In this document: positions 1-64,000 of the stretch, piece after piece | How positions within the stretch are numbered: the stretch's first letter is position 1 | Layout: each line of letters begins with the position of its first letter | Assembly: GCF_963921235.1 (NCBI RefSeq) | Contig: NC_086097.1 | Coordinates: 140,556,001 to 140,620,000 of the forward strand | DNA length: 64,000 nt | Direction of reading: 5' to 3' | Source: Mobula hypostoma | Taxonomy: Eukaryota | Notes under the pieces: generated by a model | The model's database searches: none | What the model was told of the DNA's origin: nothing | What the model saw: the letters and a program-made list of their open reading frames with translations, nothing else | Position numbers and translations under genes: made by a program

Positions 1-1129
1 ACCTTTCTCAGATGAGTTATTTAAGTCAAATGCTACTAAGAAGCTGTTTTTACAATGTAGAAAGAGCAAATTCCAGTTATATTATGCCTTTGAATCACCA
101 GAAATTTCACTGTACAGAAATTCAATCAGACAAGGTAAATTAATTATTGAGGCTGACAACTAAAAGCTTTAATGAAAGGGCTTGTTTTATGTGGTATTCT
201 AAAGGATGAATTTGATATAGTGTTTCTGGGAAGGGATTTCAGAACTTGGGCCTTTGCTACTGAAGGCACTCCTGCAAACGGAACATTTAAAAGTGGTGTT
301 TATCCAGAAGCGCAAATTGGAGGAGTGCAAGAAAATACCATATAGATGAAGACGATTCAAAGCTGAAGAGAAGGGGCAAAACCATGAAGCTATTTAGAAA
401 CAATAAGAATTTTGAACATAACAGGATAGCAGCCAGCACAATAGTGAAGAGTAAATTAAATTATTAATTCGTGGTTTGAATTACATTTTACCAGAGCTGA
501 GCCCACGTTTACAGACTGTTGCAAATCCAGCCAGAAGTGATTAATGATCAAGTCTAAAGGTCACAGTGGCATGAATAAAAGCTCCTGCAGAATGCATTTA
601 TGACAGGGTGGAGCTAATATTTCAGAGGTGTCTTAATGAGATAAGAATGAGTCCAAAGGTTAGCTCTTATTCAAATGTAACATCAGAGGTGATGGTGTTG
701 AGTGCTGGGCAATAGAGGTTATGGCAGGAGTTGAACCCTTTGGCATTTGTCTTACCAGTATTTAGTTGGAGGAAATCCCTTGTTATCCATTGTTAGATGA
801 CAGAGGCACGAAGGATGGTGCAGTCAAAGCTGGGTGCCAGTATTATGTGTGGCAACTGCCACAGTGCTTTAGGATGATGTTTGAAAAAGGGTTACATATT
901 AATGTGAAGTAGGGAGCAGAAGTTGGATCTTCTAGTGGGAAGGATAGGGCGCCAGTCATGCCGATGAGGGAATCAGTGTCTGGGGTGAGTGCAGTCTCAG
1001 ATAACTGGAGAGGTATTGGAGGAAGGTCATGTAGCTGACACTGTAATTAACATTTTTTATAAAGGTATTTTAGTTTCCCGAGGTCTCGGTGTGTTCATGG
1101 AGTAAGTATTATCAGAGGTTTTGTCTCTG

Positions 1130-2520
1130 ACCAAGAGAACTGATCAACTGGCTGGAATGTGCACTGAGATCTTTAACCTCTCGCTTCAGCACTCTGAGGT
1201 ACCCACCTGTTTCAAGCAGGTTTCAGTTATACTGGTGCCTAAGAAGACACTGGTAACCTGCCTCAAAGACTATTGTCCAGTAGGACTTGCATCCACGGCG
1301 ATGAAGTATTTTGAGATGTTGTTGATGAAACATATCAATCCTACCTGAGAAGCAACTTTGATCTGCTCCAGTTTGCTTCTCAGCAACAACAGATCCGCAG
1401 CAGATGCCATTTCATTGGCTTTTCGCTCAACCTTGGAACAGCTGGACAGCAAAGATGCATGTATCAGGATGCTGTTTATCAACTACAGCTCAGCATCAGT
1501 ACTATTATACCTTCTAAACTAATCAATAAGCCTCAAGACCTTGGCCTCAATACCTCTTTGTGCAGTTGGATCCTCAATTTCTTCACTTGCAGACCCCAGT
1601 AGTTTGGACTGGCAACAGCATTTCTTCCACAATCTCCGGCAGCACAGGTGCACCGAAAGGCTGTGTGCTTAGTTCCCTGCTCTACTTCCCTTACGCTTAT
1701 GACTGGGTGGCTAAGCACAACTCCAATGGCATATTTATGTTTGCTGATGACACCACTGTAGTTGGCCGAATCAAAGGTGGTGAAGAATCACCATATAAGG
1801 AGACTGAAAATCTGGCTGAGTGGTGCCACAACAACAGACTCTTACTCAATCTCAGCAAGACTAAGGAGCTGATTACTAACTTCAGGAGGAGGAAACCAGA
1901 GGTCCATGAGCCAGTCCTCTTTGGGTGATCAGAGGTGGAGAGGGTCAGCAACTTTAAATTCCTTGGTGTTATCATTTCCGAGGACCTGTCCTGGGCCCAG
2001 CTTGCAAGTGCAATTACATAGAATGCACAGTAGTGCCTCTGCTTCCTTAGAAGTTTGTGAAGGTTCGGCATGACATCTAAAACTTTGACAGAATTCTATA
2101 GATGTGTGTTGGAGGGTATATTGACTGGCTGCGTCAAAGCCTGGTATAGAAACACCAATGCCCTTGAACGGAAAAGCCTAAAAAAAAAGTAGTGGATACG
2201 GCCTAGTCCATCACGGGTAAAGCCCTCCCCACCATTGAGTACATCTACATGGAATGCTTTCCCAGGAAAGCAGTGTTCATAATCAATGAGCCTCACCAAC
2301 CACGACATGCTTTCCTCTTGCTGCTGTCATCAAGACTCACACTACCAGATTCAGAAACAGCTGTTACCCCTCAACCATCAGGTTCCTGAACCAGAGAGGG
2401 TAACTTTACTTGTCCTATCACTGAAATGTTCCCATATCTATGAACTCATGTTCAAGGATTCTTTATCTTATGTTATCGATATTTATAGTTTGTTTATTTA
2501 TTATTCAAAAAAGTTCATTT
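1130..2520 (+). mobile_element. Decayed 5'-truncated Rex1/Babar-type non-LTR retrotransposon (RT and 3' part); tail continues at about 3720-3890 and 4209-4255
   Basis: ORF fragments DQLAGMCTEIFNLSL..VPTCFK..VPKK, TGAPKGCVLS, FADDTTVVG with stops and frameshifts. Confidence 0.8.
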
Positions 2521-2877
2521 TTTTAGTTAAAGATCATACTATATACAAACTTGAGATTCATCTCCTTGCAGGCAGCCCCAGAACAAAGAAACACAATAGA
2601 ACCACCAAAGAGAAGACAATCAGACACCCAATATGCAGGAAAAAAAATCGAGCAAGCAGTAAAAGTAAGCAAATAACATTCAAAACTGAAGTTCACGAAA
2701 TGAGTCCACTGCCATAAGGCCAGTCGTCACTGCGGCAGAACTGGGAGCCTGTTAGTCATTGCCGTCGGCACAGTTGAACACAGAGACGAATAAACCTCAT
2801 GGGGCAGAGCCCGTGCCTCTTCTCCGGCCCCCACACCCTGACCTTTTCAACCTGGCCTGGCATTTAAATTGGCCAAA

Positions 2878-3342
2878 CCTTGGGTTGTTCCATGCTCTCG
2901 GACCCAGGCCCTGCTGCTTCGATACACTCTCAGGCCTGGGCCCTGCCGGCTGGATTCGGCCTGTACCTGACCTCGGGTTGTTCCGTGCTCTCGGACCCAG
3001 GCCCTGCTGCTTCGATACACTCTCAGGCCTGGGCCCTGCCGGCTGGATTCGGCCTGTACCTGACCTCGGGTTGTTCCGTGCTCTCGGACCCAGGCCCTGC
3101 TGCTTCGATACACTCTCAGGCCTGGGCCCTGCCGGCTGGATTCGGCCTGTACCTGACCTCGGGTTGTTCCGTGCTCTCGGACCCAGGCCCTGCTGCTTCG
3201 ATACACTCTCAGGCCTGGGCCCTGCCGGCTGGATTCAGCCTGTACCTGACCTCGGGTTGTTCCATGCTCTCGGACCCAGGCCCTGCTGCTTCGATACACT
3301 CTCAGGCCTGGGCCCTGCCGGCTGGATTCAGCTGGTATCCGA
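2878..3342. repeat. GC-rich minisatellite, 5 x 93 bp, near-identical
   Basis: Units start at 2878, 2971, 3064, 3157 and 3250; appears as a 31-aa repeat in the ORF track. Confidence 0.95.
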
Positions 3343-3890
3343 CCTTTCCAATCTGGCCTGGCACTTAAACCGGTGAAGGAGCAGATGGTTTGGGCCCCAG
3401 CCCTCGACTGTTTGCCACTTTGAATTGCCTCTGAATCTTCTCCAGCAACGGCCAAACATTGGCTCATTCCCCACTCTTGGGCACAGGCCCTGCTGCTTCA
3501 ATTTGGCCCGTACGTGCTGCGCCATCTTCGAGACTGTAGTTCACACCACAAAGGTCATACAGGCGATTCAGAAGCTCAACTCCAAAAGCAAAGTTACAGG
3601 CTATTAATTACAGTGGTCATTTCCAAGAAAAAGTGTGATTAATATAGTAGTTAGTAGTTTTGTTTGCTGTCAGCAAATATTTGCTGTGCATCACCAGCGC
3701 CATGGTAAACCAGAAGATGTAATATTATTATTTTATAATTATTGAAGTATTTTTTCTTTTGTTTTGTATTAGCATGGTTTGTTGTCCTTAGCACACTGGT
3801 TGTCACCCTGCTGGTGCAGCCTTTCACTGATTCTGTTATAGTTATTCGATTCATTGGGTATGCCCACAAGAAAATGACTCTGAGTTGTTT

Positions 3891-4208
3891 ATAGAAACAT
3901 AGAAACATAGAAAATAGGTGCAGGAGTAGACCATTTGGCCCTACGAGCCTGCACCGCCATTCAGTATGATCTTGGCTGATCATCTAACTCAGAACCCTGT
4001 ACCAGCCTTCCCTCCATACCCCCTGATCCCTTTTCGCCACAAGGGCCATATCTAACTCCCTCTTAAATATAGCCAATGAACTGGCCTCAACTGTTTCCGG
4101 TGGCAGAGAATTCCACAGATTCACTACTCTCTGTGTGAAGAAGTTTTTCTTCATCTCGGTCCTAAAAGGCTTCCCCTTTATCCTCAAACTGTGACCCCTC
4201 GTTCTGGA
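3891..4208 (-). mobile_element. CR1 LINE 3' end with (agaaacat)n tail, inserted into the Rex tail
   Basis: [18 protein letters not shown]1 C-terminal motif; near-identical to 54288-54600. Confidence 0.85.
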
Positions 4209-4307
4209 TATGGTGACATGTATGTACTTTGATAAAAAAAATTACTTCGTATTTGACTTAACTATTCATTTATGATATTTAAAACATTGAAGTGCTATAG
4301 CAGAATT

Positions 4308-4540
4308 TGTGGTGCACGGGACTCGAACCGCCATTGGGAGCCGCGGGCTAGTAGCACGTTTGGAACTATCCGCTCGGGGCGAACCTTCCGGGGACAGTCA
4401 CGTCATGTCCGCCCCGCGGGTCGCGGGGGCCCATGGGAGGGGAGATTTAAGCACGCGATTTTGAATCAGTAAAGGCATTCTGAGTTCAGCTCTCTCTTCC
4501 TCCGTGTGTTTCTTTAGTTGCACGTTTGCGAGTGACTACA
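4308..4540 (+). repeat. 5' LTR (233 bp)
   Basis: tgtggtg...gtgactaca, matches 8346-8596 with about 22 substitutions plus indels by manual count. Confidence 0.92.
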
Positions 4541-4541
4541 T

Positions 4542-4556
4542 TGGTGACCCTGACGT
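4542..4556 (+). other. Primer binding site complementary to tRNA-Trp 3' end
   Basis: TGGTGACCCTGACGT versus expected TGGTGACCCCGACGT (one mismatch), 1 nt after the LTR. Confidence 0.85.
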
Positions 4557-4595
4557 TCCAGACGGCATCTGGAGCCAGCGACTCAGTGACCAGCC

Positions 4596-7500
4596 ATGAG
4601 TTTGAGCAACTCGCACAGCGTGGTCTCTCTGAAGCTCCCGACTTTCTGGGCCACTCAGCCCCACATTTGATTCGAGCAGACTGAAGCCCAGTTCAGTATC
4701 AGAGACATTACAGCCGATGCCACGCGGTACTCCTATGTGGTCAGCATGCTCGACCAGGAGACGGCAGGCCGGATCATCAACGTCCTACGCCAGCCACCAA
4801 CGGAGGACAGGTACACTAAGCTTAAGGCGCTCCTGATCCATACCTTCGGACTCTCTCGCCGGAACGGGCTGCGCGGCTCCTGCACATGGACGGCCTGGGC
4901 GACCGCACGCCTTCTGAGCTCATGAATGATGGACGGCTGTAAGCCTTGCCTTTTATTTGAACAGTTGTTCCTCGAGCAAATGCCAGAGGTCATTCGCCTC
5001 CTCCTCGCGAGTGAGGATTTCAGCGACCCATGCAGGGTCGCGGCTAAAGCAGACATCCTTTGGCAGAGCAAGCAACGTGGAGCAGCCTCCATTGGCCTAG
5101 CCATGATCGCACGCCTCAAAGCCCAGGCCCCCTCAACCGAAGCCGTCGAGACCCATGGGGGAAAAAGACGAAAGTTTGGAACAGTGGTGTTTCTATCACC
5201 AAAGATGGGGCTCAGGTGCGTGCCTCTGCCGTCCAACATGTGCTTTTCCAGGAAACGCCGGGGCCAGCCGTCGCTAATGGCTACGACGGCTGGCCACCGA
5301 GACAGCCTCCTGTACCTCTGGGACCGACATTCCGGGCAGCGCTTCCTGGTAGACACCGGGGCCGAAGTCAGCGTACTCCCCCCTCCGAACATGGACACTC
5401 GTAACGTGGTCCCAGGCCCTGAATTCACTGCTGCAAATGGCACCAGTATTCGGACGTACGGCCCGCGAACTATCTCACTGCATTTCGGGTCTAGCCGTTT
5501 CACTTGAACTTTCACGTTGGCAGCGGTGTCACAGCTACTACTAGGGGCAGATTTCCTATGAGCCAACTGCCTCCTGGTTGACCTAAAAGGCAGGTGTTTG
5601 GTCCATGCCGAGACGTTCCAGACTTTCCAGCTCAGAGAAGCTAAGCTACCAGCCCTCCACCTGGATTCCTTGACCCTCTCGGGTAATGAATTCACCAGGG
5701 TGTTGGCAGAATTCCCTTCCATAGTCACCCCACAGTTCTCCATGGCTGACCCAAAGCACGGTGTGCAGCATCACATCCCCACGCAAGGACCGCTGCTGCA
5801 TGTCCGAGCTCGCAGGCTCCCACCCAACAAGCTCCACCTCGCCAAGGAGGAGTTCCGTAAGATGGAAGAGATGGGAATCGTACGCCGCTGAGACAGCCCA
5901 TGGACATCCCTGCTGCACATGGTGCCCAAGTCCGCAGGAGGATGGAGGCCCTGCGGAGACTACAGAAGGCTCAACGACGCCACAACTGCTGACAGATTCC
6001 CGGTACCCCACATCCAGGACTTCACGGCGAACCTGCACGGAGTGACCATCTTCTCGAAAATCGACCTGAACAGGGGATACCATCAGATCCCAGTGCACCC
6101 CGATGACATGCCCAAGACAGCCCTCATCACCCCGTTTGGCTTGTTCGAATTCCTGAGGATGCCTTTCGGTCTCAAGAATGCAGCCCAAACTTTCCAAAGG
6201 CTCATATACTCGGTGGGATGTGGCCTGGATTTCGTTTTCATTTACTTGGATGATATCCTGGTGGCCAGCAGTTCGCACCAAGAGCACGTGGCACATTTGC
6301 GCCAGCTCTGCCAACACCTGAGCGACCACGGACTGGCAATCAATCCGACAAAGTGCCAGTTCGGGCTGACGGAGATTCGACTTCTTGGGCCACAGAGTCA
6401 ACTAACATGGCACAGTTCCCCTACCGGCCAAGGTCTAGGCCATCTGACAGTTCCCCAAGCCCAGCACGGTCAGGGGCCTGCAGGAGTTCGCAGGGATGGT
6501 CAACTTTTATCATCGGTTCGTGCCGGCGGCGGCATGCATCATGAGACCCTTCTTCAGCCTGATGGCTGGCATGGCCAAAGAGGTGGCATGGGACACGGAG
6601 TCCACGGGGGCGTTCGAGCAGGCCAAGGAGGCACTGGCAAAGGCGGCCCTCCTAGTGCACCCGAGAGTCGATGTACCCACGGCACTCACAGTTGACGCTT
6701 CCGACACGGCAGTCGGCGGAGTCCTGGAGCAGCTCGTCGAGGACCAGTGTCGACCACTCACTTTCTTCAGCCGGCACCTACGGCCACCAGAGGTGAAGTA
6801 CAGCACTTTCGACAGAGAGTTGCTAGCACTCTACCTGGCTGTCCGGCAATTCTGGTATTTCCTCGAGGGAAGGGAGTTCACTGTGTATATGGACCACAAG
6901 CCCCTCACCTTCGCACTGGCCAAGGTATCGGACCCATGGTCGGCTTGGCAGCAGAGGCACCTGTCCTTTATTTCAGAATTCACCACGGACGTCCACCACA
7001 TCGTAGGGAAGAACAATGTCGTCACTGACACACTGTCTCGCCCCTGCCTCCACTCAGTAGGCGTATCGTCCTCAGGAATAGACTATGCCGCACTGGCGGA
7101 AGCACAATGGACGGACGCCGAGATCCCGGCTTACCGCACTGCCGTTTCGGGGCTCCAGTTGGAGGACGTCTCCATTGGCCCAGCAACGGATTGGCTCCTG
7201 TGCAATGTGTCTACCCCGACCCGTGGTACCAGCAGCATGGAAGCGCCGGGTGTTTGACATGCTGCACGACCTGGCCCACCTGTCCATCTGGGCGTCCATC
7301 AAGCGGGTAGTGGACAGATTCACCTGGCACAGTTTGCGCAAACAGGTCGGACACTGGGCCAGGACCTGCGTACACTGCCAGACCGCCAAAGTCCAGCGGC
7401 ACGTGAAGGCTCCCTTCCAGCAGTTCCAGCCGACGCACAGGAGGTTCCAACACATCCACGTGGACATCGTCAGCCCCCTGCCGGTCTCCCGGGGCACCAG

Positions 7501-8345
7501 GTATATCTTTACCATGGTAGACAGGTTCACCAGATGGCCGGAAGCCGTACCGCTCGCAGACACATCCACTGAGTCCTGCGCCAGGGCGCTCATTGCAAAC
7601 TGGATTGCCAGGTTCGGCCTCCCAACGGACATCACCTACAACAGAGGGGTGTAGTTCACGTCTGGTTTGTGGACAGCACCGGCGCAGCTCCTGGGCACCC
7701 AGCTACATCACACCACAGTGTACCATCACCAATCCAATGGTTTGGTAGAGTGATTCCACTGGCATCTCAAGTTGGCCCTGATGGCGCACCTCAGGGATCC
7801 CAACTGGACAGATGAGCTTCCCTGGGTCCTACTGGGCATCCACACAGCCCCCAAGGAAGCTCCTTGACACCTAGACACCTCCTTGGTCTATGGCACCCCT
7901 CTGAGGGTCCCAGGCGAGTTCGTACCAGAGGCCCGAGGTTCGGAAGAAACTCCAGCAGTAGTGCTAATGAGGCTGCGGGACAAGGTAGGGACCCTGCCAC
8001 CGGTCCCGACCTCCAGGCATGGTCCCACGCCATCCTTTACCCCTAAAGACCTCCGAGACTGAGAGTATGTTTTTATTTGCAGGGGCATGCACAGGTCACC
8101 TCTACAGCAGCCATACGAGGGACCTTTCAAGGTGATCCGGCACAACGGAACCACGTATGTCATGGAGGTGGGTGGCCTGGAAGAGGCTTTTACAGTGGAC
8201 CGCCTCAAACCGGCGCACTTGGACATTGAGCAACCAGTGAGGGTACCCACACTGCGCCGGCAAGGCCGGCCACCCAGCCAAGCCACTCAGACTGGGGTCT
8301 CCACTCCCCCGATGGACGTTTCTGGGGGGGGGGGGGCGTGGGTGG
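4596..8345 (+). pseudogene. gag-pol of the Gypsy element, disrupted
   Basis: gag ATG 4596 (SLKLPDFW...FEQTEAQF), gag stop TAA 5275-5277; pol pieces in ORFs 4926-5507, 5598-5891, 5919-, 6496-, 7085- and 8087-. Confidence 0.9.
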
Positions 8346-8596
8346 TGTGGTGGCCCGCACACGCGGGACTCGAACTGCCATCGGGAGCCACGGGCAGACA
8401 TGTGGTAGCGCGTTTGGAACTACCTGCTCGGGGCGGACCTTCCGAGGACAGTCTGATGTCATGTCCGCCCCGCGGTTCACAGGGGCCCATGGGAAGGAAG
8501 ATTTAGGTGCGCGATTTTGAATCAGTAAAGGCATTCTGAGTGCAGCTCTCTCTGCCTCCGTGTGTTTCTTCAGTTGCACGTTTGCGCGTGACTACA
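8346..8596 (+). repeat. 3' LTR (251 bp)
   Basis: Follows a poly-G PPT, ends actaca followed by the AATT TSD. Confidence 0.92.
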
Positions 8597-9439
8597 AATT
8601 ATTAATTTTGTAGGAAATCTATCTAATATATGTGCTTGGGTACAAATTAATGGGATATATTATTTTCATGATATTATTGTTCCATGAAAAGCATGCTCTG
8701 TTCTCCTGGTTTGCTTTTCTCTAGCATCACTAATTACAGGACTTTTCTAGACGTTTATCCATTTGCTGTTTCTGCCACATTTTTCAAGCCAGTCATTGTG
8801 TTCCAAGGTCAAGAAAAGTGTTATATCAATACAACCGTGAGACTCCCTTTTGTATTTAGCATCTCCAGGGGTGAAAAATCCAGCTTGGCTGTGTTGTAGT
8901 AGAAATTAGGTCAAATTGAGCTTTTAAACAATTTGATATAATTTTATGGCTGTATAAATTTTAAAAGGTAACTTCTACTTTTAAATAAAACTTGGTATGT
9001 ATTGTTTATGGCTTGAAGGGCTGGAAGGGCCTATTCCACACTGTAGCTCAACGTATATAGAAAGCAACATCCTTGATTTATAACCCATGCAACACTGTAA
9101 ACATCCTTTCCTCCACCTTCAGTGTGTTGTGTTTGCAGTGTGCTTCATCTGTAAAAGGTAGTTTCTCCCAATTGTTAGAGGTTGCAAGGGCGGAAACACA
9201 TGGAAGTACCACAGCTTGAAGGTTTCCCGCCAAACCACATCCTGACCTGGAAATATGTCATCGTTTTCTCATTGTCATTGGTTGCAAGTTAACTTCCTGC
9301 CCAACAATCCTGTAAAAGCATTTTCACCAGAAGGATTGCGCTCGTTCTAGAAGTTGACTTACCATATTCTCTGTGACAGTTTAGGAAAGGCAATAAATGC
9401 TGGTCTTACCAACAACCCAGATCCTGAAAAATGAATTGA

Positions 9440-9560
9440 TTTCTTCTCTGTCCCTTTCCAGCCTTGGTGAAGGGTCTTGGCCCGAAACGTCAACTGTTTA
9501 TTCCCTTCTGTAGATGCTGCCTGACCTGCTGCATTCCTCCAGCATTTTATGTGTCACTCT
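9440..9560 (+). mobile_element. Penelope-like element terminal fragment with degenerate hammerhead motif
   Basis: gaagggtcttggcccgaaacgtcaactg...gatgctgcctgacctgctg shared with the longer copies that carry Penelope coding remnants. Confidence 0.7.
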
Positions 9561-9574
9561 AAATTTACTGTATG

Positions 9575-11092
9575 CAGGTGTTCCCCGCTTTTCAAACGTT
9601 CACTTTATGAAACCTCATTGTTATGAAAGACCTACATTAGTATCCAGTTTTCGCTTTCAGAAGGTGTTTTCACTGTTACGAAGAAAGGCAGCACGCGATA
9701 AAAAATCAGTGCGCGATAAAAGGCAGTGCACGCCCCGAGCAGCTGCTCTCCCCCGGATTCGGAACTGCATTCTCGCCGGCATTGCTTAAACATGTGCCTG
9801 TGAGCAGTCGTTTGCAAGATGAGTTCTATGGTATCGGAAAAGCCTAAAAGAGCTCGTAAGGGTGTTACACTTAGCGTAAAACTAGACATAATTAAGCGTT
9901 TCGATCATGGTGAACGAAGTAAGGACAAAGTGAGTTTGGCTTGTGGAAACTGACGAACATGATGTTGAAGCGATTTTGGCATCCCTGATAGATGAAGAGC
10001 TGATGCAATTGGAAGAAAAAAGGATAACAATCGAAACCAAATGCAGTAGCGAAATGAACGTGAAGCAACTGCATGAGATTTTTGCTGCAATGATAAAGTA
10101 TGACTTTAATTTTGAAAGGATATGTAGGTTTAGGGGATATTTGCAAGATGGTTGGAGTCCTTCCAAAGAACTGTGTGATAGAAAAATGCGCGAGGCTCAG
10201 CAGTCAAGCAAGCCTTCCACATCAGCCACAGCAGATGACGAACCTCGACCTTCGACATCGAGGCGGGCAGAGATAGAAGATAATCTGCCTACTCTAATGG
10301 AAACAGACGATGACGAGATGACACCCCAGTGTCCCACCACCTCAACCCCAGGCCGTGGACAGATACCGATTTGCAGAGAATGCAGCAGTAGCCAGGAGGC
10401 ACACAGCACATCTTTAAGAAGGAAGCCGAAATAAACATGCTACTTAATTATGTGCCAGGTGGCACCTAATTAATTAGCATGTTTGTTTCAGCTTTTTTCT
10501 TAAAGATGTGCTGTGTGCCTCCCGGCTACCGCTGCACCCCTGCATGCTTCACGGTTCAGTATCGGTTGGTGGCCCAGAGGGTGGGGGCCACTGCACCACC
10601 CCAACCTGCGACGATTCAGTCTAACACACCATCATCAGTGTGCTCGGCGCTGTCCCGATTTCGGTAAGTGATACTACACTGTGCATACATTATTTCTACT
10701 TTATATAGGCTGTGTATTTTTACGTGTTATTTGGTATGATTTGGCAGCTTCATAGCTTAAAGGTTATTGGAGAGCGCTTGCTCCATGTTTTTGCCAACAG
10801 TGCTTGCGTGAGATTTTCGCTGTGGAAAGCAGTGCAGTAATGATTGTAGAAAAGTATTTCTACTTTATATAGGCTGTGTACTTATCATATCATTCCTGCT
10901 TTTACTATATGTTACTGTTATTTTAGGTTTTACGTGTTATTTGGCATGATTTGGTAGGTTATCTTCGGGTCTGCGAACATTCACAAAATTTTCCCATATA
11001 AATAAATGGTAATTGCTTCTTCGTTTTACGACATTTCAGCTTACGAACCATTTCATAGGAACGCTGTACCTTCGGATGGCGGGGGAAACCTG
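9575..11092 (+). mobile_element. Non-autonomous Tigger/pogo-type DNA transposon, copy 1
   Basis: TIRs caggtgttccccgc / gcgggggaaacctg followed by TA. CENP-B-like N-terminus (KRARKGVTLSVKLDIIKRFD) joined directly to an acidic C-terminal remnant; DDE core missing. Confidence 0.85.
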
Positions 11093-11954
11093 TATTTGAT
11101 TTTTCTGATACATAGATTTGTTCTTTGCGACATCTATGCCAATCTGTGTAAGTTTGCCTATTGTGACTTTACAAAACTTTGACAAATAATGAATCTCAGT
11201 TCAGAGATCTTAAACAATGAATTACCTATTCTGCAAAAGAAGTATCCTTATAGGTTATAATTAACAGATTGCATTCCAATGCTTTCATAACTGTAATCAT
11301 AGATCAAATAACCAACAATGAGATAATTGAAAATTACATTTTATTGGTATTATTGTTATACTAAAAACATTAAAGCAGACATTTGGATATAATTCAAAGG
11401 TTAATATTGAAACTTGTTACTGCAATTTTTCAGCTGGACTTCAAAACACCCTTGTTCCCAATATCTTGAGCGCTAAAACAGAGGCTTAGGTTGTCTGATA
11501 AGGGTTAATAATTACTTTAATCTATTTTAAAATAAGTGAAAAACAGGACCAAACAGGGCAGAATCAAAGAATGACCAGGAGAAACTGTACATTATATAAT
11601 GTTCTATCCTTGAAAGAAGATCTTAACAAATGGAAAAAACTAAACTTTTTTTCCCCTTTTAGTTCCATATAAAGTGAAGTGCTGTTTGTGTGTGCAGAAT
11701 GGCTTTTTCAATTGTGTCAAATGAAGCAGCATGCGCACCTGCTATTTTCTTTCCTCCAGTTTATTTACAACCCTTCTATAATCAAACTAAATATTCTGTT
11801 TATATACACACACATTTTCTGACCCTTTCCCAAAGGCCAGAATTATCCACCTAAAAGGTCATGAGGTATTCAGGCACAGCCTTATAAACAGAAACACTTA
11901 CTGAGCTGTTTGCAAGTCCTTCTGTTTATTGCATCATGGCACTGCATTAAAATG

Positions 11955-12092
11955 ATTGGTTCTGCTATTTTGGGCTGAGTCCTATATTTTACCCTTATAT
12001 AAGGGCTCTGTTAATGAACAAAATTTTTTTTTATCACTTGTAGCAAGACTAGCTTGAGATCCGCACAACTTTTCTTGCAGCACTTTATGCAG
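11955..12092 (+). promoter_or_regulatory. Candidate internal promoter and short non-coding first exon of NT5C3A
   Basis: Inverted CCAAT (ATTGG 11955-11959), TATATAAG at 11996 inside the palindrome cccttatataaggg, GATA site (ttatca 12031-12036), donor-like GCAG|gtaaac at 12092/12093, all in a repeat-free island. Motif evidence only. Confidence 0.35.
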
Positions 12093-12615
12093 GTAAACCG
12101 TGTGCAGGAATAAGCACTACAGCACAAAGATAGAAATATATCAGTACTTCGAGCTCAGACCAGAAAGGCTTTTTAAAATGTAGTTCTTTTGGTTATTTCT
12201 TCATTAGTTGCTGTATGTATTTATTGTGAATCTGAATATTATTGGGCACCACAATTGTGATTATAAGGCAGTCCATTAATGAAGAGATGGGTTGTGTTAC
12301 ATGCATAGGCAATAGAATGGAATAAGATCATAATTTCTTATAGAACCAACTTTCGTTACTCACAGGAGTATTTCAGTAAATGTTAATTAATATTTTTCTA
12401 GATTTTGAAAATATTGCTATGTCAATTTTTTATGATGTTACCTAATCTTTTTTGTGGCTGCCTTCTTGTATCTTATCCTCTTCAGATAAACCTCCATAAT
12501 TACAAAACCAGCTGAATGCTTTAGAGATTGCGAAAGATCACTGTGCTGGACATAGATCAGCTTCCTGCTTTTAGCTTTTCCCCCCTCCCCACCAGAGCAC
12601 TGTACAGTAAGCAAG

Positions 12616-12648
12616 ATGGTGGATAAAGAGAGTTTGCAGATGTTAGAG
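12616..12648 (+). CDS. NT5C3A: Candidate alternative N-terminal coding exon of NT5C3A (MVDKESLQMLE); full exon possibly 12486-12648
   Basis: Strong Kozak context gcaagATGG, 11 codons, phase-0 donor GAG|gtatgc in frame with exon 28108. Loosely resembles the human short-isoform leader MTNQESAVHVKM. Upstream acceptor ctcttcag| at 12485 with a pyrimidine tract. Confidence 0.6.
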
Positions 12649-13299
12649 GTATGCTTTCTGGAAATTTGAGCTTGAGTTATAACAAAAATGCAGCCAGTCA
12701 TATTCTTTAGGGAGATGCTTCTACATGCAGAGATGATTAAAACTGCTGCATAACTCTGTTAGTTTAAAATTCAGGATTTTTTTTTAAAGCTTGCATACTT
12801 TCCTAGAAAAGTAATTTTGCTTTGTTCTAGTTTTAGTAAGCTGTAGCCAATGCTTAAACCTGTAATCACACTGATAACCAAAGTGAATTTTAAAAGCACT
12901 GACTATAAGTAAACTGGAATTCTAACTGCCCAAACCAGTGTTGCTGGAGTACTGGGTTGCAGTGTGATCTTTGTATAATTACTGGACTCAAAACCATTAC
13001 TTCAGAATGTTGGTACATTTAGACTGTTTGGGCCAGTCATGAACATTTCAAAGCATAATTATTCTGACATTGCGGTGAAGGCCTCTGTACTACAAGTTAA
13101 ACATAGCTTTGAATATAGTGGCCTTATGCTTCGTCAGCAGCCTCTCTTTATCTGCCGATCTGAGATACAAAGGCTGATTTTTAAGTTGTTCCTCAGTTCT
13201 GATTAATACAAATATCCTGCAGTGCCTTTTTTTTCCTGTTCTGTGAATTTTGAAACGGCAACCTTGACTTTATTACATGGAAATTCTGTTTTGCATGTA

Positions 13300-14841
13300 C
13301 AGGCGTCCCCTGCTTTTCGAACGTTCGCTTTACGAAACCTCACTGTTACGAAAGAGCTACATTAGTTCCCTGTTTTCGCTTACAGAAGGTATTTTCACTG
13401 TTACAAAAAAAGGCAGTGCGCGATAAAAAAGCAGCGCGCGAAAACAAAAGGCAGTGCGCACCCCTGGATTCGGAACTGCATTCTAGCCGGCATTGCTTAA
13501 ACACGTGCCTGTGAGCAGCCGTTTGCAAGGTGAGTTTTAAGGTATCAGAAAAGCCTGAAAGAGCTCGTAAGTGTGTTACACTTAGCATAAAACTAGACAT
13601 AATTAAGCGTTTTGATCGTGGTGAACGAAGCAAGGACAAAGCTTGTGGAAGCTGATGAAGATGATGTTGAAGAGATTTTAGCATCCCATGACCAAGAACT
13701 GATAGATGAAGAGCTGATGCAATTGGAAGAGGAAAGGATAACAACCGAAACCGAATGAGTAATGATAAAGTATGACTTTAATTTTGAAAGGGTACGTCGG
13801 TTTAGGGTATATTTGCAAGATGGTTTGAATCCTTACAAAGAACTGTATGATCTAAAAATGCGCGAGGCTAAGCAGTCAAGCGAGCCTTCCACATCAGCCA
13901 CAGCAGACGACGAACCTCGACCTTCGACATTGAGACAGGCAGTCATAGAAGAAGGTGACCTGCCTGCCCTAATGGAAACAGACGACGATGAGATGACACT
14001 TCAGTGTCCCACCACCCCAACCCCCAGGCTGCGGACAGATACCGATTCGCAGAGAATGCAGCGGTAGCCGGGAGACACACAGCACATCTTTAAGAAAAAA
14101 AAGTCAAAATAAACATGCTAATTAATTAGGTGCCGCCCGGCACGTAATTGTCGGCCCAGATCAGAGGTGATTGCCGATTGCATTGCCTCTGATCTGGGCC
14201 GACAATTACGTGCTGGGCGGCACCTAATCAATTAGCATGCTTATTTCGGCTTTTTTCTTAAAGATGTGCTGGGTGCGTCCTGGCTACCGCTGTACCCTTG
14301 CATGCTTCGCGGATCGATATCAGTTCGCTGCCACGAGGATGGGGGCCACTGCACCTCCCAGGCTCCGACGACTCAGCCTGACATACCATCATCAGTGTCT
14401 TCCCAATTCCAGTAAGTGATACTACACTGTACATACATTATTTCTACTTTATATAGGCTGTGTATTTTTACGTGTTATTTGGTATGATTTGGCAGCTTCA
14501 TAGCTTAAAGGTTACTGGAGAACACTTGCGCTGTGTTTTTGCCGAGAGCGCTTGCGTGAGATTTTCGCTACGGAGAGCAGTTCAGGAAATGATTGTGGAA
14601 AAGTATTTCTACTTTATATAGGCTGTGTATTTATCATATCATTCCTGCTTTTACTATATGTTACTGTTATTTTAGGTTTTATGTGTTATTTGGCATGATT
14701 TGGTAGGTTATTTTTGGGACTGCGAACGCTCACAAAATTTTCCCATATAAATAAATGATAATTGCTTCTTCACTTTACGGCGTTCCGGCTTACGAACCGT
14801 TTCATAGGAATGCTGTACCTTCGGATGGCGGGGGAAACCTG
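13300..14841 (+). mobile_element. Non-autonomous Tigger/pogo-type DNA transposon, copy 2
   Basis: TA|caggcgtcccc ... ggggaaacctg; colinear with 9575-11092; longer internal palindrome. Confidence 0.85.
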
Positions 14842-15809
14842 CACCTGGTTAGAATACCACCAAAAGTCGTACACGTACTGTGCTTCTATTTGTACTGCGT
14901 TTATTGCAGATAGTAAGTTGATTTCTAATAGGAGCAATAACGTTTATGGTAGAAACGGTCAACAGTCACCCTACAGACATTACCTCCATTGGACTTGCAA
15001 GCTTGAGCCAGCAGCTGTATTGTCTAGCACTTTTGCGTGTATAGTGAGGCGCCACATGTGGTAAATTGAAAGGGCACATTGTGTGCAAATAGCTTAAAGG
15101 AGTTGCTTAAGTAGAAAAGGAACTTAATATTGCATATTTTCTTCTACTTATTACGGGAACAGGCCCAAAACTATCACTGTTGTGTTCAAAATTGTGTCAT
15201 TTTAGCTCCATGTGTAATTGTGAAATAAATGTAGATGCATTCTACTTTTAACTAATATTATTATCACTGATCATTCAAACCTTCACCCTTTTACAGAGTG
15301 TTGAAGAGTGAGATATGAATAATCAGAGATGTAATAATACACAGTTGAAAGTAGATTGACACCTTAAGCATGAAATATGGCTTAGCCCTGCCAGATTATC
15401 TTGTCAACCTTGTAAACACAATAAAATTCTGCATTTATACAAATAAAGTACTTTGGCTGTACTTGCAACATTGTAGGGCCAGGTTATGGATACCACATAT
15501 ACAGATATAAATGATGATGGTACACGCATTTCCTTAGTCCCCTACCTCAAACTCCTCATTCTCTCCTTTTATTTCCTCTGTCTCAGCCACTTATTTTCCC
15601 TCCCTTTCTCTGCACCACCAAACCCTGGTTGTCCAGGTAGCCCCTCCACTCTTCCCTATCACAGATGTCATTTCAGCATGACTACACTAACTTAAATACA
15701 AGAAGCCTTGTGTTTGGGAAGGGGCTGAGTTATATTCCTAGAAAGCAGTTCATTTCATGATATTCTTTTGTGTGAAGCTACATGATCTATGCATGCATCA
15801 AGAAAGGGA

Positions 15810-16010
15810 AAGCAACACACAAAACGCTAGAGGAACTTAGCAAGTCAGGCAGCACCTGTGGAAATAAATAAGCAGTGGATGTTTCAGGCCAGAACCCTTC
15901 TTCAGGACTGGAAATGAAGGGGGAAGATGCAGAAGTAAAAAGGTGGGGGGAGGGGAAGAAGGATAGCTAGAGGAGAAATAAGAGGGGGAATAGAAAGGGG
16001 GGAGAGAATT
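15810..16010 (-). mobile_element. Penelope-like terminal fragment
   Basis: Reverse complement of the shared terminal motif, including CTGAAGA...GAAA. Confidence 0.7.
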
Positions 16011-16121
16011 TTTTTGGAAAATAAATAATTATGTACATTTTTCACATAGATTACATAAAAGTGAATTTTATTCTCTCTCAAATTTTTTGGCATTGATTTG
16101 TGAATTTTTGAAAGGCATATA

Positions 16122-17748
16122 CAGTGGCATGCAAAAGTTTGGGCACCCCTGGTCAAAATTTCTGTTACTGTGAATAGTTAAGTGAGTAGAAAATGAACTG
16201 ATCTCCAAAAGTCATAAAGTTAAAGATGAAACATTCCTTTCAAGATTTTAAGCAAGATTAGTGTATTATTTTTGTTTTGTACAATTTTAGAGTGGGGAAA
16301 AAAGGAAAGGAGCACTATGCAAAAGTTTGGGCACCCCAAGAGATTTGAGCTCTCAGATAACTTTTACCAAGGTCTCAGACCTTAACTAACTTGTTAGGGC
16401 TATGGCTTGTTCACAGTTATCGTTAGGAAAGGGCAGGTGATGCAAATTTCAAAGCTTTATAAATACCCTGACTCTTTAAACCTTGTCCCAACAACCAGCA
16501 GCCATGGACTCCTCTAAGCAGCTGCCTAGCACTCTGAAAATTAAAATAAATGACGCCCACAAAGCAGGAAAAGGCTATAAGAAGATAGCAAAGTGTTTTC
16601 AGGTAGCCGTTTCCTCAGTTCGTAATGTAATTAAGAAATGGCAGTTAACAGGAACGGTGGAGGTCAAGTTGAGGTCTGGAAGACCAAGAAAACTTTCCGA
16701 GAGAACTGCTTGTAGGCTTGCTAGAAAGCCAAATCAAAACCCCTGTTTGACTGCAAAAGACCTTCAGGAAGATTTAGCAGACTCTGGAATGGCGGTGCAC
16801 TGTTCTACTGTGTAGTGATATCTGCACAAATATGACCTTCATGGAAGAGTCATCAGAAGAAAACCTTTCCTGCGTCCTCACCACAAAATTTAGCGTCAGA
16901 AGTTTGCAAAGGAACATCTAAACAAGATGCATTTTGGAAACAAGTCCTGTGGACTGATGAAGTTAAAATAGAACTTTTTGGGCTCAATGAGCAAAGGTAT
17001 GTTTGGAGAAAAGAGGGTGCAGAATTTCATGAAAAGAACACCTCTCCAACTGTTAAGCACTGGGGTGGATCGATCATGTTTTGGGCTTGTGTTGCAGCCA
17101 GTGGCAGGGGGAACATTTCACTGGTAGAAGGAAGAATGAATTCAATTAAATTCTGGAAATTCTGGAAGCAAACATCACACCGTCTGTTTTTAAAAAAAAA
17201 AGCTGAAGATGAAAAGAGGATGGTTTTTACAACAGGATAATGATCCTAAACACAACTCAAAATCCACAATGGACTACCTCAAGAGGCGCAAGCTGAAGGT
17301 TTTTCCATGGCCCTCACAGTCCCCCGTCCTAAACATCATCGAAAATCTGTGGATAGACCTCAAAAGAGCAGTGCATGCAAGACGGCCCAAGAATCTCACG
17401 GAACTAGAAGCCTTTTGCAAGGAAGAATGGGCGAAAATCCCCTAAACAAGAATTGAAAGACTCTTAGCTCACTACAGAAAGCGTTTACAAGCTATGATAC
17501 TTGCCAAAGGGGGTGTTACTAAGTACTGACCATGCAAGGTGCCCAAACTTTTACTTTGGACCTTCTCCTTTTTTGTTATTTTGAAACTGTAAAAGATGGA
17601 AATAAAAAAAGTAATCTTGCTTAAAATATTAAAGAAATGTGTCATCTTTACCTTTATGCCTTTTGGAAATCAGGTCATCTTTTACTCGCTTAGCTATTCA
17701 CAGTAACAGAAATTTTGACTGGGGTGCCCAAACTTTTGCATGCCACTG
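16122..17748 (+). mobile_element. Tc1-family DNA transposon with IR/DR-type long TIRs; inactive transposase 16504-17529
   Basis: TA|cagtggcatgcaaaagtttgggcaccc ... ggtgcccaaacttttgcatgccactg|TA; inner repeats near 16317 and 17538; [38 protein letters not shown]; stops and frameshifts. Confidence 0.95.
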
Positions 17749-17927
17749 TATATGTTGCCTGTCAGATGGGGTCATCTACATTGAAGAATTGGTCAGTCAA
17801 GTGCGGCATGAGAATGTGAATACAAATGAGGTGGGATAGTATTGAAAAAATATCAAGGTGAAAAGTTCTTGTCTGCTGCTGTCCCACCAATCTGAATGGC
17901 CATGTTACAGTGTTAACAGAGCATCAC

Positions 17928-18186
17928 GGGCAGCGTGGTTATGTAGCGGTTAGCATCTCACAATAATACAGTGCCAATGACCTGGGTTCAATTCCACTGC
18001 TGTCCCTAATTACTTTGTACGTTCTCCCCGTTTCTGTGTGCGTTTCTTCCAGCTGCTCCAGTTTCCTCCCACATTCCAAAGGCATATGAGTTAGTAGGTT
18101 AATGGTGATGTGGGTGAATCGGGCACTGTGGGCTATGTTGGGCTGGAAGGGCCTGTTACTGTGCTGTATCTCTAAATAAAAATAAC
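17928..18186 (+). mobile_element. tRNA-derived V-domain SINE (HE1-like)
   Basis: A-box and B-box (gggttcaattcc), V-domain-like gttctccccgt...gtttcctcccacattccaaa, CR1-like tail gggcctgttactgtgctgtatctctaaataaa. Confidence 0.75.
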
Positions 18187-18769
18187 CATGATGCAGAACA
18201 GCAGAGGAAGAAAATAGGTGCAGTTCCCCATTCACGTACATGAGTCCTACAAGCCATGTTGCCTGCCTAATTTATGGGTTGTGATGCCTGGAGTATGGAA
18301 GGGAAGATTGTCGTGGTCCTTCTTGGAACCAAAGACACATGATTAGACCAAGGAGTTTGTCCTGCTACAGAAATGACTCACTGGAGTCAAAATTAGAAAG
18401 CAGAGCCATGAAGGCAATAGTCTCCACTAGTACCTGAGTCACAAGAAAATCGGAATAGGTGCAATAAGATTAGAGAATTGAGTTGGTAACATTAGAGAGT
18501 GGAAGATTGGTGTGGGATGAATGCATTTAAATTCATGAGATTGGCATTAGTTCTGGGAAAGAAGTAATGTTCATTAACAAGATACATGAATTAATGGTGC
18601 AAGTAGAATTGAATGGATATGATCCAATCACCATTACAGAGATATGGTTATTTGGGTTATTTTTTAGAAAATAAGCTCTTAAATGAACAAAAATCAGGAT
18701 AGCCTTTTAAAGAATGGGATAAAGGTAGTGGAGGGAAAGTTCAGTAAATTAAAAGGACAAATTGAGGCA

Positions 18770-19085
18770 TTGATCGTGTGAATAGTCAAAGACTTTTTCC
18801 CAGGGCTGAAATGGCTAACATGAAAGGACACAGTTTTAAGGTGCTTGGAAGCAGGTACAGAGGAGACGTCAGGGGTAAGCTTTTTACGCAGAGAGTGGTG
18901 AGTGCGTGGAATGGGCTGCTGGCGATGGTGGTAGAGGCAGATCTATTGGGGTCTTTTAAGAGGCTCCTAGATAGGTACATGGAGCTTAGAAAAATAGAGG
19001 ACTATGGGTAACCCGAGGTAATTTCTAAAGTAAGTACATGTTCTGCACAGCATTGTGGGCCGAAGGGCCTGTAGGTTTTCTATGT
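18770..19085 (+). mobile_element. CR1 LINE 3' fragment
   Basis: RGHSFKV-like and FTQRVVSAWNGL motifs. Confidence 0.8.
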
Positions 19086-22000
19086 AAGTCAATTTTGCTA
19101 CTGCTGAGAAACAGTAAGGAAAAGGGAATGTTGATTCAAGTTGTCTGAAGTGTTTGAAGCTGTAATGGAGATTTGGGACACGGTATATAAATGAAGAAAT
19201 TAAATGAACGTGTAACGAAAATAGTGCAACATTGGAGACCTCACACAAATTGAAAATTAAAAAAATACAGATGCTGGGAATCTGAATAGAAACTGAACAT
19301 ACTTGAGGCAATAAGCAAGTTAAGCAACATCTGTGGAAAGAGAAGCATTTACCATTTCAAGTCAAGACACTTCATCAGAACTGGGATAGTTTTAATTTGC
19401 AGGAAGTGAGGGGGAGAAATAGGCAAATGGAATGTTGTCAAGAGGGCGAGTCCAAGGTTAAATGGTGATTACAAAACTGACTGGTTCATAGATTAATGAA
19501 CTTGGGTAGCATTTGGATGGGGGGAGCAGGGCACAAAGAAAAGTTGATATTTCAGGTCAACAATCTTTCGGGTGAATACTGAAAATGACCAGCGGATGTG
19601 GCAGTAACTGTAGATAAAGGAGATACAAAGTTAATATTATGGATGTTAAACCTTATTGTTGAACTGGCCAGTTCTGATTCAAAATGAGTTGCCCAAAAGG
19701 GTGTTCTTTATGGACCAAACAAACATTCTTTATAAAGCAGTCACCAAATATGTAGTTGGTTTCACCTGTGAAGGCAAGGAGACAACACTGCACCAAATGC
19801 AATGCACCAGTTTGAAAGAAGTGTAAACAAAACTCAAGAAATTAAAAAGCTACATTTAGGAATAAAGTCACATCCTGATGATTTGCATCCCCATCCTGAC
19901 AGTGGCTGTGGAGATAGTGCATGGTGCTGATTGTCATTTTCTGAAAAAAGAAATCCACAGATTCCATAATTTCCCCAAATTGGAAAGACCAAATATAAGC
20001 CCACTATATGAGGAAGGAGGAAGAATAAAAAAAACTGACAAGCTGGTTATCCTGACATCAGTAGTGGACAAATTCTTAAATCTTTTTAAGCATCAGGTAT
20101 TGATAACATAAAAGTAATAACTGAATTGGTCAAAACCATATGGAAAGTGAAATCATGTTGTGCTTTTATTTGAGGGTGTAACTAGCAGGAGAGAACATGG
20201 AAAGGAGGCTTTGTTTTTGCACTTTTGTATGGTCTTTGATAAGATTATTGAACAAAACCAGAGTAAATAGTATCAGAAATCTGTGTTGTTCACAGTCCTC
20301 CCCCTCACATGCACCTGTTCCCTGGCTCATACTCTTTACAACATCCCAGGTTCCCATCTGCTTCTTGGGGAAACCCCCACCACTCATGTAGATTGAAGCC
20401 CAGAATATACCCTTTCCTTCCCAATCACCTCCCTCCAAAAGCTTCTGCCAGTCAAATAAAAGAAATTCAGTCTTCCTGTCAGCATTCACCTGGTGGACCC
20501 CAAGCACTGGAAGAGAAGGAGGATTCATCTAACCCTAACCCCAACCCTGACCCTGGCTCAGTGCTGTACATCTCACTCAGCCACCATCATCTTGGTGGGG
20601 GTGGAGTTGAGATGGCAAAACAGACAAAATCCTTCAGAAAGCAGTTCTGGACTGAATTTTTTGACCTTGCCTTCAAAAAGGTAAAAACAAACCATGGAAT
20701 CTCAGAGGTATCTTAATCATGGCCTACCATCAAATAGTAATTACATAGTAGGATCCCAGCCATGTCACAGTGAAAATTTTCATAACTTGAGCCTCTGAGT
20801 AGCCAACGGTTCCTTCCACAGGTGACATGCAAGAGGGCCCACAGACATGATAGCAATGCAAAAAAAAAACCAAGAAAAATGCATCAATCTTTTTCATCTT
20901 CATAAAAGCCTTTTCCTCAATGTGAAGGATTATGAAAGATTTTTGTCAGATTTGGCTGCCCCTAACAATTTTCATCATACTGCACCTCACCTTGGCAGTG
21001 AAGTTGTTATTCCACAGGACAAGCCAGAATGGTTCAACTTTCATCCCCTCGACTCTGAAACCAAAATTACCCAATGTTGGCTTATTACATTGTGCAGATG
21101 TTTGTGTATGCGTATGTCTGATTTCATCTTCAAAACTACTGTTGAGTCCCTGTATCACTTTGATACAACTCAGGAGTCACCTCTGGACAAAATGAAACTC
21201 TAGTTATGAGATCCATTACTGAATGCATTGACACAGCTTTTTGAAGAAAGCCCAATATCTAAACACAGCACAAACCTGATGGTCTACTCAGCAGTCATCC
21301 TGCAGTCCTTTACATGTTATAGACATTGTAGTTTGGGCACTTCAGAGCATTAGTGATGTACTATCAATGCTATCGACACAAAATCTTACTGTATACTATC
21401 AAAATAGGCAAACCAATATCATTGTCCTGTCGTTGACCAACCTTGCCATGTGTAAGGTTTTGGGTACACAATCTGCTCTGATTGTCTTTATTCTTGATTG
21501 TAGGCTCCTGAAACAACCATACAACCTTTAGCTCCAATATTGCCTTCCAAGGGAGCAGAAGAAAACCAAATATCCTTAATGACTTGTTAATAACCTTTCA
21601 ATACGCAACATCTTGGTGGCCCTACTAGAATAGTAAAGGGAAGCTAAGGGGCAACTTTTTCACTCAGAGGGTGGACTATATTTGGAAGAAGCTGTTATAG
21701 AAAACGTGTTTAAAATAAATCTGGACAGGTGTATCTAGGTAGAAAAAGGTTTAGAGGGATATGGGCTAAACACAGGCAAATGGAAAAGTTATTATAGCCA
21801 TCGTCAGAAGCGAGGACAAGTTGGGCTTTAGGGCCTGTTTCTGTCCTGCATAACTATTATTCTGAGCACAACTAATTCAAGGGTAATAAAGATTTGGTCA
21901 GTTGATGATGCGTATATGAAGGTACCAAGCACCATGTCCCAGTGAGGACCAAGTGCAACCTGGATACTAGCAAAAGCATACTAAACAATCCACCCATTCA

Positions 22001-22489
22001 CAGCTCCACCTGTACTACTGAGGGAAGAAACTTGTAGATCTCACATAAAACTTATTAGTCACCTTAGAACCTGCAGAACTGTGGTAGAAGTAAGTCTTCC
22101 TTAACCCCAAGCAAATGCCTAAAATTACCAGACTACATTCTTTGATGAATGAACTGTAATGGTTTTATTAAGGGGTAATTAATTGATCAATAATTCCTTT
22201 AGCCCTTAATCCAATTGATTTTGTATAGATTCAATCCGTCAAATAAATACTTAAAACCAAATATACTTTGTTCTGTGTTTTTAATATTTCACCATTCTTC
22301 CATAATATTTCAGTTTTTATATAGCACTTTACAAACTGTTTTTGTTAAATCAATTCAGCATGTTTATTTTTTAAATTTGGCACTGTTGAGGTTCAGTGTG
22401 ATTTGTTGTTCAGCTAGCATGATGACAATGGTTAGAGTATGCTGGAGCCCCCAGTAGAATTGATAGTGACTGATGTTGGCAAAGAGATC

Positions 22490-23565
22490 CTAAGATTACA
22501 AAGCACAGAAAAGGACCCTTTGTCCCAACTTGTCTGTCCATGAACCTAACTGAATGTCTCTTTTAATGTTGTAATTTCACCCACCCCTACCACCACATCT
22601 AGCAGCTTTTTCCAAATATCCATCGCACTCTGTGTGGAAATACTTCCCCTTCAATCCTCTTTTTAAATCTCTCCCATCTCTACTTAAACCTGTGCCTTCA
22701 AGTTTTAGACTCATCTGGGGAAAAGATCATGACTGGCTACCTAACAGCCTTTAAAACAGTGCATAACTTTATACACCTTTATAAAAGGTTTGTAAACCTT
22801 CTCTGCTGCAGTGGTAAACAGTCCCAACCTATCCAATCTCTCCTTCATAACTCAGCACTTCAGTCTGAGCATGTCTTTATGAGTTGAGTCATTAAGTTCA
22901 TGAGTCAGGAAGTTTTGTTGCAGCTTCATAAAGCTCTGGTTAGGCTGCATCTACAATATTGCATTCAGTTTCGGTCATCCCATTATAGGAAGTATGTGGA
23001 GACCTTGAGAAGGATTAAGAAGATGATTAAACAGATATTCCTTGGATTGGGGGTATGTGCAAAAAGGAAAGGTTGGATAAACTTGGGTTGTTTTCTCTGA
23101 AGTGATGCAAGTTGAGGGGAGACCTGCTAAATGTTCATAAGATTATGAGAGGCATAGATAGAATAATTATTCAGTATATTTTTTCCCCAGGGTTAAAGGG
23201 TCTGGTATTGGGACAGTACAGCACAGTACAAGCCCTTTGACCCAGAGCTAATCTTTCTTGAGCTAATGTTTTCTTGTTTTCTTGAGCTAATCTAACTCTG
23301 CATTCCTATATGACTCATAACCCTCCTTTTTTGTTGTATCCATGTGCTTATCTAAGGGTGTGTTCTAGACACCGTCCATTCTGCGTTTGGAGAAAAAGGT
23401 ATTTAAAAAAAAAAAAAATCTTCCTTGCCTTCCTCTGACATCTGTCCTAAGCTTTCTTGCACTCACCTTAAACACATGTCCTCTGGTATAGGCCATTGCT
23501 GCCCTGGGAAAAAGGTATTGTCTCTATGCTCTGTCCACATCTCATAATCGTTAACACCTCTATCA
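22490..23565. mobile_element. Cluster of old CR1 fragments in both orientations
   Basis: LLQLHKALVRLHLQYCIQF on + (22900-23100), flanked by degenerate minus-strand CR1 3' ends. Confidence 0.65.
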
Positions 23566-24360
23566 AATTGAATCGAATTGACTTTGTTTCTTACATCCTT
23601 CACAAACATGAGTAAAAATCTTTATGTCATGTCTCCTCCTGAATGTGCAATTTATAGTAATTTGTAAAAAATAGTATGTACAACAGGACAGTCAATATAG
23701 CATAGAAATACATTTGTTTCAGCATGAATTAATCAGTTTGATGGCCTGGTGGAAGAAGCTGTCCTGGAGCCTGTTGGTCTTGGCTTTAATGCTACGGTAC
23801 TGTTCCCTGGATGATAGCAGCTGGAACAGTTTGTGGTTGGAGTGACTTGGGTCCCCAATGGTCCTTCAGGCCCTTTTTACATACCTGTCTCTGTAAATGT
23901 CCTGAATAGTGGGAAGTTCACATCTACAGAATCTTAACCTCTGCAGAATCTTGCAATTGAGGGAAGTACAGTTCCTATACCAGGCAGTGATGCAGCCAGT
24001 CACGATGCTCTCAATTGTGCCACTGTAGAAAGCCCTTAGGATTTGGGGACTCATGCCAAACTTTTTCAACTGTCTAACATGAAAGAGGTGCTGTTGTGCT
24101 TTTTTCACCACATAGCCGCTACGTACAGACCACTTGAGATCCTCAGTGATGTGTATGTTGAGGAACTTGAGGCTGTTCACCTGCTCAATCCCAGATCCAT
24201 TATGTCAATAGGGGTTAGCCCGTCTCCATTCCTCCTGTAGTATACAACCAGCTCATTTGTTTTTGCGACATTGAGGGAGAGGTTGTTTTCTGTGGGTGGC
24301 GACACAGTCATGGGTATACAGAGTGTAAAGGAGGGGGCTTAGGACACAGCCCTGAGGGCT
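23566..24360 (-). mobile_element. Rex/Babar-type LINE 3' fragment with (aattg)n tail
   Basis: KFLNIHITEDLKWS...KKAQQHLF...IESIVTGCITAWY. Confidence 0.8.
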
Positions 24361-25194
24361 GTGCATCTCATCCTCCGTAATTAAAAGAGAAAAACCTTAG
24401 ATCACCCAACCTTTCCTCCTTGGACCTGTTCTTTAATCCAGAAAGCATCCTATAAATCTTCTCGGAACCCTCTCTAAAGCATCCACATCCTTTCTGTAGT
24501 GAAACGAACTTGATCCTCCAAGTGTGATCTAACAAGAGCTTCGTAAAGATGCAACATTACTTTCCAGCCTTTGAACTCAATCCCCTGACTAATGAAGGCC
24601 AGCAGACCATGTCCCTTTTTAACCACCCTATTAACTTGTGTGGCAACTTTAAGGCATCTGTGGACTTGGGTTTCAAGATCCTTCTGTGTCTCCCCACTGT
24701 TAAAGATCCTACCTTTTTAACAGTGATGGGTGCTTTAAATACACTAGGCTGGTGATGGAAAGAGGCATTTAAGAGGCTCTTGTATAGACAGATGACTGCA
24801 CAGAGAATGGAGGGATATGTACATTGTGTCGGCTGAAGGGATTATTTTAATTAGGTGTTTAAGTAGCATGGAACCACGTCTAGGGCTAATTCTTACGTCT
24901 TCCCTATACTCCGTCTAGCATAATCACATTCCTGCAAAGTGTGGCAACCATTACTGTGCATAATATTCCAAGTGGGGACTAGACAATATTTTGTGCAACT
25001 GTTACATGACATAGCAACTTTTGTTCTCATTGCCTTGGCTGATGAAGCAAACATATCTTAACCTCCTTCACTACTTATCTACCTATGTTGCCTCTTTCAG
25101 AGAACTGTATAGTTGTACCCCTAGGTCACTCCGTTCAACAATTCTCCCCAGAACTCTACTGCCCTGCTCTAGTTACTTCCCAAAATACATCACT

Positions 25195-26020
25195 TCAGAA
25201 TCGGAATCAGGTTTATTATCATCGGCATGTGACGTGAAATTTGTTAACTTAGCAGCAGCAGTTCAATGCAATACATAATCTAGCAGAGAAAAAAAAATTT
25301 TAAAAAAATAATAAATAAATCAATTATGTATATTGAATGGATTTTTTAAAAAATGTGCAAAGACAGAAATACTGAATATTTAAAAAACAAGTGAGGTAGT
25401 GTCCAAAGATTCAATGTCCATTTAGGAATCGGATGGCAGAGGGGAAGAAGCTGTTCCTGAATCACAGAGTGTGTGCCTTCAGGCTTCTGTACCTCCTACC
25501 TGATGGTAACAGTGAGAAAAGGGCATGCTCTGGGTGCTGGAGGTCCTTGATAATGGACGATGCCTTTCTGACACACTGCTCCCTAAAGGTGTCCTGGATA
25601 CTTTGTAGGCTAGTACCCAAGATGGAGCTGACTAGATTTACAACCTTCTGCAACTTCTTTTGGTCCTGTGCAGTAGCCCCTCCATACCAGACAGTGATGC
25701 AGCCTGTCAGAACGCTCTCCATGGTACAACTATAGAAGTTTTTGAGTGTATTTGTTGACATGCCAAATCTCATCAAACTCCTAATGAAGTATAGCCACTG
25801 TCTTGCCTTCTTTATAATTACATTGATATGGTGGGACCAGGTTAGATCCTCAGAGATCTTGAAACCGAGGAACTTGAAGCTGCTCACTCTCTCTACTTCT
25901 GATCCCTCTGAGGATTGGTATGTGTTCCTTCGTCTTACCCTTCCTGAAGTCCACAATCAGCTCTTTCATCTTACTGACGTTGAGTGTCAGGTTGTTGCTG
26001 CGGCACCATTCCACTAGTTG
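25195..26020 (-). mobile_element. Rex/Babar-type LINE 3' fragment with (tcagaa)n tail
   Basis: VSSFKFLGFKISEDLTWS...ESVLTGCITVWYG...LLPSGRRYRS; the same tail recurs at 53890-54120. Confidence 0.85.
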
Positions 26021-26126
26021 GGATATCGCACTTGTCTGAGTTAAATTCTGTCAGTCATTCCTTTGCCCTCTTTCAAGTCAATTAATCATAGCTGGGAAAG
26101 AAATACGTATTCCAAAATGAAGTGAA

Positions 26127-26775
26127 TTTAGATTAGATTAGATTATGAGTACACTCAGTCCTCGTGTATTGTCATTTAGAAATGCATGCATGCATTAAGA
26201 AATGATACAATGTTCCTCCAGAGACATTTCACAAAAAAAACGGGACAAACCAAAGACTAACACTGACAAGACCACATAATTATAACATATAGTTACAGCA
26301 GTGCAAAGCAATACCATAATTTGATAAAGAGCAGACCATGGGAACAGTTAAAAAAAAGTCTAAGTGCCGATCAACTCCCGACAGTCCCCGATAGCAGGCG
26401 GCAGAAGGGAGGAACTGTCTCTGCCATAAACCTCCGGGCACCGATAACTGTCGATGCATTGGAAGCACCCGACCCAGCCAACTCTGAGCCCGTCTGAAAA
26501 CTTCAAGCCTCCAACCAGCCCTTCAGCACCGAGCACCATCTCTGCCGAGCGCTTCAACCCCGTCCCGGCTGCCAAGCCGCAAGCAAAGCCGAGGATTCGA
26601 GGCTTTCCCCTCTGCAGATTCAGGATCACACAGTAACAGCGGCAGTGAAAAAGGCATTTCAGAAGTTTCTCCAGATGTTCCTCCGTTCTCTCACGTCTGT
26701 CTCCATCAAATCAGAATTGTGCACGGCACCCTACTTGACAGATTACAGATATCATTCACCGGAGTGGACACGCAA
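26127..26775 (-). mobile_element. About 630-bp non-coding retroposon with (attag)n tail, family copy 1
   Basis: Homologous to 32372-32989, 52974-53598 and the split plus-strand copy at 52636-53790. Confidence 0.75.
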
Positions 26776-27294
26776 GAACTTGCACTTTTTGTGGAGTGAA
26801 CACAATATATTTTGCTTCGTGTAGTAATTATAACAGATCATTTGACGTGTTGGTGTAAAAACTGGAGCATCATGGTGTATCCTGAACAATCAAAAGCATT
26901 CTATAGTAAGTTTAATGTTGTTTCCTGAATATATGAGGCATATTTTAACCATCAGAAGCTGCTGCAAATGTTAAAAAGTATATTGAAGTGTCAACTGCCT
27001 TGGAACCTGAATTGCTTTTATGTAGAGATATTGGTTCATAAAAAAGAGTTAGAGAATTAATGAATGTTATCTCTGATCCCCTGTCCTGTATAACTATCTT
27101 TAATTTTCAGCCTTTATTTTAAACCTATTTGCTGCTTTTTCTTGTAATTTGCTAGTAGCAAGAATTTCACAAGGTAGTTTATCATTTAATTTGGTGCACT
27201 TAGGTTAAACTTTGACTATGAAATAAGTTCCTGAAATTAAAGGGAACTTGAATATGGATGCTTTCACCAAACCGCATAGAAATATAGTAGTATA

Positions 27295-27890
27295 CAAGAG
27301 ATTCTGCAGGTGCTGGAATTCCAAAGTAACACACGCCTCATCCTGGAGGAAATCTGCAGGTCAGGACGCATATTTGGAGAGGAATAAACAGTCGAAGTTT
27401 CGGGCCAAGAACCTTCATCGGGACTGGAAAGTAAGGGAGAGGGAACCAGAATGAGAAGGTTGGGTGAGGTGATATGTGAAGCCAGGTGAGGGAGAAGGTG
27501 GGTGGGAGGGTGGGGTAGAGGTATAAAGTGATAGGTAGAAAAGGTAAAAGGCGAAAGAAAAATGAATCAGATAGAGGAGTGTGGACCATGGGAGAAGGGG
27601 AAGGAGGAGGGGCACCCAGAGGGAGGTGAGAAAAAGTGGGGTAAGAGGGGATCTTAAATGTGGAATGGAAAAAAGACAAAAGGAGAACAGGGAGGAAATT
27701 ACCAGAAGTTTGAAAAATCGATGTTCATGCCATCAGGTTGGAGGCTACCCAGACAGAATATGAAGTGTTGCTCCTCCAGTCTGAGAGTGGCAGTAGAGGA
27801 GGCCATGGACTGACATGTCAGAATGGAAATTGGAAATAGAACTAAAATGGGTGGCTACTGGGTAACCTGGCCTGTTGCGGATGGAGTGAA
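27295..27890 (-). mobile_element. Penelope-like element 3' fragment
   Basis: Minus strand encodes the LEEQH.IF.LGSLQPDGMNIDF C-terminus, then a pyrimidine-rich tract and hammerhead-like motif. Confidence 0.8.
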
Positions 27891-28107
27891 GGTATATTTA
27901 GGTTTCATTGAGTTCCTAATTTCTTCACATATTATTTAGCAGTCTTATCTGCTATGATTTAATCATGTGACACATTGTTATATTTCACATGTGAGATATC
28001 TAATGAGTAGTGTAAAACTGCATAAAAGATGATGATTTAAGACGTTTTTATCCAAGCTACTTCTTCCTGTGTGACCATAGTACCCACTGTAATTTTGCTT
28101 CTCACAG

Positions 28108-28206
28108 ATGCCAGAGTTCCAGAAGAAAACTGTCCATATTAGGAATCCTGAAAGGGTAGAGGAAATCATATGTGGTCTCATTAAAGGAGGAGCATCAAAA
28201 CTTCAG
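28108..28206 (+). CDS. NT5C3A: NT5C3A exon [33 protein letters not shown]
   Basis: Acceptor ctcacag|ATG, donor CAG|gtaagc, 99 nt. Confidence 0.95.
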
Positions 28207-31200
28207 GTAAGCAATCTATCTACCAGCTAAGATTAAGGAGTTACAGAGCAGAGTTAGACATGGGTTTTCCTTTGAGCAGAGAAGAATTTAACAGAACAGA
28301 TCAAAATAGTGTGGGGGTTTTGATAGAATAAATTGGGGAAAATGTTTCCACTGGCAGAAGGATTGGTGGGTGCTTCATTTTGAAGTATTAGATATTTATA
28401 TTTCATATTTTAAAATCAAATAAAAGTTTAACAGCTATAATCTGACTATATTTTCAGTCACCATCACCCAGGCTTTTCGTGTAGTGTGTTGGGAATCTTG
28501 ATTGTTAAATTTTGAGATACTGTATTCAGTGTCATGGTAACTTGAGTAACATTGAGTAAGTATCTAGAATGTCCATGCCCCAGGTCTGACTGTATCTGTG
28601 AAACAAGGAAGAGGGTCAGTGACCTTGCCAGCTCTGATATAAACTGGAAAGGTGCTTTCTATAATTCAGGACTCAAATGATTGAGCCCTGATGAAGGATG
28701 TCAACTGCTTACTCTTCCATAGACACTGCCTGGCCTGCTGAGTTCCTCCAGCATTTTGTGTGTGTTGCTTCTGTAATTTTTGCTAGCTTGGTGTATTTTT
28801 GTTATGCTTTATGCCCATTTGTGTGAACAATATAATGTGATGTAATTACTTTATTTTTTTAAAATAATTTTGAGCAGATAATCACGGATTTTGATATGAC
28901 GCTGAGCAAGTTCTTACATAACGGAAAAAGATGTTCAACCTGTCACAGTAGGTATTTTTGTATATTAGTCACATTGGTGGAAAAAGTCTGCAACCATAAA
29001 TTCTGGAGCCATCACCTTATTGATGCCAACTTTTTACTGAATGGCAGTATTCATCATCATCCAGAAATCTGTTGATTCAAATTTTCAAAATCTGCTTCCT
29101 GGTGCTGTTGTATCACGGTTCTTAAATCTTGTCAATGTTGTGTGGTAAATACTATACATTGTAACTATTTGTTGAACCTCTTAATCAGTTTTATTTTCTT
29201 ATTTCTTTAGAACTTAAGAGGAGGCCATTAGGCCCATTGAGTCTGTATCAACTTCCAAAGAAACCCTATCAGTCATATTCCTCCACTCACTTGCAATAAT
29301 CTCTTCTTTCTCATGTGCCTGATGACTCCCAGCAATTCTACCACCCCCTTCCACTAGAGGAAAATTCCAGTAGTCAATTAATCCACCAGCATTTCTTTGG
29401 GATATGGGAGGGGAAACAGATTACAATCACAGGAACTGCAGAGTTTCAAAGGTCAGGATTAAATCCAGGTCACTGGAGCTGCGTAACAGCAGCCCCAGCT
29501 GTTAAATCACTATGTAACACATGCTGACTTGCAGTAATTTACTTTGTATTATGAAGTGTATTGAGTTTTACCTCATTTTAAACTTTTCAGATTAATGGTT
29601 ATTTTGTCCATCTGTTTGAAAACTTCAATATCCACCTCTGCAGTTGTGTCCCTGCATGGATAGAATGTTTTTGATCAATATGCAGGTACAGACAATGATG
29701 ACATTGCTGGGGATACTTATCAACCTTTCTCCAGCTTTACGTCATTTGGCAACTGCTATTTTGCATCATTGGCCAAGGAGGGGGCTGAACACATCACCAC
29801 ACAGCCTCTCTGTGTCCACTGCTCTCAGATGTATGGACTTTTGTACATTGATATTAAAGATATTGGTAACCTGTGATCATATGACAGCTGGGCATTTTGA
29901 CCTTATAAAACAAGATTATTTTGCCATACAACTGATAGTTGGTAAAGGCATAGTAATACAGCTGCAACTCTTATCAACTTGAGTACATTCCTGACCTTTA
30001 TTGGTGTCTGATTGGAGTTTACCCAGGTCCGACAGTGTCCTCCCACGTCACAAAGACATGGAGGCTGGTAGCAGTACACTGTCCTACTATGTAGATTGAT
30101 CCTCCAGATTCTACCACTCACCAACTCACTAAGGGCTGATGACAAAAGTGTGGACAGAATGGCTTATGGAGAAAATTAGTGAGCAAAGGAGATGACACTT
30201 GTGAGCCATATGTTCTAAGGAAATTATTATTTGAATTATGCAATTAATTTTTGCTACATACTGCTAAACAGTAATATTCGTTCATCATTTTTTAAATTTT
30301 GACAGACGTCATTGACAACTGCAAGTTAATCACAGAGGAATGTAGGAAGAAGGTACTCCTTTCAACCAAAAACATCATTTTCTTTCCCATTGGGTTTATT
30401 TTTCAAATTTTATTTATGTTTTTTTTTTCATTCTTGCAGTTGCTGCAGATTAGAAACAAATACTATCCAATTGAAGTTGATCCCAGCATTAGCACTGAGG
30501 AAAAATACCCTTTCATGGTGGAATGGTAAGTGCTCGGTTTTCATCCTGTATGAGTTGAATCTGAGAATGTGGTTATACCTTCAACTAATACTAATCCTGA
30601 TAAATGATGACTCTGGATAAGAATAAACTACACAAAACAGTACTTCTGCGTAGCATTTTCTGTCATTTAGTTTTGGCACTTGGGTAATGCTGGTAAGATT
30701 ACAGTTATAGTTTTCACCTTGATGTTCAGTCTTATTCTAAAGATGTGGTGGTCTTTACTGATAGTGAATGACCAGCCAGGATACGTCGGAGTATTACTAG
30801 TTCATGGAATTTTGTAAATATAACCACAACATCCTCGATCCGAGCTACAAATCTTTACCAACATCTTAAATAACCTCACCTTGTATGAACATGCAGTTTT
30901 GGCCTAAGTAGAGATATCAGTTTAAAGTTGTACTTCACATATTATAATATAGTTGTCTATATTATCACTCTCTGATTTTTTTTCCTTGTAAAAAGCTAGG
31001 ATTTATTGGAAGTAAATTCTGCTTTATGTATTTCTCTTGAGCTGTCATAACTTACTCTAGCTTGCAGAATTTTGGTCAGTGTTTCTCTATGGTGTCTCTA
31101 AACTTAACAGGATACTATCTTAGGAATGTCTGACTATCTCCTCCTTGCCCCAAGCAATGATCAGTAGCAACCCACTGCCTTTGGGGAGATTCCCTTTGGG

Positions 31201-34200
31201 AGGATTGGAATCCAAATCTGATCACTGTATTCATGACCCAGTAATAACAATGGATATACAATTAAATCATTGAGGGAAGATGTGTGTTTTGTTTGAATCC
31301 TGTTTTGATGCGGGTGGTACTGGAGAGCTCAGCACTTATTGGTTTACTGGACATTTTGAAGGGCCGATAAGAGTTGGCCATATTTGTGTGTATGGATTCA
31401 CTGGCAAATCAGATTAAGTTTAGTAGCGCAAGTACAGTGCCCCACAAGTTAGTATTAATTCAGTTCCATGTGTTGATTTTCTTATGCTCATTTTCAGTGA
31501 GAGCTCCATTTAGTGACTGGATTGGAAACTAGTGTTTGTATGTTGAACTTACTGGTCACACAAGGTATATAATCCTTAATATGCTCAACATCAAAGATTG
31601 TATCAGTTTTTTAATGTAGGGAAAGAAGATTGCAATCATCTTTAAATTATTTTTTGAATACTAATCTATGTTATGAGCCGACTAAATAAATACCTTGAGG
31701 TTCATTATTTACACTTTTATGTGGAAAAGAGTATCCTTATAAAAAGGCAGAAGTAATTCTCTTGAGTTTTCTGGTTTTTATGTATTTCTGGTAACGAACA
31801 TCTGACTGAAAATTTTCTGTGTATAGGTGGACAAAATCTCACACCTTATTGATTGAACAAGGAATTCAGAAAGAGAAATTGGCTGCGGTGGTGAGGGAAT
31901 CGGATGTGGTTCTGAGGTACTGGGGGGTTTTGGATTAAGTACCGGGTATAGTCTGTGATTCTCATAGATGTAAATAACAGGACTTGTTCAACAACGCACA
32001 CAAATAGCTGGAGAAACTCAGCAGGCCAGGCAGCATCCATGGAAAAAAGTACAGTTGACGTTTCAGACTGAGACCCTTCATCAAGACTGAAGAAAAAAAG
32101 ATGAGTAATTTAAAAGGTGAGGTGAGGGGAGAGAGAAACACAAAGTGATAGGTGAAACCCGGGAAGGGGGGGTGTTGGAGGTGAAGTAAAGAGCTGGGAA
32201 GTTGATTGGTGAAAGTGGTACAGGGTTGGAGAAGGAGGAATCTAATGGGAGAGGACAGAAGGCAGAAAGAAAAGGGGGAGGAGTACCACAGGGAGATGAT
32301 GGGCAGCGAGGAGGTAAGATTAAAGAGGGAAAAGGGGAGGGGGAATGGTGAAGGATATGTGAGAGGGTATTTTAGATTATGAAGACACGTAGTCCCCTTT
32401 TATTGTCATTTAGTAATGCATGCATTAAGAAATGATACATTATTTCCTCCGGTGTGATATCACAAAACACAGGACAAACCAAGACTGAACAAACTGACAA
32501 AACCACATAATTATACATATAGTTACAACAGTGCAACAGTACCATAACTTGATGAAGTCTGTGAGCACAGTAAAGTTCAAAGTTTCTCAAATGTCCCACA
32601 TCTCACGCAGACGGGAGAGGGAAGAAAAAACTCTCCCTGCCATGCCGACCACAATCTGACTCTGAGTCATCTGAAAACTTCGAGCTCTGATCAGCTTTCT
32701 GACACCGAGTACTGAGCGCCATCTCTGTCCAAGCAATTCGACCTCTTTCTCGGTCGCCAAAAGCAGGCAAGGCCGGGGTTTTGAGGCCTATTCTCCGAAA
32801 GATTCCCGACCACACAGTAACGACAGCAGCGGATGGGCGTTTCAGAAATTTCTCCAGATGTTCCTCTGTGCTTTCACGTCTATCTCCATCAAATCAGAAA
32901 TTGTCCATGGCCCCTATTTAACAGATACGACATCATTTTTCACCGGAGAGCTGCACACGCGTGGTGCACTGCCATCTTCTCCTCCCGCCATTTAACCTGA
33001 AGTTCGAGAAATCGATGTTCATGCCATTAGGTTGGAGGCTACCGAGGTGTTGTTCCGCCAACCTGAGTGTGGCCTCATCATGACACTGGGAGATTCCGCT
33101 TCTTCTGGTGGACGGAGCACGTGTGCTCGGCAGAGCAGTCTCCCAATCTACATTGGGTCTAACCGGGAGCACCAGACACAGTACACGACCCCAACAGACT
33201 CTCAAGTGAAGTGTCATGGTAGTGAGAGAGGAGGTATAGGGGCAAGTGTAGCACTTATTCCACTTGCAAGGATAAGTGCCAGGAGGGAAATCAGTGGGGA
33301 GGAGCGAATGGACAGGGGAGTTCAGTTAGGGAACAGTTCCCGCGAAAAGCAGGAAGTGGGGGGAGGGAGAGATGTGCTTGGGATGGGATCCCATTGGAGA
33401 TGGTGGACGTTCTGGAGAATTATTTGCTGGACGAGGAGGCTGCTGGGGTGGTAGGTGAGGACAAGAGGAACCCTATCCCTGGAAGGGTAGCAGGAGAATG
33501 GGGTGAATGAAATTGAAGAGATGCGATTGGGGGCAGCGTTGATGATGGAGGAAGGGAAGCCCCTTTGAAAGAGGAGGACATCTCCAGCATTTTGTATGTG
33601 TTGCTTGGATTTCCAGCATTTGCAGCTTTTCTCCCGTTTGTGATGATTTGGATTAAACTTGGTTTGAGGTCTGTAATGTAAAATGTATTGTGGTTTTGCA
33701 GGGATGGTTATGAGGTGTTTTTCGACAAACTGAATGAACACAACATCCCAGTGTTCATTTTTTCAGCTGGTATTGGTGATGTGCTGGAAGAGGTAATTTC
33801 TCAGGGCGGGGTCTTCCACTCCAATGTGAAAGTAGTCTCCAACTTCATGGATTTTGATGAGAAGGTAAGTTGTTGACCTTGATACTTATTTCATTGTGCT
33901 ACGAATTATAGTTCAGACACAACTGTCATGTTGAAGGGGGAGTTGGGTTTCTAGAAAACAGTGTATCACAATTTCCTATAACATGAGACCACATAATTTA
34001 TGCATGCATCAAGAAATACAAGTTGGAGGAAAAGTATTTTCTTTTTTTCCTGTAAATGCCCCAAACTTGTGGACAAATTTCTGTTAAAAGAATTGTCATA
34101 ACACCACACTAGATGTTTGAATCTGATCAACTGAATTATAATGTTAATTGACCATAGTTTCTTCTAGTTGGTAACAGCATGTATATTTTGCTACATATGA

Positions 34201-34950
34201 GGTCATGATAAGTGAAATTTTTGATGTCAGCTGCAAGAAAGCCACTTAATGGGGTAACCACAGTAACTTATCATTTATGTTTCAGGGAGTCCTGAAAGGC
34301 TTTAAAGGTGAACTCATCCATGTTTATAATAAACACGATGGAGCCTTGAAGAGCTCTGAGTACTTCAACAAACTGAAGGACAATTGTAACATCATTCTTC
34401 TGGGAGATTCGTTGGGTGACTTGAGTATGGCAGATGGTGTTCAAAATATTGAGAGCATACTCAAGATTGGATTCTTGAATGATAAGGTAATAAAGTTTTT
34501 GATGTTGGAGATTGTAGAGAACTGTAGAATTTTACCATATGTGTGCCTTTTGCACTAATTAAGCAACCCAAGCAGCTAGTATCAGTGGAATGCCAATGAG
34601 CCACTGATTCTAATGTCTGATGTGGCAATTTTAGACATAATTTCATTACCATTCATGTTGTGTGCTATTGACCAAGGTGGACTATCACTAGAAATATTCA
34701 GAAGCCATTTTCTTTGGGAGATATGGTCATTGTAAAGCAAATTGCCAAGTACTACTTCTTTAGATTGTTATTTATTCCCGTTTATGTCACATGGTAATTT
34801 AGTAGCACCTGAACGGCTCTAAACTCAACTCTTTTTCAACATGCATAGGTGGAAGAAAGTTTAGAGAAGTACGTGGACTCCTATGATATTGTACTGGTGG
34901 GTGACGAAACATTGGATCTAGTCAACGCTATCCTTCAGAAGATACTGTGA
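28108..34950 (+). CDS. NT5C3A: Cytosolic 5'-nucleotidase 3A (pyrimidine 5'-nucleotidase); join(28108-28206,28878-28947,30306-30352,30440-30525,31827-31916,33702-33864,34286-34486,34849-34950)
   Basis: Eight GT-AG bounded exons of 99/70/47/86/90/163/201/102 nt sum to 858 nt (285 aa + TGA) with compatible phases. HAD motifs DFDMT, FSAG, NKH and GDSLGD are present. The start [28 protein letters not shown] resembles NT5C3A rather than NT5C3B. It lies next to FKBP9 as in mammals. Confidence 0.95.
28878..28947 (+). CDS. NT5C3A: NT5C3A exon [23 protein letters not shown] (HAD motif I)
   Basis: gagcag|ATA ... CACA|gtaggt, 70 nt, DxDxT catalytic motif. Confidence 0.95.
30306..30352 (+). CDS. NT5C3A: NT5C3A exon (N)[15 protein letters not shown]
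   Basis: gacag|AC ... AAG|gtactc, 47 nt. Confidence 0.93.
30440..30525 (+). CDS. NT5C3A: NT5C3A exon [28 protein letters not shown](W)
   Basis: ttcttgcag|TTG ... TG|gtaagt, 86 nt. Confidence 0.94.
31827..31916 (+). CDS. NT5C3A: NT5C3A exon [29 protein letters not shown](R)
   Basis: gtatag|G ... AG|gtactg, 90 nt. Confidence 0.93.
31990..33640 (-). mobile_element. Penelope-like element (linker, GIY-YIG remnant, 3' end), interrupted at 32372-32989, with short inverted terminal copy at 33580-33640
   Basis: [35 protein letters not shown] (endonuclease region), [22 protein letters not shown]. Confidence 0.8.
32372..32989 (-). mobile_element. About 620-bp non-coding retroposon, family copy 2, nested in a Penelope element
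   Basis: Tail tagattatgaagacac; 5' end ggcgggaggagaagatggc on the minus strand; Penelope sequence resumes on both sides. Confidence 0.8.
33702..33864 (+). CDS. NT5C3A: NT5C3A exon [10 protein letters not shown]...FIFSAGIGD...[10 protein letters not shown] (HAD motif II)
   Basis: ttttgcag|G ... AAG|gtaagt, 163 nt. Confidence 0.95.
34286..34486 (+). CDS. NT5C3A: NT5C3A exon [17 protein letters not shown]...[14 protein letters not shown]...GFLNDK (HAD motifs III/IV)
   Basis: tttcag|GGA ... AAG|gtaata, 201 nt. Confidence 0.95.
34849..34950 (+). CDS. NT5C3A: NT5C3A last coding exon [33 protein letters not shown]
   Basis: gcatag|GTG, stop TGA at 34948-34950. Confidence 0.95.
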
Positions 34951-35721
34951 ATGGAGGACTGAAGTTTCCAGGGAACTTAGAGCTGAAATACTCTTCTAAC
35001 TTTTTGTTTCATTGCTCAAACTATTTATTGAAAGTGCCCCTGTTCTTCAACACCCTGATCTGAACAATGTTTGTATTTTTAAAATCTGAACTTGGCAAAT
35101 GAATGTGTCCTCCAATGAATGAAGAGAATTTTAGCATTTCTTAAGTCAGTTAGCCACTCATGGAATTGGGTCAGTAAAAGCCTGCTTCAGAGATTTAGAC
35201 TACCTCCAGGCTTCTTGGTATAAATTTTTTCTCTAGCATTTGAAAAAGATTACATTGATGAGTATTGTGTGCTTGGCTTATTGAACTCCAAATTGCCCAC
35301 GTGTACTCACAAATTGTTTTGTCTATACAATGAGTATTAGACTGTTTTAAGTTAATTGTTTTCAAAACATTTCGTAGTTGTAGATAATTCTGAGGATACT
35401 TGTGTTTATTTGGCCAGACCGGTTTATTATTATTTTGCATTATCTGTTTATTTTTAAATGAATTATGTAGATACAAAAATGTATGGAAAATTAAACTAGT
35501 GAAAAGTACTATCTTAATACGATCGAGTTTCTTAATGTTGTTATTGGACTCCTGTAAATTCCAGCACTCTATCATATTTCTAGTTTTCATCCAAGCTTCT
35601 TTTGGAGCTGACAAACTCCTTGCCTTGTGTGATGAGGCCAAAGCTATATTTCAATTAACTGTTAATTTGCATGTGTGTTCGAAGGCAATGGGACAAGAAT
35701 TGACGATAACAAGAGCGAATA

Positions 35722-37318
35722 CAGTGGTGCTAGAAAGTTTGTGAATCCTTTAGAATTTTCTCTATTTCTACATAAATATGATCTAAAATGTGATCAGATC
35801 TTCACACAAGTCCTAAAACTAGATAAAGAGAACCCAATTAAATAACACAAAAAAGTTATATTTATTTACTTATTGAGAAAAATGATCCAATATTACATGT
35901 ATTTGTTGGAAAAAGTATGTGAACCTTTGCTTTCACTAACTGGTGTGACCCCCTTGTACAGCAATAACTTTAACCAAACATTTCCTGTCACTGTTGATCA
36001 GTTCCGCACATCGGTTGGAGGAATTTTAGACCATCCCTCCTTATAAAACTGATTCAACTCTGGGATGTTGGTGGGCTTCCTTGCATGAACTGCTTACTTC
36101 AGGACCTTTCACAACATTTCTAGAGGATTGAGGTCAGGGCTTTGACTCAGCCATTCCAAAATGTGAAATTTTTTCTGATTTAACCGTTCTTTGCTAGACT
36201 GACGTGTGTGTTTAGGATCGTGGTCTTTGCTGCATGACCCACTTTCTCTTGAGCTTCAGTTCACGGTTGGATACCCTGTCATTTTCCTGTAGAATTTGCT
36301 GGAACAATTCTGAATTCATAGTTCCCTCAATGATGGCAAGCTGTCCTGGTCCCAAGGCAGCAAAGCAGGACCTAACCATGACACTGCCACCACCATATTT
36401 CACAGGTGGGATGAGGTTCTTATACTGGAATGCAGTGTTTGCTTTTTGCCAAACATAATGCTTCTCATTTAAGCCAAAAAGTTCGATCGTGGACTCCTCC
36501 ATCCACAGAACATTTTTCCAACAGCCTTCTGGCTTATCCACATGGTCTTTAGCAAACTTTAGACAGGCAGCAATGTTCTTCTTGGAGAGTAGTGGCTTTC
36601 TTCTTGCAGTCTTGCCATGCACACCATTCTTCAGTGTTTGCCTGATGGTAGGCTCATGAACACTGACATTAGCCAATGCTAGAGAGGCCTGTAGCTCCTT
36701 AGATGTTACCCTGAGGTTCTTTGTGACCTCCTGGAATATTACACGCCTTGCTTTTGGAGTGATTTTTGTTGGTCGGCCACTTCTGGAGCAAGTAACAATG
36801 GTGTTGAATTTCCTCCATTTGTACACCATATGTCTGACTGGACTGGTGGAGCCCAAGCTCTTTAGAAATGGTTTTATATCCTTTTCCAGCCTGGTGAGCA
36901 TCAACAATTTTTTTTTCTGAGGTCCTCAGAAATCCCTTTAATTGGGGTGTGGCACGCTTCCAGAAACCTGTGTGGTGAAGATCAAACTTCAAATAGTAAA
37001 TACCCAGGTTTATGTTCTTCAAGTAGGGCAGGGTCTCACACACTCGCACCTGATTGTCATCCTATTGATTGAAACACTTGACTCTTAATTTCCCCTTTAA
37101 ATGAACTAATAATCCTAGAGGTTCACATACTTTTTCCAACAAATACATGTAATATTGGATCAAATTTCTCAATAAATAAATCAAGTTTAATGTTTTTGTT
37201 ACTTAACTGGGTTCTCTTTAGTTTTAGGACTTGCGTGAAGATCCGATCCCATTTTAGGTCATACTTATGCAAAAATAGAGAAAATTCTAAAGGGTTCACA
37301 AACTTTTTAGCACAATTG
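35722..37318 (-). mobile_element. Second Tc1-family transposon (different family), inactive
   Basis: TA-flanked TIRs of about 200 bp (cagtggtgctagaaagtttgtgaa / ttcacaaactttttagcacaattg); AGKGYKTISK, RSGRPTKIT, ARRKPLL, VKYGGGSVMV; frameshifted. Confidence 0.93.
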
Positions 37319-37399
37319 TATATCCATACCATGCCATTACAGTGTCACCAGCAGCAAAGTGGGCAGTACTTTTGGCTATGAACCAAGAAGTACCGGTGT

Positions 37400-37730
37400 C
37401 ACAATTAGCAAAGTTACTGCTATGCCACCCTAGAAACCCAGGTTCAATCCTGACCTAGGGTGCTGTGTTGCCTCATTCTCCCTGTGACTGCACAGTTTCT
37501 TTTGCTCCGAAGTTTCCTCCTGTGTCCTAAGATGTACACTCTGGTTGGTTAATTGGCCACTGTAAATTGACTCCAGTATAGTTGGATCTGGGGGAAGTTG
37601 ATGAGAACATCTGGAACAGAAGCGGTGGTGCAGGCAGATATGTCTAAGAGGAATATGGATGATGTACAGGCAGAAGAGATTTAGTTAATTTGGCACACGG
37701 GCTGAAGTGCCTGTTCTATGTACAGGATGT
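37400..37730 (+). mobile_element. Degenerate V-domain SINE
   Basis: B-box caggttcaatcc, cattctccctgtgactgc, gtttcctcc, ggttaattggccactgtaaatt. Confidence 0.55.
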
Positions 37731-37829
37731 GGGAAGAATTTTAAAAAAAAACACAAAATTGGTAGTTGATGATTAACATAGACTGATTGAGTTTGGGAAT
37801 CTATTTCCTTGCTGTGTCTCTCTGACTCT

Positions 37830-38040
37830 TTGGATCTGGGTATCAATCCAGACTGGGTCTTCACTGCAGCTCTGGAGAAGTGCTCTGTTGTCAAAGTTGA
37901 TATTTTCCAGAATAAAGCTAAAGCTAAGAGACTATCTCCACTCTTAAGTGGGTGTAAACAGTCCTCTGGCACTGTTTTGAAGAGAAGTATCAGAGTTCTT
38001 TGCAGTATTCTGGCCAATATTTATACACCAGCAAAGATGT
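37830..38040 (+). mobile_element. Ancient Deu-domain SINE-like remnant
   Basis: gtgggtgtaaacagtcctctggcactgttttgaagagaag...ctggccaatatttat resembles the Deu domain as recalled; not aligned. Confidence 0.4.
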
Positions 38041-40269
38041 ATAGAATAGTGTGGGTGAGGTGGCTGGTGTAGTATCTATAGGAGACATTAGGTTGACATC
38101 TATGTTGTACGATGGTAACACAATGATTAGGAATCAAAGGACAAGAGGTCTTATCCTGCCATAGCACCCGTGTGTTTAAATTCAGTTAAATAAATTATAT
38201 GTATTGGTGTTCATAAACTTATCAGATGGTTCTTTTTAATTAGAATCCAGTTCTGTAACATTCGTCAGCACATTTGAATGCCTATTCTGCTATTTGATGG
38301 CATCATGGTTGATGTTTTACATCAACACTTTGCTAACCCTAAAACCTTGGTGGAATTTTGGATATTAATCTTGGTTGTGAATGTAGCCAGCAACTGAACT
38401 TTTGCACCTTACTTAAGCTGAGAATTCCAAAGGGTCCCAGCCTCTGGGGCAGGAAGACATTTTGTGTTAGCTCAGCTCTGAATGGCTCAGCCTGTGATCT
38501 GTAGTTTTAGACATCCCAGCCAAGTGAAATCTCATCCTCCACTTAACCTCTCAAGCCCAGTAAGAAGTTTACATGGTTCAATGAGATTGCTGCACATTCC
38601 TCAAAACTAATGAGGCCTAGCCTGTTTATTTTCTTGGAATATTTATTTATAGATTTAGGATATATTACCTTGCCTGCATCCCAGGAATTAAACTTCGCAT
38701 TTCCCCTTGGTATAGAATAGCATATAATTGGGCCCATTAGCCCATCCTGTCCCTACCACCCATCTACACTCATCCTTTTTTACCAACACTTAGTCTATCT
38801 CTGCGCTGATGATTCTGCAACCTGAGAGATCAAATATTTATGGTCTCACCAGTAAAATACCTGCACACTTCAATTCAGATCCTCATACAATCAAGGCAAA
38901 TGTTGCCTTTTTCCTTTGTAAATATATATATTTAATACTGCCTCACCAAGAGTGACAGCTTGCATTATTAACTATTGGTGAAGTCTCTCCTGGGTTGACT
39001 ACTAGGATAGGTAAGTGGTCTGTGCCCAGAATCTTTGATTAAGAGGGTATTGAGTAATATGTGCTCTAAGCTCTGCCTCTTTATTAAAATATCACACGCC
39101 ACAGCAAACATACCTTCCCTAGCCAATCACACATACTGCCTCTGTATGACATTATAGTTTAAGGGATAATGTCCTCTAAACGGATGTGCTGTTCAATGAA
39201 TAAATTCAGAATACATACAGTGAATAAAGCATTCTTTGAACATAAGAAATGCCATAATATAATTTACAAAAACCCAAATATTTAATGAAAATAACACCAC
39301 AGATGAAGCACAGTTTTTTCCCACACCTGAACACACTGTTGTTTGAATGTATACAGAAAAATCATTTGTGCCTTTAAAGCAAATGAACTGTTTCAGTGTT
39401 TACCAAGAGCAAAAATTCTACATAAAAACAAATTTGATAAAGAACCTTCCTAACCCCAGTATCTAACTTGTACCCCCCAAAAAAAGCAAAGTTTCACCAC
39501 GATTCTGGTGAATCAATTTTTAAATTTAAAAGTGAAGCTGATTAGTAAAATAACAAGGGTTGGATTTTTAAGGAAATGTGTCACAGTGAATTAAAGTCTC
39601 TAAATTATTAAACGGATATTATGATGAACGATCCTGAATTAGATACCACCTTCATTGGGTGACATAGAACTAAATAATTACTACATTTTCAAGGGGTTGC
39701 CTTTGGGATGCTTTGAAGTCAAAGACTCATCAAAAAGATTTAAAAATCTTAAGTGCTTCTTGGACTTGAACATGGAGGAAGTTTTCTTTGACTCCCATTT
39801 GGATCAAGTTGGAAAATTGAGTTCTGAGCTTTGAGTACTGGGGTGAAAATAAGGCCCCTGCAGAGAGTGTATTCAGCAGTATTCACTGCATCCCAGGGTT
39901 TTGGTGGTGGGATTAATTTTGAAAATCAGTTACACAGGTTTCACATATTCCTGAGGTGATGAAAATGTTAAAAATTTGATAGCATTATTGAGATTATTTC
40001 CTCTGGTGGTTGGAATCCAGAAAAGTAGAAAATCTTAACACGAGATAGTTGTATAACATAAGTCACTACTCTTTCAAAGTTCTCCCAGTTTAGGAATCGT
40101 TCATTTAGAGTAGGAAATTGTGCATATGACTCTGCTATTTCAGAAAAGTGAGAGGCAGACTTAAGGTAATTATAGAGCAGTCAGAAAATTGCTCGGTGGC
40201 TGTAATTAAGAAAAGTGTGACTCAAGACATATTTTCAGTTGATCAGAGAGGTAGTATGGAACAATTACA

Positions 40270-40630
40270 CAGAGTGCTGTCACAGAAAAGCAGCATCCAT
40301 CATCAGGTGCCCCCACCACCTAATCATGCTCTCTTCTCGCTGCTGTCATCAGGAAGAAGGTACAGGAGCCTCAGACTTCACTCCACCAGGTTCAGGAACA
40401 GTTATTACCCCTCAAGCATCAGGCTCTTGAACCAGAGGGGATAACTTCACTTGCCCCATCACTAAACTGTTCCTACAACCTATGGACTCACTTTCAAGGT
40501 ACTCTTCATCTCATGTTCTCGATATTTATTGCTTATTTATTATTATTACTATTTCTTATTTGCTTTCTTTCTGTACTCGCACAATTTGTTGTCTTTTGCA
40601 CACTGGTTATCACCCTTTTGGTTTAGTCCT
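40270..40630 (+). mobile_element. Rex/Babar LINE 3' fragment; tail resumes at 43131-43235 after a CR1 insertion
   Basis: HALFSLLSSGRRYRSLR..TRFRNSYYP; tail homologous to 2340-2520, 3720-3890 and 4209-4250. Confidence 0.8.
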
Positions 40631-43130
40631 AGTAGTTAAAATTGGCATCTCACAAAGGTAATTCTACGGTTGTTATGGGGGATTTCAACATGCAGGTAGA
40701 CTGGGATAATCAGGTTGGTACTGGACCCAAGAAAGGGAGTTTGTGGAATGCCTCAGAGTTGGATTCTTAGAGCAGCTTGTATTAGAGCCTACCAGGGAGA
40801 AGGCAATTCTGGATTTAGTGTTGTGTAATGAGCCAGATTTGATAAGGGAACTTGAGGTAAAGGAGCCATTACGAGGTAGTGACCATAATATGATAAGTTT
40901 TAATGTACAATTTGAGAGGGAGAAGGGAAAATCGTAAGTGTCAGTATTACAGTTGAACAAAGGGGACTATGGACCCTTGAGGGAGGAGCTGGCTAATATT
41001 GACTGGAAAGATACCCTAGCAGGGATGACAGTGGAACAACAATGGCAGGTATTTCTGTTAATAATACAGAAGGTGCAGGATCAGTTCATTCCAAAGAGGA
41101 AGAAAGACTCTAACGGGAGTAAGGGGTGACCATGGATGTTAAGTGAAGTCAAGAACAGTATAAAAATAAAAGAGAGGAAGTATAACATAGCAAGGATAAG
41201 CGGGAAGCCAGAGGATTGGGAAACTTTTAAGGACCAACAGAGGATAACTAAAAAGGCTATATCGGGGGAAAAGATGAGGTACAAAGGTAAGCTAGCCAAG
41301 AATATAAAGGAGGATAGTAAAAGCTTCTTTAGGTATGTGAAGAGGAAAAAATCGGTTAAGACCAAAGTTGAGCCCTTGAAGACAGAAACGGGTGAAATTA
41401 TTATGAGGAACAAGGAAATGGCAGACGAGCTGAACAGGTACTTTGGATCTGTCTTCACTAGGGAAGATACAAACAATCTCCCAGATGTAATAGTGGCCAG
41501 AGGACCTAGGGTAACGGAGGAACTGAAGGAAATTCGCATTAGGCAGAAAATGGTGTTGGGTGAACTGATGGGACTGAAGGCTGATAAATCCCCAGGGCCT
41601 GATGGTCTGCATCCCAGGGTACTTAAGGAGGTGGCTCTAGAAATCGTGGATGCATTGGTAATCATTTCCCAATGTTCTATAGATTCAGGATCAGTTCCTG
41701 CGGATTGGAGGGTAGCTAATCTTACCCCACTTTTTAAGAAAGGAGGGAGAGAGAAAACAGGCAATTATACACCAGTTAGTCTGACATCAGTGGTGGGGAA
41801 GATGCTGGAGTCAATTATAAAAGATGAAGTAGCAGCATATTTGGATGGCAGTAGCAGGATAGGTCCGAGTCAGCATGGATTTACTAAAGGGAAATCACGC
41901 TTGACTAATCTTGTGGAATTTTTTGGATATAACTATAAAAATGGACATGGGAAAGCCAGTGTACCTGGACTTTCAGAAAGCCTTTGATAAAGGTCCCACA
42001 TAGGAGGTTAGTGGGCAAAATTAAAGCACATGGTATTGGGGGTAGGGTACTGACATGGATAGAAAATTGGTTGGCAGACAGGAAACAAAGAGTAGGGATT
42101 AACGGGTCCTTTTCAGAATGGCAGGCAGTGACTAGTGGAGTACCGCAAGGCTTGGTGCTGGGACCGCAGCTATTTACAATATACATTAATGATTTAGATG
42201 AAGGGATTAAAAGTAACATTTGCAAATTTGCAGATGACACAAAGCTGGGTGACAGTGTGAAATGTGAAGAGGATGTTATGAAAATGCAGGGTGACTTGCA
42301 CAGGTTGGGTGAGTGGGCAGATGCAGTTTAATGTGGATAAATGTGGTTATCCATTTTGGTGACAAGAACAGGAAGGCAGATTACTATCTGAATGGTGTCA
42401 AGTTAGGAAAAGGGGAAGTACAGCGAGAGCTGGGTGTCCTTGTTCATCAGTCACTAGAAGTAAGCATACAGGCACAGCAGGCAGTGAAGAAAGCTAATGG
42501 TATGTTGGCCTTCATAACAAGAGGAGCAGAGTATAGGAGCAAAGAAGTCCTTCTGCAGTTGTACAAGGCCCTGGTGAGACCCCACCTGGAGTATTGTGTG
42601 CAGTTTTGGTCTCCAAATTTGAGGAAGGACATTCTTGCTATGGAGGGAGTGCAGCGTAGTTTCACTGGGTTAATTCCAGGGATGGCAGGAATGTCATATG
42701 TTGAAAGATTAGAGCGACTGGGCTTGTATACACTGGAATTTAGAAGGATGACAGGGGAGCTGATTGTAACATATAAGATTATTAAGGGATTGGACACGCT
42801 AGAGGCAGGAGACATGTTCCCGATGTTGGGGGAGTCCAGAACCAGAGGCCGCAGTTTAAGAAAAAGGGGTAGACCATTTAGAACGGAGTTGAGGAAAAAC
42901 TTTTTCACACAGAGGGTTGTGGATCTGTGAAATGCTCTGCCTCAGAAGGCAGTGGAGGCCAATTCTCTGGATTCTTTCAAGAAAGAGATAGAGCTCTTAA
43001 AGATAGCAGTCAAGGGATATGGGGAGGAGGCAGAAACAGGGTACTGATTGTGGATGATCAGCCATGATCACAGTGAATGGTGGTGCTGGCTCGAAAGGCC
43101 GAATAGCCTACTCCTGCACCTATTGTCTAT
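40631..43130 (+). mobile_element. CR1 LINE ORF2, 5'-truncated (part of endonuclease plus RT), disrupted
   Basis: [68 protein letters not shown]; ctattg-type tail. Confidence 0.93.
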
Positions 43131-44279
43131 CTTTGATTCTATTATGGTTTATTGAGTATGCCTGCAAGAAAATGAATTTCAGGGCTGAATATGGTGATAT
43201 ATGTACTTTGATAATAAGTTAACTTTGAACTTTAAAGTTAGGACATGCAGGTTATGTTTGAGGTAACTAAAATAGCAGTGTACTGTCTAATGTCATCAAT
43301 CTGAACAGTTGAACAGCTGGCACAAATTGAAGCTTGAGGAGTTTACTGACCTGGTCAGGAAAATGGCTAAGTTGTAAGAGACAAAGTAGGTAGGTGTTCA
43401 CTGCATAGATGTGACTTGTGGTCTCCCCAAGTATCTGTGACACAACTCTAACTACTAACATTTATTAACAAAACTCAGTTGATGGAATAGAATACTACAT
43501 TTCTAGCTTTGTGATGATACAAAGGGCCATATATTACTAAAGTAAGCATAAAGGATTGAACAAATGGCCAGAATTCCATCCAGTCGAAATCTGCTGATTT
43601 TACATGCGAACTGTTTGAAGAAAGTGCGTGCTAAATGGTATAGTGTATAGTTTGGTCACAGGATAGTGATAGCACTGACAGCTGCAGATGAAACTGGCTG
43701 AGCTGTAAATTCTGGCTATGGAGAGAGAGTGTTTGCTTTGGATTGGAGAAGACCAAGGAGAAATTTTAAGCTAGAGCAGAGCTTGATTTATGATAGCTGG
43801 TTAAAACAATGGGAAACAGGTTTTTATCAATGTGCTGTTTTGAGGATTTAGTGAGGAGAACTCACTACTCAGAATGATAGGCAAGGGAGAAACTCTTCTT
43901 CCATTTAAAAAGTATTGGACAGCACTTGTCCTAATTAGAGTATCCTAATAATCAGGGTTCCAGACTAAGAGCTCAAAGTGAGATTGTACTAGGGTAAACC
44001 TTTGACCAGCATCATCACAATGGGCCAAGTGACCTCCGTGCATAAATCTATTAATGTAACAGGGTCAATATTCCTTTAATTTCCCCATTTTCATTTCACA
44101 CCAGTCCCAGAGAAGTAAAAATATTGCCAGGATTAAAAGATGGTTGTAAGAAACCATAGAACCTCTGCTGACCGTAGACAGCATTTGTCAATCATCACCA
44201 CATGCAAGCTCACAAACAAGTTCAAGCCCTGCATACCAATTATCCACAATGGTACAAAAAGAGACCAGGGTATTAAATC

Positions 44280-44815
44280 ACAAACAAGAGAAAGTCTGCA
44301 GACGCTGGAAATCTGAGCAACACACAAAATGCTGGAGGAGCTCAGCAGGTCAGGCAGCAACAATGGAAAAAAGTACAGACGACATTTTGGGTTGAAACCC
44401 TTCAACAGGACTGGAGAAAAAAAGCTGACGAGTAGATTTGAAAGGTGGGGAGAGGGGAAAGAGAAACGCCAGGTGATAGGTGAAACTTGGAGGGGGAGGG
44501 ATGAAGCAAAGAGCTGGGAAGTTGATTGGTGAAAGAGACAGAAGGCCATTGAAGAAAGGGGGGGGGGGAAGGAGCACCAGAGGGAGGCGATGGGTGGGCA
44601 AGGAGATAATATGAGAGAGGGACAAGGGGATGGGAAATGGTGGAGGAGGGGGAGAGGTGGTAGAGGCATTGCTGGAAGTTTGAGAAATCGATGTTCATGC
44701 CATCAGGTTGGAGACTACCCAAACAGAATATATGGTGTTGTTCCTCCAATCTAAGTGTGGCCTTATCACGACAGAAGAGGCGGCCTTGGATGGACATATT
44801 GGAATGGGAATGGTA
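44280..44815 (-). mobile_element. Penelope-like element 3' fragment
   Basis: [29 protein letters not shown] plus the shared terminal motif. Confidence 0.8.
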
Positions 44816-45892
44816 TTAACTCAGGAAGGCTTTGGGTCTTTGTACCTTGTACGGTGATATGTATCACCTTTACCTCTAAAGCTGAGCAGGGCAGAAAGTA
44901 AAATGGTTATGCAATTTGGAATTTGTTAGAAACAGACACAACTTCAACCTAACTGGAGTCTCTGCAGAAGCAAAAAACTGCATGTGATAAAAATTTGAAC
45001 CAGAAAATGCTGGAAATATAAGGCACATTGGTCAGCATCTTTGGAGAGAGAAACTATATTATAAAGTTTCAGACTTCAAATAATCAAGCTGACTTTCAAA
45101 GATACTACCTGACCTGCTCAGTTTTTCCAAAATTTTCTCATTTTATTTCTATCTCTCAGATCCTGATTTGACATTTGCAGATAAAACCCTGGGTGTGGGA
45201 GGAGGTGAGGTTCTCCTGTAGCAAGTGTGAATCTATGATTCTAATCCATTAAATGTTATGATGGTGAATGTATCCCCATAACCTGGCGCAAAATCACACA
45301 AATAGAACGTGCTCAGGAACTCTATTCATTTTAAGCTCTGAAGTTACGTCTCCCTTTTTGGAAAAAAAAGGTTGAAGCACAATTACCGCACTGGGTAATG
45401 CTTTTGCATCTCCTGTTTGCAGTTGTAGTATTCTAGTCTAACTGAGTCACCTGGATACAACTTAGCTAAATATGAGTAATTCTCAAGCAATACAGAACAT
45501 ACAAGTTAGAAGGAATTCCACTTGCATGTGAAAACATTGTTTGGTGTTCTTGAGCAAAGGCTGACAGATGTTGATATTCTTGACGTAAATTTAGATCTTA
45601 AAAAGGACTAATTTGGAGTGTATGAAATGAGGGGTTGGGGGAAGATGAATTTCTTCAAACACTGACAAAAATAAAATGTGGAAAGAAAATGCTAAAAAAA
45701 AAGATGCACATGTTCCGTGTTCTCAGGGGCTGAATGAACACTGTATTGACTCCAGTTACGCATGAGCAATTGGGAATTGATGATTAAAGATAACTGTTAT
45801 CCATAATGCTGTAGATGAGAAATATGGACAGGAACCCAACAGTTAACCCATTACTCTCCACTCAACAGCAGCACTGTTATGCAACCTTGGCT

Positions 45893-46072
45893 CTACAGCT
45901 CATCATGTTTGGAACTCTCCTGATCCTTCAGCTTGAATTCGTCAACTGTTATTTTGCCATCCCCGTTCCGGTCCTGGTTGGAGAACATGTTCTCAATTAT
46001 CTTATCTGGAGAAAAGCCAGGGGCTAGTTTCCCATGACCACTGTCCACTTGGGCCTGGATATACTTTGAAAA
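45893..46072 (-). CDS. FKBP9: FKBP9 last coding exon FSKYIQAQV...[27 protein letters not shown]
   Basis: ttacag|TTT, EF-hand 2, HDEL ER-retention signal, TAG at 45893-45895. Confidence 0.95.
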
Positions 46073-49000
46073 CTGTAACAAGAAAGAAGTAAAGACATGA
46101 GAGGTTGGACTAAAACCAGAAAAGTAGCTCCCTAGGCTGGAGACAGAGCAGGACCTTACAGTATGTGTATTTGTGACTCAATGGATTACACACCCTCATC
46201 TGACTCACGGCATCAATTCCCACTCAAGTAAATAAACCAAAAGACTACAGATGCTGGAAAACAGAAAATGTTGGAAACACTCAGCAGACCAGGCAGCATC
46301 TTTGGAAAGAGAAACAGGTTTAATGTGTCAAGTTGAAAATACAGTGTGTTTCCAGAATTTTCTGTCTTCCTCCAGGTCATCATTGAGACTAAACCTGGAG
46401 TTAGACCCAGAGCTGATTAAGGATCAGCAACATATTAACAAACTGGAGTGGGAGGAGAGGCCGCCCATTTTGGTTTCTCATCCTGGCAGTCGAAAGTTCG
46501 GGAGGTGCTGTGAGAGTAGTTTGGCATTTTATGTTGCACCAGTTCTGGAGGCAATGACTGTTCAGAGAGAAACACCATTGGTTATTAAATGCTTTGAAAT
46601 ATCTTGACATGATAGAGGATCTAATAAATCTGTTCCGTCCCTTTATACCATTACCACTGGCACAGAACATAATTGGAAAATAATTCCCTCCGGAAGTGAA
46701 ATATCGCAGGCACTGAAAATCTATTAAAAATAAAGAGTCTGGTTCATGTGCTGAGTATTAACAGCATTTTCAGTTCTTGTAACCTTTCCCTATCTGGAGC
46801 AGGCATTCATTGTGATTAAGTCACATGATTTACTCTACATAACCTACCTCCACTGGATGTCAATACAGCAAACATTGCACAGCTAACCACTCCCATAACT
46901 CCTTATTGTTACGGACCTACCGCGAGGGCAGACAGAGGAGGGGTTCTTTAATCTTCATATTGTAAATCCTTTGACTGTGGATATTAGTTTTTACTACACC
47001 CAAGACCAAGGCTTATAAATAATAGGACACCCAGGATTTGTGGATTAGGCAGAAAGTGACAGTTAGAATCAGCAATGGTCTTGCTGTATCAGAGTTGAGT
47101 TCTTGTCCACCTGCTGCTGCTTCCATATTGTTACATAACAGGCTCACAAATCAGAGAGTGACACCACACAGAAACCGGGCCTTTGACCCAATTCATCCAT
47201 GCCAATCAAGTGGTCTGCCTAAGTTAGACCCATTTGTCTGTATCTGGCCCGTATCCCACTAATCCCGCCCTATCCCTGTTCCTGTCCAAGTGCTTATAAT
47301 ACATTGTAATAACGAATATCTCTACCATTTCCTCTGGCATCTCATTTCATATACCGTCTTCCTCTACATATAAAATTACCCCTCAAGTGCTCTTTAAATC
47401 TATCCCCTCTCACCTTAAACCCTCTAGATTTAGGACTCCCCTGGAGAAAGGACTGTGGCTATTACTTTACCTATGCCCCTCTAGATTTTATAAATCAAAA
47501 TTATTTTATGAACACCTGTGAGTGTTAAGGAGTGGTTTAGGGCACTGTGTTTCTAGAGATAAACCTCTACCTGCTGAAATTGTAAACTGGTGGGCCACGT
47601 GAACATCAAGCAAACCCACATACTCCTAAACAAGTGATTCCACTGCTTCGAACACCCTCCACCCCCACCCTTCTTCTACCCAACCCTCACCCTATCTCCA
47701 ACACCCCCACCCTCCTCAACCCCATCCTATGGCCACACATACCTCTGCCATTCTTTCCAACCCCACCCCATCCCTAATACCCCTCCATCATCATCCCCTG
47801 CCCAACCTCAACATCTCTATTCAATCCTCACCAATCCCACCCTATGACACCCACAACTCTCCAGCATCTCTTCAAACCCCACCTCTCCCCTCCCCATCCT
47901 CTCCAAACCTCATCCCTCCCCTCCCCATCTGCTCCAACCCTCACTCCTCCCCTCCCCTACCCCACCCTCTCCATATCCCACCATCCCCAGCCCCCAGTCC
48001 ATCCCCCATCCTCTCCAATCCCCACCCCTCCCCATCCTCTCCAATCCGCACCCCTCCCATCCTCTCCAATCTGCACTCCTCCCATCCTCTCCAATCTGCA
48101 CTCCTCCCCATCCTCTCCAACCCCCACCTTTCCCCATCCTCTCCAACCCCCACCTTTCCCCAACCTCTCCAACCCCCACCCTTCCCCACCCACTCCAACC
48201 CTCAGCCCCCATCCCTTCCAACCCCCACCATTCCCACGCTCTCCAACCCCCACCCAGCCTCCACCCCTCCCCATCCTCTCCAACCCCCATGCTGTCCCCA
48301 ACACCTCACCAAGCCCCACCCCGTCCCCCACCCCTCTTCCTTGCACCCCAATCCCCACTTCTCCCACATTTCAGTGATTGATAATTTTACCTCCTCTGAA
48401 GTGATTTCGTTGTTTCCATCTTTGTCTATTTCCTGGAAGATGTCTGGTGACACCTCTTCATTCCAAACAAACATGTACCCCTCTGGGAGACCAGTGACCA
48501 ATTCTATCAGTTCCACTTCAAAGACAAGTACTGCACTGCCAGGAACCTCTCCCGCTGTAGGACAGGAGACAGAGAGAATGGAAACAGGCCATTCAGCCCA
48601 CAGAGTCCATGCTGGCCATTAGGCACTCACGTTAGCACTCCCGGTAACTTCCATCCCAACAACAGGAAGCAGATCATCTCACTCTCCTTCCCTGTCACTC
48701 CTGCAGACACACACCCAGGAATGATGGGGGAAGATCAGAGTCACTACTTCCAGATTCTTGTACTGGTAACATTCAGAAATCACAGCCTTTCAGTGTCTCT
48801 ACATCCCAGAGCTAAATGTTACCTTCAATGTGACCCATGAATTCATAGTTTCCACAGTATAAATCAACATTGTTTCACTGATAGTCTGGGAAGCAATGGG
48901 TGAATCGAGTAAACTCTTGGTGGAGCAACTGCAAGAATATAGAAGAACTTCAACCACGTCAACTTGAGGGGCCAAATGGCCTCCTGTGCCATCCCAATGT

Positions 49001-52000
49001 CATTGTTAATCATTTAGAGTGTTACTGGGCAACAGTGGAGTTTTGACATTGCAAATCAAGTCAATCACAGTTGAGATTTACCCGAACTTGATTATGCTTG
49101 TGACCAAGGATCAAGCTGCATCAGTCACAACTTGTGTTGCATGTTGCCATATAAAAGTTTTTGACCAAACCGTAGTAGTAATCTGCTACGTACCAAGCCC
49201 TTTCTCTCCATAGCCCAGGTGAGGTGGGATTATGATAGTCCGTCTCTCTTCAACACACATGTCAGTGAGACCCATGTCCATCCCAATGACCACTTGACCA
49301 GATCCCAGAACAACGTTGTATGTTTTTCCATAGTTGTGACTGAAAAGAATTGGGACATAAATGGAGACAGCATAGAATCATCGTGATATAGCATATAAAC
49401 AGGCTCTATAGCCCATCGAGCCTGCTCCAACCATCAGGCACCCGTTTAACTATTTTATTCTCTGCACATTCCTATAATCTTCTAAAGATCAGTGGTAGAG
49501 AAATAAAAATGCAGGCACACAACTGATACATAAACACAAAATCCTCTGCAGATGCTGGGGTCAAAGCAACACGCACAACAGGCTGGAGGATACAACTGAT
49601 ACAGTTGGCCAGCAATATACTGTATGTAACTTCCATCAACATCTTCACCCCCATGGTCATGCAACAAACCTCAGCTGATAGCTGTAACATGCAGCCTGCA
49701 CACAGGCACCAAGGTCAAGATTAATTTCTCTTCCATAGAGAGGGGAGAGGGGACAGGAAACAGGAAAATGGAAAAGCAGAGATGATAGAGGGAGGGAGAA
49801 ACAGAGGAGAGGAACATAAGTAAGACGGACTCAATGAAGAGAAAGAGGAGAGAGAGAGAAACGAAGAGACAAATCTCTGAAATACCTTGACCCAGAGATC
49901 AGAAAACCATGAAGTTAGTTATTCCAGGACAGAATCATGTGCCAGGTATGGCAGACTGGGCATCTGGTGCCGTAGACCAGGGTCAGGTATCACAAACCAC
50001 AAGTCTGTTAATCAGCAACAAATGCTAATGTGCATGCACAGGGTTAATAGTCTGAAGCTGAGGGAACGCCCATTGGGTTATGTGCTTATCTCAACATCTG
50101 TTTTTTAAATGGTAACAGATTTCTGGATTTCCACATCAGCATTCAGCAGAGAAATGTAGGATTCAGGGCAGAGGCAGCATCGAGTGCAAACCTTCCTGAC
50201 TGCTTCTGAATGACAGAGAGCCAACTCACACCACTTCTGAAAGACAGAGAGTCAGCTCACACCACTTCTGAAAGACAGAGAGCCAGCTCACACCACAGAC
50301 ATACAAAAGACCAGCTAGTAATCCAGAGGAACTGCAGCCCATCTCCCAGAAACAACATCCGCAAGCAGGTCATTCAGCCACCAGACCCTGCTGTACTTTA
50401 TAACCATATAACAATTACAGCATGGAAACAGGCCATCTCGGCCCTTCTAGTCCGTGCCGAACTCTTACTCTCACCTACTCGCACCAACCTGCACTCAGCC
50501 CATAACCCTCCATTCCTTTCCTGTCCATATAGCTGTCCAATTTAACTTTAAATGACAACATCATACCTACCTCAACCACTTCTGCTGGAAGCTCGTTCCA
50601 CACAGCTACCACTATCTGAGTAAAGAAGTTCCCCCTCATGTTACCCCTAAACTTTTGCCGTTTAACTCTCAACTCATGTCCTCTTGTTTGAATCTCCCCC
50701 ACTCTCAATGGAAAAAGCCTATCCACGTCAACTCTATCTATCCCCCTCATAATTTTAAATACCTCTATCAAGTACACCCTCAACCTTTTACGCTCCAAAG
50801 AATAAAGACCCAACTTGTTCAATCTTTCTCTGTAACTTAGGAGAGGAAACCCAGGTAACATTCTAGTAAATCTTCTCTGTACTCTCTCAATTTTGTTGAC
50901 ATCTTTTCTATAATTTGGTGACCAGTACTGTACACAATACTCCAAATTTGACCTTACCAATGCCTTGTACAATTTCAACATTACATCCCAACTCCTATAC
51001 TCAATGCTCTGATTTATAAAGGCCAGCATACCAAAAGCTTTCTTCACCACCCTATCCACATGAGATTCCACCTTCAGGGAACTATGCACCATTATTCCTG
51101 GATCCCTCTGTTCCACTGCATTCTTCAATGCCCTACCATTTACCATGTATGTCCTATTTTGATTAGTCCTACCAAAATGTAGCACTTCACATTTATCAGC
51201 ATTAAACTCCATCTGCCATCTTTCAGCCCACTCTTCTAACTGACCTAAATTTCTCTGCAAGCTTTGAAAACCTACTTCATTATCCACAACTCCACCTATC
51301 TTAGTTATTCATCTGCATACTTACTAATCCAATTTACCACCCCATCATTAATATATATGACAAACAACATTGGACCCAGTACAGATCCCTGAGGCATACC
51401 ACTAGACACCGGCCTCCAATCTGACGAACAGTTATCCACCACTACTCTCTGGTGTCTCCTATCCAGCCACTGCTGAATCTATTTTACTACTTCAATATTA
51501 ATACCCAACGATTGAACCTTCCTAACTAACCTTCCATGTGGAACCTTGTCAAAGGCTTTACTGAAGTCCATATAGACAACATCCACCGCTTTACCCTCAT
51601 CAACTTTCCGAGTAACCTCTTCAAAAATTCAATAAGATTTGTCAAATGATCTTCCACGCACAAATCCATGTTGACTGTTCCTAATCAGACCCTGTCTATC
51701 TAGGTAATTATATATACCATCTCTAAGAATACTTTCCATCAATTTACCCACCACTGAAGTCAAACTCACAGGCCGATAATTGCTAGGTTTACTCTTAGAA
51801 CCCTTTTTAAACAATGGAACAACATGAGCAATATGCCAATCCTCCGGCACCATCCCCGTTTCTAATGACATTTGAAATATTTCTGTCAGAGCCCCTGCTA
51901 TTTCCACACTAACTTCCCTCCAGTTCTCAGGGAATTTTCTGTCAGGACCCGGAGACTTATCCACTTTTATATTCCTTAGAAGTGCCAGTACTTCCCCTTC

Positions 52001-55000
52001 TTTAATCGTCATAGTTTCCATAACTACTCTACTTGTTTCCCTTACCTTACATAATTCAATATTCTTCTCCTTAGTGAATACCGAAGAAAAGAAATTGTTC
52101 AAAATCTCCCCCATCTCTTTTGGCTCTGCACATAGCCACCACTCTGATTCTCTAAGGGACCAATTTTATCCCTCACTATCCTTTTGCTATTAATATAACT
52201 GTAGAAACCCTTTGGATTTATTTTCACCTTACTTGCCAAAGCAACCTCATATCTTCTTTTAGCTTTTCTAATTTCTTTCTTAAGATTCTTTTCACATTCT
52301 TTATATTCCTCGAGCACCTCATTTACTCCAAGCTGGCTATATTTATTGTAGATATCTCTCTTTTTCCAAACCAAGTTTTCAATATCCCTTGAAAACCATG
52401 GCTCTCTCAAACTTTCAACCTTTCCTTTCAACCTAACAGGAACATAAAGATTCTGTACCCTCAAAATTTCACCTTTAAATGACCTCCATTTCTCTATTAC
52501 ATCCTTCCCATAAAACAAATTGTCCCAATCCACTCCTTCTAAATCCTTTCGCATCTCCTCTAAGTTAGCCTTTCTCCAATCAAAAATCTCAACCCTGGGT
52601 CCAGTCCTATCCTTCTCCATAATTATATTGAAACTCGAGAATCTCCAGAGGGGAAGGCCCCAGATCTCCGGAGGGGAAGGCCCCAAATCCTCGGCTTTGC
52701 CCATTGCCTGTTGCCAGGGCCGGGGTCGATGTGCTCGGCAGAGATGGTGCTCGGTGTCACAGGGCTGGTTGGAGGCTTGAAGTTTTCGGACGGACTCAAG
52801 AGTCGGCTGTGGTCAGGTGCTTCCAGGATGCTGCATCGACAAGTTTGCAGCGCTGGAAGCTCATGGCAGGAAGAGAGTTTCTCTTCCTTCTACCGTCTGC
52901 GTCAAATGATGGGACTTTTGAGAGACTTTGAGACTTTTTTTTTTACCGTGCCCATGGTCTGTTCTTCATCAAATTAGATTACGAAGACACACAGTCCTCC
53001 TTTATTGTCATTTAGTAATGCATGCATTAAGAAATGATACAGTATTTCCTCCGGTGTGATATCACAAAACACAGGACAGACCAAGACTGTAAAAAACTAA
53101 CAAAACCACATAATTATAACATATAGTTACAACAGTGCAACAATACCATAACTTGATGAAGAAGTCCATGAGCACAGTAAAAGTTCAAAGTCACTCAAAT
53201 ATCCCACATCTCATGGAGACGGAGAGAAGGAAGAAAAACTCTCCCTGCCATACCCGACCACGGTCCGACTCTGAGTCATCCCAAAACTTCGAGCTCTGAT
53301 CAGCTCTCCGATACCAAGTATTGAGCGCCATTACTATCCGAACGATTCGACCTCCTTCTCGGTCACCAACAGCAGGCAAAGCCGGGGATTTTGAGGCCTA
53401 CCCTCCGGAAGGTTCCCGACCATGCAGTAACGACAGCAGTGAATGAGTGTTTCAGAAATTTTTCTAGATGTTCCTCTGTGCTTTCACATCCATCTTCATC
53501 AAATCAGAATTGTCCACGGCCCCTATTTAACAGATACGATATAATTTTTCATCAGAGGGCTGCGCATGCGCGACACGCTGCTTCTCTTCTCCTCCTGCCT
53601 ACGGTATTATGGTATTGCTTTGCATTGTTGTAACTATATGTTATTATTATGTGGTTTTTGTCAGTTTTTTTAGTCTTGGTTTGTCTTGTGTTTCTGTGAT
53701 ATCATTCTGGAGGAACATTGTATCATTTCTTAACACATGCATTACTAAATGACAATAAAAGAGGACTGTGTGTCCTCATAATCATAATAACTTTATCCTC
53801 TGTCAAAGCATAACCCCAATTCTGCAGAGACTGTGTTTATGGAGCTGACTCTCTATCTGTCCCTGACTGAGCCCTCCCTCAGTCACTGCATCAGAATAAG
53901 AATCAGAATCAGGTTTCATCACCGGCATCTGTCACGAAATTTGTTGCTACGCAGCAGCAGCACATTCCAATACATAATAAAAACTATCAATCACAGTAAA
54001 TAGATATATATTTTAAAGTTAAATTAAAGAAGCAGAGCAAAAAGAGAAGAGGTAGTGCTCATAGGTTCAATGTCCATTCAGAAATCTGATGGCAGAGGGG
54101 AAGAAGCTGTTCCTGAACCGTAAAGGCTATTCATGCATGGGCCATACATTACATTGTCCCACACCCTGAGCAAAACAAAAATATTCTCGTTGTTCTACCT
54201 ATTCCCCCCCTCCCCACTGTTTCTGCATCTCTTGCATTGGTATGCCCTTGGAGCAGCCCGCAAATGTTGGCACGTTTCCAGCACCAACATAGAAACATAG
54301 AAAATAGGTGCAGGAGTACGCCATTCGGCCCTTCGAGCCTGCACCGCCATTCAGTATGATCATGGCTGATCATCCAACTCAGAACTCTGTACCAGCCTTC
54401 CCTCCATACCCCCTGATCCCTTTAGCCACAAGGGCCATATCTAACTCCCTCTTAAATATAGCCAATGAATTGGCCTCAACTGTTTCCTGTGGCAGAGAAT
54501 TCCACAGATTCACCACTCTCTGTGTGAAGAAGTTTTTCCTAATCTCGGTCCTAAAAGGCTTCCCCATTATCCTCAAACTGTGACCCCTCGTTCTGGACTT
54601 CCCCAACATCGGGAACAATCTTCCTGCATCTAGCCTGTCCAATCCCTTTAGGATTTTATACATTTCAATCAGATCCCCCCTCAATCTTCTGAATTCCAAC
54701 GAGTATAAGCCTAGTTCATCCTGTCTTTCTTCATATGAAAGTCCTGCCATCCCAGGAATCAATCTGGTGAACCTTCTTTGTACTCCCTCTATGGCAACAT
54801 AGCATGGCCACTAACACAAACCCGTACGCCTCCGGAACATGGGAGGAACTGGCGCACCCAGAGGAAGCACACAGGGCCACGGGGAGAGCATACGCAGTCC
54901 TTACAGACAGTGGTGGGAATTGAATCCCGAGCTTACAGATTGTTGCACTGAATGCAACTCTACTGTGCCTCCTCAATATTACCATGCCTTTTCCCAACAT

Positions 55001-58000
55001 TGCAGAGTCTCCGATTATCAAAAATCTGATCAATCTCATTCTACCCACCATTAGTTGCTGCTGTTTGTAGGAGAGAGTTCTGACCTTTTCCCACCCCTTT
55101 GCAGATGTGTTTCCTAAACCCATTACTGAAGCATGCCCTCTACTCCCTGGTCACGGACTCTGTCCAATAGGAAGACACTCTCTCCATCTGGCCTCTCATA
55201 TTACCTCCCCTAATATCCAGAAAACTTCAACCAAATATATCTCAACCTTTGACGTTCCAGGTGCCATCCTTTACATCAAGGCTGCACTCCCTAAAAGCTA
55301 GGATATCAATACTCACTGAGGCATCCAGTACTGTCCTGTGTATCCCTGTAGCAAAGCTTATAGCCCTCATCCTGTTAGCTGTTGTCATTACTTTCTACTG
55401 CACCATCCATAACATTTTGATCAAAAATCAAGATATTGTAGAAATTAGCAGACACAAGGAAATCTGCAAATGCTGGAAATTCAAGCAACACACACAAAAA
55501 ATGCTGGTGAATGAAGCAGGTTAGGCAGCATCTAAGGAAGAGGTACAGTCGACGTTTTGGGCCGAGACCCTTCGTCGGGATTAACTGAAAGAAGAGGTAG
55601 TAAGAGATTTGAAAGTGGGAGGGGGAGGGGGAGATCCAAAATGATAGGACAAGACAGGAGGGGGAGGGTGGATCTAAGAGCTGGAAAGTTGATTGGCAAA
55701 AGGGATACCAGACTGGAGAAGGGAGAGGAGCATGGGACGGGAAGCCTGAGGAGAAAGAGAAAGGGGGAGGGGAGTCCAGAGGGTGGAGAGCAGGCAAGGA
55801 GTTACAGTGAGAGGGACAGAGGGAGGAAAAAGAGAAAAAAAAGGAGGGAAAAAATAAAATTAAAAAAAAAGGGATATATTTTTTATTCCCCCCTTTTTTT
55901 CTCTCTCTTTTTTCTCCCTCAGTCCCTCTCACTATAACTCCTTGCCTGCTCTCCACCCTCTGGGCTCCCTCCCCCCTTCTCTTTCTCCCCAGGCTTCCCG
56001 TCCCATGATCTTCTCCCTTCTCCAGCTCTTAGATCCACCCCTCCCCCTCCTGTCTTCATCTATCTTTTCAGATCTCCCCCTCCCAAATCTCTTACTATCT
56101 CTTCTTTCATTTAGTCCTGACGAAGGGTCCGGCTCAAAACGTCGACTGTACCTCTTCCTACAGATGCTGTCTGACCTGCTTTGTTCACCAGCATTTATTG
56201 TAGAAATTATAGTATTTAGCCAAGGCATTAAACACGTCCTTTCTGACTGGATATTCTGTGAGAACAGGGTAGGTCTCCATAGTGTATTGGCCAATACTTA
56301 CAATTCACCCAACATCACCACAGACAGGTCATCTTAAGAAAGTGAGCATTTAAACTGTGTAGCACCATTCACTGCCTCAGTATGTACCAGAGCATTCTGT
56401 CAGCTAATGAAATTCAATCACTAACAGTGACAGAAACACTGCCATTATTTTAATGACATTTTGCTGTATGTAATTTGATTGCAGCATGTCTAATCTTATG
56501 GTAGTGACCACGGGTGCTGGATTGGTTGGAGATAACGTTGGGAGGAGTTGAAGGTGAAATAGGTTTTGGTTTAATACATTTTCTTTATCAAGTCATAGAC
56601 TTCACTGTGTTTCAGCCAAAGCTTCAGCACAGGTACCATTATCTGTGCAGGGGTTAGAAAGAAAAGCAATACTTACGTAGATTCTAATTGCGTCCCATCC
56701 ATTAGAGTTGCGTTGAAGTGATACTTGATGTAGTCCCCTTTCTTGGTTCGGGCAGTGCAGTTGCTTGGCTTGTGGGAAGTTTTGATCTCAATTTTATCAG
56801 ATGGATTGTGGACGTCAATCAAATGGATGTGAAAAACAAGGACAGCAGAGCCAGGGATGCTATCGCCTGTTCCAAAAGGAAACAGCATATCAGAGTAACA
56901 CCAGTCATGGGGGGAGAGGAAATCCACTCCTCAAGGTTCTGGCTGACAATATGTTCAATCATAACTAGATCTTTTGGGTCTGAGGACCTCCACTGGTTCC
57001 CAGTGAACCTGGAGAAATCAAGGAAGACTATAGTGCTGCCAGAACATTGGGAGTTCTAGCAACAACACTAATTTTGTCAGCAATAACTCAAGATTGTAAA
57101 AACCCAAAAATTGGTTGCCTGATAATTTGGAAATCCTGAGGTTTGGCATTTGGATGACCACTTTTTGATTCCCCACTCCCCTTTTAAATGCACTAGGGCC
57201 CCATTGCTCATTCTCCCTTTAAATACACTGGGTTCACTGGAAAAAAATGTTACACTATAGTGCATGATTTTAAGAAAGGGACATTAAAATTTGTCCTGTA
57301 TCAATAGGAGCAACATTCAATATGGTGGAAAATCTGCAAGTGTGATTATCAGTGTTACTGCAAAAAAAATTAATAAATTGTGCATCGTATGGTATTTTTT
57401 CCTGTTAATGTGGAGATTTATAACATCGAGGGGCATACACAGCATATGTAATCAGATCAATAACAACATCACATTTAAGACTCACAATAACAAGGAAATA
57501 TAAATAAAATCAAAACCCAGCCAAGACCAATAGTTAACTTGCATAAACTGAAGAGGTTTAACAAATACTTTAAATTGTTTCAGGTGCACTAACTATTAAA
57601 TCATACTTACTTACACCTTCTTCACCGTATCCCAGATGTGGGGGGATTATAATGGTCCTCCACTCTCCAACACACACACCCAACAATCCTTCTTCCATCC
57701 CAGCAATCACCTGGCCCATCCCAATGTAGGTGTCATAAGTATGATTACGAGAATAGCTGGAAAAGAACCAAACAATGTGGAACTGCTTCCAGAGAAGTAC
57801 AACTAGATGAGAATGAGTGTCCATATTGGACACATCCATACCCTATTCTGCCAACCAGTCCACATCTCTACTCACTCCCAACCACATCTAAACTGCTCCA
57901 CCCCACTCAGTCAACATCTGTATCCTCCTACCTATTCACATCTGTAATCCTCAATTACACCTGGTCCACATCCTTCTCCCATCCACACCTGTACCTTTAC

Positions 58001-59604
58001 CCCCAGTCCATAAATGTGTCCGTGCTCCCCAACCATCAGTCTACATCTGGATCTAAGATTCTCTGTGCAGAAGATGGATCTTCCTCAACATAGGGACAGG
58101 AAGCCCTCAAAATGCCCACATCAGTCAGATCGCAGAATGAGTGACATGGTGTTAAAATGTGTTCAGACGTTACCTGGAATCAAACAAAGTGCCATCCATA
58201 AATGTGCCGTTGTAATGGTATCTCACAAAATCACCTGCTTTAGTCTTCCTGGGACAGGGATCCGGCACAAATTCTTGCTCAATGGCTACACTATCTTTAG
58301 GATTATGGAAGTCAATCAGAGTCACATGAAAGACCAGAGTAGCTTGTGCAGGAATATCTTTTCCTGGAATATTAAAAACAGAAATTACCTGTACCACGAA
58401 ATGCAAATATACCATTTACAACATACCAAAACATTGTCTATTCCTCCACGCTCACATACTCTGTACTGTGACTAGCTCCCAACCCTAAACTCACACCAGT
58501 TCTGATAATGCTGATCTGCCACACACACACAAAAAAAGTCTTAACAGAATCCTTTGGTAAACTTTGTTCACATGGAAGGGGCTGGCGTAGTTAGCCCTCC
58601 CTAGAATTCCTCCTCATCTTGCCCTACTAATTTAAAAAGGTGTAACCTACGCCTATTTTTGTAAACCCCTCTAACTCCTACACCCCTTTCCATCTCCCGC
58701 CTCTACACACCTTCCCATCCTGGCTACCCTATCCATTCCCCTGCCTTTTTTCACCAAATCTACTAACTCCTCATTGTGCTGTCCCTTGCTAACTGGGTCC
58801 CAAGCTCTGGAGTTTCTCTCTAAATTTCTCTGTGTCTCTCTTTTGCTCATGTTGAGAGAAGTTTGTCAATCTACCCCAATTGTTCAGATGTGAATTATTA
58901 TTTCTGGCTTGATATGAAAATCTGTAAGGTGATATTGGATGTATTTCCATATTAAAGATGCTACAGAAAAGCCTGCCGTTATCACATCCATGCTACATGT
59001 TACAGAAAGATACAAGTGAGAAGGTCATCAAATCCATCACAGTTGTTATGTTGAATTTCAAGACCAGGCTCCACCTGAAAACTAAGTTTCATGCAATGTG
59101 TTAGTCATTGTCTGAAGCCGTTGTCGGGCTCACCATCTCCTCGATCTCCATAGCCCAGGAAAGGGGGAACGGTGATCGTCCTTCTTTCCCCAGTGCACAT
59201 GCCCAACAACCCTTCATCCATGCCTGGTATCAGCCAGCCAATTCCAATATAAGTATCAAAGGTCCGCTGGCGAGTGTGGCTACAGAGATAAGACCTAGAT
59301 GTGAGGACAAGTGGACCAAACCCAAGAAAGGTAGCCCCAACAAGTCAGCAGTTTGATGATTAATAAAAACGACACAAGGCCCACTGATGTAAAAAAAAAG
59401 CCGCATATAAATACCTGGAGTCAAAGAGGGTACCATCGAGGAGGGTTCCATTGTAGTGGTAACGCATAAAGTCAGACACCTGCACAATGCGGTTACAGTT
59501 CTCAGGTTTATAATGAACATCAATCTTCACTTTATCTTCAGGATTCCAGATATCAAGCATCAACACATCAAAGAACAAGGTGGCATCTGGTGGGATCATA
59601 TCAG
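45893..59604 (-). CDS. FKBP9: Peptidyl-prolyl cis-trans isomerase FKBP9, exons 3-10 (5'-partial); complement(join(45893-46072,48391-48554,49194-49339,56677-56866,57611-57756,58174-58363,59134-59279,59415-59604))
   Basis: Three complete FKBP domains plus the end of a fourth (RYHYNGT..DGT.FDS, GMDx[11 protein letters not shown]), two EF-hands ([24 protein letters not shown]) and C-terminal KHDEL. All GT-AG junctions are in phase. FKLKDQE..KHDEL and NT5C3A adjacency favour FKBP9 over FKBP10. Confidence 0.94.
47655..48368. repeat. C-rich low-complexity minisatellite (ccccatcctctccaa-like units) in FKBP9 intron 9
   Basis: About 700 bp almost devoid of G on +, with recurring cccatcctctccaa. Confidence 0.9.
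48391..48554 (-). CDS. FKBP9: FKBP9 exon 9 [31 protein letters not shown]...[12 protein letters not shown] (EF-hand 1)
   Basis: ctacag|CG ... GAG|gtaaaa, 164 nt. Confidence 0.94.
49194..49339 (-). CDS. FKBP9: FKBP9 exon 8 [48 protein letters not shown]
   Basis: ttttcag|T ... G|gtacgt, 146 nt. Confidence 0.94.
50203..50296. repeat. 3 x 31-bp tandem repeat
   Basis: cttctgaaagacagagagccagctcacacca units at 50203, 50234 and 50265. Confidence 0.9.
50399..52634 (-). mobile_element. Young CR1 LINE, 5'-truncated, (ataaccat)n tail
   Basis: ORFs 52099-52704, 51629-52114 and 50475-51287 carry CR1 ORF2 motifs; highly similar to 61407-62820. Confidence 0.93.
52636..53790. mobile_element. Plus-strand copy of the (attag)n-tail retroposon interrupted by a minus-strand copy (52974-53598)
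   Basis: Host reads ...cttcatcaaatta / tatggtattgctttgc... which is contiguous in the reverse complement of 26300-26340. Confidence 0.8.
54288..54800 (-). mobile_element. CR1 LINE 3' fragment, (agaaacat)n tail
   Basis: [17 protein letters not shown]...[16 protein letters not shown]. Confidence 0.9.
54810..54970 (-). mobile_element. V-domain SINE fragment
   Basis: Reverse complement has ggattcaattccc B-box and ctctccccgtggccctgtgtgcttcctctgggtgcgccagttcctccca. Confidence 0.65.
55445..56200. repeat. Head-to-head inverted pair of Penelope-like 3' ends (about 700-bp imperfect palindrome)
   Basis: 55500-55860 is the reverse complement of 55880-56197; centre near 55875. Confidence 0.9.
56113..56147 (+). 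ncRNA. Minimal type-I hammerhead ribozyme-like motif (representative, degenerate copy)
   Basis: agtc CTGACGA a ggg tccgg ctc AAAA cg TC gact: stem I agtc/gact, CUGANGA core, stem II, GAAA decayed to AAAA, GUC triplet. Confidence 0.55.
56677..56866 (-). CDS. FKBP9: FKBP9 exon 7 [21 protein letters not shown]...[16 protein letters not shown]
   Basis: gaacag|GC ... AC|gtaagt, 190 nt. Confidence 0.93.
57611..57756 (-). CDS. FKBP9: FKBP9 exon 6 [48 protein letters not shown]
   Basis: tttccag|C ... A|gtaagt, 146 nt. Confidence 0.93.
58174..58363 (-). CDS. FKBP9: FKBP9 exon 5 [14 protein letters not shown]...[16 protein letters not shown]
   Basis: ttccag|GA ... AG|gtaacg, 190 nt. Confidence 0.94.
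59134..59279 (-). CDS. FKBP9: FKBP9 exon 4 [48 protein letters not shown]
   Basis: ctgtag|C ... G|gtgagc, 146 nt; not shown in the ORF track. Confidence 0.94.
59415..59604 (-). CDS. FKBP9: FKBP9 exon 3 [20 protein letters not shown]...[16 protein letters not shown]
   Basis: gtgcag|CT ... AG|gtattt, 190 nt. Confidence 0.94.
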
Positions 59605-60892
59605 CTGCACATTAAAAATAACAGGATTAGTCCTGACACACACCAGGAAATACCAGCTTCAATGATTGTGTAGCATAGAATCACAGAGTGATACCAGAAC
59701 TTGGAACATTATGTCGCAAAGTCAGGTCACAGAAGTAATGTCTGCATTCTTTGGTATAGGAGATTAATTTGGGCAGGAAAGGGGACTCAAGACATTTAAA
59801 ATTATAGAAGACTTAGATCAGAATTATACTGAAACTATTTCCACTGATGGCAAATCTCTAGAACCAGGTAACAGAACTTTGGAACAATTTTTTACTGACA
59901 AGTGGCATGCCAGATATCACACCCCAAAAAGGTTTCCTAGAGTAAGATCTGTGGATCCTTATTGACTAGAAAAGTTAAGAGATATGGAGAAAGGACAGGA
60001 AGCTGTAGTAGGTGAAAATAATCTTAATGAATTTAAGGCATGCTCAAATCACCTCCTTCTCGTCCTATGTTCCAAGGGAAACAGGCTGAAGGTCCAAACC
60101 AAGAGCTCCTCCAATTTGCTATTGCAGCCAAAATAAGTAATTGAGCTCTTACCAGCAACCAATCTGGACATCGTAAGTCTGAGAGGAGGGAATTTCACTC
60201 AGGCCCACGGCCTGAGTAGGAAAAGGCAGCAGTGGATCACTTCAGCATAACTGAACTCTGACCAGTGACCAATCCATGTTTGGGATTGATTAGCAACAGC
60301 AAATTAAAGGAAGACAGGGGCAGGTACTGCAGCCATCGTCTGAGTAGACAGTTAGAGTGGTGATCTTGAGGTTTAGCTATTCAAGGCTGCAGTAAAGTGA
60401 GGCTTTAGTCAGAGAAAGCAAAAAAAAGAAAACCTCTAGGTAAAGTTTTCTTCCCCCTCCCTTCTTCATATCTGCTCAGTTAGGACAGTAAAGATGCCAG
60501 GCAGAACAGTTGAATGCTCCTCTTGCGGGATGTGGGAAGGCAGGGAGACCTCCAGTGTACCTGACAACTACAACTGTGAGAAATACATCCAGCTGCAGCT
60601 TCTAACAAGCCTCATTAAGAATTGGAGCTGGAACTGGATGAACTCTGGACCAATCGGGAGGCTGAGGGGCTGATAGGCCATATAGAGAAGCAGACAAAGT
60701 GCTCCCCTGGCAAATGCAGAAATTGCCAGGACCCAAGCAGAGGTATTTAAAATATCTTAGTGACAGAAGAGGTAGCAGAGGATTGGAGGATAGCCAGTGT
60801 TGTTCTGCTGTTTTAAAAAGGCTCTAAACATAAACCAGGAAACTATAGGTAGATAAGTCTGACATCAGTTGTGGGAAAATTATTGGAAGATA

Positions 60893-61337
60893 CAAGGGGT
60901 GATTGATAAGTTCATAGCCTAAGGTAGAAGGAGTCAATTTTAGAAAACCTAGCACATTTATTTTTCAACATAATCCCCTACACTTACACACTTAGTCCAG
61001 CGGTCGTGGAGCATACGGAACTTGGACCTCCAAAAAGTGTCCACAGCATTGGTAATTGATAAGTTCGTGGCCTAGGGTAGACGGAGATGAGTTATACAGC
61101 TCTCGTTACATGCACATGTAGTTCAACTCTCTGAGGGATTATGCAGAAAGTTTGAAGTTAATAACTCAGCTCCTTCTACCTTAGGCCACAAACTTATCAA
61201 TCACCCCTGGTGAGTTATTAACTTCAAACTTTGAAGTGTGTAAATACAGGAGGGGACTATGTTGAAAAATAAACATGCTAGGTTTTCTAAAATTGACTCC
61301 TTCTACCTTAGGTCACGAACTTATCAAGCACCCCTCG
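60893..61337. mobile_element. Mariner-type MITE, 445 bp
   Basis: TA|caaggggtgattgataagttc ... gaacttatcaagcacccctcg|TA; TIRs of about 90 bp; no ORF. Confidence 0.88.
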
Positions 61338-61406
61338 TATTCTAAGGGACCAGATATATAGTATTTGGATAGACATGGACTGATTAAGGATAGTTAGTCT
61401 GGCTTT

Positions 61407-62820
61407 ATATAACCATATAACAATTACAGCACGGAAACAGGCCATCTCGGCCCTTCTAGTCCGTGCCGAACTCTTACTCTCACCTAGTCCCACCGACCTG
61501 CATTCAGCCCATAACCCTCCATTCCTTTCCTGTCCATATAGCTATCCAATTTAACTTTAAATGACAACATCGTACCTACCTCAACCACTTCTGCTGGAAG
61601 CTCATTCCACACAGCTACCACTATCTGAGTAAAGAAGTCCCCCCTCATGTTACCCCTAAACTTTTGTCCTTTAACTCTCAACTCATGTCCCCTTTTTTGA
61701 ATTTTCCCCACTCTCAATGGAAAAAGCCTATCCATGTCAACTCTATCAATCCCCCTCATAATTTTAAACACCTCTATCAAGTCCCCCCTCAACCTTCTAC
61801 GCTTCAAAAAATAAAGACCTAACTTGTTCAACCTTTCTCTGTAACTTAGGAGATGAAACCCAGGCAACATTTTAGTAAACCTCCTCTGTACTCTCTCAAT
61901 TTTATTGACATCTTTCCTATAATTCGGTGACCAGAACTGTACACAATACTCCAAATTTGGCCTTACCAATGCCTTATACAATTTCAACATTACATCCAAA
62001 CTCCTATACTCAATGCTCTGATTAATAAAGGCCAGCATACCAAAAGCTTTCTTCACCACCCTATCCACATGAGATTCCACCTGCAGGGAACTATGCACCA
62101 TTATTCCTAGATCCCTCTGTTCTACAGCATTCTTCAATGCCCTACCATTTACCATGTATGTCCTATTTTGATTAGTCCTACCAAAATGTAGCACCTCACA
62201 TTTTTCGGCATTAAACTCCATCTGCCATCTTTCAGCCCACCCTTCTAACTGTCCTAAATCTCTCTGCAAGCTTTGAAAACCTACCTCATCATCCACAACA
62301 CCACCTATCTTAGTATCATCTGCATACTTACTAATCCAATTTACCACCCCATCATCCAGATCATTAATATATATGACAAACAACATTGGACCCAGTACAG
62401 ATCCCTGAGGCACACTGCTACACACCATCCTCCAATCTGACACACAGTTATCCACCACTATTCTCTGGCATCTCCCATCTAGCCACTGCTGAATCCATTT
62501 TATTACTTCCATATTAATGCCTAACGATTGAACCTTCCTAACTAACCTTCTGTGTGGAACCTTGTCAAAGGCCTTACTGGTCCATATAGACAACATCTAC
62601 TGCTTTACCCTCGTCAACTTTCCTAGTAACCTCATCAAAAAATTCAATAAGGTTTGTCAAACATGACCTATCACGCACAAATCCATGTTGACTGTTCCCA
62701 ATCAGACCCTGTCTGTCCAGATAATTATATATACCATCTCTAAGAATACTTTCCATCAATTTACCCACTACTGACGTCAAACTCACAGGCCGATAATTGC
62801 CAAGTTTATTCTTAGAACCC
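61407..62820 (-). mobile_element. Young CR1 LINE 3' part with an uninterrupted 370-codon RT C-terminal frame
   Basis: [27 protein letters not shown]; same tail and family as 50399-52634. Confidence 0.93.
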
Positions 62821-64000
62821 TTTGTGCGTGGTAGGTCATGACTAACCAATCTTATAGAGTTTTTCTAGGAAATTGCCAGGAAAGTGGATGAAGGCCGTGG
62901 ATGCTGTCTACATGGACTTTAGTAAGGAATTTGACAAGGTCCAGCGTGGGAGTTCTGGTCAAGACGGTTCAGTTGCTTGGCATTCAGGGTGAGGTAGTGA
63001 ATTGGATTGGACATTGGCTTTGTGGGAGAAGCCAGAGAGTGGTAGTAGAGCCTGTCTGACTGGAGGCCTGTGACTGGTGGAGTGCCGCAGGGATCAGTGC
63101 TAGGCCCTTTGTTGTTTGTCATCCATATCAATGATCTGGATAATAGTATGGTTAACTCGATCAGCAAATTTGTGGATAACACCAAGATTGGGGATGTAGC
63201 GGACAGCAAGGAAGGCTATCATGGCTTGCAGAGGGACCTGTATCAGCTGGAAAAATGGCAGTTGAAATTTAATGCAGACAAGAGTGAGGTTTTGCACTTC
63301 GGTAGGGCCAACCAGGGTAAGTCTTACACAGTAAACAGTAGGGCACTGAGGAGTCTGGTGGAACAGAGAGATCTGAGAATACAGGTCCGTAATTCATTGA
63401 AAGTGGCACCACTGGTAGATAGGGTCATAAAGCTTTCTTATGTTTAAGTTATATAAGAGGTCTGATTTGGAGTACTGTGTGCAACTTTGGTCATCTACCT
63501 ACAGGAAAGATGTAGATAAGATTCAAAGAATGCAGAGAAAATTTACAAGGATGTTGCTGGGTCTGGAAGACCTGAGTTATAAGGAAATATTGAATAGGTT
63601 AGGGCTGTATTCTTCAGAATGTAGAAAATTGAAGGGAAATTTGATAAAGGTACACAAAATTATGAGGGGTTAGATAGGGTAAATACAAGCAGTCTTTTTC
63701 CACTGAAGTTTGATTGGGACTACAACCAGAGGTTATGCGTTAAGGATGAAAAGCAAAAAGTTCAAGGGGATCATGAGGGGAAACTTCTTCACTGAGTGGG
63801 TCATGAGAGTGTGGAATGAGATGCCAGCACAAGTGGTGCTTGCAAGCTCAATTTCAACATTTAAGAGAAGTTTGTACAGGTATATGGATAGTAGGGATAT
63901 GGAGGGCTATGGTCCCAGTGCAAGTCGACAGGAGCAGGAAGTTTAAATGGTTTTGGTATGGGCTAGATGGGCCAAACAGCTTCTTCCTGGGCTGTACTTC

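Follow-up and report, generated by a model that had tools for sequence, protein, structure and literature searches.

The window, i.e., the whole 64-kb stretch of Mobula hypostoma DNA that was analysed, contains coding exons of two host genes, one on the forward strand that we take to be NT5C3A-like and one on the reverse strand that is presumably FKBP9-like (Table 1). The first exon of the former lies ~8.6 kb left of the window and positions 1-28107 are its intron 1; the latter extends past position 64000. As host exons were placed by Pfam matches and translation alone, UTR limits and alternative exons are approximate. All eight copies of a hammerhead motif listed in the original prediction were found at their given sites and on their given strands, with one correction of extent, the copy said to begin at 19351 spanning 19347-19382. 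A ninth copy was absent from that list, and tail-only fragments are present at 33581, 45092 and 46261. The copy at 44377 is non-intronic: it sits ~1.5 kb beyond the stop codon of the FKBP9-like gene, either in the 3′ UTR or in intergenic sequence.

Table 1 Positions of host genes and Penelope-like element (PLE) sequences in the window
Feature	Position	Strand	Details
PLE pLTR end	9454..9558	+	Motif 9460-9495 (C3U, A6G), stem I 2/4 pairs; sense, NT5C3A-like intron 1
PLE pLTR end	15811..15987	-	Motif 15874-15909, the only window copy with full core; ACGU palindrome broken, stem I 3/4 pairs; antisense, intron 1
Old pLTR end	19288..19388	-	Motif 19347-19382 with U16.1G; antisense, intron 1
5′-truncated PLE	27328..27894	-	Endonuclease remnant 27705-27894, 3′ UTR, motif 27390-27425 with U4C and broken palindrome; antisense, intron 1
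Extra copy	28681..28769	+	Stem II and GAAA deleted; sense, intron 2
pLTR end	31992..32218	-	Motif 32053-32088 with C3U; antisense, NT5C3A-like intron
PLE linker (Cys motif) and GIY-YIG remnant	32996..33585	-	Upstream of the 32053 copy
5′-truncated PLE, A6C lineage	44316..44816	-	End of endonuclease frame at 44672-44812; motif 44377-44412 (U at 6, G12A)
Left arm of head-to-head inverted PLE insertion	55484..55835	-	Motif 55547-55582 with U4C and G12A; sense, FKBP9-like intron
Right arm of the same inverted insertion	55893..56205	+	Motif 56113-56147 carries G12A and has lost 1 nt of stem II; antisense to host gene
Presumed NT5C3A-like gene (UMPH-1 family), coding exons	28108..34944	+	Pfam matches and translation
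Presumed FKBP9-like gene, coding exons within window	45890..59284	-	FKBP_C domains, EF hand, HDEL stop

The motif does not stand alone but forms the middle of a pLTR end of ~100 nt, with sequence running 65-105 nt beyond the cut site, and the end of the endonuclease frame is still found upstream of it in three window copies. The linker and GIY-YIG remnant likely forms one insertion with the 32053 copy, split by another repeat. A profile built from the eight copies scored the same eight at 74-94 bits, a circular measure, and gave no match of at least 10 bits in 10 order-3 Markov versions of the window. Consistent with the earlier statement that every copy is changed, a strict descriptor found no match in the window; seven of the eight copies carry a core change and none is intact. 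The predicted consensus also held genome-wide, its inner 34 nt matching exactly 1,021 times versus 0 for the reversed pattern. Stem II is better drawn with 4 bp, of which three are G-C and one is U·G, and a 4-nt loop than with the proposed 3 bp. The suggested check with Rfam gave no support: no hammerhead family was among the 34 matches to the window (E up to 5) or the two matches to an intact young copy (E up to 10), and the matches obtained were hairpin or low-complexity noise below gathering scores. Such a mismatch would be expected because the motif has no stem III.

These results indicate that the motif is very probably a minimal type-I hammerhead in the pLTR of a very abundant Penelope-like retrotransposon, and that the window copies are mutated 3′ stumps, likely non-cleaving. 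The idea that they bring potential cleavage into both host genes was not upheld for the window, where five of the eight copies are antisense. Since only three copies are sense and each of these has two core changes, cutting of host RNA by the window copies is unlikely.

The whole element is a unit of ~3.5 kb with a 1043-codon RT and GIY-YIG frame and the hammerhead motif in both pLTRs, a placement that, together with a geometry matching that in the main-text portion of PMC4209133, agrees with the original assignment to the minimal type-I hammerheads of PLEs. Five copies with an open 1043-codon frame were found, 1-2.4% apart. Four of them (L092, L093, L094 and L096) are flanked by the motif on both sides and on the same strand, and the motif is present on the 3′ side of all 14 long-frame loci; the pLTR pairs are 95-99% alike. 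The L093 protein carries the RT motifs DKG and YIDD, a Cx4CxxC linker, CxxC with two His, and VIY..YIG, which were read directly, the Pfam matches to RVT_1 (E 6e-5) and GIY-YIG (E 0.002) both being below curated cut-offs. The element protein has 944 homologues, the best named one from Chiloscyllium (71% identical), and a PDB sequence search with it gave no match. As in EN+ PLEs, a single ORF encodes an RT followed by a GIY-YIG endonuclease, with DKG and CCHH motifs, and the partial tandems, the 30-40-bp tail and the adjacent inverted truncated copy of that group are represented by the pLTR pairs, by two 3′ ends ~35 nt apart and by the inverted pair at 55484-56205, respectively. The linker between RT and endonuclease has the CX2-5CxxC form of Neptune/Nematis. 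Judging from its sequence, the element is a Penelope-like retrotransposon with a Neptune/Nematis-type linker in a cartilaginous-fish host, and would belong to the Neptune or the Nematis clade. Its 3′ ends fall in alignments into two groups, near +65-75 and near +102-104 relative to the cut, and the ORF, which has a long N-terminal part of ~300 residues, likely starts at a Met ~140 nt beyond the cut.

The hammerhead core, comprising C3-A9 (CUGANGA), G12-A14, A15.1-U16.1 and H17, predominates in lineages Y, O and B, but not in lineage C, which has A6C. An extra A between positions 9 and 10.1 is present in 38/39 Y, 46/50 O and 18/18 C copies, and the palindrome ACGU at 15.2-16.2 is the majority in every lineage, with no stable stem III. 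In lineages O, C and B, G10.1-C11.1 closes stem II; exact copies number 6,605 with C11.1 and 38,871 with U11.1. The youngest lineage has G·U at this pair, and of 43 readings past young ORF ends, in which three loci were counted twice, 41 had U11.1. CpG decay alone was rejected as its source, with U11.1 in 25/39 young copies against 0-3/39 changes at the other CpG cytosines of the motif. Predicted pairing of stems I and II is 0.85 and 0.87 in a C11.1 copy, and 0.50 and 0.50 in a U11.1 copy. In the oldest lineage, a compensatory change was detected at 2.1-1.1, where U stands opposite an A-bearing 3′ strand in 5/5 long-spacer copies versus 4/53 others; stems I and II are otherwise nearly invariant in this one species. 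The pairing of both stems in all lineages and this compensatory change suggest that the hammerhead fold may be under some selection in source elements. In a folding model excluding tertiary terms, the best dimer fold is 15-21 kcal/mol more stable than the active dimer.

Across the genome, the family is both huge and young, with 45,476 exact copies having an intact core and ~7×10^5 pLTR ends (extrapolated). After insertion, old copies appear to decay neutrally, without selection, because non-CpG mismatch rates are alike in core and tail both in lineage O (48/400 vs 165/1158, p 0.27) and in lineage C (5/103 vs 26/432, p 0.82). A6C was found in 10/14 lineage-C copies, assigned by tail alone, vs 2/71 in Y and O (p 2e-8), in a tally omitting loci chosen by the A6C pattern or by a young ORF, focal matches and one duplicated copy. 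The A6C lineage has ~9×10^4 ends (extrapolated from 18 in 710 kb). Scattered mutation was rejected as the origin of A6C on the grounds of this unbiased tally and of a distinct tail common to 18/30 fetched matches, the other 12/30 being young-lineage point mutants. G5A accompanies A6C in 4/14 lineage-C copies, but in only 5 of the first 100 exact matches listed. A dead G5A + A6C sub-lineage is possible.

Intact dispersed copies might act on the host, with sense copies in introns or UTRs cutting or destabilising transcripts, or being co-opted. Copies matching the strict descriptor are plentiful (~73,000, extrapolated from 15 in 710 kb with 0 in the reversed control), and contigs from runs guessed to be RNA are rich in young sequence, a richness that does not equal transcription. 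The 23 sequencing-run entries listed were all contigs, none of them labelled as RNA, and sequences of four runs aligned to an element revealed no position at which many molecules start or stop, a pattern that contigs would not show in any case. We nevertheless consider such action highly improbable, in view of the lack of intact copies in the window, the two core changes in each sense copy there and the neutral decay of old copies. In addition, monomers of this hammerhead class showed no in vitro cleavage in the PMC4209133 main text, and close pairs are mostly head-to-head, which places the motif beside its antisense and not in a dimer: for the first 100 young copies listed, the neighbours no more than 4 kb apart comprised 10 head-to-head, 1 tail-to-tail and 2 same-strand cases.

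The majority of copies measure 100-400 nt and contain no ORF sequence, as would be the case in a separate non-autonomous, retrozyme- or SINE-like family spreading via its own circular or tandem RNA, and animal retrozymes, one chondrichthyan included, reportedly derive from PLE pLTRs (available text of 10.64898/2026.07.22.740005). There is, however, very little probability in this origin: the ragged 5′ ends run on continuously into the PLE 3′ UTR and ORF, a tandem finder detected no motif array in the window, and the same-strand neighbours within 4 kb amount to 2/99 intervals. For the window copies, the retrozyme reading is largely refuted.

The 5′ ends of young insertions bear on cutting in vivo. 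Raw starts numbered 341 at the scissile bond, 91 at +12 and 155 at -13. Four positions were sampled, and correction by pattern match rate and flank filter (hand arithmetic) gave ~2,000 starts at the cut, ~420 at +12, ~830 at -13 and ~4,200 at -29, the motif front edge. Scissile-bond starts are 2-5 times those at +12 and -13, and about half those at the front edge. Microhomology explains part of this excess; on the positions of these starts, some templates may also be cut in vivo. In a stronger version, the ribozyme would be an active processing device that cuts tandem or read-through young RNA, the cut 3′ product serving as template for a minor fraction of insertions. The corrected excess over +12 and -13 favours it, and ~1,150 starts at the cut versus ~490 at -13 remain after removal of recurrent junction classes, identified by eye (43 at the cut and 41 at -13, each among the first 100 listed). 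Moreover, cleavage with protein help is documented for the anole PLE hammerhead (PMC11167929), and two same-strand motifs are present in 4/5 open-frame elements. Against it, starts at the front edge are ~2 times more numerous than at the cut; of 12 cut-site loci retrieved, 8 are inverted junctions, at which the 4-nt match of stem I supplies microhomology; the excess represents only 1-2% of ~100,000 young copies, over only four sampled positions; none of 96 sampled alignments begins within 6 nt of the cut; and anole RNA-seq showed no RNA ends at the site (PMC11167929). We thus give active processing a minor, though appreciable, chance. Somewhat more doubtful is a scenario of successive bursts, in which the ribozyme cuts element RNA in vivo, with a minor peak of insertions starting at the scissile bond as the trace, and sources drift to the weaker A6C and then to G·U, as strong cutting removes template. 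If true, tens of thousands of intact copies would offer the best natural system for studying the purpose of PLE hammerheads.

The favoured reading is that the ribozyme looks like weak cargo, dispensable for copying, as far as sequence can tell. The tandem element would be transcribed through pLTR-ORF-pLTR, and its RT/endonuclease would nick DNA and start the copy at a point 65-105 nt 3′ of the cut, a start suggested by the two shared 3′ ends and by the anole element. Because copying would start just 3′ of the ribozyme, the latter would lie within the first 100-140 nt copied and be retained in most 5′-truncated insertions, often head-to-head pairs. By analogy with published members, cleavage after GUC in the source RNA, where the motif lacks its own stem III, would require either dimerisation through the ACGU palindrome or help from the element's protein. 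Cutting would be weak and unneeded for copying, since most copies run through the cut site, the A6C lineage was amplified and the youngest lineage closes stem II with G·U. The stems that stay paired, with their one compensatory change, and the excess of scissile-bond starts over +12 and -13 speak against this reading. Inserted copies would then decay without selection.

By themselves, the window copies matter little, since they are dead remnants of an element already known. The family as a whole is relevant to the open question of the hammerhead role in PLEs, which is described as unclear in PMC11167929 and in portions of PMC4209133 and PMC8557442. This genome offers several datable lineages differing in ribozyme core, intact source-like elements and ~10^5 young insertions, and permits DNA-only tests of whether cutting shapes insertion ends and whether intact sense copies are purged from introns.

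The closest known systems are the minimal hammerheads of Cervera and De la Peña 2014 (PMC4209133, main-text portion), found in pLTRs of metazoan PLEs including fish Xena, Poseidon and Neptune. Both share the type-I layout, the CUGANGA and GAAA core, the extra base at 9/10.1, a palindromic 15.2-16.2 without loop 3, a stem I of 4-5 bp and placement in both pLTRs, and in both most copies are single, dispersed and from truncated elements, with some close opposite-strand pairs. Sharks and rays are not mentioned in that portion. The copy number here is far higher (45,476 exact copies vs ~9,000 descriptor matches in Xenopus tropicalis, obtained by different methods), stem II has 4 bp vs 7-8 bp in Schistosoma, the 10.1-11.1 pair, given there as a highly conserved G-C, is G·U in the youngest lineage, and one lineage has an A6C core, unlike the hammerheads described there. 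The Anolis Poseidon element PAc (Frangieh et al. 2024, PMC11167929) likewise has a pLTR hammerhead, a tandem structure and two tail-defining 3′ ends, and its two RT start sites resemble the 3′-end clusters found here. Cleavage of PAc is not needed for insertion in vitro, which fits the pattern read here from sequence. The two elements differ in the Cys linker of Neptune/Nematis type, present here and not in PAc, and in the ORF, which in PAc begins inside the hammerhead and not ~140 nt past the cut. Neptune/Nematis EN+ PLEs, in the sections of Craig et al. 2021 (PMC8557442) covered, share the RT followed by a C-terminal GIY-YIG, the CX2-5CxxC linker, CCHH, DKG, a 30-40-bp tail and an adjacent inverted 5′-truncated copy; the element here differs in its long N-terminal ORF part of ~300 residues. 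Animal non-LTR retrozymes (bioRxiv 10.64898/2026.07.22.740005, available text) also have a type-I hammerhead of PLE origin, in one chondrichthyan as well, but consist of a non-coding unit of fixed form repeated head-to-tail, whereas the copies here are ragged stumps of a coding element. In the literature searched, no paper was found that describes PLE hammerheads of sharks or rays, PLE lineages with A6C or a G·U pair at 10.1-11.1, motifs which the supplements of PMC4209133 and 10.64898/2026.07.22.740005 may list. The A6C change itself occurs naturally in the hammerhead of phage Bcep176, and A6C lowers Mg2+ cleavage in other hammerheads (parts of PMC3088659 and PMC7151607); Bcep176 has a single phage ribozyme, whereas A6C here marks a whole transposon lineage, as read from its DNA.

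All eight copies of the hammerhead motif in the original prediction were found at their positions, scoring 74-94 bits with a profile built from those same copies, and 10 order-3 Markov versions of the window gave no match of at least 10 bits with the motif profile. The motif is contained in a longer repeat end, and the rebuilt profile gave 11 window matches, the three additional ones being two tail pieces and the deleted copy at 28682. Across the 3.48-Gb genome, the inner 34 nt of the predicted consensus had 1,021 exact matches, compared with 0 for the reversed sequence, and intact-core copies matching exactly over 34 nt numbered 38,871 with U11.1 (a G·U pair closing stem II) and 6,605 with C11.1 (G-C). 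Abundance was estimated from 71 samples of 10 kb each, placed at round coordinates of large contigs; they contained 145 pLTR ends, versus 0 in the reversed control, extrapolating to ~7.1x10^5 genome-wide (bootstrap 5.8-8.5x10^5). A strict descriptor was passed by 15 sampled copies (about 73,000 genome-wide), including 7 with the G-C closing pair (about 34,000). The Penelope-like element (PLE) family makes up about 5% of the 710 kb sampled and 3.6% of the window.

Host exons were located by Pfam and translation. The plus-strand gene, whose exon 1 lies left of the window, and the minus-strand gene, ending near 45,890, are taken here to be NT5C3A-like and FKBP9-like, respectively. Five of the eight predicted copies lie within NT5C3A-like introns, two form one inverted insertion inside a single FKBP9-like intron, and one lies beyond the FKBP9-like stop. 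Potential self-cleavage in both genes had been proposed, which these copies do not support: because the sense copies are damaged in core or stem and the full-core copy is antisense, cleavage of the two host transcripts is not expected, and the window copies are probably inert PLE debris. In the older lineages the core decays at the same pace as the tail (mismatches in lineage O, core 48/400 vs tail 165/1158; in lineage C, 5/103 vs 26/432).

Features of the window
Feature	Position	Strand or orientation	Remarks
Tandem repeat, 93 bp	2877-3329		4.9 copies, 98% identity
Gypsy-type LTR retroelement	4402-8596	+	in intron 1; separate frames for RT, RNase H and integrase (Pfam)
Direct repeats of Gypsy-type element	4402-4540, 8458-8596		139 nt, 91% alike
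Motif copy	9460	sense	C3U, A6G
DNA-transposon-like segment, two copies	9575-11101, 13300-14850		84-92% alike
Long palindromes of DNA-transposon-like copies	10381-10536, 14097-14256		
Motif copy	15874	antisense	sole full core among window copies; palindrome lost
Tc1-like transposase remnants and CR1/L2-type LINE fragments	36212-36925, 16480-17300, 41130-42930, 50475-52812, 61484-62596		
Extra motif copy	28682	sense	without stem II
Motif copy	44377	sense if FKBP9-like UTR extends that far	A6U, G12A
Motif copy	55547	sense	U4C, G12A
Inverted PLE arms	55713-56025		long hairpin in FKBP9-like intron

The hairpin of inverted PLE arms is a possible A-to-I editing substrate, and most spurious microRNA matches in Rfam stem from it. 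The Gypsy-type element is CpG-rich, Pfam gives no match for frame 9934-10434 in the DNA-transposon-like segment, and the segments at 50.4-51.8 kb and 61.4-62.8 kb match each other at 90-95%. Elsewhere in the genome (G000:C91, 66.28-66.51 Mb), a UMPH-1 gene lies convergent with a four-domain FKBP gene; this paralogous pair, presumably NT5C3B and FKBP10, shows that the UMPH-1/FKBP pair was duplicated as a block.

Upstream of the exact motif, loci share one sequence for 1 to about 800 nt, leading into a frame that ends with a Cys linker and a GIY-YIG domain; this endonuclease end is kept upstream in three window copies. A genome search with a 290-residue endonuclease-end piece gave 234,227 first-look candidates, of which 135 were scored. 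A 1043-codon open frame was present in 5 of the 14 long-frame loci fetched, flanked by the motif on both sides in four of these five, with a period of ~3.5 kb. The protein carries DKG, YIDD, Cx4CxxC, CxxC with two His, and VIY..YIG, matches RVT_1 and GIY-YIG in Pfam (both below cut-offs), and has its closest named homologue in bamboo shark (71%), which points to a cartilaginous fish as host. Placement in Neptune or Nematis follows from the Cys linker, which fits the definition in PMC8557442. The five open frames are only 0.95-2.4% apart, indicating recent amplification of the family. Young elements at two loci (L096 and L105) stand in long inverted arrangements, the L096 palindrome spanning 5.5 kb at 99.4% identity.

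Lineages were assigned from tail sequence alone, with 24 of 119 sampled copies falling in none. Divergence from the lineage's own majority is 14% in O, 8% in C, 3.5% in Y and 3.3% in B; besides these there are a few very old copies. A6C occurs in 10/14 lineage C copies vs 2/71 in Y and O, and of 18 loci fetched, 3 link lineage C to an ORF end of its own. In two other hammerheads, A6C lowers Mg2+-dependent cleavage, according to PMC3088659 and PMC7151607. The youngest elements carry U11.1 in 41 of 43 readings, costing stem II 1.6 kcal/mol in the folding model. Each of these two lineages has grown to tens of thousands of copies, as would be expected if copying can do without the ribozyme; against this, the stems stayed paired in all lineages, and the variants may still cleave. 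Several lineage C copies (L121, L123, L141, L144) have G5A beside A6C, predicted to kill the core, and possibly represent a sub-lineage amplified with a dead ribozyme. Lineage B (L109:4525, L134:9704-9846, L048:8244) is small and young; its stem II loop differs, and 3 of 4 copies have U at position 17.

PLE 3' ends concentrate near +65-75 and +102-104 from the scissile bond, resembling the two RT start sites of the anole element (PMC11167929). Young-copy 5' ends were taken as genome-wide matches with all five upstream bases unlike the element. Raw starts at +12, the cut, -13 and -29 numbered 91, 341, 155 and 349; corrected for match rates (27/31, 21/31, 21/31 and 13/31) and, by hand, for base composition, they become ~420, ~2,000, ~830 and ~4,200. 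Starts at the cut site thus form a local maximum, at 1-2% of about 100,000 young copies, and lie below those at the motif's front edge (-29). Two recurrent junctions, due to short matches inside the motif, make up 43 of the first 100 cut-site matches listed, and 8 of 12 cut-site loci fetched are inverted junctions. The excess hints at in vivo cutting, short of demonstration. Among the first 100 young copies listed, 10 of 13 neighbour pairs within 4 kb are head-to-head and therefore yield no active dimer from one transcript.

The majority sequences of the lineages fit the predicted minimal type-I PLE hammerhead: 4-5 bp in stem I, then CUGANGA and a single extra A, a stem II of 4 bp capped by a tetraloop, GAAA, the palindrome ACGU and GUC. 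The proposed Rfam check came back empty, no Rfam hammerhead family matching the window or an intact young copy. Stems I and II have predicted probabilities of 0.85 and 0.87 in a C11.1 copy and 0.50 each in a U11.1 copy, and the active dimer lies 15-21 kcal/mol higher than the best dimer fold when modelled without tertiary contacts. Covariation is thin, the one case being pair 2.1-1.1, where C-G is replaced by U-A in the oldest lineage (5/5 vs 4/53).

In summary, the Mobula hypostoma PLE hammerhead is real, and chondrichthyan motifs may already stand in published supplements. This genome contributes scale, open-frame elements from a recent burst, two lineages whose ribozymes are non-standard, and a small, testable start excess at the scissile bond. 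The layout shares the traits given for minimal hammerheads in PMC4209133, which describes single motifs as uncleaved and dimers as weakly cleaved, and gives counts, obtained by a method different from ours, of about 9,000 for Xenopus tropicalis and 4,000 for coelacanth. The hammerhead of the anole element, Anolis Poseidon PAc, showed no RNA ends at its site, cleaved only with the element's protein and was dispensable for insertion (PMC11167929).
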